Shown: in pieces, positions 1-64,000 of the stretch | How the letters are laid out: every line of letters starts with the position of its first letter | Position numbering within the stretch: position 1 is the stretch's first letter | Source of the DNA: a virus | IMG/VR virus record: IMGVR_UViG_3300017971_000207 | Coordinates: 64,001-128,000 of that record | Direction: 5' to 3' (one strand) | Length of the DNA: 64,000 nucleotides | Notes under the pieces: model-generated | The model's input: only the letters and a program-made list of their open reading frames with translations | Told to the model about the DNA's origin: nothing | Database searches by the model: none | Program-made: the position numbers and the translations under genes

Positions 1-532
1 GGTCCACCCCCAAACGCTGCGCCCACCGGCGGTCCAGAGTCCCCTCGACATCCATGAACAGGATCATAGGAGGCCGATAACCCTTGCACCTACAGGGTGA
101 GAAGTTCCAACAGTTGGCGCACATCCTCTGAGCATTCGCAAGGGCCTTCAGATAGGTGGTTGTCTTCGAGCTGGACTTCTTCCCCCACACCACGCTCACC
201 TTCCCCACCGGGAAGCCCCCACCTAGCGCGTAATCGAGCTTGAATATACCTGTCGGTATCCGCGGCACCTTGCCAGAGCCTAGGTCCGAGGCGCGCTGAA
301 AGATCGCATCGCCGTGGACCTTCCGTATCTGCGCCACCGTGGCGCTTGCCAGCATGTGCTCGGGAGAGTCCGACAGCTCCACGACGGCGCAGGAGTCCTT
401 GACCGTTTTGGACCCCTTCTTAGCCTTGGCCTTCGTCGGCTTGTCCTTCCTGTCCTTATCCTTCTTCGATGTCGTCTTCTTCGAGGCGCTCTTCGCCGCC
501 TTGGGCTTCTCCGCCTGCTGTGCTGCCGCCAT
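1..532 (-). CDS. recA: RecA-like recombinase, partial (runs off the window start)
   Basis: Not in the ORF track. Manual translation from ATG at 532 gives a Lys-rich N-terminus, then IPTGIFKLDYALGGGFPVGKVSVVWGKKSSSKTT...ILFMDVEGTLDRRWAQRLGVD, matching the RecA P-loop region and the FIDAE..LD..YA..LGVD motif. Confidence 0.85.
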   Translation of the reverse strand, partial: MAAAQQAEKPKAAKSASKKTTSKKDKDRKDKPTKAKAKKGSKTVKDSCAVVELSDSPEHMLASATVAQIRKVHGDAIFQRASDLGSGKVPRIPTGIFKLDYALGGGFPVGKVSVVWGKKSSSKTTTYLKALANAQRMCANCWNFSPCRCKGYRPPMILFMDVEGTLDRRWAQRLGVD

Positions 533-643
533 TGCTCACCGTCTCCTTAACACCGGGCCTCGGCCCGCTACCACCGTCCAATAGATACTTGCGACTATGC
601 CGCACAAACGTCCATACCGTGGCCGCCGCCAGCCACACTTTTC

Positions 644-1456
644 CTACGGATCAACCAAAGAGGCGCCCAGAGTTCCCAGGGAGCGCCACCCCTCAGTAAC
701 CTCCGCAGAGAACGCCGCCCACTGCTCCTTGCCCCGTATCGTGCCGTCGCGGTCGTTGTACGCCTGAGCCACCACAGCAACCATCTCCGCGGTGTACAGC
801 CGGTAGCGTGTTCGGGAGGCTCGAAGCGGTGTCGACGGAAGCGCGCCCCGCTTCTCCATCTGCTCCACGGTCAGCACCGTTCTGTTGATCGCCTTAGCCA
901 GCACCCCCACCCGGAAAAGCGCTACATCCTCCTCCGTCCCGTCCTCAAAACGAACCCGACGGACAAAGTGCTTAGGCTTCTCCATCTGATAGACACGCCC
1001 CGCCGCATCGAGCTGTAGAATACCGTTCTTGATCAAGCGCTCACGTATGACCTCCAGCTCGTGGTCGGTGTACAGCCGGTCGCCGCGGTCACTCCGCAGC
1101 TCCGCCGGATGAATCACGCCCCGCTTCTCCCACAAGCGCACAAGCTGCACAGAGCAGCCAAGCGCCGTAGCAAGCGCCCCAATCGTAAATAGCTTAACCG
1201 GGGGCTGACCCTCACCCATGGGAACGTCAACCGTCTTAAACGGAAGAGGCTTCGTCGGCGTGGCAACCGCCTCTCGCTCCCTCCGTCGAACCTCCGCACG
1301 CTTCTTGCGCGCACGCGCCCGCGAGTCCCGATTAAGCTTCAAAACCCGAGCCTTGTATGCTGGGTCCAGCTCGTACCGACGCCGGCGAGTCTCATTCAGC
1401 TCCTCTCCGTTCTCCGCGTACCAGCTCTTAAAGCTAAAACCTCCTTCACCTGTCAT
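644..1456 (-). CDS. Protein with two MerR-like winged HTH domains
   Basis: LFTIGALATALGCSVQLVRLWEKRGVI...GDRLYT and LFRVGVLAKAINRTVLTVEQMEKRGALP...RYRLYT. Start is ATG 1456 or GTG 1468. Confidence 0.75.
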   Translation of the reverse strand: MTGEGGFSFKSWYAENGEELNETRRRRYELDPAYKARVLKLNRDSRARARKKRAEVRRREREAVATPTKPLPFKTVDVPMGEGQPPVKLFTIGALATALGCSVQLVRLWEKRGVIHPAELRSDRGDRLYTDHELEVIRERLIKNGILQLDAAGRVYQMEKPKHFVRRVRFEDGTEEDVALFRVGVLAKAINRTVLTVEQMEKRGALPSTPLRASRTRYRLYTAEMVAVVAQAYNDRDGTIRGKEQWAAFSAEVTEGWRSLGTLGASLVDP

Positions 1457-1490
1457 GATATTCAACACTTAACAAGTAATTAGGGCATTG

Positions 1491-4400
1491 TCAAGTAACC
1501 CGTAGATAGAAGCGGTCGCGCTGCGCCGCCGCCCGACGGAAGGTTGCCACCAGGTCATCGCGTATATCGACCACGATCGGGTCCTTCTTACCCGCACAGA
1601 TACGCTGAATGCGTCCAGTAGGCTGCTCTACATCCCACATAGGAGTAGCCAATACAAGCGTGTCGAGAGGCGGGATATCAAGGCCCTCTGCAGCCATCTG
1701 AACCGTAGCCAGAACCACCTGTGCCTGCGCAGCCTCCGCCCGCTCATCAGAGGTGCGACCCCCAACAAAATAGCCCACCGTCGGCGCCCGAGAGCCGTTG
1801 GAGCTCTTGGAGCAGGCGTTTAGCAACCCCCGATGAAGTAGCTCCAGGTGATTCAGACGTTCACTCAGCACCAACAGCTTACGCCCGGCAGCGGCCGCTG
1901 CCGCGATCTGTGCGACCACAATCCGATTGCGCGCGCGGTTGGTCGTGAGAAACTGAATAATGAGATGGCGCGGCGCCACACTCGGGTCAAAGCTCGGGGT
2001 AGAGAAGAGCTGGAAGTCTGTCCACACCCGCTTGACCTTCACCTTCAAGAGCTTCTCCTTTGAGGCGTAGAGCACCTTCCCTATGCTGTAACGAAAGACG
2101 TTGTCCGCCCCATCTTTCCGACGAGGTGTGGCTGAGTTGTGAACCAGCACACCATCAGCAACAAAGGACGGGTGACCGCCCATCTCCAGGTCATAGACAA
2201 AGTCCGGCGGCGCGCGATCGTAGTTAACTGACCTCACTACTCCTTCCAGATACGACAGCTCCCCCTCACAGAACCGACGTCTGTGGCCTCTATGTCCTGC
2301 ATCATCCGATAGCTCAGAGTGCCCCGACCAGTAAACCTGAAAGGACCTTCGTCTGCCCATAATCTGCCGACTATCGACAACACCGCCCAAGCTGGGCTCG
2401 TGACCACTTACTCCCCCGACCACTCCCAAAGACCTAAGCAAGCTAAGCAACGAACGAACCAAAGAAGGCGATGTGGTCCTGACGCGATGCCCTACCCTCC
2501 CGCTCTCGCGCTCTGAACGACAACCGTCAGAGTCCAACAGACCTTGTAACAGCTCCCTCCGATAGCACTCCTCCCAGCCCACTACCCAAGCAGCAGGGAT
2601 ACTCTTTTCCCCACAACCTACAGACCCAAAAACATCTCGAAAGATAGCAGCCACCACAGCACTGGAACACCGCACCTCTGCCGAAGCCCCAGGCGTCTCC
2701 CTCTGCCGGGGGTGCCACACCACCCCCGGCAGGCCACGCAGGCGCGTCAGGATCTCCGGCACTCGGCTTAGCTCTACCGCAAAGTTTACGCGGTTACCGC
2801 TCACCCACCCGTCGCCGAGCCAAAAGCCTAGTATGTAGGCCCAACAACGTAGGTCTATGTACGGGTCTGTAGAAACACCTCTCGCCCCTTCTGTGTACAC
2901 CGCCGAGGGCTCTGGCAACCCCTCCCTGCAAGCAAGGTACACCTCCGCCGGAAGATAATGACCACGGCTCCCTTGATTGCGGTAATTCCACCAAGACTTC
3001 GGAGACGCCCCGACATCCCTACGCGCAACACCATCTAAAGAGACAGCCACCTTCACAGATCGAAGACCGTAACGAACAGCCACAGCGGCTACGTCCACAC
3101 GCCCTTGCGAACATCTCGACCCCCAAGCCGCCCCATCATCCATGGGCAAGCGGTCCCCCCTCTCGACCTCCTTGGCTCTGCACACAGATAAAGAAGCCAA
3201 AGGCTTTCGATTCCGATTAACACGCACAAATCCGCCAGGCTCCAGACGAAACAAAGAGTGGTCGTCAGTAACCCGCAGATCGCGCCCAGAAACACGAAGA
3301 CACCTGAGAGGCGCAGAGACTGAATGGCGGATGAGGCTCTTTACAGGCTTCCAACAAAAACCGTACCCCTCCCAGCCTCGCGACTCTACACCATCAAAAC
3401 GGACAACGTCGTAAGTACCCTCTCTCCTCACTGGGAGATACTCAACAGCCTCATCAAACGCTGCCTCAATAGGGCCAACCCACCCCAAACCGAAGACCCC
3501 TCCACGAAGCTCAACAACGGACTGGGGTCCGACGGAGAGACCGATGCGCCACCGCGCGGGGAAGCACGCAGGAACAGGCGCCCAGGTCTCCGCGCCTATG
3601 CGGTGGCAGTTGTGTACCACCACCCCCTCAGCGACAAAGTTGTGCAGGTCCTCCACCGTGAGATCGTAAACAAGCTCAGGCGTCTCAACGTCGGCGGTCT
3701 CCAGCACCCGAGCCAGCGTCAAGCGGTTCTCCATAGGGGCAAGTGAGACAACATCGCAGTGAATCACATAATCGTTGCCAGGCTCCAGCTCCCCAGCGGT
3801 CCTGTCCCCACTTGGCGTAAACACCACGTGATTGGAGGTGCACACCAGCGTCCCGCACTCGTGCCTCACCCACATCATGGAGCTCCGGGGCTTGTGCACC
3901 CACTTTCGCGTCACCGGCTTAACTGCGAAGCGACCACCTACACGATCGTACGCCAGCACATAGACGGGGTCTGGGTCCGCCACCACCTCCTCGATAGGAC
4001 GATAACCACGCGAGGTCAGGATCCGCGCGTAACCTGGCAGCGACTCATCTACCATGAGTGCCCCCGGCCACTGATAGAGCGCTGGAGGATATTCCCGCTG
4101 CGCTAGGGAGTGCACCATCCCAACGGCCAGGTGCTTACCCTCAAAGTCGCACACATCCTGCTGCACACGCCCAACAGCCACCCCTGGGAGAAAGTACCGG
4201 ATGCGCTCCAGCCACTGCTCCACCAGAAACTCCTTGTGTACCACCACGAGGATGGGAACAGCCAGCTGCGAAGCAAGCGATAAGGCGGATACCGTCTTAC
4301 CAAAGCCCGGCGCCGCCCTCAATATACCGCCGGTACAGTAGGGGTCCGACAAAGCCTTAAGAAGTGCCCCTTGCGCCCTTCGCTGCTCTGGCCGCAGCTC

Positions 4401-4673
4401 CCCCTCAAAGCGGATAGGAGATGGTAAGGAGGCCCCCATCGTGTAGGCTAGCTCCACCTTGTGGTAGGGCTTAAGAAAGGAGAGGAAGTACTCACGAGGA
4501 ACACCAATGTGCGTCTTGGTCTCCTCCCACATGCGGATAGTTCCAGGCGCCTCCCCTGGGTGGTCTCCCACCTTCTGGGGCTGAATCGTCAGCTGACGAG
4601 AGATGACCTGCCGCTGTGTGGTGGTCATCCCCGCCAGCCGTATCCAAGCAAGCCTGTCTAGTCGAACATCCAC
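1491..4673 (-). CDS. Superfamily 2 (DExH) helicase with two inteins
   Basis: Walker A APGFGKT. Motif II DE|CH and motif III GL|SAT are each split by an intein. Motif V AEGLDIP and motif VI QPTGRIQR are present. Confidence 0.92.
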   Translation of the reverse strand: MDVRLDRLAWIRLAGMTTTQRQVISRQLTIQPQKVGDHPGEAPGTIRMWEETKTHIGVPREYFLSFLKPYHKVELAYTMGASLPSPIRFEGELRPEQRRAQGALLKALSDPYCTGGILRAAPGFGKTVSALSLASQLAVPILVVVHKEFLVEQWLERIRYFLPGVAVGRVQQDVCDFEGKHLAVGMVHSLAQREYPPALYQWPGALMVDESLPGYARILTSRGYRPIEEVVADPDPVYVLAYDRVGGRFAVKPVTRKWVHKPRSSMMWVRHECGTLVCTSNHVVFTPSGDRTAGELEPGNDYVIHCDVVSLAPMENRLTLARVLETADVETPELVYDLTVEDLHNFVAEGVVVHNCHRIGAETWAPVPACFPARWRIGLSVGPQSVVELRGGVFGLGWVGPIEAAFDEAVEYLPVRREGTYDVVRFDGVESRGWEGYGFCWKPVKSLIRHSVSAPLRCLRVSGRDLRVTDDHSLFRLEPGGFVRVNRNRKPLASLSVCRAKEVERGDRLPMDDGAAWGSRCSQGRVDVAAVAVRYGLRSVKVAVSLDGVARRDVGASPKSWWNYRNQGSRGHYLPAEVYLACREGLPEPSAVYTEGARGVSTDPYIDLRCWAYILGFWLGDGWVSGNRVNFAVELSRVPEILTRLRGLPGVVWHPRQRETPGASAEVRCSSAVVAAIFRDVFGSVGCGEKSIPAAWVVGWEECYRRELLQGLLDSDGCRSERESGRVGHRVRTTSPSLVRSLLSLLRSLGVVGGVSGHEPSLGGVVDSRQIMGRRRSFQVYWSGHSELSDDAGHRGHRRRFCEGELSYLEGVVRSVNYDRAPPDFVYDLEMGGHPSFVADGVLVHNSATPRRKDGADNVFRYSIGKVLYASKEKLLKVKVKRVWTDFQLFSTPSFDPSVAPRHLIIQFLTTNRARNRIVVAQIAAAAAAGRKLLVLSERLNHLELLHRGLLNACSKSSNGSRAPTVGYFVGGRTSDERAEAAQAQVVLATVQMAAEGLDIPPLDTLVLATPMWDVEQPTGRIQRICAGKKDPIVVDIRDDLVATFRRAAAQRDRFYLRVT
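2136..3536 (-). mobile_element. LAGLIDADG intein (467 aa, Ser1) in helicase motif III
   Basis: SVGPQSVV...VTDDH...LGFWLGDG...LQGLLDSDG...VYDLEMGGHPSFVADGVLVHN|S. Confidence 0.92.
3609..4043 (-). mobile_element. Mini-intein (145 aa, Ser1, no endonuclease) in helicase motif II
   Basis: SLPGYARILT...CTSNH (block B)...VYDLTVEDLHNFVAEGVVVHN|C. Confidence 0.92.
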
Positions 4674-4712
4674 GGCTCTAGCTTAGCGCGGAGCCGTTAG
4701 GCAAGTAAGCGA

Positions 4713-4925
4713 TCACTTTAGACCCGCAGGCAGATGGGCCACGCTGTCTTGAAAGGCTAGCTCCTTAAACACCTGGTCTGCCCAATCGGCCGGCGGAAAG
4801 GCCATAGGGTCCTTAGACCACGCCCGTATCTCCACCCACCGCCGTTTACCACTTACCTCCGCAACAGCCTCTAGGCGTTGTTGGTCGACGTGGACGACGG
4901 CGAAGCAGAGACGCGGCTTGATCAT
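4713..4925 (-). CDS. Small hypothetical protein
   Basis: 70 aa ORF filling the gap between SSB and helicase in operon orientation. Confidence 0.5.
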   Translation of the reverse strand: MIKPRLCFAVVHVDQQRLEAVAEVSGKRRWVEIRAWSKDPMAFPPADWADQVFKELAFQDSVAHLPAGLK

Positions 4926-4960
4926 GATAACCCTATCGCGACCGCGTGGTCGCAGTTAGA

Positions 4961-5761
4961 TCAAAAGGGGATGTCCTCCTCGTCCCCAGCTTTTCCTCGC
5001 GGACGGTCACTGTCTCCGCCGAAGCCTAGTGCTTCATCTCGGCTTACGCCGCGCAGCAGCTCCTTCGAGAAGGCATTCCCCCTGGGCTTGAGGACCTCCA
5101 TGTAGTTAAAAGGCACAACACGACGCACCAGACGCCCATCATCCTCGGGGTCAAACTGAAGCTGAAAGACCTGCTGCAGGTTTTTCATCTTAAGCTCATC
5201 CGCCTCTGCATCATCCCACCACTCTGAAAGCTTCTTGCCCCGGAAGTTGGCCAGCTCAAACATCCGAGCATGGTCAGTGACAAGGCCCTTGCACTCCCAC
5301 TCATCACCAGTTGAGGGGGACTTCTCTCCCTCCCTATGGACTCTCCACTTGGTCCAGCAGAGCGTTCCGCCCTCCGCCTCACTCTTCTTACGCCGCCACT
5401 TCTTGAGAAGGTTAAGCTTACCCCCGGCCAGCTTGACCTCATATTGATAGCGGTTGCCTCGGTCGTCCTCCCATAGACTGCAGTCGACCAAGGAGAGGTA
5501 GCCCGTGTAGGTGCGGCTCTTGTCGCCCAGCTCCTCACAGGAATTACAGGGGTCGTCAAAACCCCGGTTGCACGTGTGGTGGTTGCGCCAAGACTTGTTT
5601 ATCTTGGCGTTGTGCTCATATATGCATAGTGGATCATCGTCCACCAGAACCAGGTCCTTCCCCGTCCCTGGTTTGATCCACAGTCTGTTAGGGGTCTTGA
5701 GGGCGTCAAGACGCGCCTCCTCCTTTTGGATACCGTCGTATCCCTTGTTGAACCAGGACAT
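4961..5761 (-). CDS. ssb: Single-stranded DNA-binding protein (gp32-like, probable Zn site)
   Basis: Acidic C-terminal tail DEEDIPF, an H..HTC..DPCNSC metal motif, replication-cluster context and an AGGAGG RBS. Confidence 0.75.
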   Translation of the reverse strand: MSWFNKGYDGIQKEEARLDALKTPNRLWIKPGTGKDLVLVDDDPLCIYEHNAKINKSWRNHHTCNRGFDDPCNSCEELGDKSRTYTGYLSLVDCSLWEDDRGNRYQYEVKLAGGKLNLLKKWRRKKSEAEGGTLCWTKWRVHREGEKSPSTGDEWECKGLVTDHARMFELANFRGKKLSEWWDDAEADELKMKNLQQVFQLQFDPEDDGRLVRRVVPFNYMEVLKPRGNAFSKELLRGVSRDEALGFGGDSDRPRGKAGDEEDIPF

Positions 5762-5835
5762 GAGATGTCCTCCTTGATTGTAATGAGGCCCTTACCGGCC
5801 GTGTACTGAACTAATGTCCCTTACGGTGACACTAA

Positions 5836-5864
5836 GAAGCTACAGCATACTCATCGGGTTGTCA
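5836..5864 (-). promoter_or_regulatory. Sigma70-like promoter for ssb
   Basis: TTGACA-17 nt-TAGCTT overlapping the primase 3' end. Confidence 0.55.
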
Positions 5865-6913
5865 AGGAACAGGTCGGCTAATTCGTCAGCATCGTGGTCG
5901 TCCGGGTCGTTGCCGTCCTCGGGGCTTAAAACACGCACCTTTTTGCGTCCCTTCAGGGCATGCTCCCAACGCGTAGCTGCTAGCCTACCAGGCTCGTCAC
6001 CGTCCGGAAAGATCGTGACCTCACTGAACATAGTTACAACCTTCTCGACCTGGACCTGGTTCAGGGCGGAGCCCATGACGGCTACGGCGTTTGGGTAGCC
6101 CATCTGCCGCAGGTACATGGCATCGAAGTGCCCTTCCAGCAGGATACCGGGGAGACCTCGCTCGACCAGGTGCTCCCCAAACAGGAAGTACGCCTTGTTA
6201 AACCCCTTAGAGTGGAGGAACTTAGGCTTCTGCTCCGGCTGCCAGCAACCGTCAACCTCGCGATCTAGACAGCGGCCAGTGATGCCCACCAGCTTGCCGT
6301 TCCAGTCCCGTATCGGCAGCGCTACGCGCTTTTGGTAGGAGAGCCACCCAACCCCCCACAAGGCCAACGTCGTGGCGTTAAGGTGCCTTCTCGGCCCCGT
6401 AAGATAGTCCCTAGCCCTATCCGGGAGCGGGTCTAGCTGCCGCGCGCGCTTCTCCGGCAAGATAGGATAGCTGAGACTATCTAGGCTAAGCGCAGCGCGA
6501 CCGCCCGAGACAGAGGCCGAGCCCCAGGTGGTCGTTGGGATCTTCTTGAGGCGCGCCGTCACCTTCGGCAGCTCTCGGCCCTCAATGAGCGCAATGCGCC
6601 GCTCTATCTCGTACAGCGAAGGGGACTCCTGCATAACCAGCTTGGCAGCTTGCTCATACCAGCGCCCGTAGCCACGCCGACGACCTAGACCCCACACAAG
6701 CGGTGCAAGGTCCCCGTTGATGCCGCAGCTAAAGCACTGAAAGTGAGAGACACTGTCCGGCGCTATCGAGATGCCGAAGCTGGGTGTGCGGTCCGACCCC
6801 TTGCGGTGACGCTGCGCCGCGAAGGGACAGGAGGCGTTGATCCAGGTCCCCCGCCGCTTGAGATTATAGCAGCCTATCAGCCCGAGAAGCCTCTCCACCT
6901 GGGCCTCGTCCAT
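5840..6913 (-). CDS. dnaG: DnaG-type DNA primase
   Basis: N-terminal Zn domain CPF...H...CFSC and TOPRIM motifs LLEGHFDAM and PDGDEPG. Likely start is MDEAQ at 6913. Confidence 0.9.
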   Translation of the reverse strand: MDEAQVERLLGLIGCYNLKRRGTWINASCPFAAQRHRKGSDRTPSFGISIAPDSVSHFQCFSCGINGDLAPLVWGLGRRRGYGRWYEQAAKLVMQESPSLYEIERRIALIEGRELPKVTARLKKIPTTTWGSASVSGGRAALSLDSLSYPILPEKRARQLDPLPDRARDYLTGPRRHLNATTLALWGVGWLSYQKRVALPIRDWNGKLVGITGRCLDREVDGCWQPEQKPKFLHSKGFNKAYFLFGEHLVERGLPGILLEGHFDAMYLRQMGYPNAVAVMGSALNQVQVEKVVTMFSEVTIFPDGDEPGRLAATRWEHALKGRKKVRVLSPEDGNDPDDHDADELADLFLDNPMSML

Positions 6914-6917
6914 ATCC

Positions 6918-7247
6918 CTACCCCTCCTTGGGCTCCCCACCCGCCCGGTCCTTTGACGTCTCGCGGTCAGCATCACCGGCAGGGAATGCTGCCACGTAGC
7001 GGCGATCAAAGTCGATGGACGCTCGAAGGGGGCGCCGTGCGTGGTCCCGCTCCCGCTTCCTACCCTTCTGCGTCAGCTTGATGTTGTCCGCCGGGCCCTC
7101 GTCCGAGCCGCGCGCCAGATAGCCGTACCGGGTTAGCTGCGCCCTGGCTATCTGGAAAGCATCCTTGAAGGATGTTGCCCCGCGCTCGCGCATTATCGCT
7201 AGGGTCATATGCTTTACCAGGCGCGGGATATCCGCAGGACCAGCCAT
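6918..7247 (-). CDS. Small basic hypothetical protein
   Basis: 109 aa, coupled to the dnaB stop (TAATG overlap). Confidence 0.6.
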   Translation of the reverse strand: MAGPADIPRLVKHMTLAIMRERGATSFKDAFQIARAQLTRYGYLARGSDEGPADNIKLTQKGRKRERDHARRPLRASIDFDRRYVAAFPAGDADRETSKDRAGGEPKEG

Positions 7248-9856
7248 TAGAACGGTACCCCCTCGTCAGGCGCGTCCCCTGAATCCCCACCGTGCGTCGC
7301 CGAGAAGGGGTCCTCGTCGTCATCCCCCCCACCAGGCTGCACCGGACCACCAACACGTGGGAGCTCAGAGAAGTTGCACCGGTCTATGTCCCAATTGACC
7401 TCAAACGCCTCGCCCTCCCCCTCACGCATCTTGAGGGCCTTCATCAGCATCCGGCGATCCTTCTTCATGTCGTCCGTCTGGATAAGGGCATAGGCTAGAT
7501 CAGCGTTCCACGATGACACGTCGGTCAGCGCTATGCGGTCCGCTCTAAAGGTGCTGGCCGTATTGCTTTTCACCTCGCGGTTGAACTGCATGGTTACCAG
7601 GTTCGGGACACTGGTCCGCTTGCAAATCCTCTTGAGCTCATCAAAAGCGTTGGCGGCTCGCTCCGTCCGGTTCTTGCCCTCCGTCTTTAGCAGGTAAGCC
7701 CCATCCATCACCGCCAGGTCAGGCTCATACTCACGGATGGCGTCCTCGTAGGTGTCGACACGGAAGTCAAAGTCACCCCCAATGACCTTCAAACGCTCCG
7801 AGCGCTCCACCTCCTGGACGTACGCAGCAATCCCCGCCCGAACGCGCTTCTCAGTGAAGGCATCCAGGCGCCCAAGACGCAGCTCCCGGTAGCTAACCTT
7901 GAAGTGAAGCGCAGCAAAGCGCATCGCTATCCGCAGCTTGGATATCTCCGTCGAGCCGAACAGCACCTTGTGCCCGTTCTCCCAAGCGTGGTGAGCTATC
8001 AGCGCTGTGCACCAGGTATTGTGCACGATCACGTCGTTGGCAACAAAGCAGCTCGTGGGCTCAACCGTGAAGTCGTATATCTTCTGCTCCCCAACGTCCT
8101 CAACGGCCTCCACCGTGTCCCAAAACACCTCGCTGTCCCAGAGCCAGCTGTACTCCTCGGTGCAGCCAAACTCGTCGCAGTAGACCCGCAAGGCATCGAG
8201 CGATACTGAGTAGAGGTCTCCATGCTTCTTGAACAGCTGCCGAGGCGAGAAAGTGCCTCGACCGAGCCGCTCGCAGATACGCTGCAGCTTGTCACCGTTA
8301 GGGTTGTGGTAGCCCCGCGCCCCAGCCTCACCCTTGATGCGCAACATCAGCTCCTCAGACACTCGGGGGAAGCCTACATTCGCGTTGCGGGGCCGCTTTA
8401 GAGACTCCTCCAGCCGCCTACCCTTCTCCCCCCACAGCTGGACATGCTTCGCGAAAGCTGGCAGGCACTGCGAGTAAACACGGAGCCGCCAGGCATCAAA
8501 CTTCTTGCCGTCGCAGGTAGCCTGCTTGTACCTAACGCTCGACTGCACACCAAAACGCAGCAACAGATGCTGAATCCCTCGGACGAGCTTCTCAGAGGCT
8601 AGGGTGATGCCTGGAGCCCCACTGTCCACGTACCCATCGCACATCCAGAAGACTGCGAGGAAGCGCGCCAACTGCTCCTGCGGGAGGCGGTAGACCTCCT
8701 CGGGAATAACCTTCTCTTTGCTCAACAAACCAGACACCCGAAGACGCCGCAACAATCTGTCCACCGGATTGCTCTGCGCCCCCGCGGCACGTGTAAAGCG
8801 CCAATCCCGCCCACGCGCGCTGGGCTCCAAAGTAATCCCGAAAGCCTCGGCAGCTGTCCGCCCCAACGCAACGATCGAGGGGTCATCCTTCGTAAAAGTC
8901 GGACTACCGTGAGCCGCTAAAGAACCATCAGCCAGCATAATCGCTAAGACGTCAACCTCATGCGTCTGCATACCGACAGGTTCCAAAGGCTCCGGTATCC
9001 AAGAGGGCAAACCTACTGTGCTCCCTGCTACCAATTCGTCCGCACGTTGCCACCCATCAGGCGTCAAAAAGGGGTGCTCGGGCGTGACTGTAATGCTGCG
9101 ACCTGTCCCCAGCTCAAAGCGCAAACACCGCTTGGTCCCTGTATCGTGCTTTGCCGTAATGCGCTGCACATGGACCCCGTCCTCCTTGCTCCAGCTTAGA
9201 ACGTTGACTAGATCCCCTCGCTTGTAAACGTCCTCAACGGTGTGGGGTGCACCAGTAGCCGGGTCGTGTGTAAGTGTTTGATAATACACGCATTTTCCTG
9301 TGCCGGTCTTCGCAGCAAAAAGGATAAGGTCCTCGGGCCAAAAACCGTAGGTCTCCTCATTGATCGTAGGCCAAGGCGTTAGGATGCCACGCTCCCCCGC
9401 TTTCATCCGATCGTAGTGCTCCATCACCTTCGGCCAAAGCTTGGGGATGCTCTCCGCCCGAGAGTGGGAAACCTGGTGCTCTCGGCGGATACCCCGCAGA
9501 AGGCTCTCCAGCGCGTCTAGAGCTTCGTAGGGCCGTGCGTCGTCAAGATGCTTTGCCGTCTCCAACAGGCTGTTGCGTAGGTCTATCTGCATCTTGCGCG
9601 CCCAGACCTCCTTAACGAAGAACTCCGCGGGCTCATCCACATCCGGCAGCGCTAAGCTCAGCTTAGCCTCTACCACCTGACGCGACGGCGGCGAACCATA
9701 GAGCTTCGCATGATCGTTGATAAGCTTGTAGGCCCCTGGGGCGTGCTCACCCATCAGCAGGTCAGGGCGCATAGCCGCCTCTCTAGCAACCTTGAGCCCC
9801 GCCCCGTCGCCCGCGAGAATCGCAGAGATAAGAGCTAAATCGAGATCGAGAGCCAC
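7247..9856 (-). CDS. dnaB: DnaB-like replicative helicase with an intein in the P-loop
   Basis: AAKTGTGK|T Walker A, STE, DLAVMDG, QFNR, KMREG. Confidence 0.92.
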   Translation of the reverse strand: MALDLDLALISAILAGDGAGLKVAREAAMRPDLLMGEHAPGAYKLINDHAKLYGSPPSRQVVEAKLSLALPDVDEPAEFFVKEVWARKMQIDLRNSLLETAKHLDDARPYEALDALESLLRGIRREHQVSHSRAESIPKLWPKVMEHYDRMKAGERGILTPWPTINEETYGFWPEDLILFAAKTGTGKCVYYQTLTHDPATGAPHTVEDVYKRGDLVNVLSWSKEDGVHVQRITAKHDTGTKRCLRFELGTGRSITVTPEHPFLTPDGWQRADELVAGSTVGLPSWIPEPLEPVGMQTHEVDVLAIMLADGSLAAHGSPTFTKDDPSIVALGRTAAEAFGITLEPSARGRDWRFTRAAGAQSNPVDRLLRRLRVSGLLSKEKVIPEEVYRLPQEQLARFLAVFWMCDGYVDSGAPGITLASEKLVRGIQHLLLRFGVQSSVRYKQATCDGKKFDAWRLRVYSQCLPAFAKHVQLWGEKGRRLEESLKRPRNANVGFPRVSEELMLRIKGEAGARGYHNPNGDKLQRICERLGRGTFSPRQLFKKHGDLYSVSLDALRVYCDEFGCTEEYSWLWDSEVFWDTVEAVEDVGEQKIYDFTVEPTSCFVANDVIVHNTWCTALIAHHAWENGHKVLFGSTEISKLRIAMRFAALHFKVSYRELRLGRLDAFTEKRVRAGIAAYVQEVERSERLKVIGGDFDFRVDTYEDAIREYEPDLAVMDGAYLLKTEGKNRTERAANAFDELKRICKRTSVPNLVTMQFNREVKSNTASTFRADRIALTDVSSWNADLAYALIQTDDMKKDRRMLMKALKMREGEGEAFEVNWDIDRCNFSELPRVGGPVQPGGGDDDEDPFSATHGGDSGDAPDEGVPF
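8018..9292 (-). mobile_element. LAGLIDADG intein (425 aa)
   Basis: CVYYQTL...VTPEHPF...LAIMLADG...LAVFWMCDG...IYDFTVEPTSCFVANDVIVHN|T. Confidence 0.93.
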
Positions 9857-9858
9857 AG

Positions 9859-10470
9859 CTACCTCCTCGCTCCCATGACCAGGTCCTTTAGCGCCCGGTC
9901 GCCGGTGTTACATTGGTTGGGCCCCTCCACAAGCAGCGGGACCATGCGGCCCTTGACAGCCTCCGCGAACGTCCCGAAGTCGGCGTCGATGTCCGCAAAG
10001 GGGATGCGCGTGGTAATGATGGTAGGACGCTTCCAGCCGCCCCGCTGCAACACTAAGCGCTCCAGGTCTCGGGCACCAAGCAAACGGTCCGAAGCGTCGG
10101 CGGGGTCAAGGTCGTCAAGCACCAGCAACGGGACCGCTCGCGCCCGGTCCATCATGGTCTGCTCCTCGTCGAACATCAGGCGCTTCCGAATGCTCTCGCG
10201 GAGGTCCGAGACGGATATCCAGAATACGGGCATCCGGTGGGCCCGCACCTCCTTGGCGATTAACGCGGCAATAGCACTCTTGCCCACCCCAGGAGGACCC
10301 ATTAGCAGCAGCCCCGCACAGGCCGATACCATCTGCGGAGCGCGGCTAAGGTAGCGGGCAACCACCTGCTGCACACTCTCGGGGACCTTTTCCAGCGTAA
10401 CCTCCCACAGCTCTGGTGGAAGCTGCATACGCTCCATGTCCTCGTGATCTATCTCTCGCTTGTCCATCAT
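9859..10470 (-). CDS. DnaC/IstB-like AAA+ helicase loader
   Basis: GPPGVGKS, LLVLDDL and PTIITT motifs; lies between the initiator and dnaB. Confidence 0.88.
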   Translation of the reverse strand: MMDKREIDHEDMERMQLPPELWEVTLEKVPESVQQVVARYLSRAPQMVSACAGLLLMGPPGVGKSAIAALIAKEVRAHRMPVFWISVSDLRESIRKRLMFDEEQTMMDRARAVPLLVLDDLDPADASDRLLGARDLERLVLQRGGWKRPTIITTRIPFADIDADFGTFAEAVKGRMVPLLVEGPNQCNTGDRALKDLVMGARR

Positions 10471-12014
10471 CTCTTCCCTGTTGCCTCCATGTACCGACGC
10501 TTCAGCTCGGGCGGCGCCGGTGTGGTGGGGTTATCCCTGAACCATTGCTCGTATTCCTCTCGAACCCCTGCTGTATCCTGGTGCTGCTGTGCCCGCGGAG
10601 CGAGCATGTCGATTAGCTTGACCACCAGCCGCAACGATGGCGTCTCCTTGGGGTCGAGCGCCTTACGCTTGAGCACCTCCCGCTGCACCTCCTCCCAGCT
10701 CTCCAACACGTAGCGGAACGTTTGCTCCACCACCGCCAGCGTGTGCCCCTCTAGCAGCTCCCGGCACTGCCCATTCTCCCGCTTACCCCACCGCTTGAAC
10801 TGGATCTTCGGCCACCGCTCCTGCAGCCCCTCAGTCCACACAGCCTTGAGGCGGTCTATCTGCTGACGCTCGCCCAGCGTAACCTTCTTGCCATTCAGGT
10901 TCGCCTGCTTCTGCTGTTTGGCCCGAGAACGCTCTATCTGTTGATCACGCCGCCGCTGAGCTTTCTCCTCCTCCTGCGCGACCGTTGCCCTCATACCGGC
11001 CAGGTCCGCGGACCGCAACGCAGTCCCAGGCGGAATATTCCGCCTACGCTCGGCAAGTGTGAGGTAGGTCGCGACGCTCTTAGGCGTGCGGCCGCGAGTG
11101 CCCGAGAGACCAGAAGGCTCCAGCGCGGTAGGTGCAGGTGTAAGGGGGCGCGCGGAAGTGGAAGGAGGGGGCTCCGAGGGGGAAGAGCGGTGAGGGGGGT
11201 TGGGGGGAGAAGAAGGGGCTAAGGCTTCTGACCTCTCGGACACCTGCTGGTCCCCCCCTTCCCCCTGGGGGGTTAGGGGGGATTTCTGAAATTCTATATC
11301 ATTCTCTACTTCTAACCCTTCTCTATTCACTTGTTCCCTTTTGGGAACACCCCCTGTTCCCTTTTGGGAACACCCCCTGTTCCCTTTTGGGAACACCTGA
11401 ACACTTGTCGAGGTGTCCCCTTTTGGTGACACCCCCCTTGCTTGGCGAGTGATGGCCTCGGACGGGACGAAGCGCCTGATAGCCGCTGCGCTCTCTGCCC
11501 CAGTAAGCCGCTGGAGTGACACCTTGATACGCTGCGCCTCGGACACTGCATCTCCTGCGGTCGTATCCTGCTCATCCCACGTGACCTCTCCATACAGGCG
11601 GCAAGCCTCCTCATCAAGCATGGCACAGACACGTTGAAGCCACGCGTCAGCAAAGAAGACCTCGTGCTCACACCCCTTGCTGTCTTGAACACGCTCGCCG
11701 AGCTGATAGACAGGAACCTGCCCCTCCTCCACCTCTATCAGGTTGATCCACCCCAGCGCCTTCATCCGCTGGATGTATCCGTTCAGCTTCGGACGTCCTA
11801 GCCCCAGCTTGTCTCCCAGCTTCGTTTGCGAGATGCGGGCTACCACCAGCCCTCCCCGGACCATGTCGCGCACTTCTCTATGGCCCGACTTGGTGCTGCG
11901 CCAGGTGAAGCGGCGCAGCATCTCGTAGGCAGTGAAGAGCATGGGGCCGAACACGGGGAGCACCCCCGAGTCGTAGAAGCTGAAGGGCTTCTTGATAAAC
12001 TGATCATCAACCAC
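10467..12014 (-). CDS. Probable replication initiator (N-terminal wHTH, internal iterons)
   Basis: wHTH-like ISQTKLGDKLGLGRPKLNGYIQRMKALGWI, a low-complexity linker carrying repeats, and position directly upstream of the loader and helicase genes. Confidence 0.7.
   Translation of the reverse strand: MVDDQFIKKPFSFYDSGVLPVFGPMLFTAYEMLRRFTWRSTKSGHREVRDMVRGGLVVARISQTKLGDKLGLGRPKLNGYIQRMKALGWINLIEVEEGQVPVYQLGERVQDSKGCEHEVFFADAWLQRVCAMLDEEACRLYGEVTWDEQDTTAGDAVSEAQRIKVSLQRLTGAESAAAIRRFVPSEAITRQARGVSPKGDTSTSVQVFPKGNRGCSQKGTGGVPKREQVNREGLEVENDIEFQKSPLTPQGEGGDQQVSERSEALAPSSPPNPPHRSSPSEPPPSTSARPLTPAPTALEPSGLSGTRGRTPKSVATYLTLAERRRNIPPGTALRSADLAGMRATVAQEEEKAQRRRDQQIERSRAKQQKQANLNGKKVTLGERQQIDRLKAVWTEGLQERWPKIQFKRWGKRENGQCRELLEGHTLAVVEQTFRYVLESWEEVQREVLKRKALDPKETPSLRLVVKLIDMLAPRAQQHQDTAGVREEYEQWFRDNPTTPAPPELKRRYMEATGKR
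11282..11432. repeat. Iteron array plus AT-rich tract (candidate origin)
   Basis: TGTTCCCTTTTGGGAACA at 11332, 11355 and 11378 (23-bp period), a degenerate copy at 11413-11432, and an AT/pyrimidine-rich tract at 11282-11331. Confidence 0.75.
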
Positions 12015-12052
12015 GTCGTTTGTCCTTTAGTTGCAAACGCACCTATACCTTC

Positions 12053-12227
12053 GAGGTCGCCCCTAGGCCGAAGGAGGATTTGAGAGTCGATTCAGGCCGG
12101 CGGTATCGGGGGTAGACTCGCCTTGCCTCTCTCAAACCCTTCTTCGACCTAGGGACCTCCTTGGTGGGGTACAGGGAATCGAAACCTGTAGGATCATCAA
12201 GATACCTCCATCCCCGTCGGCGGTCAA
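12053..12227 (-). promoter_or_regulatory. Promoter and structured 5' leader of the initiator operon
   Basis: TTGACC(12227-12222)-17 nt-TATCTT(12204-12199), with hairpins at 12170-12190 and 12053-12159. Confidence 0.6.
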
Positions 12228-12670
12228 GAACAGGCCCGGCACCTCCTCCCTAGAGCAACCTTTACGGCGTCTAGCTCGCCCGCTAAGGCCCAGAGCTGCT
12301 CTCGGGCAGGGTCGGTAGCCTCCAGCTCCTGCGCGGCCCTGTAGACGTCATCTCGGGCGTCCGAGAGCAACGCGAAGAGCAGGTCTCGCTGGAAGGGGGT
12401 AATATCGGGCCCCTCCGGTGGAGGCTTTGGAGCGACGAGCTTGATGGTGTGGGCACCGTCAAAGAAGAGCTCGCTGGCGACCCGCAGGCAGCGCTCCAGC
12501 TCCTCGGGAGAAAGCTTCATAAAGCGTAGAGCTCGATCAGCCGCCTCTAGGCTGGACACCACCAGCTCGACACCCGGCACAGCTCCGTAAATCTCTAGCT
12601 CGTGCTCTCGCGGGAGCCCCACAGTGTTCGAGAACTGTTGGGCTGGTAGGTTATTGCCTGGGCTGCTCAT
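12224..12670 (-). CDS. Hypothetical protein
   Basis: 148 aa, ATGA-coupled to the upstream gene. Confidence 0.6.
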   Translation of the reverse strand: MSSPGNNLPAQQFSNTVGLPREHELEIYGAVPGVELVVSSLEAADRALRFMKLSPEELERCLRVASELFFDGAHTIKLVAPKPPPEGPDITPFQRDLLFALLSDARDDVYRAAQELEATDPAREQLWALAGELDAVKVALGRRCRACS

Positions 12671-13338
12671 AGGTCCTCGAATGGTACGGAGGGGGTGGGA
12701 GGTGGAGCGGGCTTGGGGGCCGCCTTGAAGCAGCTAAGGTGGACGCCGTAGCATTCGACACCGGGGCGCAGCATGACCACCTCCTGCGGGAGGATGACAC
12801 CACGGCAGACAACACAGGCCCCTGTTTTCTTGGCGCGGCGACTTGCCCAATAGTGTCCATCGTAGTCCCCGCCTCTGGCGTGGTGCTGCCCCTCCACATA
12901 GCGACGGCGCTCGTTTAGGCAGCTTCGGTGGAGATAGATACTTTCAGTAGGAGAGGAGCAGACCGCTATCACCTCTCGGGCGTGATAAGGCTTCAGGCAG
13001 CTGTCACATGCACCACCGACCCCTCGGGCTTGAATGTGCCAGCTGGTTCCCCCAAACCCTAGAGTGACCGTCGGGGAGGTGCCAGGAGGGGGAGAGGCTC
13101 TTGGATGGTTAGGACGCACACGGGCCTCCCAGCCAGCCACGATGTCGTAGAGATCATCAATATCTTCCCCAAGCCCGGTAGGCGCCTGAGCGTTGGGCAG
13201 CCTGACGGTCATGCCGTGCTTGTCCATCAACTGCAGAGCGAGCACGGCGCAGGTCCGCGACTCCTCGGCGCTGTCGGTCACTAAGGAACGGTGAATAAGG
13301 TCATTCACCTTACCCAGGGCCTTCTGCTTATCGCTCAT
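12667..13338 (-). CDS. DUF2786-like N-terminus plus two CxxC..HxxC zinc fingers
   Basis: KVNDLIHRS...EESRTCAVLALQLMDKHGM; CDSC...HRSC; CVVC...HLSC. Confidence 0.6.
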   Translation of the reverse strand: MSDKQKALGKVNDLIHRSLVTDSAEESRTCAVLALQLMDKHGMTVRLPNAQAPTGLGEDIDDLYDIVAGWEARVRPNHPRASPPPGTSPTVTLGFGGTSWHIQARGVGGACDSCLKPYHAREVIAVCSSPTESIYLHRSCLNERRRYVEGQHHARGGDYDGHYWASRRAKKTGACVVCRGVILPQEVVMLRPGVECYGVHLSCFKAAPKPAPPPTPSVPFEDL

Positions 13339-13344
13339 GGACTG

Positions 13345-13626
13345 CTAGTGAGAGTGGCTATGGATCCAGCCACGCCCCTCACATTCTGGGCACTGCTGAA
13401 CCGATGTTAAAGCCCACCGCCCGTCTAGAACCTGGAGAGCCCCCCGTCGACGCAGGCGCTGCAGCGTCCGCGACAGCTCGCGATTGTCCATCCCTAGCTC
13501 TTGGCGCAGCTCCTTACTCCCTTTGGGGCGCAGCCGTAGCGCCCCCTGAATGCTCTGCTCTACCCTCTCTGGGCTAACTACCGCGTGCTCTGTGCCTTGC
13601 TCCTCGCTCGTCTGCTTCTTGCTCAT
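13345..13626 (-). CDS. Small wHTH protein with a CxxCxGxG motif
   Basis: SKELRQELGMDNRELSRTLQRLRRRGAL and CPECEGRG; GGAGG RBS. Confidence 0.6.
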   Translation of the reverse strand: MSKKQTSEEQGTEHAVVSPERVEQSIQGALRLRPKGSKELRQELGMDNRELSRTLQRLRRRGALQVLDGRWALTSVQQCPECEGRGWIHSHSH

Positions 13627-13659
13627 TGCTGCCTCCAATAGGCGACCATGTGGTCGCAC

Positions 13660-14136
13660 CTAGAAGAGACCGTCCACCTCATCCCCCACCGGGGTTTCTT
13701 CGGCCTCTGTGATCTTTGCAGGTGTACCCCTCACCCGCATCATAACGGCTGGGGATAGCTGAACGTAATAAACCGGGAGTTCTGCAGGAGCGCCCGTGTG
13801 AGATTCGAAGAGATGGCGGACTGCCCCTCTGAAGCAGCGGCCGCAGTAGGGACCACCGAGCCGTCCTTGGGGGTCGGCACCTACGCCACCGCTCAACCCT
13901 ACCCATAGTAAGCGCTTAGGGTCGAGGGTCCGGCAGGTCTTACAGCGGACGGAGACAACTGGGGCGTTCGTGCGCATAACGCCCCGCATGTCCTGGTAGA
14001 TCGCTGCCACCAGCTCAGGATGAGCCCGCCACTGCTTAAGGTTCACCTTCCCGACCAGCGACCCCAGCCGAACATCGAGCCTCTTCCCACAGTCGTCGCA
14101 TACCCCTTTCGGGCCTGTGTAAAGCGTCTGTGGCAT
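13660..14136 (-). CDS. Cys-rich hypothetical protein
   Basis: Three CxxC pairs; operonic. Confidence 0.6.
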   Translation of the reverse strand: MPQTLYTGPKGVCDDCGKRLDVRLGSLVGKVNLKQWRAHPELVAAIYQDMRGVMRTNAPVVSVRCKTCRTLDPKRLLWVGLSGGVGADPQGRLGGPYCGRCFRGAVRHLFESHTGAPAELPVYYVQLSPAVMMRVRGTPAKITEAEETPVGDEVDGLF

Positions 14137-14138
14137 TA

Positions 14139-16064
14139 CTACCTCCGGCGCAGGAACTGGATAAAGCTGGACGAGACCAGCTGGACGAGGTCGGAGCCTA
14201 TGCGCTCAGCTCGAACTCGCCGCCAAAAGCGCTGCGGCCCAAACATATAGGACAGCTGAGACGGCTCTAGGTCAAAGCGCGTAGGGAAACCGGGCCCCAT
14301 CCGAGACCCGAGGAGAATGCCAGTAACGCCGATCCCCTGAGCCCGTGCCTGCTGCACCTCTTTGCGAACAAAGCGCATTAGCTGAGGAGTGCCGAACGTC
14401 TTCCCGTCACGCCGTCGATGGGTAGGGAACCCATCAGTGACTATGAAGATATGCTTGACCTCGGTTCCACAGCGCAGCTCCTTAACGGCCAGCCGTATAG
14501 CAACGTGGAGCGGGGTACCACCCCCGGCCCCCTTGTCCCCCATCGAGAGCACAGCATCCTTGTGGGAATCATAGCGGGTGATGGTTATCTGGCCAGGCTC
14601 CTGAGAGGAGAAGCCCCAAACCAGACTCTCTACGAAGGGGAAGCGCAGCGCTCGGTTGAGGATGTTGTAGGCAGAGCGGCACTGAATCGTTTTGCTGTGA
14701 CCCATAGAGCTGGAGCGGTCTAGAAGAAGGATGGACCGAAAGCCTTGCCCCCTAGCCTCCGAGCGAAAGCAAGGGACCGGCACACCTGTTACGTGGCGCT
14801 CCAGATAGGCGCCAACGTCCACCCTCGTCCCGCTCTCCTCTAGCGCCGAGGCACGTCGCCCCAGCACGCGGTAAAACTGGGCCCGCAGGCGCCGAATGGT
14901 TCGGCGTTCGTCGGGGTACACGTTCACCGAACCTTCGCGATCGTGGTCAATGAAGGTGACCTTCGCCATGGCGTCCTTCTGTAGCCACGCATCGCGACGA
15001 ACAACCTGCTTCATCTCCTGCAGGACCTGTGCAATCAGGTCCTGCATGCGGTCCTCAGACCGCGCTAGCTCCGCGTCAAACACATCACCGTCACCAACCG
15101 GAGCACACAGAGCTTTAGAGGCCAGAGCCTGCGACCGCGGAGATGTCCGAGACCGGACATAGCTCGACTCGCGCATCAGGCCCTCCAGGGCCTCCGGAGC
15201 GTCGCCGCTGTCTGCTAGAACTCTTGATAGGGCCTGCGCCCTCTCACGGCCAGAGACGGCCTGCGGGGCCTCGGGGTGCCACGGCTGCTGCTCCCCACTT
15301 TCCGCGCTGGCGCTCTCGTCCTCCTTACCGTCTGATGATCCCTCCTCATTGTCCCCGTCTCCCCTCTGCGGACAGGAGGGAGGGGGCTCGCCGCGGGTCT
15401 CACGGATTATCTGATTCACCAGCTGCACGACCAGCCACTTGCTCACCATCAAGGTGGCAGTAAAGTCGCGACCACACACCTTTCGGAACGCCTCCAGTAT
15501 GTATGGCTCGAAGCAGTCTAGGTCCCCAGGCGCCACGCCCTCTGGGTCCCCGCTCAGGCAGGTTACGTAGGAGAGCAGGCCCTCATGGGCCTCGGGCAAT
15601 ATCTCCGCGACAGCCTCACGATCGAGGTCTCTGATGATATCTCTGCTCCCGGCGTATAGCAGTCCCCACAGGGAGAGCACCCGGCGTCGCTCCAGCTGCG
15701 CGATGATATGTCCTAGCAGCTGGCGAACATCCTCCAAGGCAATGGGGACTCCCAGCTTTTCTCCTACCTTCTGCACCTTCTCGGTGTAGGTCTCCACGAA
15801 GAGGCGGGCGGCTTGAGGGTCGCTCTTGAAAAGAATATGCGCTAACTGCAGCTCAACCAGCCGGTAAAAGCTGGAGTGGAAGAAGGGCGCTCTTATCTCG
15901 TGGCCGTCCGTCCCCGGCACGTCGGCGTGGCGCAGCCACAGCTTGCGTTTGGTAATACCCGCAAACATGTCCACGGTCTTGTAGGCCACTGAGCGGGTGG
16001 TCTCATATGCTCGGAGAGCCTCCCGACGCTCTGGAGATAATTCGGCGGCAGCGTCCGGGGTCAT
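14139..16064 (-). CDS. vWA-domain protein (CobT/NorD-like MoxR partner)
   Basis: MIDAS DRSSS, GGTPL, VTDG; acidic linker; directly downstream of the MoxR ATPase. Confidence 0.88.
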   Translation of the reverse strand: MTPDAAAELSPERREALRAYETTRSVAYKTVDMFAGITKRKLWLRHADVPGTDGHEIRAPFFHSSFYRLVELQLAHILFKSDPQAARLFVETYTEKVQKVGEKLGVPIALEDVRQLLGHIIAQLERRRVLSLWGLLYAGSRDIIRDLDREAVAEILPEAHEGLLSYVTCLSGDPEGVAPGDLDCFEPYILEAFRKVCGRDFTATLMVSKWLVVQLVNQIIRETRGEPPPSCPQRGDGDNEEGSSDGKEDESASAESGEQQPWHPEAPQAVSGRERAQALSRVLADSGDAPEALEGLMRESSYVRSRTSPRSQALASKALCAPVGDGDVFDAELARSEDRMQDLIAQVLQEMKQVVRRDAWLQKDAMAKVTFIDHDREGSVNVYPDERRTIRRLRAQFYRVLGRRASALEESGTRVDVGAYLERHVTGVPVPCFRSEARGQGFRSILLLDRSSSMGHSKTIQCRSAYNILNRALRFPFVESLVWGFSSQEPGQITITRYDSHKDAVLSMGDKGAGGGTPLHVAIRLAVKELRCGTEVKHIFIVTDGFPTHRRRDGKTFGTPQLMRFVRKEVQQARAQGIGVTGILLGSRMGPGFPTRFDLEPSQLSYMFGPQRFWRRVRAERIGSDLVQLVSSSFIQFLRRR

Positions 16065-18109
16065 CTCTTCTTCCCGTTGAGGTCTACCTTGAATATCGAG
16101 GTGATGCGCTCCCGGACCGTGGCTTTGTCTGTCCCCTCGAACTTACCGACGACGATGCGCAGCGCGCGGGTTAGGTCCAGAGCTGCAATATCCTCCAGAA
16201 GCTGCACGACATCACGAGGGCTGAGGGCATAGTCCAAGGAAGCCTGGCGAGTCTCGTGCGCGAGCGTCATAACCTGCTTGACCACCTCTTTTCGAACGCC
16301 CCCGTTGAGCACAGCATCCAAGATCTTCTTCTCGCTGGTGGGATTGGGGTAGTCGACCGAGATAACCCTAAAACGAGACTTCAGATCCTCATTGAGCGCG
16401 TACACGCCGCCGTATACCGCCGTGTTCATTGTCCCGGTAACCCACAGCTCCTTACCGGGCTGCAGCTTAAACACCTTCTGCGCCTCGGGCACCTCCACCC
16501 GGCAACGCCAATCTGCTACCGCGTTAAGGATCTTCTGGCTCTGGGGTGAAAGCGAGTTATGCGTACCAAGCCCGTTGGCAAAGTATGTATGAGTCCCCGT
16601 GAGACCTATCTCTCGTAAGGGTGTTGGGGTCCTGTTGACTACCACTCTTTGTACAGTTACCCATCGAGGAACGTCCTCACCGCCCGACGTATTAGGTCTG
16701 GGCTTTTCAGATCCTCTTCCGATAGTCTCAACACTGTATAGCCCATGCTGGTGTAGGCTGCCGTCTCTGCCTCGCGCTGCTCTTTCGGGTGCCAGTAAGC
16801 CCCATCTACCAGCAGTACCTTCTTTCCCCTGGCAATGAAGTCGGGATTGAGGTGCCTCCCATCGGGGGTCGTCAACCATCTGCTGCCGTCGCCGACATAG
16901 TGAACCGGAAGACCTTCTAGGATGCTCATAGCCTTCCGCTCCAGTGCTGTGGGAAGCTCCGCATTCCACCCCGCATGTACAAACTGTATCTTGGCCTCGG
17001 GGTGCGCCTTCAGGTACGCCTTCCGCTTCGCCGACATATTCTGCCTGTGTGCGGGGTCGGACCATATTCTCTGAGCGCGTTCCGAGGCCAAGGCGCGACC
17101 TTTGGGACTCCGCCAAAACGCTGCGGTGGCTTGGCCACCTCGTGCTGCAGCCTCGCGGAACTCGGGGGACCGACAAACTGCCAAACGTTTGGCCCGCCTC
17201 TCCTCGTCGGCCCACTCTTTCTTCATCTGTCGCCTTTTGGTAGCAGCCATCTTTGCCCGCGTGGTTGGGTCCTCGTGCGGGCGCAAATTTCTCAGGAAGG
17301 CTGACATGCCCTCGCGGTACTCTTTGTCCTTCCACCTTTCGCGCATAGCCCTGGAGCGTTTTGCGCGAGCCTCCGGCGTCCTCGCCTTTGCTTGGACGTC
17401 CGGGCGACGTCCCGGATTGTCTCCGTGCGCCATACGTTCGTGAGCTCTTAAGGCCCGCAGGTCCCTCTTCACGCAGCCGCAAGTTTTGCAGGTGTAAGAT
17501 TCGGTCGCCTTCGCGGATGTCTTCGGCATAGGACCAACCTCGTGCGGTCCAAAAAAGGTGGTTACCGCTAGCAGTTATCCTACGCTCACCACAATCTAGT
17601 GTAAAGGAGGTGTTAGCCCATTCATCTCGGACCTCTACCACCGTCTCGATGCCTTGTTGACCAGAGGGTCCGAAGCTCACCACAGCGTCTCCCACCTGGA
17701 CGCGTTCTATAGGCACTTGGAGACCCGAAGGCAGCATTACGTTGGAGGATGGGTGTATGCAATTGATCTCCTCTAGGCAGAGGATACAGCGGCCAACCTC
17801 ATTGGCCACCTCGAAGGCGTTGGTTATGGGCCCTAGAACAAAAGGGGTCGAGCCCCCTCGGATGATGTGCATCCCCAGCAGATGAGAGCGCCGCACATCC
17901 TCTGAGCAGTCAAAGGTGATGATCGGGCTCCGTACCTTGTTAGCGTAGTGCTGGATGGAGAGTGTTTTCCCTACCCCCTTCGGACCACACACAATTGCGG
18001 GTGCCCGAAAGGCTAGCCCATCATACAGAGGGAGCAGGTCCAGGGCGTCGATGTAGGTAACCTGCTTCGGAGCGAAGCTGTCTGCGGGCAAACTTAGAAT
18101 ATCGCTCAT
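16061..18109 (-). CDS. MoxR/CbbQ-type AAA+ ATPase with intein
   Basis: GPKGVGKT, Walker B ILCLEEIN|S, GTMN, LNEDLKSRF, LSPRD. Confidence 0.9.
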   Translation of the reverse strand: MSDILSLPADSFAPKQVTYIDALDLLPLYDGLAFRAPAIVCGPKGVGKTLSIQHYANKVRSPIITFDCSEDVRRSHLLGMHIIRGGSTPFVLGPITNAFEVANEVGRCILCLEEINCIHPSSNVMLPSGLQVPIERVQVGDAVVSFGPSGQQGIETVVEVRDEWANTSFTLDCGERRITASGNHLFWTARGWSYAEDIREGDRILHLQNLRLREEGPAGLKSSRTYGARRQSGTSPGRPSKGEDAGGSRKTLQGYARKVEGQRVPRGHVSLPEKFAPARGPNHAGKDGCYQKATDEERVGRRGEAGQTFGSLSVPRVPRGCSTRWPSHRSVLAESQRSRLGLGTRSENMVRPRTQAEYVGEAEGVPEGAPRGQDTVCTCGVECGASHSTGAEGYEHPRRSSGSLCRRRQQMVDDPRWEAPQSRLHCQGKEGTAGRWGLLAPERAARGRDGSLHQHGLYSVETIGRGSEKPRPNTSGGEDVPRWVTVQRVVVNRTPTPLREIGLTGTHTYFANGLGTHNSLSPQSQKILNAVADWRCRVEVPEAQKVFKLQPGKELWVTGTMNTAVYGGVYALNEDLKSRFRVISVDYPNPTSEKKILDAVLNGGVRKEVVKQVMTLAHETRQASLDYALSPRDVVQLLEDIAALDLTRALRIVVGKFEGTDKATVRERITSIFKVDLNGKKR
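16556..17761 (-). mobile_element. Intein (402 aa) with an out-of-frame nested endonuclease gene
   Basis: CIHPSSNV...ASGNH (block B)...IGLTGTHTYFANGLGTHN|S. The middle has no recognisable in-frame domain. Confidence 0.88.
16657..17529 (-). CDS. Nested putative homing endonuclease: C2H2 finger, NUMOD3-like helices, Vsr/DUF559-like nuclease
   Basis: CKTC-x12-HERMAH; basic repeats such as TPEARAKRSRAMRERWKD; C-terminal PTALE...PDFI...VDGAYWH...MGYTVLRLSEEDL; GAGGT SD upstream of the ATG. Confidence 0.82.
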   Translation of the reverse strand: MPKTSAKATESYTCKTCGCVKRDLRALRAHERMAHGDNPGRRPDVQAKARTPEARAKRSRAMRERWKDKEYREGMSAFLRNLRPHEDPTTRAKMAATKRRQMKKEWADEERRAKRLAVCRSPEFREAAARGGQATAAFWRSPKGRALASERAQRIWSDPAHRQNMSAKRKAYLKAHPEAKIQFVHAGWNAELPTALERKAMSILEGLPVHYVGDGSRWLTTPDGRHLNPDFIARGKKVLLVDGAYWHPKEQREAETAAYTSMGYTVLRLSEEDLKSPDLIRRAVRTFLDG

Positions 18110-18120
18110 CGCTCAGCTCC

Positions 18121-18678
18121 TCAGCAGTAGAAGGTCAAAAGACGCCCATAGGGTCCCTGAGCTGCCTCGTGCGCCGGAGACTCCTGGAACTCGCCAACAG
18201 TGCGGGCGCCCTCGACGGTTATGATGGGCGCGACCCACACCCGCGTCTGGGGCCGAAAGCCGAGATGCGTGAATACTGCTAGCAGCGCGGGCTGCGGAGC
18301 GACCGGCTGTGTGTCTGCCAGGGCTAAGCCCAGCAGGTCATCAATATCTTCCGAGACGCTTTCCCCGAGGGGAACCTCATCAACCGTCTCATAGATGGTC
18401 AGAACGCCCACCGCCTTGGTCACCTCCGCAAAGCGGCCAACCGCTGCTTGGTGATCCTCCAGAGATAGCTGCTTGCGCTCCACTGCCAGAACCTTAACCC
18501 CAATAGGCTCGCCGTCTGGGTCCGTGGTAGCCAACAGCCACGAGGCCACGGGCAACCTTCCCCGCTGCGTTAATCTTAGCTGCGCCTGTGCAAAGGCCAC
18601 CTCCGCAAAACGCTCCGCGCCTCTGAGCGTGTGCAGATCCTCCGGTAACCTTGGTCGTGTTGTCACTGCTAGTCCCAT
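18121..18678 (-). CDS. Hypothetical protein
   Basis: 185 aa; TTGACA-17-TATCTT promoter ends 6 nt before the ATG. Confidence 0.65.
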   Translation of the reverse strand: MGLAVTTRPRLPEDLHTLRGAERFAEVAFAQAQLRLTQRGRLPVASWLLATTDPDGEPIGVKVLAVERKQLSLEDHQAAVGRFAEVTKAVGVLTIYETVDEVPLGESVSEDIDDLLGLALADTQPVAPQPALLAVFTHLGFRPQTRVWVAPIITVEGARTVGEFQESPAHEAAQGPYGRLLTFYC

Positions 18679-18720
18679 GCTGCGAAGATAATATGTAACC
18701 TCGCGATTGTCAAGCGAGGC

Positions 18721-19317
18721 TCAAGCGGTGGGCTTCAGCTTGACACGTGAGGGACGCACCTTGGGGGCGTAGCGGCGGCAGTTAGCAGCTGCGTTAGATG
18801 CCCAGTAGCAGGGGCGTCCGACGTCTCCAGGGGCGTGGCAAACTCCCTGACACTCGCCGGCTTTGAAGTGGGGCGGTATCTCGCCGGATAGGTGTGCACA
18901 CGGATGGGTGTTGACCACCACTTGCTTAATCATCTGAGGGCTCCTTTGCTCGTTGTTGGAGGGCTCCGGCGCAAAGCCGAAGATCATACCGTTTGGGGGA
19001 GATTGGTCCTCTAGCGCATCGAGCGTCTCAAAGGCGAGGTCAATCATGTGGGGGCTATCAGCCGTAACAGCTCGGCGCCTGGCGGTCTCAGGCACAGCAT
19101 CGATGATGGCCCTAGCGGCCCAAGCTTCTGGAGAGAGTCCTCGGGTGGCGGCCCAACTGCTCACAAGCTGGTGCTTACTGCCTAGGGAGATCACAAGCTC
19201 GGGAGGCCGAGGCCGGCGGCGCTGCAGTGCCTTTCGGAGCGCGCCGCCTGCTAAAGCGCCTCCGAGGAAGGTCGCCACCAGAGCGACGCTGTACAGAATG
19301 GCAGATATCATATCCAT
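18721..19317 (-). CDS. Membrane-anchored protein with a Cys-rich C-terminus
   Basis: N-terminal hydrophobic helix and five C-terminal Cys. Confidence 0.6.
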   Translation of the reverse strand: MDMISAILYSVALVATFLGGALAGGALRKALQRRRPRPPELVISLGSKHQLVSSWAATRGLSPEAWAARAIIDAVPETARRRAVTADSPHMIDLAFETLDALEDQSPPNGMIFGFAPEPSNNEQRSPQMIKQVVVNTHPCAHLSGEIPPHFKAGECQGVCHAPGDVGRPCYWASNAAANCRRYAPKVRPSRVKLKPTA

Positions 19318-19320
19318 AGC

Positions 19321-19542
19321 CTACTGGGGCAGAGGTACCCCGAAGTGCATATCGCGGAGGTGAGCGCGGAGCACCTCACAGTGCTCAAAAGCTGGGCACA
19401 GCTCACAGGAGGAGAGCCCTTTCATATCCTTGCATGCCTCCACCTTACGCTGGCGGAGGACCGTCTCAAACTGCGGGGTGCCTGGGGTGTATCCTTCCAG
19501 CTCTACGGCAAGGTGTAGCTGCTCTAACCGACCCAGCGTCAT
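19321..19542 (-). CDS. Small Cys-rich protein
   Basis: C..SSCELCPAFEHC motif. Confidence 0.6.
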   Translation of the reverse strand: MTLGRLEQLHLAVELEGYTPGTPQFETVLRQRKVEACKDMKGLSSCELCPAFEHCEVLRAHLRDMHFGVPLPQ

Positions 19543-19775
19543 GATGGGGTTTTTGCCGCCCGAGCAATACTCCGAATCTCCTCCAGCACGGATTGCGGAG
19601 ACTCGATCGCTCGCCTAAAGCAGCCCTCGTGAAGATACCCAAACTCTCCCTGCTCCTCGTCCTCGTGAAAGCTGTTCTCGGACAACGTCCCGCGAAGTAT
19701 CAGGTACACGCGCGTCCCAGCGTCCAACACCTTCCCACAACCACGACACCTATCAGTCGTTGCTTCGTCGCTCAT
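19539..19775 (-). CDS. Small zinc-finger protein
   Basis: CRGC...HEGC; ATGA overlaps on both sides. Confidence 0.6.
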   Translation of the reverse strand: MSDEATTDRCRGCGKVLDAGTRVYLILRGTLSENSFHEDEEQGEFGYLHEGCFRRAIESPQSVLEEIRSIARAAKTPS

Positions 19776-20437
19776 CTCTTAGTCCTTTTCAAGCCCAGTC
19801 GGATCATAACCGCCTGAAGATCCTCCCACACCTGCGGCTTCCACTGCACGTTACGCAGTAGAGCAGCAGGATGGTAGGTAGCGCGGACCGGGACACCCTC
19901 CCAGCTGTGCCACTGTCCCCGCAGAGCCGTAACCTTCTTACCAGACCCTAGCAACGTCTGCGCCGCTGTTCCTCCCATTGCAACGATGCACTGCGGATTG
20001 ACGGCCCGCAGCTGCCCGCAGAGCAACGGGCGGCAGGCGTCTTTCTCTGCGGGCGAGGGCTTACGGTTCTGGGGCTCTGTTCGTCCCCTCGCAATATCCT
20101 CGTCCGAAGGAGGCGCCGTCGGACGGCACAATACCGCGTTGGTGATGAACACCTGGGAGCGCTCCAAGGTCATGGCCTTAATCATGCGGTTTAGAAGCTT
20201 GCCCGAGGAGCCCACAAACGGGACCCCTTCCGCATCCTCCTCAGCCCCCGGCCCCTCCCCCACAAAGGCCAGCAAAGGGCGATCAATGTTCCCCGCACCA
20301 AAAACAACATTACGCCGCTCTCGCGACAGAGCACACGCCTGGCAGCCCTGCGCGCGCTCACGCAAGCGCGCCACCTCGTCCGCCCCCCGCTGACCCGCTA
20401 GGGCCTCTGTCGATAGTAGCGAAAGCTGTGCGCTCAT
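19772..20437 (-). CDS. Uracil-DNA glycosylase family 4 (4Fe-4S)
   Basis: CQACAL, VGEGPG, PFVG.SG, NAVLCRP, TYHPAA. Confidence 0.93.
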   Translation of the reverse strand: MSAQLSLLSTEALAGQRGADEVARLRERAQGCQACALSRERRNVVFGAGNIDRPLLAFVGEGPGAEEDAEGVPFVGSSGKLLNRMIKAMTLERSQVFITNAVLCRPTAPPSDEDIARGRTEPQNRKPSPAEKDACRPLLCGQLRAVNPQCIVAMGGTAAQTLLGSGKKVTALRGQWHSWEGVPVRATYHPAALLRNVQWKPQVWEDLQAVMIRLGLKRTKR

Positions 20438-20529
20438 GTGAGCATCTTACCCTATGGAGAGGGGATTGTCTATCCCACCTCGCCTGGAGCCAGTAACTAG
20501 AGTATGCTCAGAAGGCTGGAGGTCACACT

Positions 20530-20910
20530 ATGGATACTCTTGTCGAACTCTGGGAAAAGCACAGCTTCTGGTTGATCCCTGTAGGCTGGGCGCTTCTCTC
20601 GGGCGCGCTCAACCTCGCGTTGCGCAAGCGCACAGCGGAGGAGTGGGTCGAATATGCAGAGCAGCACCCGCGCCGGGCAGCTATCATCCGACTCATTCGC
20701 GCTCTGGGGTTTGATCCCGCTAAAGCTATCAACGCTGTTCAGCACCTGGTAAATGGGAAAGCTGTAGCGACCCGACGAATGCTGCCGGAGCCTGCTGCTA
20801 AAGCTCTAGAGGCGGCAGAGATCCTAGCGACCGCTAAGGACGAGGACAAGGCCAACGAGGCCAAGAAGGACGAGAAGGAGAAGCCATGCGAAAAGCCGCA
20901 ACCACCCTAA
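20530..20910 (+). CDS. Single-TM protein, holin-like candidate
   Basis: Hydrophobic WLIPVGWALLSGALNLAL segment and a highly charged C-terminus; GGAGG RBS. Confidence 0.5.
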   Translation: MDTLVELWEKHSFWLIPVGWALLSGALNLALRKRTAEEWVEYAEQHPRRAAIIRLIRALGFDPAKAINAVQHLVNGKAVATRRMLPEPAAKALEAAEILATAKDEDKANEAKKDEKEKPCEKPQPP

Positions 20911-21257
20911 TCCTAGCCCTGGCAGCCCTGGTGCTAACCGGCTGTCCCCAGTTTAAGCCGTGGGCCCGAACAGCCCTCGAAGCAGCCCGACACGCCTGCG
21001 CTGCCTACGCGGAGCAAACGGGCCTGTCCTTCAAGGACGTGTGCGACACCGAGGAGAAGCTACGTCCGTTTATCGATTCGATCCTAGCAGCTCAAGCAGC
21101 AGCCGCGGCAAAGGGGGCGGCCGGAGCCTGCAAGTGCCCAAAGTGTGAGGAGGCCCCCAAGCCCGCTGCCCCCGCACCGAAGCCGCCTCCCCCCACGCCC
21201 TCCGCAAAGCCGGAGGCCAAACCCATCCCCAAGCCTGAGCCAGCACCAGGAGGCTGA
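20886..21257 (+). CDS. Lipoprotein with a Pro-rich tail
   Basis: Signal peptide with lipobox LTGC. Confidence 0.75.
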   Translation: MRKAATTLILALAALVLTGCPQFKPWARTALEAARHACAAYAEQTGLSFKDVCDTEEKLRPFIDSILAAQAAAAAKGAAGACKCPKCEEAPKPAAPAPKPPPPTPSAKPEAKPIPKPEPAPGG

Positions 21258-21258
21258 G

Positions 21259-24200
21259 ATGACGGAGAAAGGCACAGGCTACATCCCATCGCCAGAGGAC
21301 GAGCGGGACTACCCGCTGATAGGCCCAGGCGAGAACGCCCTCTTCGGGGCGCTGAACACAACGGTCCCCACCGAGCATCTAGCAATGCTACCGTTGATCG
21401 ACTTCATCCGTGATCAAGGCGGCACCAACTCGTGCTTTCCTGCGGGCACTCGCGTGCTCCTGGAAGGCTTTACAGAGCGACCTATCGAACAGATTGCTCC
21501 AGGAAACCGTGTGCGGACGCACACAGGCCGAAGCGGTGCCGTCACAAAGGTGTCTGAGAGACCCTACGAGGGGCTGCTGTATTCGATCAAAGTAGGAGGC
21601 TGGATATACCCCCTAGAGGCTACTCCCGAGCACCCCGTAGCCGTCATCGCCAACGTGTCCGCCAGAGCAAAGCACGGAGACTTCGAGCCTGGTGAGCTAA
21701 CGTGGCGCCGGTTTGACGCGATACGTCCAGGAGATCGTGTAGTCATGCCTGCAGACACCCGAGAGTTCCCCGAGGACTATCGGTCTGCGTGGCACGTGCT
21801 GCGCGTAGCGGACTATCTGGAAGGGGAGTACTGGGAGGAAGATGGCGCTGTTCGAGCGGCCATGGGAAGACGGGGGAGTGAGATACCTGCGGAGCTGGGG
21901 CTCACCCCCGATATCGGCAGGCTTCTCGGGCTGTTCCTAGCAGAGGGCAGCTTTCTCAAACCCAGCGGCACTAAACAGGGTGTGGCGTTCACCTTTGCGC
22001 GGCACGAAGCGCTCCTCCACACCTTCGTCTTGGAGGCCATGAGGACACACTTCGACCTGGAGGGCCAGAAGGAGGAGACGGAGCAGAAGCCCAACGTCAC
22101 AACGTTGCTATTCTACAGCTCAACTGTAGCGCAGCTGTTCTACGCTCTGTGCGGAGAAGGGGCGCTACAGAAGCGCGTGCCCGACGTGTTTTTTGAGACA
22201 GGGCGCGACGTGAAGCTCGCACTCATCCGAGGGTGGTTTCAAGGAGATGGGTCTCAAGACCCCGTTCGTCTCCGCAGAAAGAAGGACGGCACTGTGCGCA
22301 AAGCTGCGGCCGTTCAAGGAGTCACAAGCTCTGAGGAGCTCCACCGTGGGCTATACCGCTTAGCCTCTCTCTGTAACATCAAGCTCAGTACGCAGCAGAG
22401 AAAGGTAGCGGAGCATCAAAACGCTGCCGGCCGCGAGCTGAACCTTTACGGGGACAACATCCTAAAGGTGTTCCCCGATGCAGCACCGCGCCTGGAAGCC
22501 GCTGGGATAAAGCTATCGGGACGGACCCGCTACCGAAAGCACGCCTTGGGATATCTGTGCCGCGTAGAGGAGGTTTCTATGCGTGAGGCCCCCGCAGACA
22601 CTAAGGTCTACAACTTGGAAGTCGAGGGGGATCACTCGTACGTTGCCGAGGGCATCGCCGTCCACAACTGCGTCTGGCAATCCATCCAGCAGCAGCACTA
22701 CATCGCACAGGGGGTACACGGGGTGCAGCAACGTCTACCCCTGAGCGTGATGTTCGGCTACTACCACACGCGCCTTCGCGGGGGCACGCAGAGGTTTGAC
22801 AATGGCTGCTTCCCCAGGCTGGCCTGGCAGGTGGCGGAGAAGATCGGATTCTGTATCGAGGACCTGTGGCCCTTCAAGGAGCCCGAGATAAACCGACCGC
22901 CGAGTCTAGATGCCACCTCCGGGGCCATAGACCAGCGGTGGGTGCACGGCTACTACCACATCCTCGGACGCCCACGAGAGGAGGAGGTCCGACAGGCCCT
23001 CTCAAACAACCACCCTGTGGTATTCGGGACCGTCGTCGACAACGATTTCAAGCGGTACAAGGGCTCTAACCTTAGCACCGAGCCTATGAAGCCTCCGACG
23101 GGCCACTCCGGACGCCATATGATGTGCGCAGTTGCGTACGATCAAGACGGTCTGTGGGTGATCAACTCGTGGGGCTGTTACGACGATAAGACGGAGATTC
23201 TAACCGCCGCTGGGTGGAAGTCTTTTGCTGATGTCGTGGTGGGTGAGCCCGTCGCAACGCTTAATAGCCACGGGGAGCTGGAGTACCAGAATACGACTGA
23301 CGTTCAACGCTACATCTACGACGGAGAGTTGTGGTCTTACCAGTCCCAAGGCGTAGACCTTGTTGTGACGCCAAACCACAACATGCTCATAGGACGCCGT
23401 TGTCGCGAAGGCGGTAAGCGCGTCCCCAAGTGGGAGCGCGTTCCGGCTGATCGCATCAACACCAAACACTTCTTGATGAAGAAAACGGCTGCCTGGTCAG
23501 GCGAAGAGCCTCCTTACATTGAGGTCGGTCCCCACAGGATACCAACGGAGCTTTGGGTCGAGTTCCTCGGCTACTTCTTGTCCGAAGGTCATGCCCGAGA
23601 GAACGTGGTCCAACGGCCGGAGCGTGTGGCGCTTAACGGTACGACAGGTCGCGAGAAGCGGTACAGCGCGTGCAGCGAAACTCAGTACCTGGTGGGTATC
23701 CATCAAACCAAGTCTGAAGGTGTCTTCAAGATGGGCGCCTGTCTACGTCGCATGCCTGCCGCCTTCACCCGCATAACAGGGGGTTGGCAGGCAACATCTA
23801 GCCCACTGTGCGAGCATCTTCTCCCGCTCGGAAAAGCGCATCAGAAGTACATTCCTCCCTACGTCAAAAGGCTCTCTCCTCGGCTTCTACGAGTGTTCCT
23901 GAAGGCCGCTTGTCTCGGCGACGGCTCCCCTGTAGGCCGCAACGGCAGCGTCTACTACACCTCGTCCAAGCGGCTTGCTGACGATATACAGGAGGTTGCA
24001 CTAAAGGCCGGGATGTGTGCAGATATACGCGAGGATGATCGCCGCGGTCGTACTAATGCGCGGGGGACCACTCGCTATGTGAACTACCAGGTGGCAATCA
24101 AACCCGTGAGGGGAGAAACCAAACCCAAAGGAGGCTTCACGCCAACAAAGATCCCCTACAAAGGTTTCGTGCGCTGCGTCACAGTACCGAACGGTCTGGT

Positions 24201-24369
24201 CTATGTTCGACGCAATGGTAAGGCGGTCTGGTCGGGCAACTCCGACTGGGGCTGCCCGGACCCATCAGGGTTCTATCGATCGGGGTTCTTTCATATGTCC
24301 TGGGAATGGGTAAACTGGTCAAGTGCCACTGATTGGTGGGCCGTCCAATACCCAAAGATGTTCGTTTAG
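21259..24369 (+). CDS. Papain-like (C1) cysteine peptidase with two inteins (~269 aa after splicing)
   Basis: IRDQGGTNS|C (oxyanion Q and catalytic C), GRHMMCAVAY (His), INSWG|SDWG..GFF. AGGAGG RBS before ATG 21259. Confidence 0.88.
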   Translation: MTEKGTGYIPSPEDERDYPLIGPGENALFGALNTTVPTEHLAMLPLIDFIRDQGGTNSCFPAGTRVLLEGFTERPIEQIAPGNRVRTHTGRSGAVTKVSERPYEGLLYSIKVGGWIYPLEATPEHPVAVIANVSARAKHGDFEPGELTWRRFDAIRPGDRVVMPADTREFPEDYRSAWHVLRVADYLEGEYWEEDGAVRAAMGRRGSEIPAELGLTPDIGRLLGLFLAEGSFLKPSGTKQGVAFTFARHEALLHTFVLEAMRTHFDLEGQKEETEQKPNVTTLLFYSSTVAQLFYALCGEGALQKRVPDVFFETGRDVKLALIRGWFQGDGSQDPVRLRRKKDGTVRKAAAVQGVTSSEELHRGLYRLASLCNIKLSTQQRKVAEHQNAAGRELNLYGDNILKVFPDAAPRLEAAGIKLSGRTRYRKHALGYLCRVEEVSMREAPADTKVYNLEVEGDHSYVAEGIAVHNCVWQSIQQQHYIAQGVHGVQQRLPLSVMFGYYHTRLRGGTQRFDNGCFPRLAWQVAEKIGFCIEDLWPFKEPEINRPPSLDATSGAIDQRWVHGYYHILGRPREEEVRQALSNNHPVVFGTVVDNDFKRYKGSNLSTEPMKPPTGHSGRHMMCAVAYDQDGLWVINSWGCYDDKTEILTAAGWKSFADVVVGEPVATLNSHGELEYQNTTDVQRYIYDGELWSYQSQGVDLVVTPNHNMLIGRRCREGGKRVPKWERVPADRINTKHFLMKKTAAWSGEEPPYIEVGPHRIPTELWVEFLGYFLSEGHARENVVQRPERVALNGTTGREKRYSACSETQYLVGIHQTKSEGVFKMGACLRRMPAAFTRITGGWQATSSPLCEHLLPLGKAHQKYIPPYVKRLSPRLLRVFLKAACLGDGSPVGRNGSVYYTSSKRLADDIQEVALKAGMCADIREDDRRGRTNARGTTRYVNYQVAIKPVRGETKPKGGFTPTKIPYKGFVRCVTVPNGLVYVRRNGKAVWSGNSDWGCPDPSGFYRSGFFHMSWEWVNWSSATDWWAVQYPKMFV
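21433..22668 (+). mobile_element. LAGLIDADG intein (412 aa) immediately before the catalytic Cys
   Basis: CFPAGT...ATPEHP...LGLFLAEG...IRGWFQGDG...VYNLEVEGDHSYVAEGIAVHN|C. Confidence 0.93.
23176..24240 (+). mobile_element. LAGLIDADG intein (355 aa, ends GN)
   Basis: CYDDKTEIL...VTPNH...LGYFLSEG...CLGDG...CVTVPNGLVYVRRNGKAVWSGN|S. Confidence 0.92.
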
Positions 24370-24381
24370 GAGACCAACACA

Positions 24382-24738
24382 ATGAATCGTGAGCTAAACC
24401 GCTTGTTAGAGAGCGTACGTGCAGAGCTGGCAGAGGGCCTCCCCAAAGGGAAGTACCTGGGCCTACGAGACGCAAAAAGCATCGACATGAACCGTGTCCG
24501 GGTTGATCTAGAGACCACCTCTGGGGACAATCTAGGGGGCAACATCGAAACCCTCTTGAGAGGTGAGGACGATGTAAGGTGGCTTACGAGGCCGCCGCGA
24601 CGAGGGGAGGGCACCGCGAGCTTCACCATCTTCGTCCGGGACCCGGACGAGTTCAAGTACCTGTGGAACACGTTGGAGCGTGCAGAGATCTACGACGACA
24701 CTATCCTAAACTTCTACGTCAGCGTCACGGACATCTAG
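24382..24738 (+). CDS. Hypothetical protein with the shared N-terminal leader
   Basis: MNRELNRLLESVRAELAEG; AGGAG RBS. Confidence 0.7.
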   Translation: MNRELNRLLESVRAELAEGLPKGKYLGLRDAKSIDMNRVRVDLETTSGDNLGGNIETLLRGEDDVRWLTRPPRRGEGTASFTIFVRDPDEFKYLWNTLERAEIYDDTILNFYVSVTDI

Positions 24739-24747
24739 GATATCGAC

Positions 24748-25089
24748 ATGCACCACCTTCCCTTCTTACTCATGCTGGCCCTCATGGTCTGCATGCTCCC
24801 CGCCTGCCCGGACCCTGTCATCCCTGGCCCTCAATGGGACGGGGGGTCTGTTGAGCCCGACCCCGTTCTACCCCCTGGTGTTGATGCCAACGAGGCTGCC
24901 TGCAAGCGCCTAGAGGAGCTGCAGTGCAAGTCAAAGGATGGGCGCAACCTCTGGGAGCCCACACCCGGCGGCGTCTCCTGCGTCGACGTGTTCCGCAACG
25001 CAGAGAAGAATGGGGTCAACCTACACCCTGCGTGTTTGGCTAAAATAGAACGCTGTGAGGATAGGCATCGGTGTACCGACAAGGGCTAG
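24748..25089 (+). CDS. Cys-rich lipoprotein
   Basis: Signal peptide ending LPAC; six further Cys. Confidence 0.7.
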   Translation: MHHLPFLLMLALMVCMLPACPDPVIPGPQWDGGSVEPDPVLPPGVDANEAACKRLEELQCKSKDGRNLWEPTPGGVSCVDVFRNAEKNGVNLHPACLAKIERCEDRHRCTDKG

Positions 25090-25592
25090 TCCAGATGCGC
25101 CCATAAACGGCGTGTGACAAGTGCATGCACCAGGCTCTCACTGACATGGTACTTCTCCGCCAAGCTTCTCAGGGACACCTTTCGAGGGACGTATCTCCGC
25201 CTGATGTCTCGCACCTGTTCAGGAGTAAGCTTGGCGGACCCGTTGGCTTCGCCTGGGTGTGCAACGTGTCGTCCTTTGGACATCATGTCTCTCATGTTAT
25301 CCGTGTGGGTCCCAACCCACAGGTGCTCTGGGTTGACGCAGGGTGGGTTGTCACACTTGTGCAGAACACAGAGCCCCTCGGGTATAGGGCCGCGGGTAAG
25401 CTCCCAAGATACTCGGTGGGCATAGGTAGATATGCTGCTGAGTTCCTGTCGGCTCCCCTGCCTGAAGAACCCATACTGGGTACGGGAGTGTCGAGGACCC
25501 GTCCAAAGCCAACAATCTCCACTACAGTCCACATGTTTCCAGAATCGCTCGGTCTCGACCAGGCCGAAGGTAGTCTGCTGTCTTGCTGTCAT
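25086..25592 (-). CDS. Free-standing HNH homing endonuclease with a C-terminal HTH
   Basis: RFWKHV..CWLWTG..YAHRVSWE..VLHKCDNPPCVNPEHLWVGTHTDNMRD; GEANGSAKLT. Confidence 0.92.
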   Translation of the reverse strand: MTARQQTTFGLVETERFWKHVDCSGDCWLWTGPRHSRTQYGFFRQGSRQELSSISTYAHRVSWELTRGPIPEGLCVLHKCDNPPCVNPEHLWVGTHTDNMRDMMSKGRHVAHPGEANGSAKLTPEQVRDIRRRYVPRKVSLRSLAEKYHVSESLVHALVTRRLWAHLD

Positions 25593-25819
25593 GATGCAGG
25601 AGGCTCCGCAGGCGTACGAAGACCTCGGACCGCGACTAGCTGGGCTTCCAGAGATTGCTCTGCCTTCGGCAGCTCCTTGGCCAAGAACTCCCCCAACGCT
25701 TCCTTGATCAGCTTGTTTAGCGTAGTCTCTCTGTAGTCGGCTAGGAACTTGAGACGCTTGTGGGTAAAAGGATACAACCTAACAGTGATTTTGACAGGAT
25801 CTTCGTCTTTTGACTCCAT
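25589..25819 (-). CDS. Ribbon-helix-helix protein
   Basis: VKITVRLYPFTHKRLKFLADYRETTLNKLIKEAL; ATGA-coupled to the HNH gene. Confidence 0.7.
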   Translation of the reverse strand: MESKDEDPVKITVRLYPFTHKRLKFLADYRETTLNKLIKEALGEFLAKELPKAEQSLEAQLVAVRGLRTPAEPPAS

Positions 25820-25865
25820 AATAGGAGTATGGCGGCATACTCAAGAGTTGCCGTCAAACCAACCG

Positions 25866-25913
25866 AAGATCGAAAAGTGTGAGGACCGTCACAGCTGCAC
25901 CGACAAAGGATAG
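25866..25913 (+). pseudogene. Displaced duplicate of the lipoprotein 3' end
   Basis: Encodes KIEKCEDRHSCTDKG*, versus KIERCEDRHRCTDKG* at 25042-25089. Confidence 0.85.
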
Positions 25914-25916
25914 CCC

Positions 25917-27434
25917 ATGACCAGCAAGGCACAATTGACCGAGGAGATGCGGCGCCTGATGGGTGTTGCGCCACGACCGCTGGGGCCTTGGTCAGATAGA
26001 CCAGAGGAGACCTGGAAAGAGCCGATCACCACAAAGCTCGATGAGGCCAAGCTCAAGGTAGACTGGGACGAGGGGATAAAGATAGTCGACCAGGCTCTGA
26101 ACAAGCTTCGGACGACCGGCCCCAAGTGGCTGAAGGGCCTTGTAGGGGACGACTGGAAGGCAGGGAAGGTCCAGAAGACCAAAGGCAAAGGAGCCCAGAA
26201 GAAGTACACCGGGCGCCTTCGGCTCTTTGTGGGCCCCTCTGTCAGCAACGCCAGCAAGACCGTTGTGGTGACCCTGACGCAGACAGAGGCGCCGGGAGAG
26301 CACGACTACTACACCGGCGTATACACCACAGGGCTAATCGAGATCGACGCCTCCTGTAAGCTACTGTTGGGCAAAAAGGGTGTAGGCGGCGCCAAGGTGG
26401 GCCTACCCGACCTAAGCGCCATTCAGGACCTTACTGCCAGCGTGCTTACCACCTTTAAGCCTTACCTTGAAAAGCACTTTGGTAGCCCGAGTGGAGAGGA
26501 TGCGAAGGACCTCGCTAAGGATACCCTAAACGACGCGGCACAAGAGCTACTACCGTGGCTCAAGGGCCTTACAGGCGACAAGTGGTATGCTTCCTCAGTG
26601 GGCCCAGAGACGCTGCGACTCCACGTCGGTCTAAGCTACGCCGACGCGCCGATCTCGATGACCATAATCCTGAAGTACGACCCCATCAAGGGGACCTTCA
26701 CCGCAACAGCTCGCGCCTTCTCCGGGGAGGGGCTGATGGATAAGGTCACCAAGGACAATCTCAAGTCGGATGGTCTGCAGGGGGTTGTCGCCATCGCGAA
26801 AAGCTTACAGCCGGTGATAAAGCTGGCGTCCGAGGCTGCTCAAGAGGTCGCGGCGACGAACACCGAGGAGATCATCTTGGACGCTGTCGCGAACTTGGTA
26901 GCCGATGGTCTGGTGTGGCTAAAGGATGTAACCGGCGAACCGGACGGCTGGAAGATCACAAAACCTACGGAGCACGACCCCTGGATGTACTTCAACCTGA
27001 ACCCGCCGGGGAAGAGCTTCACCTTGACGGTCGGAGTGGTGGTTGACCCGTTGGACGAGGGCGAGGGCTTCCAGGTCATCACGGACGTTCTAGGCAAACA
27101 GGGACAGCCCTTTGCCCACCACGGTCCTGTGATCGCTAGTGAGGACGACCTAAAGGACCTAGTCAAGGTGGCTTTGAAGCCTGTTGAGAAGAACATCAAG
27201 GAGGTCATCAAAGCGGAGGGGGCCAAGGTCCTTACCTTGATCAAAGATATTCGCACAGACTACAAGAAGATGCGCAAGGGCCTTGTCATGGCACGTGCCG
27301 CCTTGGAGTTCGTCAGCGAGAAGCTAGAGGTGGAGGATTTCACGGGGGTCGAGGCAAAATGCCTGGAGTTCGAGGAGAAGCTCGGCGCGGCACTCGACAG
27401 CTCGAAGCAGCTTCGCTCAAAGCTCCCTTACTAA
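25917..27434 (+). CDS. Hypothetical protein, possible internal virion protein (three internal repeats)
   Basis: Leader LTEEMRRLMGVAPRPLGPW; repeated WLK(G/D)(L/V)(V/T)G(D/E)..W units. Confidence 0.7.
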   Translation: MTSKAQLTEEMRRLMGVAPRPLGPWSDRPEETWKEPITTKLDEAKLKVDWDEGIKIVDQALNKLRTTGPKWLKGLVGDDWKAGKVQKTKGKGAQKKYTGRLRLFVGPSVSNASKTVVVTLTQTEAPGEHDYYTGVYTTGLIEIDASCKLLLGKKGVGGAKVGLPDLSAIQDLTASVLTTFKPYLEKHFGSPSGEDAKDLAKDTLNDAAQELLPWLKGLTGDKWYASSVGPETLRLHVGLSYADAPISMTIILKYDPIKGTFTATARAFSGEGLMDKVTKDNLKSDGLQGVVAIAKSLQPVIKLASEAAQEVAATNTEEIILDAVANLVADGLVWLKDVTGEPDGWKITKPTEHDPWMYFNLNPPGKSFTLTVGVVVDPLDEGEGFQVITDVLGKQGQPFAHHGPVIASEDDLKDLVKVALKPVEKNIKEVIKAEGAKVLTLIKDIRTDYKKMRKGLVMARAALEFVSEKLEVEDFTGVEAKCLEFEEKLGAALDSSKQLRSKLPY

Positions 27435-27477
27435 GATGAACGCCATGAGATGACGAACAGGGAATGAGGAGAACAAG

Positions 27478-28215
27478 GTGAGCAAACTGCAAGAGCAGCG
27501 GCGATTGATGGGGCTAGAGCCTCGACCTATGGGGCCATGGGCTCAGGACGCAGAGGGCGCGGGTCCTCCTGATGAGGAGATAGTAGAGGCGACCCAAGGA
27601 CCCTGGGTAAAGATGAACCGCGCCCTCAAGAAGGCAGAAAAAGACGGGGTCTCCTGGATCAAAACGAACGTAGCCGACCGAGACTGGAAGACCTCCCTAA
27701 CCACGGCCGACAAGAATTACCCCTACGGGCGGCTGGAGATCTACCTTCTTAGCCCCGAGGGAGTTTTCGAGAAGAACCTCTGGGACCTGACCATCTACCT
27801 AACGTGGACCGCATCCTTAAGCTCAGACACAGACCCCAAGTTCAAAGCGCGCATCCGTTTGGAGGACAAGCAAGGCCAGGTTCACGTGGAGGAGACCAAG
27901 GAAGAGGTCAGCGCTGCGGACATCAAGGACCTCAAGAACCTGCTACTGCTGCCCAACAAGAAAGCTTTGGCCGATGCTTTTGCCCCCGGAGCCCAACAGA
28001 AGAAGTCGTTGAAGGACCTCCGGCGAGCATACAAGGATGCTCGCCAGAACCTCGTCTCTATGAGGGACAAGATCGAGGTTCTCAGCCAGCACCTAGAGAA
28101 AAGCGCGCTCGCGGATGTAAAGGATTCGGCTCAAGAGCTGTACAGCATGGAACTCAAGCTATCCTCAGCAATAAAGAAGCTGCGGAACTCTGCGGCCACC
28201 GCCGCAGAGTTCTAA
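27478..28215 (+). CDS. Paralogue of the preceding protein (single repeat unit)
   Basis: Leader LQEQRRLMGLEPRPMGPW; similar C-terminal helix KDLRRAYKDARQNLV versus KDIRTDYKKMRKGLV. Confidence 0.7.
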   Translation: MSKLQEQRRLMGLEPRPMGPWAQDAEGAGPPDEEIVEATQGPWVKMNRALKKAEKDGVSWIKTNVADRDWKTSLTTADKNYPYGRLEIYLLSPEGVFEKNLWDLTIYLTWTASLSSDTDPKFKARIRLEDKQGQVHVEETKEEVSAADIKDLKNLLLLPNKKALADAFAPGAQQKKSLKDLRRAYKDARQNLVSMRDKIEVLSQHLEKSALADVKDSAQELYSMELKLSSAIKKLRNSAATAAEF

Positions 28216-28217
28216 CC

Positions 28218-31200
28218 CTATCTTATCGGACAGCTTCCGCTAGCGCACGCCTCCTCAATCTCCATCTCACCGCCGTTGACCAGCGGGTGGTCGTGGTCGA
28301 TGTTGGAGGCTAGACGCTCAAAGGTCTCGCGGTCTATCGCCTCGTAGGGAGGCTGGGCGTAGCCATGAGCCTTGGGCAAGCAGGTGGTGCTCTTAAGCCG
28401 CGGCACAAACTCCCCGAGAAGAGCGGCAAGCTCCTCCTGCTCCGTATCGGCGTCAAAGGTGATAGTGGCACTGACGGCATTATCTGCCCAGTGCTCCTGT
28501 ACGGCCGCCTGCCGTTCAAACTGCTGGCGCAGCGTCTGCGTCTGCGCAGTCACGCGCCCCGCGGGCGTCGACTCTGCGAAGCTGAACACGATCGTGTTCC
28601 CTGTCTGGTCGTACACATCAAGCTCGTGCGGAACGCCAGCCTCCATAAGGGCGCCGGCTAGGTTGTCCGCAATGTCCAAGCGAACACGGCGGATGTAGTG
28701 GCGCGCGAAGGGGGCGTGGATGCCTGGCGAGCTGCGGCTTAGCAACGATATGGTGCCGCTAGGCTTAACGGTGGTAACGGTCTTGGGGATAGCTGTGCCT
28801 AGCTCAATGGCGTAGCGCGTAGCCTCCCTGCGACATGCTCCGTACCACGCATCGAGCTGTGCTGGCGTCCAGTCGAAGTCGCAGATACCCCCCAGCCCTA
28901 CTCCTAGCCTCATGTTCTGCTGCTGCACCGCGTTCGAGATGGGGTCCGTCAGCTTAGACAGTCGATTGCGAAAGCAGTAGCGCGTGACAAGGCGAAACAC
29001 CTCGTCAGCGTCAGTCGTATCGTGGAACCGTGAGGGGAACACCTCGGACAGGTTGCACGCCTCACGGTTGTACAGCGGCAGCTCGCCACAGTTGCCCGTC
29101 GCTACGCCGTCTGCAATGAAGGTCTCGTGCGTCGGCTGCTTGAGGCAGAACACCGGCTCGTGTCCGATAGGCTCGATGCTCACGATCTCCGTGGTGAACC
29201 GCTCCGCATAGGGTCCCCTCTTCCACGAGCTGCGCCAGCTTAGATAGCGATCCTCCATATCCTCTCGGAGGAATCCGAGCTGCTCATAGAAACGGACCGC
29301 GTTGGCCTTTGAGACAACAAGGTCGTACTGCGTCTTGCACCAGTAGTCAGCAAGGTCCCCCTTACCATCAGGCAGACGGCGATAGCCTGCGTCTCGCCGC
29401 TTGTAGACGGACGACACGATGCCGAAGTTTAGGAGCAGCGTTTGAACATCACGGAGAAGAGCTGGGTTGCTCTGCGACAGACGGACGGAGAAGGTCTGCT
29501 TTTCGGCTGTCCAGTTTATCTGACCGTCTGTTGCGAAGAGGCCGCGGAGGTAGCCGCGGACGCACTTTTTGGTCCCGCGCCACACCACCTCTGGCACAGA
29601 GCCCTTCTCACGATAGCCTACCTCAGCCAGGGCACGGCTTAGCAGCGAGCTGCAGATGTCCTCGTAGCGATCATACACTTGACAACCGAAGCGCTTCAGG
29701 TGCCCGTTACGCGGCGCTACGGAGGCCGCTACCTCGTGGCACCACGCTAGATATTGCCCGGACATCTTGCGCTTGGCGTCCCAGAAGAATAGATGAGCGC
29801 GCTTGCCGTCCTCGCTCCAACAGCCGTCACCTTCGAGCCACCCAATAACATGCCCGAGAGCCTCGCTGCCGTCCGCCCCCCACAAACCCTCGCCGGATTG
29901 AAGTAGCAAGGTATCTCCAGGAGACAGGTCCTTAAGCTCCACAAAACCGTCGGGGGTCGGGAAGCGGTGATACGCCGTAGCCTTGATCTCGTTACCGTGC
30001 CGGGTCCGCATCCGGTAGACCTTCTCGGAGGCGCTTGTCTGGAAAGCCGCCTCCGCCTCGCGATGCACCGCTCCAGGCGAGACGTTCGTACGGTCCGTGC
30101 CGACACGAGCGTCGGTGGTGACCTGGAAAGCTTTGGCGTCCTTGAGATCTCGGATGGGTATTAAGCCCCATTGCGTGACGACACGGGTGTCGCCGGTGAG
30201 GCAGGGGTTGATCCCAACGATACCGGGGTCCGTCTCACGACATAGAGGGAGGTTGAACACACCAGGCTCGCCACCAGGCTCCGCAACGATGTCCGAAACG
30301 AGCTGGCGCCAGTCAAACCCCTCCAGCTCCTCCCTGCTTTGGAAGGCCAACGAGTTGTTGCTGGTGTGCCGATGCAAGGTTACCAGGCTCAGGTCCTTCT
30401 TCGCATTCCGGAAGGCTTGGTCGGTCGGGCTCCCCAAGGTCATCAAGGCGGAGTTGTGGACGAGCAAGCCGTTGCAGACAAACTCCTCAGCACCAGCTAC
30501 CTCGATATCGTAGGTGTCCGCGGTCTCGTCCGTCTCGGTCACGTCCTGCACACAGATGGGCACGAGACCCTGAGCTTCTCCGCCCAGCTCTTCGTAAAGC
30601 GGGAAGACCATCTGTTTGCTGGTTGAATCCCACCGACCTTTCCAGAAGGTGGTGCTGTGTTCTGCGCGCACCATCTCGGAGGGGTAGCCGTAGTCACACT
30701 GAGACACCGCGCTTACACGGACGCGCTTGGTCGCGTGGGGCTGCACTAGCTCCAGAAAGCGGGCCGTCGCGGTCCGTCCCACCAGATTGAGGTGGTACAT
30801 AGGCTGCCAAGACCCTCTAGCAGAGCGATTAAGCTTCAACCTCGTCGGTATTCCCAGGCTCGCGTAGACCGCCTGCACCTGCTCCAGGAAGGAGGGGTAC
30901 ACCGAGGCGCAGAGAACCACGGGGCGATTGCGTGCTGCACCGTCCGCATCTAGGAGGCCCGCCAGGTAGGAGGCTCGAACATGGGGGAGCCCCTCCAAGA
31001 TGAACGACGGCACGTTAAGAGGCTGACGGGGTTTCTTCAGATTATCGTCCAGGTACCAGGCTAGCTGCTTGGACTGTGCTCGTATCCTTAGACAGTCGTC
31101 GAGGGCTCGTGGGGGGCGCTCGTTGAGCCGGACCCCGTAGCGCGTCAATTGCTCACGGCATCTGTTTGCTATTGCGTTGTGATAGCCGTCGTTAGCAACT

Positions 31201-33401
31201 ACCACAGAAACATAGGCGTTGAACCCGTCGTCGCGTCGGTTGGCCCTGGTGTAGCCGTCTCCCTGAAAGTAGCCAAGAAACCAAGCGCTCTGCTCATCTA
31301 ACCGCGGAACGGTTATATCGACGCACGTCGTAGAGTGTTTCGGCTTGTCGTAGGACCACGAGGGCAGCTCAGTAGGACGCCCTGGTAGAATGGCGTCGAC
31401 AAACACCATACGGTCCCCTGGCTCCAGCTCTTTAGCCTCTTTGAACTCGTAGCGGCCGGGGGCTGTGAGGACGGCCACTCGATGGTTTCCGGTACAACGA
31501 AAGACGCCCATTTGCGTGGTCAGCTCGTAAAGAGCCTGAACGCCCTGGTGTACGTGCTCCGAGACCTTAGCAAACTTCGAGCCCCCTGTGAGAACCTCAT
31601 CGCCTACCGCAACGGCCTCGATAGGCTTCAGCCCGTTCTTGGTGTGAACCAAGGAGCCTTCGGGGAGACAGCGACGCACGTTGCCTGCCTTCACGCATAG
31701 CCCGATGTAGTTGGTGACATCCAGGCAGTCGATCGAACTAAGCCTCCGACCCCGAGCTCGACGGACAACCTCCCAGCAGGACCTCAGCATATGAGTTAGC
31801 GGGCCAGGGCCGCCGGCCACTCCGCCAAAGGTCCGGATGGGTGTACCTCGCGGGCGCACGCGGGACACGTCAATGACCACATCAACCCCCTGGAAGGCTG
31901 AGAGCAGCACCTCACCTAACGCCTTCATCCAGCCCTCACGTGAGTCCTCTACATCGTAACGGTGTGTGCTCCCGTTGAGCATCTCTCCGCTGTACTTCGA
32001 CACCTCGGTGTAGTTGGGGTGGTCCAGCCGACACTCGATGAACAGACGCGGGTTGCCTGGGGCAACAGGAGGGAGTGCCCCAATGTTATCGAGCCCTACA
32101 CCAACGCCTCCGCCAAGCATGAGCTGCTCAGACGTCCACACCCAGTCGTCCACGCCGGACAGCTGCACAAACCAGCAGTTGCCCGTTACTACGCCCCCCT
32201 CCAAGGTAAAGCTACCTGTCTCGGGCTCGGTAACGCAGAAGACCTCCTCTTCTTGTCCCTCATCCACGATCTCTCGCACGGTGTAGCGGGTAGGCTCGGG
32301 AACGACTGTAAGAATCTCCAGGCGTCCTGAGCGTATACCGTAGTTTGTCTCAGTGCTTGGATCCGTTGACCTACCAGTAACGCAGTATCCTAACAGTGGC
32401 GCACGCTCAGCCACCCAGTCCAACGCAGCGCTGTTCTGGGAGGACAGGCGATTGCTGGGCTTCCCCGGTCTAAGAGAGCCATCAGCTGCTAAGAGTCCGG
32501 CGAGAAAACCGGCCTGGTAAACAGTATCCAACCTGGTTGGGGGCAGGCTCTTGAGATCCTCCACAGACTTAAAGAACAGCACAGGCTCTCCATCCTGAGA
32601 AGGCGGCGTGCACGTGTACGAGAAGAAGCTAGCCCTCTCCAACCGCTCTCTGTGAGCAACCTTCTTACCGCACAACCGTAGCCTAAACGTGCTGAGCTTG
32701 AGCGTCTCACGGCTCCCATCTCCAAAGATGAGCCCATGAGCAAACCCATCGTTGAACGTCTTGGGGTCGCATCCTTCAAGCTCTTTTGCGCAAGCGGGTG
32801 TTACTAGGATCTGGTCACCCACCCGGAGGTCTGTGACCTCCCCGCGGTTCGAGGTGAACCAACGGTGCTCGGCTGTAGCTGTGAACTCAAAAGCGAAGCT
32901 GGACCTTAGCCCTGTAGGCTTCATGCGATAGCGGAGGAGCCGTTGCCTACCAAAGGACCTAACCTTTGCTGGACGCCATTGCCCATCCTTGGTCAACACC
33001 TCTACGGTTTCTCCTACCGCCTCCTCCAAGGTTGCAAGAACACCGTTGGCCCAGAAGCGAGTACCTCCCGAAAAGCAGTTGAACCGAGCGTTAGCAGGGA
33101 TGCCTGGCACACCACCGGTCCATAGCCCGCGACCGGGGGGCAACGCCTGGCAGGTCCAGAAGAGCTCAAACAGCCGCTCAGCCTCGGCGCGGCAGGGGCT
33201 TGGAGCCAAGGACACATTACCCTCCACCACGCGGCGGATAGTGTCGGTCCACGACTCCTCGTTGCGGCAGTACTTCGTTAGGTAGGTGCTACGGGAGAGT
33301 ATGCTCTCGAACGGGTCGCGGGCCCTCCTGTATGGCTCCAGGAAACGCTCCTGAAGCCGAAATTCCTGCGTCTCACGGGCCTTGACGACGATCTGCTGCA
33401 T
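28218..33401 (-). CDS. nrdJ: Class II (B12-dependent) ribonucleotide reductase with three inteins
   Basis: PPGRGLW, FN|C, GGGVG, GNVRR|SA, NP|CGE, TTVKPSGTIS, C-terminal CASGSCPIR. No adjacent nrdB. GGAG RBS before ATG 33401. Confidence 0.93.
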   Translation of the reverse strand: MQQIVVKARETQEFRLQERFLEPYRRARDPFESILSRSTYLTKYCRNEESWTDTIRRVVEGNVSLAPSPCRAEAERLFELFWTCQALPPGRGLWTGGVPGIPANARFNCFSGGTRFWANGVLATLEEAVGETVEVLTKDGQWRPAKVRSFGRQRLLRYRMKPTGLRSSFAFEFTATAEHRWFTSNRGEVTDLRVGDQILVTPACAKELEGCDPKTFNDGFAHGLIFGDGSRETLKLSTFRLRLCGKKVAHRERLERASFFSYTCTPPSQDGEPVLFFKSVEDLKSLPPTRLDTVYQAGFLAGLLAADGSLRPGKPSNRLSSQNSAALDWVAERAPLLGYCVTGRSTDPSTETNYGIRSGRLEILTVVPEPTRYTVREIVDEGQEEEVFCVTEPETGSFTLEGGVVTGNCWFVQLSGVDDWVWTSEQLMLGGGVGVGLDNIGALPPVAPGNPRLFIECRLDHPNYTEVSKYSGEMLNGSTHRYDVEDSREGWMKALGEVLLSAFQGVDVVIDVSRVRPRGTPIRTFGGVAGGPGPLTHMLRSCWEVVRRARGRRLSSIDCLDVTNYIGLCVKAGNVRRCLPEGSLVHTKNGLKPIEAVAVGDEVLTGGSKFAKVSEHVHQGVQALYELTTQMGVFRCTGNHRVAVLTAPGRYEFKEAKELEPGDRMVFVDAILPGRPTELPSWSYDKPKHSTTCVDITVPRLDEQSAWFLGYFQGDGYTRANRRDDGFNAYVSVVVANDGYHNAIANRCREQLTRYGVRLNERPPRALDDCLRIRAQSKQLAWYLDDNLKKPRQPLNVPSFILEGLPHVRASYLAGLLDADGAARNRPVVLCASVYPSFLEQVQAVYASLGIPTRLKLNRSARGSWQPMYHLNLVGRTATARFLELVQPHATKRVRVSAVSQCDYGYPSEMVRAEHSTTFWKGRWDSTSKQMVFPLYEELGGEAQGLVPICVQDVTETDETADTYDIEVAGAEEFVCNGLLVHNSALMTLGSPTDQAFRNAKKDLSLVTLHRHTSNNSLAFQSREELEGFDWRQLVSDIVAEPGGEPGVFNLPLCRETDPGIVGINPCLTGDTRVVTQWGLIPIRDLKDAKAFQVTTDARVGTDRTNVSPGAVHREAEAAFQTSASEKVYRMRTRHGNEIKATAYHRFPTPDGFVELKDLSPGDTLLLQSGEGLWGADGSEALGHVIGWLEGDGCWSEDGKRAHLFFWDAKRKMSGQYLAWCHEVAASVAPRNGHLKRFGCQVYDRYEDICSSLLSRALAEVGYREKGSVPEVVWRGTKKCVRGYLRGLFATDGQINWTAEKQTFSVRLSQSNPALLRDVQTLLLNFGIVSSVYKRRDAGYRRLPDGKGDLADYWCKTQYDLVVSKANAVRFYEQLGFLREDMEDRYLSWRSSWKRGPYAERFTTEIVSIEPIGHEPVFCLKQPTHETFIADGVATGNCGELPLYNREACNLSEVFPSRFHDTTDADEVFRLVTRYCFRNRLSKLTDPISNAVQQQNMRLGVGLGGICDFDWTPAQLDAWYGACRREATRYAIELGTAIPKTVTTVKPSGTISLLSRSSPGIHAPFARHYIRRVRLDIADNLAGALMEAGVPHELDVYDQTGNTIVFSFAESTPAGRVTAQTQTLRQQFERQAAVQEHWADNAVSATITFDADTEQEELAALLGEFVPRLKSTTCLPKAHGYAQPPYEAIDRETFERLASNIDHDHPLVNGGEMEIEEACASGSCPIR
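29091..30203 (-). mobile_element. Intein (371 aa, LAGLIDADG, ends GN)
   Basis: CLTGDT...TAYH...IGWLEGDG...LRGLFATDG...ADGVATGN|C (the +1 residue is the thiyl-radical Cys). Confidence 0.93.
30453..31670 (-). mobile_element. Intein (406 aa, LAGLIDADG)
   Basis: CLPEGS...TGNH...LGYFQGDG...LAGLLDADG...NGLLVHN|S. Confidence 0.94.
32178..33077 (-). mobile_element. Intein (300 aa, LAGLIDADG, ends GN)
   Basis: CFSGGT...TAEH...HGLIFGDG...AGLLAADG...GGVVTGN|C. Confidence 0.92.
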
Positions 33402-33465
33402 AGCTTCTCCACGCGCACGCTTGCCCGCCAAGAGGCCCGCGCCTCCTGCGGGTCTTTTTGGTTAA

Positions 33466-34035
33466 TCACGAGGTGAGGAGGTCTCGGACCTCCGCCTCTA
33501 AGCTCTCCACGACTCCCAGCTTGGGAGGATCGTCCGAGAGCTTAAACCGGACCTGCAGCAGGTCATCCTGGCTGTCTCCTCCCCATAAAGTGGTCGAGTC
33601 CACCGTCCCCACGATGGGCTCATCAAGCGTTATCTCATAAGGCGTGGGGCTGTAGGATAGCGTGATGTGCGGCTGATAGTCCGGGAACTTCTTCGAGAAC
33701 GGGACACCCCCGGCATCGAAGGCGCGCGCCAACTGCGCGCGCAGCTTCATAAGCGCAGGGCTGAGCACCTTAGCGATTATTGGGTGTCCGGGCTTGTCGT
33801 CCGGGTTCTCAGGGAAGTAGGACACCTCCCTGACCACTACCTCGAACGGCGGTGTGCGGTCCATGATGGGGGCCGCAATCTCTATCGCGCCACCCAACGT
33901 GTGCAAAGGCACTCCCTTGCCGAGGTAGAGCATCGTGATGTGGTGGCTGTTTGCCCCCACATGCTCCCCAGGACAGCCGATACTTCTAAGGCGCTCACTG
34001 AGCGCGGGTGACATGGCTACCCCTAAAAACGACAT
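33466..34035 (-). CDS. 2H phosphoesterase
   Basis: Two HxT motifs: HITMLYLG and PHITLSY. Confidence 0.88.
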   Translation of the reverse strand: MSFLGVAMSPALSERLRSIGCPGEHVGANSHHITMLYLGKGVPLHTLGGAIEIAAPIMDRTPPFEVVVREVSYFPENPDDKPGHPIIAKVLSPALMKLRAQLARAFDAGGVPFSKKFPDYQPHITLSYSPTPYEITLDEPIVGTVDSTTLWGGDSQDDLLQVRFKLSDDPPKLGVVESLEAEVRDLLTS

Positions 34036-34207
34036 CCCTTGGTTCTACCACGATTCGAGGCTAGTTAGCATCTTTACGACACAGCCCTTAGACGGCCTCT
34101 AATCATCTCCAGCAGATAGCCCCTGATGGCGTTTCTGAAGCGAGCTGATGTCGTCCGAAAGCCCCGTATAATCCTGCATCAGCGAGCACGGGGCCACACC
34201 CGCCTCT

Positions 34208-34870
34208 CTAGTCTACCTTGAAAGGGCGGAAGCTCCGCCGGTGTATCTCGCACGGCCCCAGCCGCTCAATCGCGTCCATGTGGGCCTTAACGCCGTAACC
34301 CTTGTGGGCTGCGAAGCCGTAACCCTTGTAGGTATCAGACAGCTCAACCATGAGCCGGTCTCGAACCACCTTCGCGAACACGCTAGCCAAGGAGACCGCA
34401 GGCACCAGCCTGTCGGCGCGCGGAAGACAGACAACCTCAGCTACGTCCGGCTTGCCTATAGCGGGAAGCCTCATCCCATCGACCACAACAAAAGGGGGAT
34501 AGGCCAGCCGGTAAAATGTGGCGCGGATAGCCTCGGCTTGGGCGTCCGCCTGCGCTGCATCAATGTCTCCCTTGTCAATCTCGGCCGCGCTCACCTCCCC
34601 GATACCCACGACCACGTGGTCGTCATCCTTTAAGCTCTCAAAGAGCTGCTCTCGCCGCGCGGGGCTGAGCCGCTTGGAGTCGGTTAAAAGCTTGGGGGGC
34701 TTCCAGTCAATCGAGACCGCTGCTGCAGCCGCTACAATCGGCCCTGCTAAAGCTCCACGCCCCACCTCATCCACTCCCACGATGGTTCCCGGACGGAGGA
34801 GCTTTAGCAGCGCAGCTAACATCGCGAGGTTTTGCTGGTCAACCTCTTCTTTGCTCAGCGTATCAGTCAT
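34208..34870 (-). CDS. rnhB: Ribonuclease HII
   Basis: GVDEVGRGALAGP, DSKRL, VDG, AKVVRD, HKGYG, HRRSF. Confidence 0.95.
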   Translation of the reverse strand: MTDTLSKEEVDQQNLAMLAALLKLLRPGTIVGVDEVGRGALAGPIVAAAAAVSIDWKPPKLLTDSKRLSPARREQLFESLKDDDHVVVGIGEVSAAEIDKGDIDAAQADAQAEAIRATFYRLAYPPFVVVDGMRLPAIGKPDVAEVVCLPRADRLVPAVSLASVFAKVVRDRLMVELSDTYKGYGFAAHKGYGVKAHMDAIERLGPCEIHRRSFRPFKVD

Positions 34871-35717
34871 GCTTGCCCCCCAATAGGGGCGCTGCAGCAA
34901 TGCCCGAGACTAGACCTCTGCCTGCCACGCCAATCGCCGACGGCACCCACCCACACCCCTTGACGAAAGCCTCCGCTGCCTCCCGCGTTTGACCTTGCTC
35001 CGAGTAGCACTTAGGAGAGCCGTCGCCATAGACCCCATGGGTAGACCAATCCTTGTCGGATCCCTTGGGTTCGCAGAGCCAGTCTATGAGCGCCTCCGCA
35101 GTTGCAAAGACCGGGCTGCAGGGGCTCCCCTCCGAGACCGTCTCCCAGACCTGCCATCCTGGACCCGCTGGGGGTGGTGTGGGCTCCCACGCATCGTAAT
35201 CGTCCTGAGCGTCGGGGTGCATCGCCGAGCCCTTACAGACCGGACAGACGCCCCAGGAGTCCGGGTCTTGCCCCGCCAGCTCCAAGAGCCTCTGAGCAAG
35301 CCGCCATCGCGCTGAGCCGCCAAAACCAAAGGGACCATCCAGCTCTGTCTCGGACAGCTTCTCCACTAAGGTGAGAAACTCCGGGGAGGGAGGCAAGACC
35401 TTGGGGCGGCGCACCCACCCAAGGCGCCCGTCCGGCGCACGGGTGATCTCCCCTTTAGCTGTAGGGGCCAACGCAAACTCTTGCAGATAGGGGTGGGGGT
35501 AGCTCTGAGTGCGGCGGTCCATGACCGCCGCTTGCTCTCCCACCAGTGTGATGAATTGGCAGATAGATTCGAGCCATGCCCCCGCCGTGGTACGACCATT
35601 AACACACTCGTCTGGGGCCTTTGGGCACGGGCGTCCATGCGGGTTGAGGTAGCCCTCCCACACCTCCCCCCATTTGCCGTCAAAGTCTAACACCACTCGC
35701 TTGATCTCTCGTCCCAT
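34863..35717 (-). CDS. Phage hypothetical protein with CxxCxG motif
   Basis: MGREIKRV...CPVCKGS...PPAGPGWQVWETVSEGSPCSPVF. Confidence 0.65.
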   Translation of the reverse strand: MGREIKRVVLDFDGKWGEVWEGYLNPHGRPCPKAPDECVNGRTTAGAWLESICQFITLVGEQAAVMDRRTQSYPHPYLQEFALAPTAKGEITRAPDGRLGWVRRPKVLPPSPEFLTLVEKLSETELDGPFGFGGSARWRLAQRLLELAGQDPDSWGVCPVCKGSAMHPDAQDDYDAWEPTPPPAGPGWQVWETVSEGSPCSPVFATAEALIDWLCEPKGSDKDWSTHGVYGDGSPKCYSEQGQTREAAEAFVKGCGWVPSAIGVAGRGLVSGIAAAPLLGGKHD

Positions 35718-35739
35718 CTTAATCCTCCGTCCACACAGC

Positions 35740-35991
35740 TCAGTCCCGCTCCACAAAGACCCCCGGTCGAACCTCCTGGTAGCGTCTCTGCCGAGGCTTG
35801 AGAAAGCTCTGCATGATGCTTGCCCAGACCTTACTGTCCTTGAAATCCGTTCCCTTGGGATATCGCCCGAGATGGGTAAGGAACGGCTCGTGATCTCCTA
35901 TCCCCAGCCTGTTCAGGATTCGAAGGCAACGCATGCGATGAAAGCCGGTAACCTCCTTCATCCGGACAGAGATATCATACAGCTCCGCCAT
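35740..35991 (-). CDS. Hypothetical protein
   Basis: Operonic ORF with a GAGG RBS. Confidence 0.5.
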   Translation of the reverse strand: MAELYDISVRMKEVTGFHRMRCLRILNRLGIGDHEPFLTHLGRYPKGTDFKDSKVWASIMQSFLKPRQRRYQEVRPGVFVERD

Positions 35992-36280
35992 CCTCTCCCT
36001 CCTTACCGCCGTACTCCGCCGAGAACGCCTCCTCTAGCGCCGCAATCGCTCCATGCACCTCGGGCCCCAGCTGGGCCTGGTAGGGCTGTAGAACGTCAAG
36101 GAGACCCTCTGCTGCCCGCGCTATCGGGCAGGGCTCGGCCGCGAGCTCCGCTAGCTCCGCGACATCTACCAGCATCGCGCGAAGCGACTCAATCCTCTCG
36201 GCAGAGGGCAGAAGCGAGGCAGGCTCGCGCAGCCTCGCTAAGATTGATTTGACCAGCTGGTGTCGACGTAATGCTCCCAC
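35975..36280 (-). CDS. Hypothetical protein
   Basis: Operonic ORF. Confidence 0.5.
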   Translation of the reverse strand: MGALRRHQLVKSILARLREPASLLPSAERIESLRAMLVDVAELAELAAEPCPIARAAEGLLDVLQPYQAQLGPEVHGAIAALEEAFSAEYGGKEGEDGGAV

Positions 36281-36906
36281 CGCTCGTCCTCCTCGGGCAC
36301 CGGCCCAGGCTCGGTTAGAAAGCGCTCGTACTCCTCAACAAACCATTCCTGCTGCGGGGTTTGGATAGTGCCCTTGCGCGAGGCTCGCGTCTCCGCGATG
36401 GCATCCGCAGCGGACATACCCATCAGGATGAGGCAGCAGGCAACGACGAGGCCCGTGCGGCCTAAGCCTCCGCGGCAGTGCACAACGATATTCTCGCCAT
36501 GCTCCAGCCGCTTCACGAGCTCCCGGACGAGCTCGTGAAGGCTCGCCATCGAATGCGGGACGCTCACGTCGGGGAAGGGGTAGTAGATCGAGGCCATCCC
36601 CGCATGGCCAACCTCATAAAGCAGGTCGGGAATCTGCAAGAGCTTGAGCTCATGCCACTCCACCAGGGGGACAAGCACATCCACCTTGTGGTGACGAGCA
36701 AGAACCCCCACATCTGCCGGCAGGTTGCGGTCCCATATAGCGGTCAGCCCCCCCTCGTCCTTCTTGCCCGGCGCGAAGGTCATCCCAAGACGGCCCGGAA
36801 GGCCCGTCTCGACCCAGTCAACTAGGATCGGGTGGGAGATGCTGGTGCGGCGCTGTCCCGGCGGTTGGGGCTTAGCTTTCATCATCTTTGCTGCGTTCTT
36901 GGTCAT
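36238..36906 (-). CDS. Dual-specificity/Tyr phosphatase (CDKN3-like)
   Basis: HCRGGLGRTG P-loop, FPD acid loop, IQT..Q. Confidence 0.9.
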   Translation of the reverse strand: MTKNAAKMMKAKPQPPGQRRTSISHPILVDWVETGLPGRLGMTFAPGKKDEGGLTAIWDRNLPADVGVLARHHKVDVLVPLVEWHELKLLQIPDLLYEVGHAGMASIYYPFPDVSVPHSMASLHELVRELVKRLEHGENIVVHCRGGLGRTGLVVACCLILMGMSAADAIAETRASRKGTIQTPQQEWFVEEYERFLTEPGPVPEEDERWEHYVDTSWSNQS

Positions 36907-36948
36907 GATCTCTCCCTGTTATCAGTGTATAACATGGCGAGGGTATTG

Positions 36949-37173
36949 TCAAGGGATGACCGCTCCGCCGTCCGGGAGGTTCTCCACAGAAGCCTCTGAA
37001 AGGCTCTTAATCTGGACAGACCTAGGGGAGCCCCTACAGCCTCGACAAAGCTTTGGCGGCACTGTGCCGGCATACAGGCGCCCGCAGCACCGAGCGATGT
37101 ACGTAGGGGTACCCTGGTCCAGAAAGGGCTTTACGAGGCGGCTAAGAGCTTCCTGTAGCTGGTCATCATTCAT
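36949..37173 (-). CDS. Small Zn-ribbon protein
   Basis: CCG...CRGC. Confidence 0.5.
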   Translation of the reverse strand: MNDDQLQEALSRLVKPFLDQGTPTYIARCCGRLYAGTVPPKLCRGCRGSPRSVQIKSLSEASVENLPDGGAVIP

Positions 37174-37363
37174 GGGGGACTCCGAGCTTCTGCTCTATCT
37201 GAGCTTGCTCCAGAACGTTCGCGGCCAGCTTCTCCTCCAGCTGAGCTTGCTGCGCACGCAGCTTGCGCAGCCGAAGAAGAAGCTTACGCTCGGCCGGGGA
37301 GGCGCGCTGGAGCCGCACCTCCTCGGGGTCATACTCTGCACCACAGGTCGAGCACAGCATAGG
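37166..37363 (-). CDS. Small Zn-ribbon/coiled-coil protein
   Basis: MLCSTCG followed by a coiled coil; start uncertain. Confidence 0.45.
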   Translation of the reverse strand, partial: PMLCSTCGAEYDPEEVRLQRASPAERKLLLRLRKLRAQQAQLEEKLAANVLEQAQIEQKLGVPHE

Positions 37364-37367
37364 TAAC

Positions 37368-39671
37368 CTATAGCGAGCTAACGTCGCCTCGGGCGAAGTA
37401 GAGCTCATGCTTAGCGCGAGTGATGGCAACGTAGAGCAGGTTGTGCTCCTCGTCTGCAGGGGGCTTACCGCACCACCACTGGAGATAGGTATCGCGGAGC
37501 ACGAAAACGCGATCTCGCTCCAACCCTTTAGCCTTATGGGTGGTGGACAAGGTTACGCGGGAGCGTGCATCATCGTCGTCGCAGAAGAACTGATCGATGC
37601 GTTGCTCCAGCTCCCGGATAGAGGAGGCACCTTCCATGAGGGCGAGCATGCAGCGGCGCTTATCATCCAGCAGCCCGGTGTCGCCCGGCGGCTCCTTACT
37701 TTCTAGGCGCTCTGTCTCCTTGTCGTACCAGTCCTGCAGCCACGTCTGCAGCTCCCCTAGCGTTCGGGCCTTGGATCGCTCGATAAGCTTCAGCAGCACC
37801 GCGCTGAACCGACGCCCGAGAATACCGGCAGGGCGCTTGTCCAGCAGGAGCTTGAGGCAAAGGCGGATCAGGGGAGCGTTGGTCCGAGAGAGGACGAAGT
37901 CTCCCGGCCTGGCATCCCGGAAGAGGTCCTCCACGGCGCACTTCTTGACGAGGCCCTCGGGACGACCTGGCTCGACCTCCAGGTCTGGGACAATGCGCTG
38001 AGCTTCTCGGACAATCGCCGCGTCGCAGCGGTAGGTGATGGGGAGCGGGAGGACCTTAGCGTTGAGGCGCTGAATGATACGGGGGATTGAATGGGAATCG
38101 GCGCCGCGGAACAGATATATAGAGTTGAGGACGACCACACCATTGGCGGCGTAGCTGTGATCCTCCTCCACATCGAGGGAGAAGACGGGACCCTCGTAGC
38201 TGCTCACCTCTACACGGTCGACAGGCTCCCAGCGGTTCTGTCCGTCAGGTAGAGGTAGGGACATGAGACCAGGCTCTACGTTCGATGCGAACACTTTGAA
38301 GTAGGTCGCACGTCCCTGCTTAGCTCGGACGTCCGGCATATCTGGCCACGGATACAAAGGGAGAGCTAGCTCGCGATTATGGTCCGAGAGAGCTGCAAGT
38401 CCTCGGCCCGTGTTGCTGTCAGCTACCGCGTCGAAGAGTCGGCGGATGGTATCCTCTGTAATGTGGTTTGCCCCGTGTACGGGCTCAAAGGTCATGGTAG
38501 GGAGGCCGTACCGCGCCGCCACCACACTCTCGTAGAGGCTGGCCTCGGTGCGGTCATTGTGAGTACGCAGTATCCAGGTCTTGTCCGCCTGCTCCATGCG
38601 TGCACGGTGCGCTAGATGAAAGATGCGTGCGTTGCTGGAGGTGGTGAAGAGCTGGCACCACCCGACGCGGAAGCCGTACCCTTCTCGCCACATCAGGTAG
38701 GTTACACAGGTCTTCACGGTACGGTCTGACCAACGGCAAAGCAGTTTGTGGTTGGGAGTCATCGGCACGTCTCGCCCGGCAACACCGACGGTGCGGAGAG
38801 CACCGCTGTAGGGGCGCTGGGCTATTCTGTAGTGGCGTCCCCCCACCATCCTCTGCGCGTTGCGACTCCACCCAGCAATGGTCGCGCCTGTGTTACTCTC
38901 GGGCGCTAATAGCTCAATGGGAACCTCCGCACCTGTGTGATCTATCTGCACACGAACGCCGGGCGGGTGGCACTGCCGGTCATCCCCTACAGCGCAGATG
39001 CGTCCCCCGCGCCCGCAGGCGCGCAGGGCCAGCTCGACCTGAGCGCGATTGAGATCCTGGGTCTCGTCCACGAAGACGTGCTTGTACTTGGGGGTCTGCA
39101 TGCGAAGCTTGACGGGCATCCAGATCATGTCGTCGAAGTCGTAGGTCTTCTGGTCCTCCAGACACACCTTCAACATGAGCAAGATACCTTGGATAAATTG
39201 CTTCCGCTCTCGGTCCCCATCACCGTAGTAGAGATCAAAAGCGTCTATCAGGTTGTCTAGCTCCTGCGGCTCCTCTACCAGCAACCCCTTGGCCTTTGAC
39301 ACAGCATCCGCCAGGCTCCGCTTCACATCCCAGGCAACGTCGTAGTACCAGGGAAGGTGCTCCTTCATCAGGCGAAACACCTTCCGCTGGTCCAGCTCCG
39401 CCGAGTTACCCCACGCCTTCCACAGTATCCCGCGCCCAAAAGCGTGCAGAGTCTTGATATTGGGGCCCCGCGGCGCCCTAGACTCCATCTCCTCGCGAAT
39501 CGCGCGGTTAAAGGCCACCACCAAGGTGCGATGGTTGCGCTTCGGTAGGTGACGCAGAGACTCGATAATCGTTGCTGTCTTTCCAGACCCCGCCCGAGCA
39601 AGCACAACGGTGTGTCCGTTGCCCGCCTTGGCGTCCTCAAAGACCGCTTCCTGATACTTGCTCCACTGCAT
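37368..39671 (-). CDS. UvrD/Rep-like SF1 helicase with intein
   Basis: ARAGSGKT, TLHAFG, VDETQD, VGDDRQ|SIYLFRG, STTHKAKGLE, LYVAITRAK. Confidence 0.93.
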   Translation of the reverse strand: MQWSKYQEAVFEDAKAGNGHTVVLARAGSGKTATIIESLRHLPKRNHRTLVVAFNRAIREEMESRAPRGPNIKTLHAFGRGILWKAWGNSAELDQRKVFRLMKEHLPWYYDVAWDVKRSLADAVSKAKGLLVEEPQELDNLIDAFDLYYGDGDRERKQFIQGILLMLKVCLEDQKTYDFDDMIWMPVKLRMQTPKYKHVFVDETQDLNRAQVELALRACGRGGRICAVGDDRQCHPPGVRVQIDHTGAEVPIELLAPESNTGATIAGWSRNAQRMVGGRHYRIAQRPYSGALRTVGVAGRDVPMTPNHKLLCRWSDRTVKTCVTYLMWREGYGFRVGWCQLFTTSSNARIFHLAHRARMEQADKTWILRTHNDRTEASLYESVVAARYGLPTMTFEPVHGANHITEDTIRRLFDAVADSNTGRGLAALSDHNRELALPLYPWPDMPDVRAKQGRATYFKVFASNVEPGLMSLPLPDGQNRWEPVDRVEVSSYEGPVFSLDVEEDHSYAANGVVVLNSIYLFRGADSHSIPRIIQRLNAKVLPLPITYRCDAAIVREAQRIVPDLEVEPGRPEGLVKKCAVEDLFRDARPGDFVLSRTNAPLIRLCLKLLLDKRPAGILGRRFSAVLLKLIERSKARTLGELQTWLQDWYDKETERLESKEPPGDTGLLDDKRRCMLALMEGASSIRELEQRIDQFFCDDDDARSRVTLSTTHKAKGLERDRVFVLRDTYLQWWCGKPPADEEHNLLYVAITRAKHELYFARGDVSSL
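38124..38972 (-). mobile_element. Intein (283 aa, ends LN, non-LAGLIDADG insert)
   Basis: CHPPGV...TPNH...VFSLDVEEDHSYAANGVVVLN|S. Confidence 0.88.
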
Positions 39672-39797
39672 GTGCGTTGCTCCTATCGCTCGCATAAGAT
39701 GCTCGACCCTACCACATAAGGAAAAAGTTGTCAACAGTGTGAAAAACTGCCCCAGCTTTGTCAGATTGGGAGGGTGTCTGTTCGTCCTGCAGACACC

Positions 39798-40145
39798 ATG
39801 ACGAAGCTAATCAATCTCACCCCACACCCTTTAACCCTTAGAGACGCCAACGGCGAGGACACTGTGATCCCGCCCTCCGGAGCTGTTGCTCGTGTAGCGA
39901 TGGTTGCCGGTGCGCTGGAGCACGTTGAGGGCGTCCCCATCCCCATCGCTGGCGCAGATCAACCCGGCCCCGTCCAAGGGCTCGGAGAGCCGCGGCCTGG
40001 TGTTCTATACATCGTCTCGGCGATGGTTGGGTCCTATTGTCGAGGGCGCCACGACGTGGTTGTCCCCGGCACGGGGCCGGCCGACGGTGCAATCCGAAAT
40101 GCCAAGGGGCACATAGCTGCTGTGACACGGCTTAAGAGGGTTTAG
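39798..40145 (+). CDS. Phage hypothetical protein (NLTPH N-terminal motif)
   Basis: LINLTPH...IPPSGAVARV...LYIVS; globular-looking ORF. Confidence 0.65.
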   Translation: MTKLINLTPHPLTLRDANGEDTVIPPSGAVARVAMVAGALEHVEGVPIPIAGADQPGPVQGLGEPRPGVLYIVSAMVGSYCRGRHDVVVPGTGPADGAIRNAKGHIAAVTRLKRV

Positions 40146-40151
40146 GCGCGG

Positions 40152-40195
40152 GCTCGGGCAGGTGGGGTAGCGGACCCACCTTGGCCTGCCCGAGC
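40152..40195. terminator. GC-rich hairpin between convergent genes
   Basis: GCTCGGGCAGG...CCTGCCCGAGC. Confidence 0.45.
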
Positions 40196-40406
40196 ATCTC
40201 CAGCAGCAGCGTATGAGCCACAGCATACTCGTTCACAAGGTCCTGGTCCGGAGCTGTCGGGCACCCCTTCGCGGCCTGCAGAGCTGCTTGCCAGCGACGG
40301 ATGATCTCTACTGCCCGAGGTCATCGAGGCGAGCCCTCGGGCAGCTCAAGCTTCGCCTCTACCTTAGCGCGGCGAAGTCGCTCTGCGCCGAGGTCCACAA
40401 GCTTGC

Positions 40407-40610
40407 TCATGCAGAGTTCTTTGAGGCTAGAGAGGGGATTCGCGGCAGCAGTGCTAGCCGACGGATGAAAGGGGGCAGCGGAGGCAGCGGCGGTATCTGC
40501 GGCAAGACGGCGTCGTGGTTGTGCAGCCTAACCTTGGCCATCTCCAGCCGATGCTCTGCTAGCTCGACCTCGTACTCCAGCTCCTCACGCTTGTCATCGT
40601 GCGTCATCAT
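40407..40610 (-). CDS. Small hypothetical protein
   Basis: AGGAG RBS; acidic helical N-terminus. Confidence 0.45.
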   Translation of the reverse strand: MMTHDDKREELEYEVELAEHRLEMAKVRLHNHDAVLPQIPPLPPLPPFIRRLALLPRIPSLASKNSA

Positions 40611-41136
40611 CTACTCCTAGCAGCTTGAGGGCCCGCGAGACATGCTCATCCGTGAGCCCCCCACCATACATGTCAGTCCGAATAAAACGCTCGCCAAGCG
40701 CTCGCGTCATGTCCTCGTCATCGATGGCCACCCACTGCTTAACGGGAACCCGCTTTAGCCACGCGAGGACGGCCTCTGCGCGTGTTGTTCGGTGGTAGGT
40801 GTCCGCATCTATCCCCTCTGTCACAACGGCGCCTATGACCCGCTCAGGGCTCCGCAAGCCTCGGTCGTAGAGGATGGAGGCGAGGTAGGGTACCGGCTCC
40901 TTCCAGGCCCACGAGGTACTGAGGACGATTGAGGCGTCTGCACGCTCCACCAGGCCCGAGAGGCGCGCCACCTTGGAGGGGTCGAGAAACTGCAGGTCCT
41001 CCAGCATCCCGCCCAAGTAGTTGGGGAACTCCTGCTGGATCGCATCGAGTGGTTGCTTTCGGGCAGAGGCGTTCCAGTCCTCGTCGTTCAAGACGCCATC
41101 GAAATCGAGGAACACTACTCGGAGGGGCTTACGCAT
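40594..41136 (-). CDS. HAD-superfamily protein (Swiss-Army-Knife RNA-repair-like HAD)
   Basis: FLDFDGVLN, IVLSTSW, AIDD. Confidence 0.85.
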   Translation of the reverse strand: MRKPLRVVFLDFDGVLNDEDWNASARKQPLDAIQQEFPNYLGGMLEDLQFLDPSKVARLSGLVERADASIVLSTSWAWKEPVPYLASILYDRGLRSPERVIGAVVTEGIDADTYHRTTRAEAVLAWLKRVPVKQWVAIDDEDMTRALGERFIRTDMYGGGLTDEHVSRALKLLGVDDDAR

Positions 41137-41549
41137 CGGAGCATCTCCTCCGTTCGTACTACCAGGTCCGACAGGTCCAGCTCCAGTCCAGCCACATCGC
41201 ACTGCGCGGCTGCATGTAGCAGGACGGTACGTACCCCGCGGGCGGGGTCGACCCAGCGGCTAAGCTTCTGTGCACCAATAAGTCCCAGCAGGGACCAGAT
41301 ACGGAAGGCGGCCGACACCGCCACCTCCTTATCCTCCAGCGCCTTGACGACGGCTAGCATCATCCTGTTTATTGGGTGGTCCGTAAGCTTCATCTCGACC
41401 CCATCTAGCTCGAAGCTCTTACCAAGCTCGATCGGCACCACGTTGCCGCTGGCAATGGCCTCGTTTGCGGCATCCCATGCGACCATGAAGCTCTCGATGG
41501 AGACCGCTTTGATCTCAAGCATCATCCACCTCGCTGTAGCCTCCCCCAT
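41115..41549 (-). CDS. Hypothetical protein (start uncertain)
   Basis: The 3' part of the 247 aa ORF looks like a real coding sequence. Confidence 0.5.
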   Translation of the reverse strand: MGEATARWMMLEIKAVSIESFMVAWDAANEAIASGNVVPIELGKSFELDGVEMKLTDHPINRMMLAVVKALEDKEVAVSAAFRIWSLLGLIGAQKLSRWVDPARGVRTVLLHAAAQCDVAGLELDLSDLVVRTEEMLRCVSPSE

Positions 41550-42054
41550 GCTGGAGCACGGATAGGCTAACGAGGCGAGCAAGAATAAATCGGACCAGGT
41601 GCTGCCGACGGATGGTCTCGCCCACATCCTCGCACCAGCGTTGCCCGCTCTCCAACTGCGCACCGCAGACCACCAGATTAGGGGGTGGCTTAGCCCAATG
41701 CGGCACCACCATGAGCACCTCCTCAGCACGGCGCCCATCAAGCTCAGCCTTGAGCCGCAAGGGCTTAGCGCCAGGCTCTGCCGGGATACACGGCCGCAGC
41801 CCGTCGGCCAGCGACCGCAGCTTACCGTCGATCGCTTTGACACGGTCGGCAATCCCACAGCAACGACAGCGCCCCGTGCGACCGTCCGAGAGCAGCTCCC
41901 AGTCGTGTCCTGTAGCTTCCGCTAAAGGCGGCACCAAGCCGCGGAGGCGCTCATCAATGATGCGCCGAAGGGTGTGCAGGAGGTCCTCGTCGCCTTCCTG
42001 GCGTTGCTCCTCCAGCAACGCCCAGATCTTTTCGTCGTCGGTCATACAGCTCAT
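41515..42054 (-). CDS. Hypothetical protein
   Basis: TTGACC-17-TAGTAT promoter directly upstream. Confidence 0.55.
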   Translation of the reverse strand: MSCMTDDEKIWALLEEQRQEGDEDLLHTLRRIIDERLRGLVPPLAEATGHDWELLSDGRTGRCRCCGIADRVKAIDGKLRSLADGLRPCIPAEPGAKPLRLKAELDGRRAEEVLMVVPHWAKPPPNLVVCGAQLESGQRWCEDVGETIRRQHLVRFILARLVSLSVLQHGGGYSEVDDA

Positions 42055-42210
42055 AGGCACTGATACTACCACATAGGGGGCGGATGGTCAATCGGCGGCG
42101 CCTGCGGCCGTCCGGGGCAAAAGCTCCCTAGACCTCGTGGACCGACCAGCGACCAATTGTAGTCCGCAAGCTCCCTTGGAGAGCTCAGGGGAGTTTGGTA
42201 GACTCGGGGG

Positions 42211-42762
42211 ATGCTGCTGCAGGAGAAGATCAGGAGATGCGAGGATATCCTGGAAGCAGCCGGGCGTCCGCGGAGGCGGTACGCCCGGTGGGCGGAGGTA
42301 GAGGAGCTGGCGTCCGTGATCGCGGATAAGCTCCTGGTGTCTCTACTCTACGCTCGTGGCAGGGAGGCCAGCAGCGATTTTGGCGGCCTTGTCTCGGACC
42401 TTATCGAAGGCCCCTACGCCGCGCTCCTGATTCTCCGAGACGCTTTCAAGGCCGCCAAGATGACCAAGGTCTCAAGGGCGCTGGATGCTTGGGCTTCTAA
42501 GCACACTCCCATCCGGCCGGAGGAGGAGCTAACCGACAAGGAGCTGCGAAGGTCCGAGAAGGCTCTAAGCCGCGCCCAGACCCGCGCCGCCAACATTCGG
42601 GACGCCATACGCTTCGGGCGAAGGGAGAAGCTTTACGAGGTCGAAGATCTTCGAGTCGACCTGCTGGAGCTAACTCTGATGCTGGCAGATGTCCTTCCCC
42701 TGCTGGGCTACCATACTGGAGGCCGCACCCTGGCGCAGCTGGTCCACACCATCCAGCTTTAG
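42211..42762 (+). CDS. Helical hypothetical protein with the shared leader
   Basis: MLLQEKIRRCEDILEAA. Confidence 0.7.
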   Translation: MLLQEKIRRCEDILEAAGRPRRRYARWAEVEELASVIADKLLVSLLYARGREASSDFGGLVSDLIEGPYAALLILRDAFKAAKMTKVSRALDAWASKHTPIRPEEELTDKELRRSEKALSRAQTRAANIRDAIRFGRREKLYEVEDLRVDLLELTLMLADVLPLLGYHTGGRTLAQLVHTIQL

Positions 42763-42773
42763 GAGAGTCCGCC

Positions 42774-43298
42774 GTGGAACTGTATGAGAAGATCAAGAAG
42801 TGCCGAGACATCCTAGAGGCTCCCAGGCCCACCCTAGATATGCCGAGCTGGGAGGAGGTGGAGGTCGACCTCCGCGCCTCTCTGTCCGAGCTTGAGCTCG
42901 CGCTGTCCTACGCAGATGGACGTCGCCAAACATTAGGGGAGCCCACGTCACACGCGGTAGCCGCCGACGTACGCAACGCGGCTCTAGATCTCAGCGCCGC
43001 GATGAAAAGCGCGGGCCTCTGGAGGATCAATCGCGCCGTAGAGCGCTGGTATGACAACCACGTCGGCCGCCAGCCCGAGCGCGACGTAAGCCTGGCAGGT
43101 ATCCGCACCGCACAGCCAAAGCTGGCCGGGCTCCGCGCAGGTACCGAGGCAGTGCTAGGCAGCATTCCTAGGCTCCCCGATGTTGCTGAGCTTAGAGGAG
43201 ACCTGGCGACGCTCTTGCGTCTTTACGGCCCAATTCTGACCTCGTTGGGGTTCACCAGCGCGGGCGCAGATATTAGCAGAATTGCTCAAAGCGCTTAA
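42774..43298 (+). CDS. Paralogue of the preceding protein
   Basis: MELYEKIKKCRDILEAP; shares W.EVE, L.YA.GR and LR.DL..L...LG motifs. Confidence 0.7.
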   Translation: MELYEKIKKCRDILEAPRPTLDMPSWEEVEVDLRASLSELELALSYADGRRQTLGEPTSHAVAADVRNAALDLSAAMKSAGLWRINRAVERWYDNHVGRQPERDVSLAGIRTAQPKLAGLRAGTEAVLGSIPRLPDVAELRGDLATLLRLYGPILTSLGFTSAGADISRIAQSA

Positions 43299-43316
43299 AA
43301 GCGATAAGCAGTACAA

Positions 43317-43353
43317 ATAAAAGCGGCCCCGTCGGGGACCAGCCGACGGGGCC
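43317..43353 (-). terminator. Intrinsic terminator (possibly bidirectional)
   Basis: 11-bp stem GGCCCCGTCGG/CCGACGGGGCC followed by TTTTATTT on the minus strand, between convergent units. Confidence 0.7.
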
Positions 43354-43480
43354 TGTAGGAGAGTAACACACTACGTCAGCAAGCAACCGTGGGCATGCGG
43401 TTGCAGGCTGAGGAGGACACGCGATACCAACCTTTCGGGTACCCTCCTCAGCCTCCGAGGAGGCGTGCACTCGTTGGGGC

Positions 43481-43924
43481 TCAGCCCTCGTAGGTTCCTG
43501 GGTCAAGCTTGCGGGCGAGCTCGTCCAGACCATCCGCGAGCTGATCAACCAGCTTGTCGGTGTCCTCAGCAGGACCGCCAACCGGCCCTGTTTGGATCAG
43601 CTCCAGAAGCTCGTCTACGAGCTTGGCGGCCTCGGCTGTCTGCTCATTGGAGGCGTCGAGCGCCATCCGCACCAGCTGCAGATCAACCTGCTGCTCCACC
43701 AGGTGAGGCGCAAGCCCAGTGCTCCCACACTCCTCGCACGGGTCCTCAGCCCAGTAGCCCTTGGGATTGAACTCGTCCACCTCAAATGAGGTGGTGTTGG
43801 GATTGAGCCCTGAGCCCTTACAGGCGGCGCAGTGGGCCTTCGCCCGCTTACGGCAAGGATTATCCGCACGCAGCCGTGCGGCACGAGGGGTGGTGGGGGT
43901 GATTGTGATGTGGTCGTCGGTCAT
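43481..43924 (-). CDS. DnaJ-type Zn-finger small protein
   Basis: CAACKGSG...CEECGSTG. Confidence 0.6.
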   Translation of the reverse strand: MTDDHITITPTTPRAARLRADNPCRKRAKAHCAACKGSGLNPNTTSFEVDEFNPKGYWAEDPCEECGSTGLAPHLVEQQVDLQLVRMALDASNEQTAEAAKLVDELLELIQTGPVGGPAEDTDKLVDQLADGLDELARKLDPGTYEG

Positions 43925-43974
43925 GTCGTTGCTCTCCGTTGTTGTTTTAACAGTATACGGTAAGGCGGGGGTTG

Positions 43975-44301
43975 TCAAGGAATAATTCGCAGGAGGCGCT
44001 TGCACTGGCGGGTGAGGAACAGCTCGGTGCCAGGCTCTACGGCGCCGCGCTCTGCAGACCACTCCCCCTCAGCGTTCACCCACACGTAGCCGTTGGCGCG
44101 TGTGTACCCGCTAGTGCGTGCCTCCTTCGGTTCCCAATGGTACGCCGCCCTCACGAGCCCGAGGCGCTCAAAGACGAGATCCTCAACCTCTCGGGCCCTG
44201 GCACAGTCTTGCTCGTCGCCGTCGTTCAGACGGTCGACGCCCTCGGCGAGGGCACGGAGGATAGCGGGTGTTGTAGGAATGGTGGTGTTATTGTTGGCCA
44301 T
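43975..44301 (-). CDS. Hypothetical early protein
   Basis: GAGGAG RBS. Confidence 0.6.
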   Translation of the reverse strand: MANNNTTIPTTPAILRALAEGVDRLNDGDEQDCARAREVEDLVFERLGLVRAAYHWEPKEARTSGYTRANGYVWVNAEGEWSAERGAVEPGTELFLTRQCKRLLRIIP

Positions 44302-44320
44302 AGCTATATGCTCCTCTTTG

Positions 44321-44728
44321 CTAGCAAAACAGGTCTCCCGCCTCGACACGCAGCTCCTCCCCGGAGGGGAACGCCACGGTTACCTTACGGCGGTCGCGTC
44401 GGCTCCCCTTTACACGATCGTGCCACTTAACGACCTTTACCTCCACAGAGAACCCGCACCCTGAACACGGAGCCCGTCCGACAAGCTGGAGCTCTGCGCC
44501 TGGTGGGTGCGTCAGCTCCCCAAGCTCCGCACGAGCAAGGACGAAGGGCACGACCCAATCATGCCCTCCCTCTCGCACCACAAGCGCAGTCCCCTTTCGC
44601 GCTTTGGTACGCCCGCTCCGCGTCGTGTCGCGTTCATCGGGAAAGTAGATGGTGGCGCCGTTCGCTACGAGGGCATCGAGATCGTTACTAGAGGCGAGGT
44701 AGTAAAGAGGGAGGATTGGGTCGGTCAT
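44321..44728 (-). CDS. Hypothetical early protein
   Basis: AGGAG RBS. Confidence 0.6.
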   Translation of the reverse strand: MTDPILPLYYLASSNDLDALVANGATIYFPDERDTTRSGRTKARKGTALVVREGGHDWVVPFVLARAELGELTHPPGAELQLVGRAPCSGCGFSVEVKVVKWHDRVKGSRRDRRKVTVAFPSGEELRVEAGDLFC

Positions 44729-44821
44729 TGTGTGCTCCTAGCTGGTTGCTGGCTCTTCTAACGCCTCAAGCCCCAGGCTTTCGCTCTGGGGCGGCTCTCT
44801 AGCGCCTCGCGGCGCCGCACC

Positions 44822-45094
44822 TCAGCCGGTGCGGTAGGCGTTAGGCACATAGCGTGCCCCGCGCGCCTTGGCGCGGCCCGCCAACGCTTTCGCGAAGGCG
44901 TAAGGCGTGCCCGCAGGGGCCATGCACCCAAGGGTGCCATACTGGTGCTCTTCAGCACCTACCTGGCGGAGGTACTCCCCCCGCTCGGTAACCCACAGCT
45001 CCTCACCATCGAGGGAGCCGAGGAACTGGGCCTCGTCGGCCCAGCTAAAAAGGGTGGGGGAAACGTTGCGGGTGATGAGAGAAGCTGTAGCCAT
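44822..45094 (-). CDS. Hypothetical early protein
   Basis: GGAGG RBS, downstream of a repeated promoter. Confidence 0.6.
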   Translation of the reverse strand: MATASLITRNVSPTLFSWADEAQFLGSLDGEELWVTERGEYLRQVGAEEHQYGTLGCMAPAGTPYAFAKALAGRAKARGARYVPNAYRTG

Positions 45095-45144
45095 GGGAGA
45101 CCTCCAAGGGAAAGGGGTTGATGCGGGCCCGACGCCGCGCTGCG

Positions 45145-45211
45145 TTGTGAGTATAAGATACACACCCCAAACGATCCTGTCAAGGGGTGTGAGTAATCTT
45201 TTCTCACTTTT
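45145..45211 (-). promoter_or_regulatory. Repeated early promoter with upstream inverted repeat (copy 1)
   Basis: TTGACA-17-TATCTT; GTGAG-N9-CTCAC upstream of the -35. Confidence 0.85.
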
Positions 45212-45236
45212 TCTGGTTGCTCGGGCCGGAGGCGCG

Positions 45237-45584
45237 CTACAGGCCCCCCTCCTCGGGGTCGAGCAAGGCGCTCGCATCGGCTAGGCCCTCGTGCACCTTT
45301 GCCAGCAGATCCCAGGGGTCATCGTCGTCAGAGTCTGGGGACTCTAGTGCCGCAGCAACCAAACGCTCCAGGGCCTGCAGGCCCGAGAGGGCCTCGGCGG
45401 CTAGCGCGCGCTCCTCGCGCAGGATACGCGCTGTCTGTGTCAGGTCCTCCTGCGTACGGGCAATTGTAGGCGAGACTCCCGACCCTTCGCAGTCTGTACA
45501 TGGGTAGGAGGACGCGGGGTTGAGGAGCCCAGACCCCAGGCAACCGGGGCACAGGATCCCGTCGCGGATAGTGTGAAGAGCCAT
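45237..45584 (-). CDS. DnaJ-type Zn-finger small protein
   Basis: CPGCLGSGLLNP...CTDCEGSG; resembles 43481-43924. Confidence 0.6.
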   Translation of the reverse strand: MALHTIRDGILCPGCLGSGLLNPASSYPCTDCEGSGVSPTIARTQEDLTQTARILREERALAAEALSGLQALERLVAAALESPDSDDDDPWDLLAKVHEGLADASALLDPEEGGL

Positions 45585-45588
45585 GGGA

Positions 45589-45825
45589 TTACGCCACGCG
45601 AGCCTTGAGAGGGCAACGTTCGCCTGGGCACGGGGCGCCGCATCCGGGGCACCCCCCGGTGCCCTTAGCTGCGACACGGAGCTGCTCAGCCCATCCGGCG
45701 TCCTCCAGCGCCTCGTCGACGCTGGAATATGACCAGTCGCAGACGTAGACACGCTCGAAGTGTTCTACAGCCTCGGCAGTCGAGGTGTCCGATAGAGTCT
45801 GACATAGTGTTTGCTTGGTGGTCAT
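45589..45825 (-). CDS. Small hypothetical protein
   Basis: AGGAG RBS; Cys-rich C-terminus. Confidence 0.5.
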   Translation of the reverse strand: MTTKQTLCQTLSDTSTAEAVEHFERVYVCDWSYSSVDEALEDAGWAEQLRVAAKGTGGCPGCGAPCPGERCPLKARVA

Positions 45826-45913
45826 TACTGCTGCTCCTGATAGGGTTGCTCCTAACGGCTAAAGCCCCAGGCCCCATGATGAGGCTCTGAGGTTCAGCCG
45901 GCCAAGCAAGCTG

Positions 45914-46345
45914 CTAGCTCTTGAGCCGCCACACAGGCTCGCTGCCATCAAAGCAGCGTTTCGGGACCGACTCGATCAGGCGGTCGTCTACCAGAGACGA
46001 CCAGGCCATGTGCAAATCAACCCTATCGTAGCCGGAGGGGCTCATCCCCCAGAAGGTTCTTGGACCTTTGGCTAGAGCCGCCAGCATATGCTTGCGGATC
46101 CCAGCACGTTTGACCGCCACCTCTGCCGGGTCTTGGGGCGGGAACAGATCAGCAAAGCTGCAGCCGCTCCACTCAATGCGGCCGATACCGTCCGAGCTGA
46201 CCGCGTAGCCGAGCCCCTCCTCGGGGTGAGCCCCTACCATCTTGTGGGCGTAGAGCCTCGCCCACTTCAACCCCTTGTACACCCTGCGCCCACGAGCGCC
46301 GTCCACGGCGCTGTAGGTGATTGTGATATTGCTCCTGGTCCCCAT
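45914..46345 (-). CDS. Hypothetical early protein
   Basis: GGAG RBS, downstream of a repeated promoter. Confidence 0.6.
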   Translation of the reverse strand: MGTRSNITITYSAVDGARGRRVYKGLKWARLYAHKMVGAHPEEGLGYAVSSDGIGRIEWSGCSFADLFPPQDPAEVAVKRAGIRKHMLAALAKGPRTFWGMSPSGYDRVDLHMAWSSLVDDRLIESVPKRCFDGSEPVWRLKS

Positions 46346-46372
46346 GTGCTCCCTCCGTTGCTGGCTGCTGTG

Positions 46373-46437
46373 TTGTGAGTAAAGGATACTCACCCCATCC
46401 TGCCTGTCAAGGGGTTGAGTAACTTTTTCTCACTTTT
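46373..46437 (-). promoter_or_regulatory. Repeated early promoter (copy 2)
   Basis: TTGACA-16-TATCCT plus TGAGTAACTTTTTCTCAC. Confidence 0.8.
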
Positions 46438-46538
46438 GCTCGGAGCCTTAGCTATCCTCGTGCTCCAGGATTGACGCGAGGACTCCCAGCAGGACGATCA
46501 CAGCGAGCATTATTCCGACCTTGAGCATAGGAACGGGC

Positions 46539-47123
46539 TTATTCACCTGGTGGGGAATCTTGTGGATTGAGGAGGCTGGGCGGGACCCAGAAGGGTCGGA
46601 GGTCCTTGCGGAGATAGAGGGGGTGGCCGGGGTGATGATCCTTAGTCAGAGTGAGGCAGCTCAGGTCTCCATACCCTGCTAACAGCTTGGCCACTCGGGG
46701 ACCTTGGCCTCGAAGTGCCCCGTGTACGCCCCAGGCAGCAATCTGAAGGCCGTTTGCCTCGGTAACGGTCCGAGACCACCTGGCAAGCACCTCGTCGTTC
46801 TGAGGGCCCTCTGGGGCCGGAGAGGCATATAGCGCTTTCGGGTCGGAGGCGCGGAGGGCGAACAGGTTGCACACGTGGACGGCGTTAAAGCCCCAGCTAT
46901 GGGCGTACTCAACGCACCGGCGCACGGTGGGGTCGAGCTGCCGCTCGTCGGCCGTGCTCGGGTTGAGCATCACCCACAGAATAGGCTGGTCTGCGGGACC
47001 CCACCAGCGGCTCAGGTGGTATCGATAGAGCTCACAGTCCGAGAGGACCACCGAGCCGCGCGCGCTGTACCAAACACGGCCGCCAATCCTTACCGCCTCA
47101 AACTGATGCTGCCTCTCGATCAT
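46539..47123 (-). CDS. DUF1643 family protein
   Basis: YRYHLSRWW, MLNPSTA...DPTVRRC, NLFALRA, AAWG, HPLY. Confidence 0.88.
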   Translation of the reverse strand: MIERQHQFEAVRIGGRVWYSARGSVVLSDCELYRYHLSRWWGPADQPILWVMLNPSTADERQLDPTVRRCVEYAHSWGFNAVHVCNLFALRASDPKALYASPAPEGPQNDEVLARWSRTVTEANGLQIAAWGVHGALRGQGPRVAKLLAGYGDLSCLTLTKDHHPGHPLYLRKDLRPFWVPPSLLNPQDSPPGE

Positions 47124-47632
47124 ACCCCTCCTCGGCGCGCTATAGCCCTGGAGAGATTTAGGGTAGGGGGTCCTTGACCTAGCACCCGCTTGGCCTTCTC
47201 GATGTGTGCATCCTGCAGCCCCTCCTCGGCGGATGGTCGGATACGGTAACTCTCCAGCTCACACATGTGCTCGTTGTCATCCTCGATGACAAACGGGCAG
47301 GGCGGAAGGTTGGTGAGGTAAACCAAGAGCTCCTTCCCGCGCGGGTGACCACTAAGCCTCGGCGTTATCCCCACCACCCTACCCTCAAAGCCCCCTAGCT
47401 CTAAGATAGCCTGTAAGCGCTTGGGTGGGTTCGCGAGACGCCAGCTCGATATAACCACCACCACCGCCCCGGTCTCCCGTAGCAGCCGGTTAAGCCGCTG
47501 CACCGCCACCGGGTCTAGCATCTCGGCCCACCACTCAAGGCTGTGCATCTCTAGCGTTTGGCTAAGCGTTGCCCCGTCGATGAACGTCCGGCTGTTAAGC
47601 ACACCGTCAATGTCACAGAACACCAGCTTCAC
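47120..47632 (-). CDS. Second HAD (Swiss-Army-Knife-like) protein
   Basis: FCDIDGVLN, VISSWR, IEDD; GTG start inferred. Confidence 0.8.
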   Translation of the reverse strand: MKLVFCDIDGVLNSRTFIDGATLSQTLEMHSLEWWAEMLDPVAVQRLNRLLRETGAVVVVISSWRLANPPKRLQAILELGGFEGRVVGITPRLSGHPRGKELLVYLTNLPPCPFVIEDDNEHMCELESYRIRPSAEEGLQDAHIEKAKRVLGQGPPTLNLSRAIARRGGV

Positions 47633-47673
47633 AGCCCCGACCCTAACAGGTGCGCCCGCAATTGTCAAAAAGG

Positions 47674-48711
47674 CTATGTGACCACAGCCTCGCGGAGGAT
47701 GGTAGGGGCGCCCTCTGGGCCCTTCCAATACGGCTCGATCCAGGTCGGTCGCCGTTCCTGCCGACCCTTCCCACAAGCTTGGTTGCGCCAATGTCCTCGT
47801 ACGACCCAGCGCACCTTGCAGGTCCGGCTGCTTTTGCCCGAGAGGTAGTCTCGGATGTGCTTGGTCATGTCGAGCTTGACCGGCATCCCGAAGATGTGGG
47901 TGTTGCTAGGCTGATTTCGTGCTTTGCGTCCTTTTCTGCCACGCTGCTTTACCTTGGGTCGCAGAAGACTTTGGCGGCTGGCAGGGTGCGTCACGGCATA
48001 GCAGAGGTTGAGGACCGCCCGACCTACAAGCTCCATCACGCGTGCTTGCTCCTCGGAGGCGTTGGAGCTGTCTGCAGGTGACAGGCGCCGAAAGACGGAC
48101 TGCGCAGAGCCCATGAGCGCCATCGGCACGTGGTCTGTCATCACGGACATGTACCAGTGCCCCTCGATAAACGATACCAGCACACGGTTGATCGGCCTAC
48201 CGCTTACACTCAGACAGGAGTCGTCGATGTGGAGAAGGAAAGCACGCCACGGCGGCACGAGGGCTTCGAGCTGCGCATTCGATAGGTCGCTAAGCGCAAG
48301 CGAGCCCACCTGCTTGTTGGAGGCATACACGGTCGGGCAGCTAATCCGCCACCACTCACGGGCCCAGGCGTACAGGCCCACCAGAGCCGCCTCTAGCAGG
48401 CTCTCGTCGTGATCATCCAGCTCCGCTGAGTGGCTTTCCTCGGTGACCGATATCAGCAACCGCACCAGTGCGATACATAGCAGCACATGAACGCCCGGCT
48501 GAGGAGCGATGCTGTACAGCGCCTGGAGCCGCTGCCCTATGCCGCGAAGCTCGCTATCCGATGGTGCTAACCAGCAGCGTAGAAGAAACCGAGCGATAGC
48601 CTCCGTCCCTTCGAAGCGTCGGAGAAGCTGTGCGGCGACCTGAAGATCTACCGTCTCTAGCCGCGCCTCGTAGCGCCTCATCCACTCGTGGTCTTTCGCT
48701 CGTTTGCTCAT
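47674..48711 (-). CDS. Hypothetical protein with a C-terminal RGHW domain
   Basis: VRGHWRNQACG...WIEPYWKGP. Confidence 0.7.
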   Translation of the reverse strand: MSKRAKDHEWMRRYEARLETVDLQVAAQLLRRFEGTEAIARFLLRCWLAPSDSELRGIGQRLQALYSIAPQPGVHVLLCIALVRLLISVTEESHSAELDDHDESLLEAALVGLYAWAREWWRISCPTVYASNKQVGSLALSDLSNAQLEALVPPWRAFLLHIDDSCLSVSGRPINRVLVSFIEGHWYMSVMTDHVPMALMGSAQSVFRRLSPADSSNASEEQARVMELVGRAVLNLCYAVTHPASRQSLLRPKVKQRGRKGRKARNQPSNTHIFGMPVKLDMTKHIRDYLSGKSSRTCKVRWVVRGHWRNQACGKGRQERRPTWIEPYWKGPEGAPTILREAVVT

Positions 48712-48804
48712 CTCCGTCCTCCTACCACTAAGACGGCGCAGCAACCCCACAATCTGACAACACTCGGTCAACAATTGTAGTGGTGTCTAGCTCCCCGTTC
48801 CTGG

Positions 48805-49041
48805 TCACACCAAAGGACCCTGCATCAGCTCGTCGTAGCTAAACTGCTTACCCAGAGCATCGTGGATGGTGACGGTTCCCTTGCTATCATCTAGCTCCCA
48901 GCAGCGGCCGCCGTAGTCCCAGGCTATCCGCGGAACCGAGACGCGGCCGTGCACGAAGTCGATACCCAGCTGAGTCGGCCGCCATCGGCCTGAGTTGCTA
49001 GGATCCTTTTTCCCCTTGGAGGGGTCCTTGTGCGTCTGCAC
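48805..49041 (-). pseudogene. Possible 5'-truncated gene remnant
   Basis: Protein-like 78 aa frame without an RBS, flanked by two copies of the CAATTGTAG motif. Confidence 0.3.
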
Positions 49042-49208
49042 CAGCTTCCAGTACGGAGGGTTGTCAAGGACGTAGTGTGAGGGTGGGTCAACAATTGTAG
49101 TCCGCTGTCCTCCGCTGTCCTCCGGTGTCCTCCTCCTCGCTGCCCACGTTCCTGTGGGATAGTAGTGGAAGAAGGTAGGCGGCTGGCGGAGTGTGATAGA
49201 GTGGGGGC

Positions 49209-50021
49209 ATGAACCGGGAGATCAACGAGCGGCTGGATGATGTCCGAGCGCTGCTGGAAAGCTTTAAGCCTCCTGCTAACGTCGCTAAGGCGGCCGCACG
49301 CGGGCTGGAGTACCGGCGTAAGCAGACGGACAAGGCGGGGCTCACACCAGCTCAGGCGGCAAAGGCGGGCATAGGCAGCGGAGTACAGCGAGCGGTCAAC
49401 CTCAAGAACCGGGATCGCATCAGCCTCAAGGTCATCAAGCAGATGAACGCCTTCTTTGCTCGGCACGCCAAGAACGCAGCGGTGGATGCGAAGCATCGCG
49501 GGGAGCCCTGGAAGGATAAGGGCTATGTGGCGTGGCTGCTGTGGGGTGGGGACGCCGGGCGGTCATGGGCCCGAAAGGTGCTCAAGAAGCAGCTGAAGGA
49601 GGCGGACGAGGGGGGCCTGTCTGTCCGAGAGGTGGTGGAGCGCTGGAGGCGGGGAGAGCGTGCGGGCAACGGCGCGGTGCTCTGGTATCCGGCTCGGGAG
49701 CTTTGGCCATATCGCGAGCACACGTGGACGCGGGATACGGCTCGGCCGGGGCTGGCCTGGGTGGAGGGTCAGCAGCTGTGGCTTGACGGTGATGTGAAGT
49801 GGGATGCGCTGCGGGCCGACATGCAGGCTCGGGGCTGGGATGAGGATGAGCCGCTGCTGATGCGGGTTGGGAGGAACGGCGTAGCGCTGCTAGGGGAGGG
49901 GAACCACAGGCTCGCTATTGCCCGAGAGCTTGACCTCATGGTGCCGGTGGAGCTGCAGTTTGAGCAGCGGGTGGTCAACGAGCGGGAGGTTATGGTTCGA
50001 GAGCTTGGGGGCCGCGGCTAG
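49209..50021 (+). CDS. Two-domain protein: AWLLWGG domain plus ParB/Srx-like domain, with the shared leader
   Basis: MNREINERLDDVRALLES; GYVAWLLWGGDAG; LGEGNHRL. Confidence 0.75.
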   Translation: MNREINERLDDVRALLESFKPPANVAKAAARGLEYRRKQTDKAGLTPAQAAKAGIGSGVQRAVNLKNRDRISLKVIKQMNAFFARHAKNAAVDAKHRGEPWKDKGYVAWLLWGGDAGRSWARKVLKKQLKEADEGGLSVREVVERWRRGERAGNGAVLWYPARELWPYREHTWTRDTARPGLAWVEGQQLWLDGDVKWDALRADMQARGWDEDEPLLMRVGRNGVALLGEGNHRLAIARELDLMVPVELQFEQRVVNEREVMVRELGGRG

Positions 50022-50779
50022 AGCTCGTCGTCGTCCGGATATAGCCGTTGCAGCTCTGACCACTCGTCGGAGACCACGCGGGCTACGGCTTTAAGGACCA
50101 GGCGATTGTTGGCGGAGGTGAGGTCGCGTCTGATGCGCTCCCATGTTGCCGAGCTGTCGAGAGCGGATTGGATCATGTCTGAGCTTGGGGGTCCTACAAA
50201 GAGCCAGCCTCCATCATCCTGTCCGAGATGGTGGAGGTATGCGAGGGCCTCATCTGATATCTGCTGCATGAAGGCTCGGACCTCTGAGGGGCGGTTGTGG
50301 TAGTCGAGGCCCTTCTCGGGCTTAAGCAGATCACGAAGGTGCGTTACCTCATGCACCAGCACGGAGTAAAGCTCATCCTCCACCTCGCTCATGTTGGCCA
50401 GGAGCTCCGATGGGCTTCGTTGGCTATTTAGCCCGATAAACAGCAGGTGCTTTACCCCGTAGGAGGTTGGGGTGTCGTGTGTGCTGAGCACGTTGCCTCC
50501 GGTTACGTAGCGCCGGGGGCTCCGCCACGTGCGCGGCTCCTCAACGCGTAGCGTCACGTCGACCTTGACAGGAGCACCTCGGACGTCCGTGGTCTCGTAG
50601 GCTCCCAACGACCAGCTACGCCGCCGCAACGGCCGCTCTGAGGGCTTCAGCTTCCTCCTCAGAAGGCTGATGGCCTCCTTGGCTAGCTGCCTTGCCTGCC
50701 TCTTATCAATGGGGATAGGTCGGCCCTCCCCCAGCTCTAGGCGTATCCTGGAGAGGATACTGTTGATGCTTTCTCTCAT
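50018..50779 (-). CDS. Zincin-like (HExxH) metallopeptidase with the shared leader
   Basis: MRESINSILSRIRLELGEG; VHEVTH...PSEVRA. Confidence 0.7.
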   Translation of the reverse strand: MRESINSILSRIRLELGEGRPIPIDKRQARQLAKEAISLLRRKLKPSERPLRRRSWSLGAYETTDVRGAPVKVDVTLRVEEPRTWRSPRRYVTGGNVLSTHDTPTSYGVKHLLFIGLNSQRSPSELLANMSEVEDELYSVLVHEVTHLRDLLKPEKGLDYHNRPSEVRAFMQQISDEALAYLHHLGQDDGGWLFVGPPSSDMIQSALDSSATWERIRRDLTSANNRLVLKAVARVVSDEWSELQRLYPDDDEL

Positions 50780-50780
50780 G

Positions 50781-51332
50781 CTAAACAGCCTCCAAAGGGG
50801 TTGGGCTGAAGTGCTCCCGACACCGTGCTGTGTAGTGCTTGGTGCTCCCAATAAGCACCTCCTCAGTGCTGGCCGTCAGGCGCTGAGAGCGTGTGGCGTC
50901 TGCTCCGCAGACAGTGCAGACCGCATATAGCTGGATGATGTGATCGGCGACCGCCATAAGCGACGGCATCGGCTCCCAAGGCTCCCCTCGCCAGTTCAAC
51001 GATAGCCCCGCAACCACCACCCGGATGCCCCGGTCCGAGATAGCCAGGACGTTGGCCGACAGCCCCTTGTCGAACAGCTGCCCCTCGTCAATCAAGACCA
51101 GCTGCGTCTCAGGCAGGAGATGCTCCTTGATGGCCGCAGAGTAGGGAACGGTCGTGGCATCCAGCTCGCGCCCCCCGTGGGTACGGATGACGGTTGATCG
51201 TGTGTCCTTGGCCGGCTTGAACGCCTGGAAGGGCTGTCGGGCGTATGTGGCGCGCTCAGCGCAGCTGATAAGCTCGTCCGTCTTGCTCGCAAACATCGGG
51301 CCCGCGATAACCTCTATTCGTCCTTTGGTCAT
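50781..51332 (-). CDS. tdk: Thymidine kinase
   Basis: GPMFASKT, IDEGQ, VAGL, CTVCG...Y.ARCR. Confidence 0.95.
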   Translation of the reverse strand: MTKGRIEVIAGPMFASKTDELISCAERATYARQPFQAFKPAKDTRSTVIRTHGGRELDATTVPYSAAIKEHLLPETQLVLIDEGQLFDKGLSANVLAISDRGIRVVVAGLSLNWRGEPWEPMPSLMAVADHIIQLYAVCTVCGADATRSQRLTASTEEVLIGSTKHYTARCREHFSPTPLEAV

Positions 51333-51397
51333 CCGAGGAGGATATCAGGAAGGAGGTCTAGGGGGTACATGCGGAAGCGGTAGCGACCGCGTGGTCG

Positions 51398-52459
51398 CTA
51401 CCGCTTGTACCCCCGCAGCAGTGCTTTCTCTAGAGCTTGTAAGCTCAAGGTCGGATGGCCTCCTCCCAGCATCGCCCATATGTCATTGTAGCTGCTTCGC
51501 AGCCAGCTACGAAGCTGCTCCGCGGTCCACCCGTCACGCTTGGCCTGCCGTCCAGTGGTGATAGCTGCGCTCTCCATTCGCATTGCGGGTGGGTCCCCTT
51601 GGAATAGATCGAAGGCGCGAGCCGCATGTGATGCCAGCTGCTGCGCCTTTATTGGATCAATAGGTTTTTCCTTTACCGCGCTCTTTCCGCTAAGCCACGC
51701 TTCAAAGGCGTCGAAGAGCTCCGGAGCCGTGCGCTCCATATGCTTGGGCGCCAAAGCCCACCAGGCTGCGGCCTCCATGGTGCCCTCTAGATCTCCTGCT
51801 AGACCATGATAGACCGACACCCCCTTACCCCAAGCCTTGAGGGCTTTGGTTGCAAGAGCCCCAGCTGCAGGGTCCTTGGCGTATACCGCGTGGGCGGCCT
51901 CATGTGCTGCTGTCTTCGACCCGTGATGAACCTTGGTTCCCCCAACCTCTGTTGTGTTGTCTAGGTGGGCGTTAACCACTCGGGCGCGCCCCGCCAAGCT
52001 GTCCCCCTCAACATCCCCGTGAGGCTTCACGAAGAACTCGATCTTAATGGTCGGTAGAACCCTCTTAGCCGCCCGCGTCGCCTTTGCGAGGTTGGCCTTC
52101 CCCCCATCCGAAGGTTTCCAAGGACGCTCCTTCGCGGGAGGAGGCGACATCTTAACTATCCGATCAACCTCTTTAACCCATCGCTCCAGCTCCTTAAGCT
52201 TCCCTACAATCACCCCCACGCTGCCGTCGCGGCCGTGATATACGAGCCAGCCGTCCTTTAGCTCGTAGCGAGCGATAGCCATGGGAAAGGTGTCGTCCGT
52301 GTCTGGTGGTTCGGCCCACACCTTTCCTATTCCGGGAACCGCTACCATGGCGACCTTTCCCCCCACACTGCGTCGAGCCTGCTTCCGTAGATTCGGCGCG
52401 GCTGCGGCCTCCCCTAGGATCATTCTACACCGCTCGATCTTCTCAGCTAATGTCCGCAT
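51398..52459 (-). CDS. HExxH metallopeptidase-like protein with the shared leader
   Basis: MRTLAEKIERCRMILGEAA; AHEAAH. Confidence 0.65.
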   Translation of the reverse strand: MRTLAEKIERCRMILGEAAAAPNLRKQARRSVGGKVAMVAVPGIGKVWAEPPDTDDTFPMAIARYELKDGWLVYHGRDGSVGVIVGKLKELERWVKEVDRIVKMSPPPAKERPWKPSDGGKANLAKATRAAKRVLPTIKIEFFVKPHGDVEGDSLAGRARVVNAHLDNTTEVGGTKVHHGSKTAAHEAAHAVYAKDPAAGALATKALKAWGKGVSVYHGLAGDLEGTMEAAAWWALAPKHMERTAPELFDAFEAWLSGKSAVKEKPIDPIKAQQLASHAARAFDLFQGDPPAMRMESAAITTGRQAKRDGWTAEQLRSWLRSSYNDIWAMLGGGHPTLSLQALEKALLRGYKR

Positions 52460-52464
52460 GCCCC

Positions 52465-53193
52465 CTAACCTACCACAAGCTCCTGCCACCGCGCCTCAAG
52501 CATCTGAGCGTACAAGGTCGCAGGTAGCCCATACGGGCCAAACGCAAACCCATCGTTCACCTCGATCAAGAGGGTCTGACCGCCCGTGGTAACCCCCATG
52601 TCGAGCGTGTAGGCTGCAGGGGCGTCATGGTAGGCTTGGACGGCCTCCAGGACGACGTTTCGATCAAGAGGGCGCGACCAGTCCCCCTTGTAGTGCCGGG
52701 CCGCGAGGATGTCTCCTCGGAGCACACAGCACCGGTACTCGGCTTGGAAGGGAAGGGGTGGTGAGACCCAGCACAGCTCGTCATCGTCGTAAGGGCCAAG
52801 CCGCACCTGGTCCTCGAAGGTGCCCGAGGTAACAAAGCCCGTGAACAGCTTCTGCTTATGTGGCTTGATGAACAGGCGACGGTGCGTGATGGTGCGGACC
52901 TCGGATAGGGGGAGGGTCTCGATCGAGCGTCCGAGGAAGGCTTTCAGGGATGGGGGATAGTCGAGGCTCGGGGGCCGGGGGATGTGCAGGTGGTCGAGGG
53001 CCTCCCACACATCCCCGACGAAGCCCGCCAGGCCCGTGTCGTGGCCCAGGTCCGAGAGTGAGCGGATGTCCCCAAAGCCGTAGAAGGGGACGGTCTCCGT
53101 GCCGCGGGCCCGGAAGCCCAAGGCTGCGATCGCATGAGGCGCGCTGTCGGGTAGGTCCTCGCGATAGCGTATGTAGCAGCGGCGAAGGGTCAT
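52465..53193 (-). CDS. ATP-grasp protein (DUF4343/R2K-like)
   Basis: LDYP, FIKP..KLFTG, EYR, TLDMG, LIEVND. Confidence 0.85.
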   Translation of the reverse strand: MTLRRCYIRYREDLPDSAPHAIAALGFRARGTETVPFYGFGDIRSLSDLGHDTGLAGFVGDVWEALDHLHIPRPPSLDYPPSLKAFLGRSIETLPLSEVRTITHRRLFIKPHKQKLFTGFVTSGTFEDQVRLGPYDDDELCWVSPPLPFQAEYRCCVLRGDILAARHYKGDWSRPLDRNVVLEAVQAYHDAPAAYTLDMGVTTGGQTLLIEVNDGFAFGPYGLPATLYAQMLEARWQELVVG

Positions 53194-53203
53194 GGCTCGG
53201 CCA

Positions 53204-53524
53204 TCACACCAGGTCGAGGAGGAGCGACACCACGAGGGCGACGGCGAGGCCGAGGGGGACCGCTGTCAGCAGGATTAGGATGGAGCCGTGCAGGCTCTTA
53301 CCCCTCCGGCGGCAATAGGCTAGGTGTGCTGTGGTCGAGAGGAGGCCCCCAAGGGCCGCCGGCGCTGCCCGCCAAGGGCTTGTGACGCCTCCGGTCCACA
53401 GCACGAAGGTCACACCGATGAGCACGAAGGCTGCAACGGAGGCAGTGGGGTGCCACCAAGGCTTCCACCATCTCGGGCCGTCATCGGGCACTGCAGTAGG
53501 GGTCCGATAGGGAGCGGTGGTCAT
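53204..53524 (-). CDS. Three-TM membrane protein
   Basis: Three hydrophobic segments. Confidence 0.6.
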   Translation of the reverse strand: MTTAPYRTPTAVPDDGPRWWKPWWHPTASVAAFVLIGVTFVLWTGGVTSPWRAAPAALGGLLSTTAHLAYCRRRGKSLHGSILILLTAVPLGLAVALVVSLLLDLV

Positions 53525-53835
53525 TCGCTCCCCTTGTCGCCCTTCACTGGGGCGCACCACACGATCTCGTCCAGCTCAAGGTCCAGACCTCCCTCGAACA
53601 CGATCGGGTCCGAGAGCACCTTGACCTTGCTGCCACTCAGATTCGTGACCTTGCTTAGCCTCACCCAGTCACCCTTGAGCTCCACCCCCTTGAATCTCAC
53701 CACCAGGCCGCCGCGCGCCGCTAGCAGATAGTGCTGGGCCTCTGATCGATGGTAGTGAGGCTCTAGGGCCTCCTGCAAGCACGGCGGCAGCTCCCTCAGC
53801 CGTCGCTGCTCCTCATGTAGGTCCTGTCGTCTCAT
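53521..53835 (-). CDS. Hypothetical protein
   Basis: Operonic; GAGG RBS. Confidence 0.55.
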   Translation of the reverse strand: MRRQDLHEEQRRLRELPPCLQEALEPHYHRSEAQHYLLAARGGLVVRFKGVELKGDWVRLSKVTNLSGSKVKVLSDPIVFEGGLDLELDEIVWCAPVKGDKGSE

Positions 53836-53842
53836 CTGTCCT

Positions 53843-55042
53843 CTATGTCTTGATCGTCATCTCGCGGAGAATCGTGGGCCCTCCGTCACGGTTGACCCAT
53901 GTGGGCTTGCGCCATATCCGCTTGCGCAGCGAGCTTCTCGGCCCGTACGGCTGATTGTTCCAATGACCTCGACGGATGTGCTGAGCCTTGTGGATATGGG
54001 TCGACTCGCCGCGCAGGTACTGAATGACCTTCGTCGACAGGTCTACCTCAATCGGAAGGCGCAGCTCAAAGCTCTGTGAGCCGCTCAGCGGCCTCCCCTT
54101 TCGCTTGCGCCTCTTGCCTTTGCTGCTTGTCCTCCTCGCCTGTCCTTTGATCACGAGGTTTGGTCTGAGGGATGAGTCGCCTAGCATGTAGCAGAGGTTG
54201 AGCACCACCCGGCCCTGGATCTCTGCTGCCCGAAAGATCTCCTGGGTGTCACACTCCACATCTACATGTGCTCCGCCAGGCGTACGGTACAGCTCCTCCA
54301 AGGGCTGGTCGCGATAGCTGCTTGACGTTTGATCCCTGTCCACGATAAGCGACCACCGATCTCTGTCCACAAGGATATATAACCTCTCCCAGATGCTGTT
54401 GAGCAGTGGAGGGCTGATAGCAATACAGAAGGCGCTCCAAGGGGCTCGTATCGACCGTAGCTGCGCCGCCCGGAGATCGGTAAGGGCTAGGGCCGCTGCC
54501 TGTGTCGCTGTTAGATGGATGGTTGGGCATGTCTGCCCCCACCAGCTAGCCGCCCACACCATACGCATATCGTTGTATATCGTGGCGACCTGGTTAGACC
54601 GACGGCTAAGGCGGGGATCTGGACCACTCAGCGATCGCTCGAAAGCTGTCTGCGCTTGGAGCGTATGCAGCTGCTCAAGCTTCAGCAGGTCCTTGTCCGA
54701 CAGAGCTAGCAGCGCCTGGTTCGCTTTACCAACCTGACGGAGATCCGCTAGGCCAAACACATCGCTCCCCCCAGCAGCAAGATCTTTGGCCCACCTACCC
54801 ATCAGTGCGTACAACGGACGATAGGCTGCGATGACCTCGGCTTTCCGCTCGCGCCAGGTGCGGGAGGCCCACCCCCTCGCTGCCTCCCGATCCGCTAGAA
54901 GCTTGTCGCAGAACGCCGGGTGCCGCACGTAAAGCGCTCGCGTGTAATCCCAGTACGCTAGCTCACCCCCAGTGTGGCTACCCCGACCCTCCCCAGCTAC
55001 ATCTAGCCCCGTGCAGTATCGTGCCCAATCCTCAGCACTCAT
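53843..55042 (-). CDS. Paralogue of 47674-48711 (C-terminal RGHW domain)
   Basis: Shares PW.AF, GR.VLNLCY, RGHW.NQ and PTILRE. Confidence 0.7.
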   Translation of the reverse strand: MSAEDWARYCTGLDVAGEGRGSHTGGELAYWDYTRALYVRHPAFCDKLLADREAARGWASRTWRERKAEVIAAYRPLYALMGRWAKDLAAGGSDVFGLADLRQVGKANQALLALSDKDLLKLEQLHTLQAQTAFERSLSGPDPRLSRRSNQVATIYNDMRMVWAASWWGQTCPTIHLTATQAAALALTDLRAAQLRSIRAPWSAFCIAISPPLLNSIWERLYILVDRDRWSLIVDRDQTSSSYRDQPLEELYRTPGGAHVDVECDTQEIFRAAEIQGRVVLNLCYMLGDSSLRPNLVIKGQARRTSSKGKRRKRKGRPLSGSQSFELRLPIEVDLSTKVIQYLRGESTHIHKAQHIRRGHWNNQPYGPRSSLRKRIWRKPTWVNRDGGPTILREMTIKT

Positions 55043-55358
55043 ACGGCTACCCTATCTTATCCATCAACACGGTGCAAGGGGTGGGTCAACAATTGTAGTC
55101 TGACCTGCCCTGCGCGTTTGGGGGTGCAGGCCCGTACTCCCTAGAACCAGGTAGCTCGAAGCGGAGAAGTTGCATGCTCCCGATAACGTTATCGGGAGTT
55201 TTAGAGGGCCTAGGGAGGAGTAGGGAGGCAGCTCGGCGAGGGAGCCCTGTAAAACTCCCTTGTGTTAGTTATAGGGAGTTTAGGGTACATCCGTTTGGTC
55301 TAGGGAGTTTCCGGCGCGCCTGCGGCGAGGCCGGCAGGGCCGGCCCAAGCCCTAGAGC

Positions 55359-55553
55359 CTAGGGCTTGGGCCGCGGCACGCCTCGGTGGAGGCGAAGCGG
55401 CGGGGCCTCGATGAGCAGAGTGATCGCGCGCTCGTAGTCACCCTCACGCTCGGCCTGCAGAGCTGCGGGCGGTAGGACGTAGCACTCGTGGCCCACCGGC
55501 TTGCCATCACTGAGCCGGTGGGCGTGGTTGCAGTAGGTGGTGCAGTAGATCAT
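55359..55553 (-). CDS. Small hypothetical protein
   Basis: C/H-rich 64 aa ORF coupled to the upstream gene. Confidence 0.5.
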   Translation of the reverse strand: MIYCTTYCNHAHRLSDGKPVGHECYVLPPAALQAEREGDYERAITLLIEAPPLRLHRGVPRPKP

Positions 55554-56059
55554 CTAACCCTCACGGATACGTAGACCCACATCTCCTCATGGGCGTCCGG
55601 AGGAAGGCGCGCATCATCTGCTGTGGGCGCATCGGGCCAATCGTCGGCGTCGTCGAGGATCCAACCTGCTTGACCTAGCTGCTCCAAGGCATCCTCGAAC
55701 GCTTCGGCTGCGTCGGCGCCTACGCCTGTAGCCGCAGCGCGGAAGTCCGTGACGGTTAGGCCGCAGCCCTGGAAGTACTGCTCATGCTCGACGCCGTGGA
55801 CGATCACGTCGTGAGCCGCAACCGTGCGTCGAGGCGTGGTGGCGCTGAAGTGAGGCTCGCACAGTGATGGTGGGCGCTTCAACGCCTCGACGCACAGGTT
55901 AGCTAGGCGCTCTCGGACATCGGCGGGGATGTCCGCGCGGTCCTCCTTCAGGATAGCCTCTACCCCGCGGCGCAAGGCAAACAGCATGTCCTCGACCTCG
56001 CGGATACTCTGCTGGGCTCTTCGTATCTCCTGGTGCAGCTCTTCCTCGTGTGTTGCCAT
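55550..56059 (-). CDS. Hypothetical early protein
   Basis: AGGAGG RBS. Confidence 0.6.
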   Translation of the reverse strand: MATHEEELHQEIRRAQQSIREVEDMLFALRRGVEAILKEDRADIPADVRERLANLCVEALKRPPSLCEPHFSATTPRRTVAAHDVIVHGVEHEQYFQGCGLTVTDFRAAATGVGADAAEAFEDALEQLGQAGWILDDADDWPDAPTADDARLPPDAHEEMWVYVSVRVR

Positions 56060-56124
56060 TAGTTCCTCCTACCCCGAAAGCCCCAGGCTTGAAGGCTCTG
56101 GGGCTTTGGTGGGGACGCCTCGGG

Positions 56125-56406
56125 CTACCCTAGGCGCCGATCGTCAAGGTCAAGGTCCGGAGGGTAGAGCGCGGTGAGGTCAAGCACCTCACGCGTGGAG
56201 GCGCCCGTGCTGTCGCGGAGCTCCCATCGGTCAGCGCTCACACGGACCATACAGATCACACCGCCGGTTAGGTCCACCAAGGTTAGGGCCGTGCGGAACG
56301 CGTCAGCAGCCGACGCGCCGACGAGCACGGTGGTGCCGCCGTCACGCGAGCGGAAGGTGCGGAAGGTTGGGGTAGAAGGAGCAGGCGGGGTCATCGTTTT
56401 GGTCAT
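56125..56406 (-). CDS. Hypothetical early protein
   Basis: Follows a repeated promoter; GGAG RBS. Confidence 0.55.
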   Translation of the reverse strand: MTKTMTPPAPSTPTFRTFRSRDGGTTVLVGASAADAFRTALTLVDLTGGVICMVRVSADRWELRDSTGASTREVLDLTALYPPDLDLDDRRLG

Positions 56407-56431
56407 CGTTGATCTCCGTTGTTGCTCCTAT

Positions 56432-56488
56432 AATATACCCACTACCTGAACGATTGTCAAGGGTGTGGTGTGTAAACATTACACACCA
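56432..56488 (-). promoter_or_regulatory. Repeated early promoter (copy 3)
   Basis: TTGACA-17-TATATT; perfect IR TGGTGTGTAA-ACA-TTACACACCA upstream. Confidence 0.8.
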
Positions 56489-56512
56489 TGTCCTTACGCC
56501 GCGGCACTCTGC

Positions 56513-56863
56513 TCAGTCGATCTTCCTAGGTACATCGACGCCCACAGAGCGGGGAAGGCCCCCGTAGGCGCGGATCAAAGCGAGGGCAGCGTCAAAGGCT
56601 GTGGAGACCTCGTGGGTTCCACCGGCGAGTGAGCCCGCCTCTACGAGGAACGGCTCGCCGTAGCCCTCGCGAGTGATGTGGCAACCCCACACCGAGACTG
56701 AGCCGCCGTCGCAGGCATAGTCCTCGATGATGGTTGCAAGCCCCATCACGGGGCACGAGCCCGAGTGAATGCTCCGGGAGCCGACCCAGCGCTGGCCGTC
56801 GTCGGAGGCGTGAAGGCTGGGGTCGTAGGGGTGGGGGGCGGTCTGGTCGACGGTCAAGGTCAT
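56513..56863 (-). CDS. Hypothetical early protein
   Basis: AAGGAG RBS. Confidence 0.55.
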   Translation of the reverse strand: MTLTVDQTAPHPYDPSLHASDDGQRWVGSRSIHSGSCPVMGLATIIEDYACDGGSVSVWGCHITREGYGEPFLVEAGSLAGGTHEVSTAFDAALALIRAYGGLPRSVGVDVPRKID

Positions 56864-56965
56864 GTGTTGCTCCTTCGAGATTCGGTCCTAACAAGCGTTG
56901 CCCGTGCTAGAGGTCAGCCCCCACGGGCAGGGGCTCTCGGGCCTCTACAGGCCCACCAGGCGCCG

Positions 56966-57658
56966 CTATGCAGCCTTCTGGCCGGGGAGGGTGGAGATCC
57001 CCTTGGTGCCGATGACCGCCATGCCGGGGAAGGTGTCCGAGAGGGCAGCCCACAGCTCTTTGCGGCTTTTGAGCGCAATATAGCGGCCCTTGGGAACGCG
57101 CACGCCCTGGACCTCGGTCTTGCCGTCGGCCCATCGGCGCCAGACCTTATGAGCCTTGAGCGCCTCGTTGAGCTCGGGGCTATAGGGGGTGGTGAGCTTG
57201 AGGCACGGCCCAAAGTCGGGGTGCTCGCTGGCCTCGACCTTAAGCGCGCCAGCGTTGGTGGTGATACGCTTGGCAAGCTTGTGGTAGCCAAGGGCGAAGA
57301 TGATGGCCGCAAGGGCGTACACCTTGACAGTGCCCTGCACTAACGCGCAAGCGTAGGTCAAGGCATTGCAAGCCTTGCGGGCGTCGCCTGCAACGATCGC
57401 AACGGGGCCGCCCGGACCTGCGACCGAGCCAGACTCCAGCTCCTTGTCCAGGAGCACAGAGGCCGTGGCCCAGTCAGCCTCCACACAGGGGACCTTGTAG
57501 CCGTGCTTGCGCCGGCACACAGGACCTACGCCCGTCTCCACCGACGCCGCGTCCACGAGCTCCTTGCCGCAGCAGGCGCAGTTGGAGGCCAACATGGCGC
57601 AGGCGGGGGACTGGGTGTAATCGGAAGCGGCGGCGGTGTGGGCGGTGGTCTTGGTCAT
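56966..57658 (-). CDS. DUF6011-like Zn-finger protein
   Basis: CACCGKELVDAASVETGVGPVC. Confidence 0.7.
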   Translation of the reverse strand: MTKTTAHTAAASDYTQSPACAMLASNCACCGKELVDAASVETGVGPVCRRKHGYKVPCVEADWATASVLLDKELESGSVAGPGGPVAIVAGDARKACNALTYACALVQGTVKVYALAAIIFALGYHKLAKRITTNAGALKVEASEHPDFGPCLKLTTPYSPELNEALKAHKVWRRWADGKTEVQGVRVPKGRYIALKSRKELWAALSDTFPGMAVIGTKGISTLPGQKAA

Positions 57659-57681
57659 CGTGTGCTCTCCTCGTTGCGTCG

Positions 57682-57750
57682 TTGTGAGTATATAATACAC
57701 ACCCACCCCCACCCTGTCAAGGGTGTGTGTATCTTTTACTCACTTTTTTT
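57682..57750 (-). promoter_or_regulatory. Repeated early promoter (copy 4)
   Basis: TTGACA-17-TATTAT plus GTGTGTATCTTTTACTCAC. Confidence 0.85.
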
Positions 57751-57799
57751 CAAACGTGGGGGTCGGGGCAACGATAATGGGGACTTAGCCCGAGCGACC

Positions 57800-58537
57800 T
57801 CAGTCCAGGAGGTACTGGCGGATGTCCGAGATCAGATTCCACACGCTCCACTTGTTGGAGGCGTAGCGCAGGCGATCTTCGATCGTCCCCTCCTCGGGCA
57901 GCTGCCAGCCGAGGTTGAGCCGCGACAGCACGGCGTCTACGCGCTCTGCAGCTGCCTGTAGGTCGGCCTCCTGGGCCACTAGGGTCTTGGGGTCCTTGGA
58001 GGTCCGAAAGGCCCGCAGGGCGTCTCCTACGGCCAGCACGTCGGCTTTAATCTCGGATACCCAGGAGGCCGGGAGCTGGCTGTCGTCGGCCTCAAAGATG
58101 GCGTCGTACGCCTCGATGATGTCGCGGGCCCAGCGGAGGTACTTGGCCGGCTTGAGGCTCTCGTAAGAGCTCTCAAAGGGGAGGGCGTAGGCGAAGCTCT
58201 CCTCGAAGTCGTACGCGTCCACGCGCGCCTGGGCAAGCTGCGGGTTGGCGAGCACGCGCTCGTACTCACCTCGACCTAGCCCTATGACGTGAGCCAGGAG
58301 GTCCGAGAAGCTGTCGTCTCCGAGCCCTTCGACCACCGGGCCGATGGCCTTGGACAGACGCCCCTCCAGCACGTGGAAGGTCCCCCGCAGCGCGACGGCC
58401 TGCGCCCGGTCGAGCTCCCGCAGGAGCCGCTTCTCAATCACCTTGTAGTCTGTGGTCTCGGTGCCCCAGCCGAGGGGCTCGGTGGTGCTCCAGAAGCGGG
58501 TGATGGCGGCGGGGGATGCTGGGTCGGTCTTGGTCAT
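57800..58537 (-). CDS. DUF4240-like protein
   Basis: RFW...LGDDSFSDLLAHVIGLGRGEYE...EESFAY. Confidence 0.65.
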   Translation of the reverse strand: MTKTDPASPAAITRFWSTTEPLGWGTETTDYKVIEKRLLRELDRAQAVALRGTFHVLEGRLSKAIGPVVEGLGDDSFSDLLAHVIGLGRGEYERVLANPQLAQARVDAYDFEESFAYALPFESSYESLKPAKYLRWARDIIEAYDAIFEADDSQLPASWVSEIKADVLAVGDALRAFRTSKDPKTLVAQEADLQAAAERVDAVLSRLNLGWQLPEEGTIEDRLRYASNKWSVWNLISDIRQYLLD

Positions 58538-58633
58538 GGTGTGCTCCTAGCGTGTGGTTGCTGGTCTCTCTAACGCCTTAAGCCCGAGGCCAGCTAAGAC
58601 TCTCGGGCGGAGGCAACGACCACGTGGTCGTTG

Positions 58634-58933
58634 CTACGCGGCGATCTTGATGTCGTGCGCCTGGAGGTCGAGGGCCTGGAGGTCCGAGAGCAGCTGGTGC
58701 TCCACGAAGAGCGCGCGGATAGCCGCGAGGCTGCCCTTCTCGACCAGCACCAGGCCAACCTCCTCAAACTTATGCACCTGGACGCCGAGGGCCTGGAGGT
58801 CCGAGAGCAGACCGTGCTCATCAGCCAGCGCACGGATGGCCGGGAGCGCGGAGGCGCTCAGAAAGACCCACTGCTCGTAGTCTGAGGTTAGGTTCAGGGT
58901 GGCGGTCTCAAGGTCGATGGTCAGGGTGGTCAT
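58634..58933 (-). CDS. Hypothetical protein with an internal duplication
   Basis: AIRAL..EH.LLSDLQAL occurs twice. Confidence 0.6.
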   Translation of the reverse strand: MTTLTIDLETATLNLTSDYEQWVFLSASALPAIRALADEHGLLSDLQALGVQVHKFEEVGLVLVEKGSLAAIRALFVEHQLLSDLQALDLQAHDIKIAA

Positions 58934-58956
58934 GTGTGTTGCTCCTCGTTGCTACG

Positions 58957-59028
58957 TTGTGTGTATAACTTACTCACTTTCGACCAGCTGTCAACCCTTG
59001 TGAGTAACTTTTTCTCGCTTTTCTTTTT
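58957..59028 (-). promoter_or_regulatory. Repeated early promoter (copy 5)
   Basis: TTGACA-16-TAAGTT plus GTGAGTAACTTTTTCTCGC. Confidence 0.8.
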
Positions 59029-59116
59029 CGGTTGAGGGATCGCTCGTATTAACAACCACTTACGGCGGCGCTCTCGGGCCTGCTGGTGGAGTAGCGCGGG
59101 CCCGAGAGCGCGGAGG

Positions 59117-59671
59117 CTACATCTCGTCGATGGCCGACTCGGGGCAGGACTCGGGACCCCAATCACGGATTGAGGGCTGAGTCTCTGGGCAAGGCTCCTC
59201 ACCGTCGTCGCAGCAGCCCGAGAGCCAGTCGGTGTGCGACTCCTCGGTCAGCTCTGGCACGACCACGAGCTTAGGTGCTGGAGCGGCCTTGGGGGCCGAG
59301 GTGGGCTTGTTGACCTCCCGCATGTAGGCGGTGTGGAGGTTGCGCACGCGGCGCCGCGTGGCCACGTAGCAAGCCCGCAGCTCAGTAAGCTCTGCCAGCA
59401 GCTCGGCTGGCGCCTCCGCGCCCAGAGCATCGGCAGCCTCACGGAGGTCACGGCCCACAGCCTCAAGGTCCGTCAGGCGAACCCGCACGAAGGAGAGGCT
59501 CTGGCGCAGGGCCTCCTCCTTGGTCGGCTCCAGCTTGGTGCCCTCACACCGATAGCAGACCCCACCGTCCGGGCGCCACCACTCAGGGCGACGACCTTTG
59601 CCCTGGCAACGGACACAGGGCTTACGGTCGGAGGTGGTGTGAGAGACGGTGTGGGCGGTGGCGTTGGTCAT
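59117..59671 (-). CDS. DnaJ-type Zn-finger/coiled-coil protein
   Basis: CVRCQGKG...GVCYRCEGT. Confidence 0.65.
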   Translation of the reverse strand: MTNATAHTVSHTTSDRKPCVRCQGKGRRPEWWRPDGGVCYRCEGTKLEPTKEEALRQSLSFVRVRLTDLEAVGRDLREAADALGAEAPAELLAELTELRACYVATRRRVRNLHTAYMREVNKPTSAPKAAPAPKLVVVPELTEESHTDWLSGCCDDGEEPCPETQPSIRDWGPESCPESAIDEM

Positions 59672-59694
59672 TGTGCGATCTCCTTGCTGCGTCG

Positions 59695-59762
59695 TTGTGA
59701 GTATAAGATACACACTCCAGACGATCCTGTCAAGAAGAGTGAGTAACTTTTTCTCACTTTTT
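59695..59762 (-). promoter_or_regulatory. Repeated early promoter (copy 6)
   Basis: TTGACA-17-TATCTT plus GTGAGTAACTTTTTCTCAC; near-identical to copy 1. Confidence 0.85.
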
Positions 59763-59806
59763 CGGCGCAGTGTTAAGATCGTGAGACCTTACGCGCACTT
59801 AGCGAG

Positions 59807-60136
59807 CTAGTGTGGTGGGGGTAGGCGCTCCTCATGCCAGGTGGGGTAGAGCTGGCCCGAGAGCACCGAAGCTAACCTCCGTGCGTCCTTCCTGGCCTGA
59901 GAAAGGCTCCTAAAGCGTCGAGGGCCTTCGGCGGGCACGCGCACCCCTGGGATAGCTCGGGGACCTTGTGGGCTAACCTCGTGCACGAGACGAGCACGGA
60001 CGGTGTAGGTCCAGCCGACAGCTAGGGGCTCCTGTCGGACCTCGACCGTCCAGCGCTCGGCACGTCGCCAAGTGGCCGGGCGTAGCGAGCTATCCCACCG
60101 AGCCGGGGCGTCCACGGTTAGGCGGGTGCGGAGCAC
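59807..60136 (-). CDS. Hypothetical protein
   Basis: Operonic; GGAGG RBS. Confidence 0.5.
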   Translation of the reverse strand: MLRTRLTVDAPARWDSSLRPATWRRAERWTVEVRQEPLAVGWTYTVRARLVHEVSPQGPRAIPGVRVPAEGPRRFRSLSQARKDARRLASVLSGQLYPTWHEERLPPPH

Positions 60137-60357
60137 GGGCTACCCTCCCGACGGTAGATAAAGCCTGAGCCATACGGGACCGCCTTCAGCCCGAGGTCCA
60201 GCAGCCGCTTCCCAATACCCGAGAGGGCTCCGTGGGCTGGGCTGTTTAGGAGCAGGGCGGAGGCTCCCCCCGCCTTGGTCCACTGCCAATCCTCCCATTC
60301 CTCCAGCTGCTCTGCCGCCAGGGCGGCCAAGGCTCGCATTATAGTCTCTCTGTCCAT
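60118..60357 (-). CDS. Hypothetical protein, paralogue of 60339-60662
   Basis: EDWQW...H..LS.IG..L..LGL...YG.G..Y. Confidence 0.6.
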   Translation of the reverse strand: MDRETIMRALAALAAEQLEEWEDWQWTKAGGASALLLNSPAHGALSGIGKRLLDLGLKAVPYGSGFIYRREGSPCSAPA

Positions 60358-60662
60358 CTGTCTGTTCTCCTGTGATGATGATCGGGCCTCGGTGCTGGGC
60401 AGCAGGGAGGCTCGGGGTGGTAGTACACGTAGCCCATGCCATAGTCGTCCACTCGGAGCCCCAGAGCGCAGAGCTCCCGGCCGATGTCCGACAGACCGTC
60501 ATGGTCAAGGTCAAAAAGCTCGATTGCCTCCCGCCGGGACAGCCAGAAGAGCTTGGACTCGTAGTGATAGGTGATCCACTGCCAATCCTCCCCCTCCACA
60601 AGGCCGGCAGCCTCAAGGGCGTTCAGGGTAGCAGCGCGGGTGCCGGGACTCAGCTTAGTCAT
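60339..60662 (-). CDS. Hypothetical protein
   Basis: AGGAGG RBS; paralogous to its neighbour. Confidence 0.6.
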   Translation of the reverse strand: MTKLSPGTRAATLNALEAAGLVEGEDWQWITYHYESKLFWLSRREAIELFDLDHDGLSDIGRELCALGLRVDDYGMGYVYYHPEPPCCPAPRPDHHHRRTDRWTERL

Positions 60663-60665
60663 CTC

Positions 60666-60902
60666 TCAGACCTCCTTGCAAGCCACCCAAAGGCTCGGGC
60701 TCCAGATGTGGTCTGGCTGATACGCGCCGGTCCGCTCCCGCCACTCCTTGAAGGCGCGGAGCTCAGGCTCATGGCGGCAACCGCCGCACTCTGTCCGCCC
60801 GCAATAGGCTGACTGACAGTGGGCGGGGTACCAGCGCTCCTCGGGAGCACGCCGGCGAGCCTCTCGGGCTTTGATCTGAGCTTTGATGTGGTCGTTTAGC
60901 AT
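60666..60902 (-). CDS. Small Cys-rich protein
   Basis: CQSAYCGRTECGGC. Confidence 0.55.
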   Translation of the reverse strand: MLNDHIKAQIKAREARRRAPEERWYPAHCQSAYCGRTECGGCRHEPELRAFKEWRERTGAYQPDHIWSPSLWVACKEV

Positions 60903-60982
60903 GGATCGTTGTCGGTTAAGGTGTGGTTAGACGTAACTGTCGGACAATAGGGATCGGCCCCCCAAGCGCGACCACGTGGTCG

Positions 60983-61294
60983 CTACCTGAGATACCCCAC
61001 CCCGTAGCGGCTCATGTTGCCCCAGCTGCTGGGGTCGTAGATGTTCCCACGGGAACCCTTAGCTGGCCCCTTCCACCCCCTCGGCTTGAGCACCGTGCCG
61101 TCGTCCTTGCGGACGAAACAGTAGACCGAGCGGCCCGACGAGGACCCGTGGGGGTCTTTGAATACGCGTACATAGCGCGGCCCGGCGGTCGTCCCAAGCG
61201 TGTCGGGCTTGAGCGATGGGTGGTTGTAGCCAAGCCCCAAGGACTCGATGTGGCGGATGAAGGCGGATAGGGCTGTGCTGAAGTCGTTGGTCAT
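60983..61294 (-). CDS. Phage hypothetical protein
   Basis: YVRV...SVYCFV..DGTVLKP.GWKGPAKGSRGNI. Confidence 0.65.
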   Translation of the reverse strand: MTNDFSTALSAFIRHIESLGLGYNHPSLKPDTLGTTAGPRYVRVFKDPHGSSSGRSVYCFVRKDDGTVLKPRGWKGPAKGSRGNIYDPSSWGNMSRYGVGYLR

Positions 61295-61664
61295 GGTTGG
61301 TCTCGTTGCGTTGGTTGACGGCGGCTGTGAGCTGTGGTAGGGTCGAGGACCTCTGTCAAGAGAGGTCCTCGGGGGGCAGACTAGGCGCGGAGGTGGTCAA
61401 AGCAGCACGGGCAGATGTGAGCGCCGGGCCCGAGCTGCTCCCCCTCACGCTTCCCACACTCGTCGCAGGGATGGGTAGGGGAGGTCAGGGTTAGGGGGAG
61501 CACGCGGACCACGAAAGGTTCGCGGGTCGGGTGAGCCTGCGCCACGCGGGCTGCAGCCGCGGCGTAGGAGGGATAGCCCCCGCGGCTAAGGCCGCACAGA
61601 ACGTGCGGGCCAAGGGTGCCGGCGGCTCGGTCTGCTCTACACATGTAGTAATACATTTACCTAT

Positions 61665-61726
61665 AAGATACCCACTAGTCTGACGATTGTCAAGGAAAGT
61701 GAGTACGTTTTCCGCACTTTTCTTTT
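61665..61726 (-). promoter_or_regulatory. Repeated early promoter (copy 7)
   Basis: TTGACA-17-TATCTT plus GTGAGTACGTTTTCCGCAC. Confidence 0.8.
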
Positions 61727-61998
61727 TCCTAATGATTCCGCATAGTGTTGTTAGGTGCCATCGCCGCGCGCGCGCACACGCGCGAGGGGGGTTGATCTGC
61801 GTCGAGATCACTAAACCTCCTCGCAAACCTCCCCCAAGCCTCCCGGATGGCGCGCACAGAACCTCCACCTCCCCTCGACGGGGACGGCTCGTGCTGCCCC
61901 GAGAATCGATTCTAACGCGCCCTCGTGCTCGGGCAGGGCTGAGGGTGTCCGAGAGCCTCGCCCGGCTCCTGGAGGTGTCCTCGGCCGAGTATGGGGCC

Positions 61999-62292
61999 TT
62001 ACGGCTCTGCTGGGGCCGAAGCCTCTTCCTTCTTCGTGGGAGGCCGCAGCGCGAACCTAGCCGCTAGGGCCATCTCGCGGATCTCCTCTCTACCCTCCCG
62101 CAACGCCGGCACCGAGTTAAGCCAGTTGTGCAGCGTCTTTCGCTCGATCCCCAGATCTCGGGCCGCCGGCGCAGCCATACCGCGATGCTCCCTAAGCGCC
62201 CCAAGCACCTCCGCTAACGCCGCCGGGTCCCCCAACCTCAAACGCGCTCCAAGAATCCGAGTCCGATCTCTGCTCATCTGTCCCTCACTCAT
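61999..62292 (-). CDS. Fis-like HTH protein
   Basis: ALREHRGMAAPAARDLGIERKTLHNWL; own TTGACG-17-TATACT promoter. Confidence 0.75.
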   Translation of the reverse strand: MSEGQMSRDRTRILGARLRLGDPAALAEVLGALREHRGMAAPAARDLGIERKTLHNWLNSVPALREGREEIREMALAARFALRPPTKKEEASAPAEP

Positions 62293-62634
62293 GTTGATCT
62301 CCCGATGTTGTGGGTAACTACTTCTCAGTATAACCAGGGAGCCCCTCCTCGTCAACAGCAGCAGCTCCGCAGCCCAGCCCCACAGCAGCCGCCCGAAAAG
62401 CTCCCTCTAACCACGATCGTCTCCCACCCCCGTGCGAAACTCCCCAGACCCTATCGAGGCCGCCAGCTCCCGAAACTCCCATAACACCACTGGCGCCGCG
62501 CTCGCCCGAAACTCCCTTAGATAAGAGGGCTTAGGGAGTTTCGCACGTGTCCGAGAGGCCAGACCTCCTAGGGAGCTTTAGGGGGGACCCCCCCCTCCCC
62601 CATCGCCTAGGGAGTTTGCAAAGGCGGCAAAAAA

Positions 62635-62745
62635 GCCCTGCCTGTGAGGGCCTGTGAGGCCCTGCCTGTGAGGGCCTGTGAGGCCCTGCCTGTGAGGGCC
62701 TGTGAGGCCCTGCCTGTGAGGGCCTGTGAGGCCCTGCCTGTGAGG
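62635..62745. repeat. 24-bp tandem repeat, ~4.6 copies
   Basis: Unit GCCCTGCCTGTGAGGGCCTGTGAG; nine GCCTGTGAGG sub-units. Confidence 0.95.
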
Positions 62746-63231
62746 CGCGCGCTGTAAAGGAAGGAGGAGACGGGGAGCCCAGGAGGAGGGCGGGTAGGTG
62801 TCTGGTCAAGGCTCGCGACCCACGATCCGAGCACACCTCGGCGCCGACGGCGACCATATTGTCCCGTAATTGTTAGCTTTTTCGTGGTCTGTTGGTAAGC
62901 TTAATACGCAGGGAGGCAGCAGGCAAGGATCTCAAGGGGGGCAGGATGGGCGGGGCTGGTGGCTGGATGGGGGTCTTGTAGGCAGCGGATGGGGCCGAGT
63001 AGATGGGGGAGGGGGGCAGCTGAGATCTACTAGGGGGGTGAGAGGGGAGGGGGGCTATGGTAGAGTGCTGGGAGGCTTTAGACATACCTGACGAGCACCG
63101 GCAGTGGAGGCCGAGCGGGGCCACACGGGAGAGAGGTTAAGATGAGGAGCAGAGGAGCGAGAGCAGCAGCAGCGCGACGAGGGGGTAGGCGTAAGGGCGA
63201 GGGGGAGCTACGGCGAGGCTGTGAGGAGCCT

Positions 63232-64000
63232 ATGGGGTGTGAGGCTCGGTGGCTGTCCGAGAGGTATCTCCGACGGTGGGGGGCAGGCGGATGGGGGGAG
63301 CTAGCCGAGACGGTGGGGGTAACGGCCTCTGTGCCGGTGGGGTTGGGCGCGCTGGGTCACTCTGCGGACGAGTGGGCGGCTAGTGGAGGCTGGGACGAGT
63401 GGGTTGATGATGACGAGGGGGAGGGGTGTGCTGAGTGTGGGGACAAGGAGGGGGTAGAGGAGGCAGGCGAGGGGGGCGACGAGGCTGAGTATGATGAGGA
63501 TTGCAGCTGCTTTGATGACGTAGGGGGCTGTGCGGATTGTGAGGAGGGGCTGTCGGTTGGGGGTCGAGATGGGGGAGGACTGTTCGAGGCTGGGGGGGTA
63601 TCTGGTCCTGAGACACCGGCGGTGCTGTCGAAGATAGGGGCGTATGTCCGGTCACATCAGAAGGACCCGATGATGGTGGCCATCAAGATCAAGCCGGGGG
63701 GCAAGGCGAAGCTGCTGGGGACGCTCAAGAAGGCTGGGTTTGACGTTGACGAGCTTGAGACGATGAGCACGGGGCAGCGCTTCATCGTGTTCATGAGCAA
63801 GAAGGAGCTGGCGCAGCTAGCCTCTGGGGTGAAGCCGAAGAAGGGTGCGGGGCCCGCCAAAAAGGGGGCGCGGGGGCCGAAGGGGGCGGCAGCAGCAGGC
63901 AAGGGGGAGGACCTGCCGAAGGCCCTTTCGGGCATAGGGGCCTATCTACGGCCTCACATGAAGGACAAGTCTAAGGCCACGATCAAGATTGATGCCAAGA
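63232..64000 (+). CDS. Partial ORF: acidic N-terminal region, then Lys-rich repeated domains
   Basis: The frame is open from 63064 to the window end. Repeat LSKIGAYVRSHQKD / LSGIGAYLRPHMKD. Start (63142 or 63232) uncertain. Confidence 0.6.
   Translation, partial: MGCEARWLSERYLRRWGAGGWGELAETVGVTASVPVGLGALGHSADEWAASGGWDEWVDDDEGEGCAECGDKEGVEEAGEGGDEAEYDEDCSCFDDVGGCADCEEGLSVGGRDGGGLFEAGGVSGPETPAVLSKIGAYVRSHQKDPMMVAIKIKPGGKAKLLGTLKKAGFDVDELETMSTGQRFIVFMSKKELAQLASGVKPKKGAGPAKKGARGPKGAAAAGKGEDLPKALSGIGAYLRPHMKDKSKATIKIDAK

Follow-up and report, generated by a model that had tools for sequence, protein, structure and literature searches.

A Vsr-like (EDxHD) homing endonuclease gene is very probably overprinted, in the +1 frame, within the endonuclease slot of a class-1 intein that interrupts the Walker-B motif of a CobS/MoxR-like phage ATPase. 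The element lies in the window, the whole stretch of 64,000 nucleotides analysed here, which derives from a 145 kb uncultivated phage record. The ATPase precursor is encoded in a single open frame and matched the Pfam family AAA_5; an intein-less homologue (L091) reached 73.6 bits for AAA_5 and matched phrog_249, annotated as 'porphyrin biosynthesis'. A VWA-domain partner gene follows the ATPase, and this gene order was also found at three other loci bearing the intein (L002, L005 and L004). Extein borders were set from the sequence and from alignment with intein-less alleles, which read LEEIN^(A/G)L(T/S)PQ (^ marks the insertion point). The host gene and its parts are as follows:

16061-18109, minus strand: CobS/MoxR-like AAA+ ATPase precursor gene, 682 aa including the intein
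17762-18109, minus strand: N-extein, 116 aa, ending in the Walker-B sequence ...CLEEIN
16556-17761, minus strand: class-1 intein, 402 aa, in Walker-B (Cys1, block B SGNH, terminal HN, Ser+1; LEEIN^C...THN^S)
17477-17761, minus strand: N-terminal HINT part, intein residues 1-95, blocks A and B (AF2 pLDDT ~90, beta-strands; conserved in 4 loci)
16676-17470, minus strand: host-frame linker, intein residues 98-362, Gly/Arg/Ser-rich (pLDDT ~32, without secondary structure)
16556-16675, minus strand: C-terminal HINT part, residues 363-402, blocks F and G, WVTV...GLGTHN (pLDDT 70-95)
16061-16555, minus strand: C-extein, 164 aa plus stop, starting SLSPQSQK
14139-16064, minus strand: downstream VWA-domain (CobT-like) partner gene, overlapping the ATPase stop, with a weak VWA_2 match (context only)

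A sequence-only reading of this DNA had described the splicing blocks at both ends of the intein as normal, and the canonical residues together with the HINT fold recovered in the AF2 model agree with this. Cys1 is encoded at 17761-17759, the final HN at 16561-16556 and Ser+1 at 16555-16553 (all minus strand). Cys1, the block-B His, the terminal HN and the +1 nucleophile were invariant in four loci and also present in L120; within the intein, W367-V370 and G397-N402 were invariant in four loci. The Pfam domain Intein_splicing was weak on the window sequence (13.2 bits). A Foldseek search with the intein model gave 35 matches at E<=1e-3, all of them to HINT structures, which comprised inteins, the autoprocessing domain of hedgehog and bacterial intein-like (BIL) domains. 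Among the inteins, the splicing domain of Mtu RecA matched best (TM 0.6, rmsd 1.5, E ~1e-5). Residues and predicted fold thus point to a contiguous class-1 intein that would splice in cis. Only its first ~95 and last ~40 residues are predicted to fold as HINT, and the ~265 residues between them are predicted to be disordered and contain no stop.

Within this slot the +1 frame encodes a second protein of 290 aa. The frame relation to the host is 580 mod 3 = 1, and the TAA stop of the nested gene lies inside the conserved host WVTV motif, just ahead of block F. Its features are:

16657-17529, minus strand: nested homing-endonuclease candidate, 290 aa (C2H2 finger, helical repeats and Vsr/DUF559/EDxHD nuclease), an ORF in the +1 frame
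17537-17541, minus strand: Shine-Dalgarno-like GAGGT, 7 nt upstream of the nested ATG
17422-17496, minus strand: C2H2 zinc finger, nested residues 12-36 (C14, C17, H30, H35; profile against PDB zinc fingers E 1.4e-7)
16660-16950, minus strand: nuclease domain, nested residues 194-290 (E197, D230, D242, H247, E255; 3r3p profile E 2.4e-4, and VIA-align)

The finger had already been proposed from the letters alone, and it matched solved zinc fingers by profile, with all four ligands invariant among the aligned nested homologues. Its proposed Vsr/DUF559-like nuclease is likewise supported, by the 3r3p profile, by VIA-align and by hhalign to DUF559-positive nested or in-frame nucleases (96%, E 2.6e-9). 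Pfam DUF559 scored 17.6 bits on the window nuclease, below the cut-off of 20.6, while all four members matched (best E 1.1e-4). Foldseek with the whole nuclease model against the PDB found nothing at E<=1e-3 and placed 3r3p only at rank 49, so that a second look with VIA-align was needed. There the top match was 3r3p_A, the catalytic domain of I-Bth0305I, with a Z of 6.3 that is modest since unrelated rows score 5-6 (rmsd 2.6, 83/97 aa); a DUF559 structure, 3hrl, reached a Z of 5.8. E197, D230, D242, H247 and E255 are invariant, the last catalytic position being Glu instead of Asp, and the D-to-H spacing of 17 is the same as that of D196-H213 in I-Bth0305I. Between finger and nuclease, the helices that had been called NUMOD3-like are visible as repeated W.DP..R..MS motifs, helical in the model of the nested protein (pLDDT 70), but Pfam NUMOD3 gave no match (E<=0.1) when the closest four lineages, all but L120, were scanned, and was matched only in a remote in-frame relative, P0144. 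An exhaustive profile search placed the nuclease in a family of 2932 representatives, and its relatives include free-standing genes. By sequence and predicted fold the nested protein is a candidate Vsr-like (EDxHD) homing endonuclease of the free-standing type, which would cleave DNA.

The same layout was found in five diverged metagenomic lineages (the window, L002/L003/L008, L005/L006, L004 and L120). All of them keep an open host frame, with the nuclease in +1 bearing its own start and its own stop, at the same nested position and with 46-58% nuclease identity between lineages; for the nested protein of the window, homologues at this position were 51-58% identical. Close homologues with the nuclease fused in frame were not found in this set, all five lineages keeping +1. 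Nuclease-frame differences per site between loci were 0.50-0.63 at codon position 3 versus 0.30-0.44 at positions 1 and 2. The most variable class of sites in the overlap was host position 1 (0.61), corresponding to position 3 of the nuclease codons, and in the flanks it was host position 3 (0.53-0.72), so the codon-position signature flips exactly at the overlap. The protein read from the host frame was 25% identical in the overlap versus 47-62% in the flanks.

Host-frame stops were absent from the overlap where a mean of 8-12 was expected (P(0) <= 1.5e-4 in each of four loci), the expectation being taken from permuting or resampling synonymous codons of the nested ORF with the nuclease protein held fixed. 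The open host frame is therefore not due to chance; the third frame contains 8-13 stops. A middle part of ~270 aa had been described as Arg/Gly/Ser-rich, open and free of domains, and its composition (G 41, R 35 and S 25 among 265 residues), the pLDDT of ~32 and the lack of stops all agree with that description. These patterns support a linker that is apparently kept stop-free only, with no protein-level constraint seen; host-frame selection would act only against stops because a stop would destroy the ATPase. The comparison that had been proposed, selection frame by frame, thus gave purifying selection on the nuclease frame and an inverted pattern with stop avoidance in the intein frame. Together with the shared layout, these signatures bear out the dual-coding reading and support double coding as probably real and maintained by selection.

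The intein is sporadically distributed. At the LEEIN^ site it was absent from 21 of 22 related phage loci, and empty alleles had Ala or Gly as residue +1, with Ser or Cys occurring there solely alongside the intein. The intein-less target is conserved (...CTCGAAGAGATCAAC^GCNCTC...), and an empty allele of the L098 type reads CTCGAAGAGATCAAC^GCCCTCACC around the insertion point. Intein alleles were not monophyletic, as L005 grouped with the intein-less L098 and L108 (support 100/99).

Since the comparison comprised only five intein alleles, this sporadic pattern could also arise from losses. The intein and its nuclease gene, or one of them, could then be inactive, the open frames being leftovers and the element inherited only vertically. 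We regard such a relic as unlikely. Catalytic residues and zinc ligands have stayed invariant under purifying selection over deep divergence, and stops are avoided in every lineage, whereas a dead overlapping ORF would soon gain them. Moreover the insertion occupies Walker B of a conserved ATPase, for which splicing would be needed.

How the nested gene would be translated is suggested by its upstream sequence. Its own GAGGT and ATG after block B and its stop before block F, as first read, are confirmed at 17529-16657 (minus strand), and L004 has GAGGG at equal distance from the ATG. L002 and L005 are without a good Shine-Dalgarno sequence and ATG at this place; they would have to start 21 codons further upstream, where a weak AGAAG precedes the start, and initiation thus probably differs between lineages. 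A programmed +1 ribosomal frameshift out of the ATPase frame, giving a fusion of N-extein, HINT and nuclease with no internal start, might use a run of six T found 22-27 nt upstream of the nested ATG, past the last stop of the nuclease frame. This route is very unlikely: the T-run falls within codons fixed by host block B, the window and L004 have an ideally spaced Shine-Dalgarno sequence and ATG, L002 and L005 open the nuclease frame elsewhere, directly after a stop, and related nucleases are encoded by free-standing genes. The evidence is more consistent with internal translation of the nested ORF. Two further candidate elements near its start were rejected. The GGACC/GGTCC stem that had been proposed to flank the Shine-Dalgarno sequence is there in letters, but with a fold z-score of -0.21, absence from the MFE structure and no conservation in L004 it is attributed to chance. 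A sigma-70-like site (17605-17577, minus strand, 9/12) was not retained as a promoter for the nested gene, the regional count being 2 versus 0.9 +/- 1.0 in shuffled sequence.

Equally improbable is a non-splicing insertion that is tolerated as a loop of the ATPase. A precedent exists in ShiLan, where an out-of-frame HNH insert in a phage methylase was proposed to be tolerated in this way (PMC11855218). Unlike ShiLan, the intein analysed here has conserved canonical splicing residues and a confidently predicted HINT fold; its site is within Walker-B, and Ser or Cys at +1 is confined to alleles that carry it. Finally, we consider it next to impossible that two compensating indels from sequencing or assembly hide an ordinary in-frame endonuclease domain, because five diverged lineages, independently assembled, share the +1 layout with own start and stop, identical contigs were recovered from separate samples (L002=L003 and L005=L006) and the host-frame overlap is unstructured and only 25% identical, even if the wider family includes in-frame copies of this nuclease domain within inteins (the second intein of L055, DUF559 55.5 bits; the helicase and QueC inteins P0028, P0104 and P0144). 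A search among proteins of 509-2000 aa found no longer in-frame fusions of the close nuclease, which is weak evidence; distant in-frame intein fusions did turn up in the exhaustive profile search.

For the preferred reading, an intein with an overprinted nuclease gene, we propose the following course of events. Ribosomes would read the ATPase frame straight across the 402-aa intein, and the two HINT halves (~95 and ~40 aa) would pair around a disordered and meaningless linker of ~265 aa and join the exteins by splicing, which would yield an active ATPase (LEEIN-SLSP). Other ribosomes would enter separately at the internal Shine-Dalgarno sequence and ATG and produce the 290-aa nuclease in the +1 frame. 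This nuclease would cut intein-less alleles in co-infecting relatives, and repair would copy intein and nuclease as one. Selection would then act on the nuclease protein in one frame and only on stops in the other.

In L004 the insertion point of the same intein with its nuclease (EE^C..., Cys+1) lies 6 nt upstream of that in the other lineages (EEIN^S...). It is conceivable, if rather doubtful, that this lineage caught the unit re-inserting non-allelically, and that the overprinted state is a stable, mobile end-state of pairs of EDxHD nuclease and mini-intein rather than a rare accident. If so, the offset in L004 would represent a nuclease of the free-standing type carrying a whole intein to a new site. 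The overprinted layout also recurs independently: an intein of a MuF-like head protein had the same codon-position signature, with overlap differences of 66/30/28 at host positions 1/2/3 (L074 versus L085). In the same phage, the first PolA intein contains a +1-frame HNH ORF. Other open stretches of at least 150 aa, antisense or in an alternative frame, in the portal, second-site PolA, DnaB and RNR intein genes had no Pfam match and were therefore treated as GC-driven chance frames, with the PolA +1 HNH ORF as the only real one.

Overprinted intein endonucleases had been implied to be new, and this does not hold, because cases in a separate frame or on the other strand are already in the literature. 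The kind is described (Gorbalenya 1998; Gosselin et al. 2025; Phillips et al. 2026), and the element in the window adds a well-supported instance. Gosselin, Arsenault and Gogarten reported non-canonical actinobacteriophage inteins whose splicing blocks enclose an endonuclease ORF that is out of frame or on the other strand, VSR-like/EDxHD enzymes being among them, and proposed invasion by a free-standing homing endonuclease gene (HEG) as their origin (bioRxiv 10.1101/2025.01.02.630785). A full contiguous intein with a separate endonuclease ORF between its blocks is common to both. Their VSR-like genes are antisense, however, their same-strand out-of-frame case is endonuclease VII-like in frame 3, and their inteins lie in DNA polymerase, minor capsid, terminase and thymidylate synthase genes of actinophages, whereas here a sense-strand +1 VSR-like gene with a C2H2 finger occupies a CobS/MoxR-like ATPase of an uncultivated phage. 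The cyanobacterial dnaX intein with its out-of-frame LAGLIDADG endonuclease (Gorbalenya 1998; Phillips, DeSimone and Gogarten, bioRxiv 10.64898/2026.09.14.751524) is alike in same-strand overlap, a linker disordered in models, frame-dependent selection and sporadic distribution, and differs in nuclease (LAGLIDADG), frame (+2 ORF), replicon (bacterial chromosome) and host gene (dnaX).

Fractured genes, in which a free-standing Vsr-like endonuclease gene lies between the halves of a split intein (Dassa et al. 2009, PMC2677866), share the nuclease family, the phage or metagenomic setting and a self-signalled HEG in the endonuclease slot. They consist of two ORFs with obligatory trans-splicing, whereas the host frame here is uninterrupted; with no host-frame stop in five lineages, a fractured gene or naturally split intein is ruled out. 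I-Bth0305I, the EDxHD homing endonuclease prototype (Taylor et al. 2011, PMC3239194; PDB 3R3P), resembles the nested protein in its C-terminal Vsr-like catalytic domain, the acidic/His set, phage origin and N-terminal modular DNA-binding helices, which in the nested protein are putative; it is encoded within a recA group I intron and has no C2H2 finger, and identity is about 20-23%. The insert of ShiLan, an HNH ORF hidden in the other frame of a phage methylase insert (Arsenault et al. 2025, PMC11855218), is also open in the host frame, with the endonuclease stop within its last bases, but is without a splicing domain, whereas complete HINT flanks surround the overlap here.

At such loci the nuclease escapes standard gene callers, or else the host gene is broken up by them; publicly available calls for L002, L005 and L004 show the ATPase in pieces and a truncated nuclease. 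For intein-rich phages, annotation at these places is therefore wrong in a systematic way. HINT halves that lie ~265 aa of unstructured linker apart may also be of interest for protein engineering as an insertion-tolerant mini-intein. One stretch of DNA appears here under two selection regimes, the protein being constrained in one frame while the other only has to avoid stops. With a Vsr-like gene on the sense strand and a new host protein, the element joins a small published set that favours the gain of intein endonucleases through invasion by free-standing genes.

The window, bases 64001-128000 of a 145,433-base IMG/VR virus record, encoded an AAA+ ATPase interrupted by an intein that itself carried a second gene in another reading frame:

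16061-18109, minus strand: AAA+ ATPase ORF of the AAA_5/MoxR/CobS type, 682 codons
17761-16556, minus strand: insert (intein) within the ATPase Walker-B motif, 402 codons
17529-16657, minus strand: nested ORF in the +1 frame, 290 codons

A VWA-domain (CobT-like) gene followed directly after the ATPase gene, and an intein-less ATPase homologue matched AAA_5 (73.6 bits) as well as phrog_249, a phage CobS-like family labelled 'porphyrin biosynthesis'. The intein began with Cys, contained SGNH as block B, and ended in GLGTHN followed by Ser at +1. In the ATPase frame only its first ~95 and last ~40 residues were protein-like. In an AlphaFold2 model built from four homologues, these splicing halves (HINT parts) formed beta-strands with pLDDT of about 90, and residues 98-362, in the Gly/Arg/Ser/Glu-rich linker, showed pLDDT of about 32 and no secondary structure. 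Structure comparison placed the folded part with solved mini-inteins and other HINT domains, including the Mtu RecA splicing domain (TM 0.6, rmsd 1.5) and the NpuDnaB and gp41-1 inteins.

The nested gene had its own start and stop, as described in the sequence-only reading: GAGGT preceded, at a distance of seven bases, an ATG located just past block B, and a TAA lay within the conserved host WVTV motif just ahead of block F. The small GGACC/GGTCC stem said to flank this SD did not hold up: it lay outside the predicted fold, did not exceed shuffled sequences in stability (z -0.21) and was not conserved. Start signals varied between related contigs. The window and L004 used an ATG behind GAGG(T/G). 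L002 and L005 lacked this arrangement and started at GTG or ATG 21 codons upstream, right after a stop and with a weak AGAAG ahead, so that their nuclease ORFs (starts L002:3824 and L005:3824 vs window 17529) overlapped host block B too.

The nested protein was modelled with pLDDT 70 in three parts: a C2H2 finger, about six helical repeats of W.DP..R..MS type, and a C-terminal alpha/beta domain. The finger (C-x2-C-x12-H-x4-H) matched solved zinc fingers at profile E 1.4e-7, and its four ligands were all invariant, bearing out its earlier assignment. NUMOD3-like basic helices had been proposed for this part; Pfam NUMOD3 was not found in a scan of the four closest lineages, but it was found in a remote in-frame relative, P0144. 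The top structural match of the C-terminal domain was the I-Bth0305I catalytic domain (3r3p_A; Z 6.3, rmsd 2.6, 83/97 residues), with a DUF559 protein next (3hrl, Z 5.8). Profile searches agreed: 3r3p was returned at E 2.4e-4, and hhalign against relatives above the Pfam DUF559 threshold gave 96% at E 2.6e-9. E197, D230, D242, H247 and E255, the acidic/His set defining the EDxHD family, were present and invariant. The window nuclease itself scored under the Pfam DUF559 cut-off (17.6 vs 20.6 bits).

The nuclease had homologues of 51-58% identity, and an exhaustive profile search added the remoter P0005; their contigs came from different samples. The architecture was conserved: in L002/L003/L008, L005/L006, L004 and L120 the intein frame was uninterrupted and occupied the corresponding place of the same ATPase gene, and the nuclease ORF was always offset from it by +1 and never fused in frame. 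Compensating assembly errors, under which the two frames would be one, are excluded, since they could not have recurred in each of the five diverged lineages. In the overlap, the third frame contained 8-13 stops. We further held the nuclease protein fixed and permuted synonymous codons, or redrew them from the codon usage of each contig. At four loci the simulated sequences had a mean of 8-12 intein-frame stops, and of the 20,000 trials run for each locus no more than 3 ended without a stop; at three of these loci none did. This shows that the intein frame is actively maintained as an open one.

Differences between loci showed two selection regimes. In the nuclease frame, codon position 3 had 0.50-0.63 differences per site and positions 1 and 2 had 0.30-0.44.

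Differences per site at host codon positions and host amino acid identity, by region
Exteins and HINT parts: position 1, 0.33-0.42; position 3, 0.53-0.72 (most variable); identity 47-62%
Overlap: position 1, 0.61 (most variable); position 3, 0.33; identity 25%

Across the overlap DNA the nuclease retained 46-58% identity. The nuclease is therefore under purifying selection, and the intein frame in the overlap is constrained only against stops, as had been predicted. At both overlap ends, short stretches of the nuclease ORF lie over real HINT sequence, and there both frames are constrained.

The distribution of the element was patchy, which points to mobility. Among 22 related loci found by scanning viral contigs with the C-extein, 21 lacked the intein. 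Empty alleles read LEEIN|(A/G)L(T/S)PQ(M)QK, the underlying DNA site being conserved, and the +1 nucleophile (Ser; Cys in L004) was confined to intein-bearing alleles. In the extein tree the window paired with L002, and intein alleles did not form one clade, L005 grouping with intein-less L098 and L108 (support 100/99). This tree requires at least two gains or losses. In L004 the intein with its nested nuclease (L004:1122-2345 vs window 16556-17761) was inserted two codons (6 nt) further upstream than in the other four lineages. Its junctions were LLLEE|C...THN|CNALTPQ, with Cys+1 in place of the Ile of EEIN; those of the other four were EEIN|C...THN|S(L)(T/S)PQ, with Ser+1 in place of Ala or Gly. 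This shift suggests two insertion events, or an element that moved to a neighbouring position.

The nuclease family was large and mainly phage-borne (2932 representatives at E<=1e-3, 302 at E<=1e-10 in the profile search). It occurred as free-standing genes (for example beside capsid genes in L007, and at most of 80 loci examined), as in-frame intein domains (helicase, QueC-like and B12-binding proteins, second intein of L055), antisense within an intein (first intein of L055), and in sense +1 orientation as in the window ATPase. L055:1-3543 was a single MuF-like head-protein gene with two inteins, the first with its nuclease gene antisense (319-1161, minus strand) and the second with an in-frame nuclease fusion (DUF559 55.5 bits). 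A MuF-like head-protein intein (L074:1308-3515, L085:149-2347, L070:2-1159) provided a second, independent +1 case, and its nested DUF559 gene carried several CxxC zinc ribbons. Its overlap had 66/30/28 differences at host positions 1/2/3, with position 3 dominating the flanks. Between L074 and L085 the intein diverged by 11-17% nt and the exteins by 23-30%, as expected after recent horizontal transfer.

The window's phage was unusually rich in inteins, with one or more per gene in portal, PolA (family-A DNA polymerase), ResIII helicase, DnaB helicase, class II RNR, UvrD helicase and a 1093-aa protein; LAGLIDADG domains lay in frame in most of them:

window 1494-4682, 7250-9907, 21088-24366, 28221-33461 and 37371-39806; also L118 and L119, outside the window: intein-bearing genes
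L119:3078-3632 (G000:C1:46154-46708, outside the window), minus strand: HNH_3 ORF in the +1 frame of the first PolA intein, 184 aa, 46.9 bits

This HNH_3 ORF had GGAG upstream of its ATG, and the host frame contained 0 stops vs about 8 expected. The first PolA intein is the second in this genome to be overprinted, here by a nuclease of another family.

Inteins with overprinted endonucleases are known in kind. Full inteins with the endonuclease in a separate frame or antisense have been described, the same-strand ones being endonuclease VII-like and the antisense ones LAGLIDADG and VSR-like/EDxHD (Gosselin, Arsenault and Gogarten, bioRxiv 10.1101/2025.01.02.630785); that preprint cites Gorbalenya 1998 for the first antisense case. 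A cyanobacterial dnaX intein with a same-strand +2 LAGLIDADG ORF resembles the window intein in its disordered linker and frame-dependent selection (Phillips, DeSimone and Gogarten, bioRxiv 10.64898/2026.09.14.751524). Dassa et al. 2009 reported the same nuclease family as in the window, but as free-standing genes between split-intein halves. New here are the CobS/MoxR-like ATPase as host protein with insertion at the Walker-B site, the C2H2-finger variant of the nuclease, the strong comparative statistics, the two-codon insertion-site shift in one lineage and the presence of a second such intein in this phage. Public gene calls at L002:3022-5382, L005:3100-5343 and L004:759-2885 fragmented the ATPase and cut the nuclease to 252 aa with loss of the zinc finger; annotation thus fails systematically where inteins are overprinted.

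An origin in which a free-standing nuclease gene invaded a mini-intein would fit, because the nested gene has its own start and stop and its relatives are free-standing, although such a gene should initially bring several host-frame stops. The dual-coding intein with an overlapping endonuclease gene was confirmed as an observation, and comparative evidence supports its interpretation. For its working we infer, as the most likely mechanism, the one proposed from the sequence: the intein would be translated through and splice in cis, the linker acting as a passive tether, and the nuclease would be made separately via internal initiation and would target empty alleles in co-infecting relatives.

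Follow-up and report, generated by a model that had tools for sequence, protein, structure and literature searches.

What does a 3.1-kb phage gene encode in which the catalytic motifs of a papain-type peptidase are separated by two long inserts, and what might its product do beside a membrane protein and two lipoproteins? The gene lies in a window of 64,000 nucleotides (nt) of one strand of IMG/VR record IMGVR_UViG_3300017971_000207 (positions 64,001-128,000). The record stems from an uncultivated, T4-like phage, here contig G000, with a completeness of 64%. It was compared with three related viral contigs, G001-G003 (42-80% complete across the four), with related loci (L numbers: L002/L012, L003/L013, L004, L011, L017 and L018) and with peptidase homologues (P numbers).

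Table 1. Features of the locus in window coordinates
Feature	Position	Strand	Basis and remarks
TATGCT motif, possible promoter element	20503..20508	+	about 25 nt upstream of the TM gene start
TM protein, 126 aa	20530..20910	+	ORF; homologues at the same position in L002, L003, L004, L011, L018 and L017
Lipoprotein 1, 123 aa	20886..21257	+	signal peptide, lipobox LTGC; alignment of six homologues
Peptidase precursor gene, 1036 aa plus stop	21259..24369	+	ORF; 269-aa peptidase and two inteins
N-extein, aa 1-58	21259..21432	+	alignment; N-terminal segment GYIPSP..D.RD up to DQGGTNS, with the oxyanion-hole Gln (nearly invariant in 134 sequences)
Intein 1, 412 aa, aa 59-470	21433..22668	+	LAGLIDADG_3 and TIGR01443 matches; orthologous intein in L011
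Middle extein, 169 aa, aa 471-639	22669..23175	+	alignment; catalytic Cys (CVWQS), catalytic His (GRHMMC), Asn motif NSWG
Intein 2, 355 aa, aa 640-994	23176..24240	+	LAGLIDADG_3 match; similarity to a polymerase intein
C-extein, 42 aa plus stop, aa 995-1036	24241..24369	+	alignment and orthologue model; SDWG...WWAV, last strands of the papain R-domain
118-aa gene	24382..24738	+	MNRELNRLLE...AE leader; multi-copy family
Lipoprotein 2, 113 aa	24748..25089	+	lipobox LPAC; alignment of seven homologues

A xylellain-type C1A peptidase gene invaded by two inteins

The 3.1-kb open reading frame (ORF) is the gene of a xylellain-type C1A cysteine peptidase that has been invaded by two LAGLIDADG inteins (Table 1). 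Translation was assigned to the ATG at 21259 and not to the upstream in-frame GTG at 21145; the orthologues begin at the equivalent Met. Joining the three exteins gives a product of 269 aa, as originally predicted from the sequence and now confirmed by the mapped extein and intein boundaries. Nine intein-free homologues have 266-276 aa and share 53-75% identity with the middle extein. Both junctions align with all nine without gaps (...TNS/CVWQ... and ...NSWG/xDWG..., the slash marking the insertion site). No signal peptide or TM segment was found in the sequence of the peptidase product.

Profile matches, catalytic residues and the fold model of an orthologue agree on the papain family (C1A), to which the peptidase had initially been ascribed. 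The Pfam profile PF00112 matched the orthologues P0003, P0004, P0008 and P0010 with 23.5-28.8 bits (cut-off 20.7); the middle extein of this phage alone did not reach the cut-off. A family profile searched against the PDB sequences matched xylellain (3OIS) over its full length (E 2e-18). Among 134 family sequences C58 and H207 are invariant and Q52, N223, S224 and W225 are at least 90% conserved, and the Gln, Cys, His and Asn-Ser-Trp are all present in the exteins of this phage. The AlphaFold model of P0003 (pLDDT 96.4) had 3OIS as its best Foldseek match (E 8e-18, TM 0.77-0.78); procathepsins B, K and S came next, and all top fold matches were C1A proteinases. Xylellain-type peptidases are reported to have been acquired horizontally by Myoviridae and Siphoviridae (PMC10380794).

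The inserts occupy the two most conserved catalytic motifs

Intein 1 begins with CFPAG and ends with AVHN, followed by Cys. It contains Cys1, TPEH as block B, two LAGLIDADG motifs with the Glu and Asp retained, and a C-terminal HN. Scores were 28.4 bits for LAGLIDADG_3 (PF14528; cut-off 22.5) and 39 bits for TIGR01443 intein_Cterm (cut-off 15.6); Pfam Intein_splicing, at 29.5 bits, remained below its cut-off of 35.8. The insert stands directly before the catalytic Cys of the peptidase, which is thus the +1 residue of the intein. The junction alignment (HN/C) supports the proposed dual role of this Cys. P0011 (locus L011) carries intein 1 only, at the same site, and the two copies share 57% aa identity (pN 0.30, pS 0.78). 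Intein 1, with its endonuclease part included, is under purifying selection (pN 0.32 versus pS 0.75).

Intein 2 begins with CYDDK and ends with WSGN, followed by Ser as the +1 residue. Its junction (GN/S) lies directly after the catalytic-Asn motif NSWG, as first noted from the sequence. It contains Cys1, TPNH as block B, two LAGLIDADG motifs with the acidic residue retained, and a C-terminal GN; it lacks the penultimate His, a residue that is frequent in inteins but not obligatory. LAGLIDADG_3 matched with 30.2 bits (cut-off 22.5), and no Hint-domain profile match was obtained in the Pfam and NCBIfam searches. Over its whole length, intein 2 is similar to an intein that this phage carries in its DNA polymerase gene (E 4e-8); at least seven genes of the genome bear inteins. 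Intein 2 is absent from this site in all orthologues found.

Several lines of evidence identify the inserts as inteins: the exact boundaries, with exteins that are seamless relative to nine intein-free orthologues; the presence/absence polymorphism, one relative having intein 1 only; and the LAGLIDADG_3 matches in both, together with the intein_Cterm match in intein 1 and the homology of intein 2 to the polymerase intein. The two are unrelated to each other and were acquired independently. Both are inserted at the two most conserved catalytic motifs, before the nucleophilic Cys and after Asn-Ser-Trp-Gly.

Given the standard class 1 mechanism, the unspliced precursor would be inactive, and two splicing reactions would join the three exteins. 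The Cys destined for catalysis would first lend its thiol to intein 1 as the +1 nucleophile. It is extremely improbable that one or both inserts have ceased to splice and that the gene is a dead remnant. Intein 2, having neither a penultimate His nor a Hint-domain profile match, would fit such decay, but the 1036-codon frame is fully open and all junction residues are there (Cys1, TxxH, terminal Asn, and Cys or Ser at +1). In addition, the exteins share 65% identity with the orthologue of G001 at a dN/dS of about 0.16, and intein 1 itself is under purifying selection. Splicing without a penultimate His is on record as well (Chen, Benner and Perler 2000, as cited in PMC5050341).

Selfish homing, with insertion into invariant DNA, best explains the two inteins. 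They could in addition serve as a built-in fuse, delaying an envelope-degrading protease through double splicing and so helping to time lysis, an idea we consider hardly likely. The catalytic thiol would then be tied up as the +1 nucleophile, Cys1 and Cys+1 could pair in a redox-sensitive manner, and proteolysis could not begin until two splicing steps, slow or dependent on conditions, were complete.

The suspicion that this class of host protein is rarely seen with inteins is supported. Three surveys of intein host proteins list no C1 peptidase, and no literature report of a C1-family extein was found; the protease exteins named in an intein survey are ClpP and archaeal LonB. A papain-family peptidase thus joins the short list of intein host proteins.

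That an intein takes a functional host-protein residue as its +1 nucleophile is a known pattern, as with P-loop Ser/Thr. The present gene would be a clear-cut example from nature of one residue serving both as catalytic nucleophile of the host enzyme and as splice nucleophile; by the class 1 mechanism, two unrelated inteins must both excise before the peptidase can form. The gene is useful for understanding how inteins choose their sites and as a model for proteases gated by splicing.

A conserved module around the peptidase gene

The ORF coordinates agree with the plus-strand order first noted, namely TM protein, lipoprotein 1, C1 peptidase, small gene and lipoprotein 2. The small 118-aa gene loses its place as a member of this set, since lipoprotein 2 directly follows the peptidase in all relatives. 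Absent from this position in all of them, and with paralogous leaders elsewhere in this genome, it is a genome-specific insertion between peptidase and lipoprotein 2, outside the conserved module. By comparison of gene neighborhoods, the TM protein, lipoprotein 1, the signal-less peptidase and the Cys-rich lipoprotein 2 constitute a conserved, translationally coupled module, which recurs in six further phage lineages.

Loci L002/L012, L003/L013, L004 and L011 have the same gene order, with genes that overlap or abut, and lipoprotein 2 of the relatives overlaps or abuts the peptidase stop. The pair of peptidase and lipoprotein 2 is kept in 7 of 7 lineages examined, and this tight coupling, retained down to 35-40% peptidase identity, points to a shared function of the two. 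An SLT-like gene accompanies the module in three relatives. In L017 the order is TM protein, lipoprotein 1, exported SLT-like protein, peptidase and lipoprotein 2, so that a lipoprotein gene adjoins each enzyme gene. In L018 the SLT-like gene lies between TM gene and peptidase, and in L011 an SLT-like gene of 465 aa directly follows lipoprotein 2. These three SLT-like proteins are mutually homologous. Pfam SLT matches were weak and confined to two of the three; an atlas search with the L018 protein returned an SLT cluster as best match (score 0.95). No SLT-like gene was found in this genome. Genes of replication and nucleotide metabolism surround the module, with UDG as its neighbor; structural genes do not adjoin it.

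The TM protein consists of an acidic N-tail, one TM helix with a conserved basic cluster directly after it, a small helical domain and a tail of variable sequence that is rich in D, E and K. The charges on either side of the helix, judged by eye, suggest an N-out/C-in topology, and the single helix and charged, variable tail are holin-like. The same charge pattern argues against an i-spanin. No Pfam, PHROG or NCBIfam match was obtained, and hence no match to a holin family.

Lipoprotein 1 comprises a helical domain, in which two Cys are conserved, and a Pro-rich tail of variable sequence. The lipobox Cys and the two further Cys are invariant in six aligned homologues. Its gene shares its first 25 nt with the end of the TM gene, an overlap that an o-spanin gene would also show. 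A match to the Pro-rich rod of TonB was sub-threshold and reflected composition only. In lipoprotein 2 a Pro-rich tether leads to a small domain that contains several conserved Cys, five Cys columns being invariant in seven aligned homologues. It had no family match in Pfam, PHROG or NCBIfam, and the atlas search gave weak leads only, to Myxococcota lipoproteins. Neither lipoprotein has a spanin family match or the C-terminal TM segment of a u-spanin. The lipobox is kept in both wherever a relative has the gene, in keeping with the diderm host envisaged at the outset.

The TATGCT motif upstream of the TM gene is conserved in five related loci and occurs genome-wide at chance level; as a possible promoter element it is a lead only. 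No T4 late promoter was found.

A possible role at the host envelope

The locus had been read as a non-canonical lysis or envelope-degrading module. What holds of this reading is a conserved, coupled envelope module with an SLT-like enzyme in or beside it in three relatives; the peptidase as endolysin and the lipoproteins as spanins are conjectural parts of it. The window was also said to lack a classical endolysin, and indeed no endolysin-family match was found in it. Nine endolysin and lysozyme families gave no match in the 64% complete contig G000, and their sole match in the likewise incomplete contigs G001-G003 was a marginal SLT in G001. A Pfam scan of 127 ORFs of G000 detected no endolysin family, and NLPC_P60 was not detected in any of the four contigs. 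Since all four are incomplete (42-80%), a conventional lysis cassette may possibly lie elsewhere, in the missing sequence.

Taken as a whole, the reading of the locus as a double-intein C1A peptidase gene within a module that would act on the host envelope is probable. For the action of the module on the host envelope at lysis, taken by itself, our confidence falls somewhat short of even. The link to cell wall and lysis is provided by the three relatives with an exported SLT-like enzyme in or beside the module. The membrane protein would be a holin-like gate; an envelope role requires holin-type release, since the peptidase has no export signal. The peptidase would assist by degrading proteins, such as those of the envelope or those that anchor the wall, and would not be a murein-cleaving endolysin. 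Murein cleavage would be better assigned to the exported SLT-like enzymes of the relatives, whose counterpart in this phage may have been lost or may lie in the missing third of the genome. C1A enzymes are proteinases, and none is known to be a phage lysis protein; the literature yielded no C1A peptidase in a phage lysis cassette. Together these observations suggest that the protease is an accessory and not the endolysin, for which the SLT-like genes of the relatives are better candidates.

The peptidase might instead be the endolysin itself, released by a TM holin, cutting the peptide stems or cross-links of peptidoglycan and replacing a classical muralytic enzyme. The absence of any known endolysin family from the contig would suit this, as would the module of the close relatives L002, L003 and L004, which contains no SLT-like gene, and a weak Peptidase_C39_2 match over the His-Asn region. 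We regard it as unlikely, however: sequence and fold place the peptidase firmly in C1A, with xylellain and the cathepsins, and an exported SLT-like enzyme is encoded beside it in three lineages and 10 kb away in G002. Moreover, the papain-fold phage lysins named in a 2023 classification belong to other families, such as CHAP, and the incompleteness of all contigs weakens the argument from absence.

Rather unlikely, too, is an envelope-remodeling or superinfection-exclusion set, like T4 Imm/Sp or T5 Llp, with the membrane protein and lipoproteins as putative blockers of receptors or of the enzymes of incoming phages, or with the lipoproteins as inhibitors or partners of the neighboring enzymes. 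Such a set could consist of the two exported lipoproteins and the membrane protein, none of which matches a spanin or holin family, and both the location of the module away from structural genes and the pairing of each enzyme gene with a lipoprotein gene in L017 are compatible with it. Yet a signal-less protease has no obvious role there, wall breaching accounts better for the coupling to an exported, SLT-like muralytic enzyme, and no similarity to Imm, Sp, Llp or Cor was found in any library searched. The peptidase could finally, though this too is unlikely, be cytoplasmic, acting on host or phage proteins in take-over, counter-defense or processing, with unrelated neighbors that merely share its operon. 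Its lack of a signal peptide or TM segment would allow this; in Burkholderia phage FLC9 a homologue has only hypothetical genes around it, and short xylellain-type C1A genes are widespread (8363 library matches). The peptidase-lipoprotein 2 pair, kept with overlapping stop and start in all seven lineages, makes such a chance association doubtful, and the role of prohead protease is already filled by a T4-type gene (Peptidase_S77) that the Pfam scan detected in this genome.

Relation to known systems

Both inserts resemble class 1 LAGLIDADG inteins (PI-SceI/VMA1; inteins of phage terminase, DnaB, RNR and polymerase) in their in-frame position in conserved active-site motifs, in Cys1, TxxH, terminal Asn and Cys/Ser at +1, in the nested two-motif LAGLIDADG domain and in their presence/absence polymorphism among orthologues. 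They differ in the papain-family host protein and, for intein 2, in the missing penultimate His.

With xylellain of Xylella fastidiosa (3OIS) and the short bacterial C1A type, the peptidase shares a length of ~260-270 aa, the lack of a signal peptide, the Gln-Cys-His-Asn set and the papain fold (TM 0.78 for the P0003 model). In contrast, identity to xylellain is only about 23%, and the gene described here is phage-encoded, contains two inteins and shares its operon with the genes of the membrane protein and both lipoproteins. The phage lysins of papain fold (CHAP/C51, NlpC/P60/C40, PeiW/PeiP), which phages use on the cell wall, have a similar Cys-His papain-like core but are separate families, the present peptidase being C1A.

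The holin-endolysin-spanin cassettes of lambda (S-R-Rz/Rz1) and T4 (t, e, pseT.3/pseT.2) differ from the module in having a muralytic family in place of a C1A proteinase, and the module has no holin or spanin family match. The topology of the lambda/T4-type i-spanin is opposite to the N-out/C-in arrangement that we infer for the TM protein. In common are small, packed and overlapping genes, a charged-tail membrane protein that spans the membrane once, a hydrolase with no signal peptide, lipoproteins of outer-membrane type, a Pro-rich lipoprotein gene that overlaps an upstream membrane-protein gene and, in relatives of this phage, a transglycosylase-like enzyme in the block. The conserved module, which an exported transglycosylase-like enzyme joins in some relatives, suggests that a protease component not described so far takes part when phages breach the envelope.

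Gene order at the peptidase locus

ORF calls agreed with the five-ORF order that the original prediction had placed at 20530-25089 on the plus strand. All genes around this block are on the minus strand, including an adjoining uracil-DNA glycosylase (UDG) gene, indicating that the block is a separate, divergently oriented unit. Extein and intein boundaries were set from the translation of the 1036-codon ORF.

Features of the peptidase locus (window coordinates unless marked genome; aa, residues of the 1036-codon translation)
Feature	Position	Strand	Basis
TM protein, 126 aa, one hydrophobic helix	20530-20910	+	ORF
Lipoprotein 1, 123 aa, lipobox LTGC, Pro-rich tail	20886-21257	+	ORF; 25-nt overlap with TM gene
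Peptidase with inteins, 1036 codons	ATG 21259, stop 24369	+	ORF
N-extein	aa 1-58	+	translation
Intein 1, 412 aa, CFPAG...AVHN, then Cys	aa 59-470	+	translation
Middle extein	aa 471-639	+	translation
Intein 2, 355 aa, CYDDK...WSGN, then Ser	aa 640-994	+	translation
C-extein	aa 995-1036	+	translation
118-aa ORF	24382-24738	+	ORF
Lipoprotein 2, 113 aa, Cys-rich, lipobox LPAC	24748-25089	+	ORF
Leader-family copies elsewhere	genome 12786, 13152, 113209, 132951, 133530		

Two inteins interrupt the peptidase gene

Joined, the exteins form a protein of 269 aa. Searching with the middle extein alone returned nine proteins of 266-276 aa (53-75% identity), and in the alignment these intein-free homologues cross both junctions without a gap (...TNS-CVWQ... 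and ...NSWG-xDWG...). Of all the evidence for inteins and for exact boundaries, these gap-free junctions are the strongest. Each insert also matched LAGLIDADG_3 over the Pfam cut-off, bearing out the two inteins originally proposed. Intein 1 matched the NCBIfam intein C-terminal splicing model with 39 bits (cut-off 15.6). Hint profile searches with intein 2 gave no match; this intein can be aligned end to end with the DNA polymerase-gene intein of the same genome, with block A, block B (TxxH), LAGLIDADG and C-terminal blocks in common. Similarity between inteins 1 and 2 was not significant, so the two are independent invasions.

In the numbering of P0003, an intein-free orthologue, intein 1 lies between Ser57 and the catalytic Cys58, and intein 2 follows Gly226, three residues beyond the catalytic Asn223. 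Members of the peptidase family differ at the +1 position of intein 2, which accounts for a Ser being tolerated there. From this geometry and the standard intein mechanism it follows that peptidase activity would require both splicing events.

One further intein-bearing orthologue, P0011, was found by a search among longer proteins and is encoded in full on a 126-kb viral contig (G001; module locus L011). It carries intein 1 at the identical site and lacks intein 2, a Lys occupying the position of our +1 Ser. Comparison of the two intein 1 copies gave pN 0.30 and pS 0.78 overall (0.32 and 0.75 in the endonuclease part), with synonymous differences saturated. A pN far below pS fits an element still under selection. 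No further intein-bearing peptidase was seen among the best 150 of 8363 family matches in a library of 1.8 billion proteins. P0014, P0019 and P0021 (761-1181 aa) were rejected as additional members, being intein-free proteins in which zinc-ribbon-rich linkers connect two or three C1 domains. Another protein of the same C1A family, P0137 (795 aa), joins an N-terminal C1 domain to a long region that by eye is a candidate tail-fibre or lectin-type segment. At least seven genes of our genome carry inteins; the one in an AAA_5 ATPase gene (16061-18109, minus strand) has a middle part that translates as low-complexity sequence.

The peptidase is of the xylellain type

A profile of the intein-free orthologues matched xylellain of Xylella fastidiosa (3OIS) over its full length among PDB sequences (E 2e-18), followed by cathepsins H, S and B and plant papain relatives. 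Four orthologues matched Pfam Peptidase_C1 over the cut-off; the middle extein of the window alone matched nothing but Peptidase_C39_2, and that weakly. Across 134 aligned sequences neither the nucleophile Cys nor the His varies, and conservation of the oxyanion-hole Gln and of Asn-Ser-Trp is 90% or higher. Structure work was done on P0003, standing in for the 269-aa spliced product. A first AlphaFold run on a 9-sequence alignment gave a pLDDT of 39 and was discarded; repeated with the 134 sequences, modelling reached a pLDDT of 96.4, and the best fold match was again xylellain (TM 0.78), with procathepsins next. Profile, Pfam, catalytic residues and P0003 fold thus agree that the protein is a short xylellain-type C1A peptidase, in keeping with the papain-family assignment of the original prediction. 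As sequence-based predictions, the intein and peptidase assignments are secure. A role as prohead protease was rejected because the structural module already contains a Peptidase_S77 gene. The neighbourhood of a homologue in Burkholderia phage FLC9 was uninformative.

A four-gene module is conserved in related viruses

The order TM protein, lipoprotein 1, peptidase, lipoprotein 2 was found again in relatives at loci L002/L012, L003/L013, L004 and L011. In all of these the stops and starts of the module genes overlap or abut, and the module adjoins UDG on the opposite strand. The proposed cassette therefore stands as four genes, but not with its fifth member, the 118-aa 'small protein', which is missing from this position in every relative. 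Since its MNRELNRLLE... leader moreover recurs on several genes of our genome, the 118-aa gene is a local insertion outside the module. It belongs to a small-protein family with an MNR(E/A)(L/I)N...LE leader ending in Glu, represented at five other genome positions, and our genome is the only one with a copy inserted into the module. Given the presence of a T4-type prohead protease (Peptidase_S77), the leader-family proteins may be capsid-targeted and processed.

The lipobox Cys is conserved in both lipoproteins, as are two other Cys in lipoprotein 1 and another four in lipoprotein 2. Among reference bacterial genomes, a single lipoprotein 2 profile match (35 residues, in a Sandaracinaceae MAG) was rejected for want of a clean ORF. 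A homologue search with the TM protein gave two unnamed matches. All homologues have an acidic N-tail, the helix, a basic cluster (RKRT, RKKT and similar) and a variable D/E/K-rich tail. By the positive-inside rule, the basic cluster directly after the helix suggests, as judged by eye, an N-out/C-in topology that is holin-like rather than i-spanin-like. An i-spanin/o-spanin pairing of the TM protein with lipoprotein 1 was tentatively set aside on the basis of charge topology and the low-complexity tail.

Past lipoprotein 2 come two antisense genes, one for an HNH endonuclease (25086-25592) and a small one (25589-25819), and then an orphan stretch nearly matching the final ~15 codons of lipoprotein 2 (...KIEKCEDRHSCTDKG versus ...KIERCEDRHRCTDKG). 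This region (25042-25913) looks like a free-standing homing-endonuclease insertion that imported a recoded 3' end.

The T4 late promoter TATAAATA did not occur in the window, only a TTGACA-like word emerged among 7-mers enriched in upstream regions, and scanning the region for consensus promoters and terminators gave no more than background. TATGCT upstream of the module is conserved in five loci; its genome-wide frequency equals chance, and it is kept only as a lead.

The phage genome

The IMG/VR viral record is linear, 145,433 nt long (window, bases 64001-128000), with a CheckV completeness estimate of 64%. A Pfam scan of 127 ORFs shows a distant T4-like myovirus, with gp23 capsid protein, gp20 portal, Peptidase_S77 prohead protease, gp19 tube, sheath and T4 baseplate protein, as well as family A DNA polymerase, RecA, DnaB, primase, RNR, ThyX-type functions and others. 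The capsid protein is at most 36% identical to those of GenBank phages and has no close cultured relative. Atlas leads to Myxococcota as host were weak. Outside the window, a minus-strand frame of more than 1663 aa (genome 2-4990) overruns the contig start, so that the contig ends inside the structural region; the frame probably encodes a large virion protein, tape-measure-like or otherwise. In the final quarter of the contig, the Pfam scan gave IS605 OrfB/Cas12f1-like TNB and resolvase matches. Their likely source is two terminal ORFs outside the window (genome 143464-145297, minus strand), which would be an IS200/IS605-type element within the phage.

SLT-like proteins accompany the module in some relatives

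Two more distant lineages, L017 and L018 (peptidase identity 35-40%), have an extra gene inside the module. L017 encodes, between lipoprotein 1 and the peptidase, a 205-aa protein whose N-terminus has a signal-like segment; the L018 gene, placed between those of the TM protein and the peptidase, codes for a 248-aa product that clearly carries a signal peptide. Directly after lipoprotein 2, on the other strand, L011 has a gene (7151-8548, minus strand) for a 465-aa protein made up of two lysozyme/SLT-like halves. The three proteins are mutually homologous and have a conserved Glu-Ser motif in common. SLT matches were sub-threshold or marginal in two of the three; an atlas search with the L018 protein gave an SLT cluster as best look-alike (score 0.95), and the SLT-like profile found nothing significant among PDB sequences. 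A distant member occurs in the related contig G002, 10 kb from the module, and none was detectable in our genome. A few genes past the 465-aa gene, L011 also encodes a 219-aa protein (9337-9996, minus strand) with an FGE-sulfatase match (E 8e-10).

Our contig and three related ones contained no Phage_lysozyme, Amidase_2, Peptidase_M15_4, M23, NlpC/P60 or Lysozyme_like match, and an SLT search of them gave one marginal match, in G001. GH19 and GH108 were likewise absent from these contigs, a weak negative because control genomes gave no match either. The contigs are 42-80% complete, and absence of an endolysin is thus not proven. The earlier statement that no classical endolysin is visible holds for these families in our contig, but the contig is incomplete and three relatives have an SLT-like protein in or beside the module.

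Possible roles and comparison with known systems

Given that a signal-less protease is repeatedly coupled with a TM protein, two lipoproteins and in some lineages an exported transglycosylase-like enzyme, we tentatively favour a role of the module at the envelope during lysis over any other single reading. Under such a role the protease would more likely be a protein-cutting accessory than a murein hydrolase, since members of its family are proteinases and a distinct wall enzyme is retained alongside it in relatives. The same two observations speak against the peptidase being the sole endolysin of the phage, which is improbable. That the module serves exclusion or remodelling is unlikely, and a cytoplasmic protease, for which the peptidase might also be taken, is quite unlikely.

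A literature search on C1 peptidases in phage lysis, with most subscription journals outside its coverage, found nothing relevant. A 2023 classification of papain-like enzymes assigns phage lysins to CHAP and related families (PMC10318531). C1/papain exteins are absent from the lists of three intein surveys, in which the protease hosts named are ClpP and archaeal LonB. According to one published survey, Myoviridae and Siphoviridae obtained xylellain-type peptidases from bacteria (PMC10380794).

Follow-up and report, generated by a model that had tools for sequence, protein, structure and literature searches.

The internal proteins of phage T4 are diverse save for a capsid-targeting sequence (CTS) that is conserved (PMC3012670). 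This sequence is 10 to 20 residues long, and the cut made by every protease of the family that removes it falls after a Glu within a short motif (PMC5694885, PMC9958956). Mullaney and Black (1996), as cited in PMC9958956, PMC3012670 and PMC5694885, placed the CTS on IPI-III and Alt and assigned its removal to gp21. A related protease family, the gp175/gp245 type, processes the propeptides of head and ejection proteins in the giant phages phiKZ, 201phi2-1 and SPN3US and also cuts after Glu, at S/A/G-x-E (PMC5694885, PMC7411985); those propeptides, mostly longer than 100 residues, are thought to target the prohead. Polyvalent proteins offer a third comparison (Iyer, Burroughs, Anand, de Souza, and Aravind, 2017; PMC5512222): their ParB-like, 2H and pyrophosphatase modules are predicted virion cargo.

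Here we describe probable T4-style tags in a new lineage; systems of this kind are already known. The phage is uncultured and a very distant T4 relative, represented by a viral contig of 145,433 bp. The window, the whole 64,000-nucleotide stretch that was analyzed, corresponds to contig positions 64001-128000; our own gene call was made over all 145,433 bp of the contig. A tag ending in Leu-x-Glu is common to at least 11 otherwise unrelated proteins, comprising seven with a type 1 leader, three with a type 2 leader and one weaker member. The type 1 consensus is MNRELNxxLExVRxELxE, followed by G, A or S, and heads seven genes genome-wide. Three of these lie in the window: 24382..24738 (+; 118 residues), with leader residues 1-18 (24382-24435) ending L-A-E before G and a body that has no Pfam or PHROG match; 49209..50021 (+; 270 residues), with leader residues 1-17 (49209-49259) ending L-L-E before S; and 50018..50779 (-; 253 residues), with leader residues 1-18 (50726-50779) ending L-G-E before G. 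The whole-contig gene call places the other four at contig 12786-13112, 13152-13529, 132951-133460 and 133530-133892, and the weaker, leader-like member at contig 134187-134714, all on the (-) strand. Two type 1 genes fall within the tail gene block, and a -10-like element is present just 5' of the ATG in three leader genes.

The three type 2 leaders align with those of type 1. Two head the neighboring genes 42211..42762 (+; 183 residues) and 42774..43298 (+; 174 residues, GTG start), in which leader residues 1-15 end I-L-E before A; the body of the former is helical and the two genes are paralogous. The third heads 51398..52459 (-; 353 residues), where leader residues 1-17 (52409-52459) end L-G-E before A and the body, which has no Pfam match, is unrelated to the other type 2 bodies. 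Type 3 consists of one pair only. The gene at 25917..27434 (+; 505 residues) has a conserved N-terminal motif and then L-D-E before A at residue 43; that at 27478..28215 (+; 245 residues, GTG start) has I-V-E before A at residue 37, and its body can be aligned with the C-terminal portion of the first, making the two tandem paralogs. All eight of these leader-bearing N-termini had been named in an earlier note on this DNA, and each was recovered at its start and on its strand. The note's further claim, of three leader subtypes on differing bodies, holds for type 1 and, through the gene at 52459, for type 2; it fails for type 3 and for the tandem pair at 42211 and 42774, whose bodies are related as well. 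No similarity is detectable among the seven type 1 bodies, and the bodies of types 1 and 2 and the weaker member are unrelated but for that one paralog pair.

The leaders form a discrete family. A profile of the seven type 1 leaders, run against the six-frame translation, retrieved exactly those seven (E 3e-11 to 9e-9), all at protein N-termini; the next-best match was the type 2 leader at 52459 (E 0.29). N-terminal similarity reached a score of at least 35 in 26 of 12,720 protein pairs, compared with 2 for internal segments and 1 for shuffled N-termini. The earlier note had reasoned that the motif should be more frequent than in shuffled N-termini; this is so for leader similarity (26 versus 1) and not for the bare L/I-x-E motif, which is not enriched. 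The pattern [LI]xE[GAS] occurs within the first 32 residues of 21 of 167 proteins, nine of which belong to the leader family, and the remaining 12 are what chance alone would give (about 12.7); what stands out is therefore the homologous leader rather than the tripeptide. The leaders are strongly amphipathic (hydrophobic moment 0.33-0.77, versus 0.25 ± 0.15 for other N-termini), L/I-x-E stands at the junction in every type 1 and type 2 member, followed with one exception by G, A or S, and five of the 11 leaders have a Cys in one shared column. Mean DNA identity among type 1 leaders is 55%, with different codons at 91 of 171 identical residues; conservation is at the level of protein, not of DNA.

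Three of the bodies (49209, 50779 and 52459) each fall into a different external family, and the homology begins in every case right after the leader Glu. For 49209, the search gave 3,214 matches at E ≤ 0.001; among the best 150 of these, about 140 start at query residue 17 or 18. Its residues 18-135 are a module widespread in large multi-domain phage proteins, and other members of the module family have KYxHI-DFKPP at the leader's place. The body of 50779 opens at RPIPIDK, which is invariant and marks the beginning of its family; some homologs have other helices ending [LIF]xE before A or G, and others have a short, unrelated N-terminus. The homologs of 52459 have variable N-termini, two ending L-x-E before G, one V-x-E before A and three without such an ending. 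Structure models draw the leader as a separate, lower-confidence helix on an extended linker; in the model of 50779 (pLDDT 90.8), the pLDDT of this helix is about 66. The leaders are thus true modules with a sharp junction after the Glu.

The first module of 49209 is followed, at residues about 134-263, by a second domain that is probably ParB/Srx-like. This half of the protein has no Pfam match and was modeled with a pLDDT of 60-74, and the top Foldseek rows obtained with it are mostly sulfiredoxin, ParB, Noc and SbnI, all weak (E about 0.5-1). A second L-K-E, followed by A, occupies residues 129-132, at the domain boundary where the earlier note had placed it. HExxH is invariant in the family of 50779 and, separately, in that of 52459, which makes these two proteins, named as HExxH peptidases in the earlier note, candidates for zincin-like metallopeptidases. 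For 50779 there was no Pfam match and no Foldseek match to the model at E ≤ 0.001, and the best VIA-align hit (Z 6.5) covers the helical tail only; the same HExxH module also forms the C-terminal domain of a 907-codon stop-to-stop open frame.

The genome encodes the protease that such tags would call for, and which the earlier note had suggested looking for. A genome scan identified a gp21-type prohead protease (Pfam Peptidase_S77, 63.8 bits against a curated cut-off of 27; E 1.1e-16) that matches the T4 gp21 structure 5JBL (E 8e-10) and is assigned by PHROG as a head maturation protease. In the alignment to 5JBL, a His and a Ser within conserved GELDHP and VSSRG blocks face two Ala residues of the deposited chain; we take these positions to be the catalytic residues of T4 gp21, mutated to Ala in 5JBL. 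The protease is fused to a coiled-coil, scaffold-like tail of roughly 350 residues. Its gene adjoins that of a gp23-type capsid protein (Pfam Gp23, E 1.9e-73; T4 gp23 structures, E 1e-27), and a gp20-type portal gene (Portal_T4, E 4.2e-65) is nearby. Next to the portal gene lies a member of a conserved head protein family with a leader-like helix and then GSYE; the Glu is replaced by Arg in this genome's copy, and a helix of this sort therefore does not have to mark a cleavage site.

Other phages were compared for leaders and for head proteins that resemble them. The metagenome contig L046 carries a type 1 leader (pairwise score 55 against a control maximum of 35-40; profile E 9e-5) on a body that resembles no protein of the present phage. 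In a word-based search of 5.8 billion proteins and in a DNA pattern scan of IMG/VR, the 145,433-bp contig was the only one to show the leader; matches to 50,697 phage records, obtained by tblastn with one carrier as query, were all at chance level. Within the available 42-51% of their genomes, the three nearest relatives found lack both type 1 leaders and cargo-body homologs. In G004, a distant phage with an S77 protease and a capsid protein 34% identical, three neighboring proteins whose bodies are unrelated share a leader of that phage's own. N-terminal similarity to the leaders was also ranked, using a head-module protein set that was defined, for all the phages compared, after a first look at the data. 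In three related phages, terminase-to-capsid proteins fill six of the 10 top ranks (n = 255; Mann-Whitney p = 1.8e-5; internal-segment control p = 0.9), and in G004 the two proteins most like the leader trio are encoded just upstream of the protease (p = 0.036). The head-module proteins of this genome have N-termini that are not significantly leader-like (p = 0.30; best rank 17 of 155).

Taken together, the leader family, the S77 protease, the sharp junction and the leader-like head-protein N-termini of related phages support the T4-like reading put forward in the earlier note: judging from sequence, the leaders are, on balance, probably capsid-targeting propeptides of a T4-type head-assembly system. 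We infer binding of the tag to the core, cleavage at the terminal Glu, and packaging and injection of the cargo. The amphipathic N-terminal helix of 15-18 residues would dock the protein on the prohead scaffolding core; after assembly of the shell, the gp21-type serine protease would cut behind the Glu of the terminal L/I-x-E, and the cut tag would leave the head. The mature protein would remain inside with the DNA and go into the next host. The cargo looks like a set of invasion-phase effectors: a polyvalent-type module with its probable ParB/Srx domain, two distinct HExxH proteins and a number of small proteins without known relatives.

As with the T4 CTS, a short N-terminal tag ending hydrophobic-x-Glu stands on diverse, non-essential-looking proteins scattered in the genome of a phage with gp20, gp21 and gp23 homologs, and the cargo genes vary between related phages. 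Unlike the CTS, the leaders are 15-18 residues long rather than about 10 and are known from genes alone. They also fall into two or more related classes, with a third motif besides, and have at least 11 carriers compared with a handful in T4, and the coiled-coil tail is fused to the protease where T4 has a separate gp22 scaffold. Paralogs in the phiKZ group have conserved N-termini and diverged bodies, as here; unlike those propeptides, whose P3 residue is small rather than Leu or Ile, the present tags are short, T4-like in size and attached to unrelated bodies. The likeness to polyvalent proteins lies in the module of 49209, which is found in proteins of 1,400-1,900 residues alongside 2H phosphoesterase, pyrophosphatase, poly(A) polymerase, topoisomerase IB and C39 peptidase domains, and in the probable ParB/Srx domain that follows it; the HExxH module of 50779, with its 907-codon frame, is a further likeness. 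Unlike in polyvalent proteins, the modules here stand alone as small proteins that each bear their own leader, and no MuF anchor domain was seen. Tagging and fusing might then be two interchangeable modes of delivery: modules that other large phages join into giant polyvalent chains would here be unbundled into a dozen tagged proteins, each with one of two or three classes of address, which the prohead core would read and the head protease would cut; this is a tentative idea, which we regard as somewhat unlikely.

The shared helix could instead be an uncleaved docking or oligomerization module for another partner, such as a chaperone, the membrane or a tail component, with the Glu incidental. 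Its amphipathic character, the location of two type 1 genes in the tail gene block and the Arg in place of Glu in the portal-adjacent head protein with a similar helix would all suit such a role. We nevertheless consider it unlikely, given that AlphaFold models set the leader apart on its extended linker, that the families of three bodies are widespread without the helix, and that L/I-x-E, which is what the protease family cuts (PMC5694885), is kept at every type 1 and type 2 junction.

Less probable still is that the leader serves as the recognition site of a radical-SAM/SPASM maturase that modifies the tagged proteins, in the manner of a RiPP leader with many substrates. The suggestion arises from a gene at contig 132055-132930 (-; Radical_SAM E 2e-14, SPASM E 1e-5) whose immediate upstream neighbors, all on its own strand, are two type 1 genes and the leader-like gene; its product is nearest to peptide-modifying types such as PqqE, below every equivalog cut-off. 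A shared N-terminal recognition helix and the Cys common to five of 11 leaders are in keeping with this. However, the enzyme adjoins one of five leader-gene clusters, an adjacency with a chance probability of about 0.07 by our own estimate, and the Cys is missing from the homologs' leaders and from L046. Searches for Radical_SAM gave no match in G004, a phage with a leader family of its own, or in G001-G003, all four contigs being incomplete, and no such linkage was seen in the other phages compared. Unlike RiPP precursors, the carriers are full-size proteins at five loci with no conserved core motif behind the leader; the substrates would be enzymes of 100-350 residues scattered over the genome, and likeness to head-module N-termini is not predicted. 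Under the capsid-targeting reading, the adjacent enzyme may modify some of the tagged cargo before packaging. Plain paralogy with a slowly evolving N-terminus, or a shared 5' regulatory or recombination DNA element, is very improbable: there are tandem paralogs within types 2 and 3, several type 1 bodies are small orphans for which common descent is possible, and the -10-like element precedes three leader genes, but the three searched bodies fall in three external families whose homology begins right after the leader, and more than half of the identical leader residues are recoded.

The concept of a capsid-targeting tag has been set for T4 since 1996, and the value of the present system lies in its breadth and defined cargo list rather than in a new principle. 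If the proposal is right, about 8% of the genes of this phage encode capsid-borne proteins that act at the very start of infection, when phages encounter host defenses; most of the tagged proteins are without known function. In that case, the tag would offer a way to candidate counter-defense and host-takeover proteins of uncultured phages, and it could serve as a portable signal to load foreign proteins into capsids other than that of T4. If tagging and fusing are interchangeable, the tag would allow the injected effector set of an uncultured phage to be read from sequence alone.

All eight N-termini listed in the earlier note are present as written, and the family to which they belong extends beyond the window. 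Type 1 leaders follow the consensus MNRELNxxLExVRxELxE, then G, A or S, and begin seven genes genome-wide: three inside the window (starting at 24382, 49209 and 50779) and four outside it, of which one pair belongs to the tail-gene block and the other lies around 133 kb on the contig. Run on the six-frame translation, a profile built from the seven leaders recovers exactly those seven, always N-terminal; the best match after them is a type 2 leader. Type 2 leaders (genes at 42211, 42774 and 52459; consensus xxEKIxRCxxILxE, then A) align in one register with type 1, and their Cys is also present in one type 1 member. Because of this common register and shared Cys, types 1 and 2 were taken as one family of ~11 genes. 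Pairwise N-terminal similarity at a score of at least 35 links 26 protein pairs, against one to two in controls. Leader DNA is 55% identical, with 91 of 171 identical residues using different codons; conservation is thus at the peptide level, not the DNA level. The leaders are computed to be amphipathic helices. The 167 genes on the contig were predicted by a simple codon score and ribosome-binding-site procedure, and the starts of the leader genes are backed by leader homology, neighbouring stop codons and homolog alignments. The proposal of three leader subtypes on diverse bodies holds for type 1 and for the third type 2 gene; type 3 (genes at 25917 and 27478) and the other two type 2 genes are tandem paralogs. 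As a signal in its own right, the bare L/I-x-E tripeptide falls to chance frequency once family members are removed.

Three of the bodies that follow the leader Glu (genes at 49209, 50779 and 52459) can be assigned to families found elsewhere. Pfam and PHROG searches with all eight bodies gave nothing useful except that the gene at 49209 matched one unnamed PHROG family. A scan of all 1.84 billion representative proteins found 3,214 relatives of this gene; in ~140 of the best 150 the match starts at query residue 17 or 18, immediately past the leader Glu. The relatives usually open the domain with KYxHI-DFKPP; one has instead a 12-residue N terminus ending L-L-E before G. The domain also occurs within proteins as long as 1,879 residues, together with 2H phosphoesterase, pyrophosphatase, poly(A) polymerase, topoisomerase IB or C39 peptidase domains, a make-up shown by polyvalent proteins, for which delivery with the phage DNA is predicted (PMC5512222).

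For the gene at 50779, the family begins at an invariant RPIPIDK. Its closest homologs, the nearest of which sits on a 106-kb contig, have another helix, whose end is [IL][VI]E before A; remoter homologs end L-K-E, L-N-E or L-L-E before G or A, and many have a short, unrelated N terminus. Some large phages have the domain at the C-terminal end of a long protein, with L-E before G just ahead. In two IMG/VR contigs (L026 and L028, 8051 through 10771, plus strand) the HExxH module forms the C-terminal domain of a 907-codon stop-to-stop open frame and has W-L-E before G ahead of it; this joint resembles a head-protease site within a multidomain cargo protein. Homologs of the gene at 52459 are variable at the N terminus: an ending L-x-E before G is found in two, V-x-E before A in one, and no such ending in three. 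Immediately upstream of this gene lies an R2K-clade ATP-grasp protein (Pfam R2K_2, E 7e-38; window 52465 through 53193, minus strand). In AlphaFold models of two carriers, the leader forms a helix of its own, modelled with lower confidence, and an extended linker comes after it; fold searches with these two models gave no confident match.

A late promoter common to leader and head genes was looked for upstream and not established. An extended −10-like element, TGnTAGAnT, is found at window positions about 42196 through 42204 (plus), 49194 through 49202 (plus) and 52467 through 52475 (minus), separated by a G-rich spacer of 6 to 7 bases from the ATG of the leader genes starting at 42211, 49209 and 52459. 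Judged by this spacing, the transcripts could begin at the start codon or beside it, as leaderless mRNAs, or the element could mark a phage-specific promoter class.

The head genes lie on the minus strand at contig positions 23.7 through 37.6 kb. They include a gp23-type capsid gene (Pfam and structure matches), two acidic paralogs with a common N terminus, a 318-residue protein with no assigned function and a gp20-type portal gene split by an intein. The gp21-type prohead protease whose presence the earlier note had proposed to check is also encoded here (contig 25242 through 26843, minus), as a 533-residue protein with a Peptidase_S77 domain in its N-terminal 180 residues and a long coiled-coil tail. 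Aligned to T4 gp21 (5JBL), it has His and Ser in conserved blocks at two positions that are both Ala in the deposited chain; we take these to be the catalytic residues of T4 gp21, mutated for crystallisation. A core protein adjacent to the protease carries the N-terminal motif SLxEDLxxIGL, kept in four of four phages. The portal intein is of LAGLIDADG type, as are those in a 1,036-aa protein (window 21259 through 24369, plus) and a class II ribonucleotide reductase (28218 through 33431, minus).

The window covers bases 64001 through 128000 of one viral contig (145,433 bp, 60.6% G+C, CheckV completeness estimate 64%). Across 50,697 phage records, a megablast with 20 kb of the window gave no match and no near relative; the best capsid protein matches there, all uncultured metagenomic phage records, reach at most 35 to 37% identity, and the nearest named isolates are Bacillus SP-15 and Listeria LIS04 (31 to 33%). 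The closest relatives found are three related contigs (G001-G003; capsid protein 69 to 83% identical). A local profile search of the 42 to 51% of their genomes available detected no type 1 leader, and none of the cargo bodies was found; the cargo genes are located in variable regions. A 22-column leader profile had no match in related records, the leader alignment, used for a word-based search of 5.8 billion proteins, returned only proteins of this contig, and a DNA-pattern search of IMG/VR for the type 1 leader gave zero matches with a pattern too strict for the following variant. The metagenome locus L046 (20.8 kb of a 69.8-kb contig) has a clear type 1 leader, MNTRFNRLLEDIRDDLHE, then A, on a body without similarity to anything in this genome, and its contig encodes a homolog of the gene at 50779 with 54% identity. 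Another L046 protein (148 aa; 14853 through 15299, plus) matches our protease domain weakly (23% over 123 residues, E 4e-8) and may be a small protease paralog. The distant phage G004 (44% G+C), whose capsid protein is 34% identical, shares the protease-tail fusion and has a leader of its own, with core ESIRQVLRxxLLxE, common to three adjacent genes with unrelated bodies, one of them a homolog of the gene at 50779.

Leader-like N termini also occur at the head module of these relatives. Among 255 proteins of G001-G003, the terminase-to-capsid proteins (portal, protease and capsid protein excluded) fill 6 of the 10 top places for N-terminal leader similarity (Mann-Whitney p = 1.8e-5; internal-segment control, p = 0.9), and the two best matches to the G004 leader trio lie just upstream of its protease gene (p = 0.036). 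The same test within the present genome was negative (p = 0.30). The similarity lends moderate support only, because the gene set was chosen after an initial inspection of the data. Two further N termini, those of the capsid protein and of the protein encoded between terminase and portal, resemble type 1 by eye; their scores are at control level and they were rejected. A 174-aa protein of G002 (61550 through 62074, plus), very basic and rich in Lys and Cys, is a candidate DNA-binding internal protein; its N-terminal motif LLEDLQGLL recurs in a small protein encoded immediately ahead of that phage's portal gene. Tail-fibre-region proteins (contig 10699 through 12656, minus; G003 18723 through 36462) have another N-terminal module, MAVITNLT-like; it is close in three G003 proteins (152 to 853 aa), weaker in a fourth (205 aa) and in copies in this genome. 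It is probably a virion-attachment domain unrelated to the leaders.

The leader might instead be a recognition tag for a radical-SAM/SPASM maturase, since a gene with both domains, closest to peptide maturases such as PqqE, lies at contig 132055 through 132930 (minus; window numbering 68055 through 68930, beyond the window), directly downstream of three carriers: two type 1 genes and a weaker, leader-like one (contig 134187 through 134714, minus). We consider this improbable, as four of the five leader clusters lie elsewhere in the genome, the Cys of five leaders is missing from related leaders in other contigs, and G004 and G001-G003, all incomplete contigs, have no radical-SAM match. Peptide patterns retrieved no homolog of the enzyme from IMG/VR, and the sole match in the phage collection, a bacterial PQQ operon filed as phage, was discarded.

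In T4, the capsid-targeting sequence is an N-terminal tag of 10 to 20 residues that loads diverse internal proteins into the scaffolding core and is cut off by gp21 (PMC3012670, PMC9958956, PMC5694885); all related proteases cleave after Glu in a short motif (PMC5694885). This is the closest known system, and its sequence-testable features are found in our uncultured phage. Capsid targeting is the best explanation of the leaders, one to which we give slightly better than an even chance. Compared with T4, the leader of this phage is longer, falls into two or three classes and has about a dozen carriers; its protease is fused to the presumed scaffold, and its putative cargo is made from modules found fused in the polyvalent proteins of other phages.
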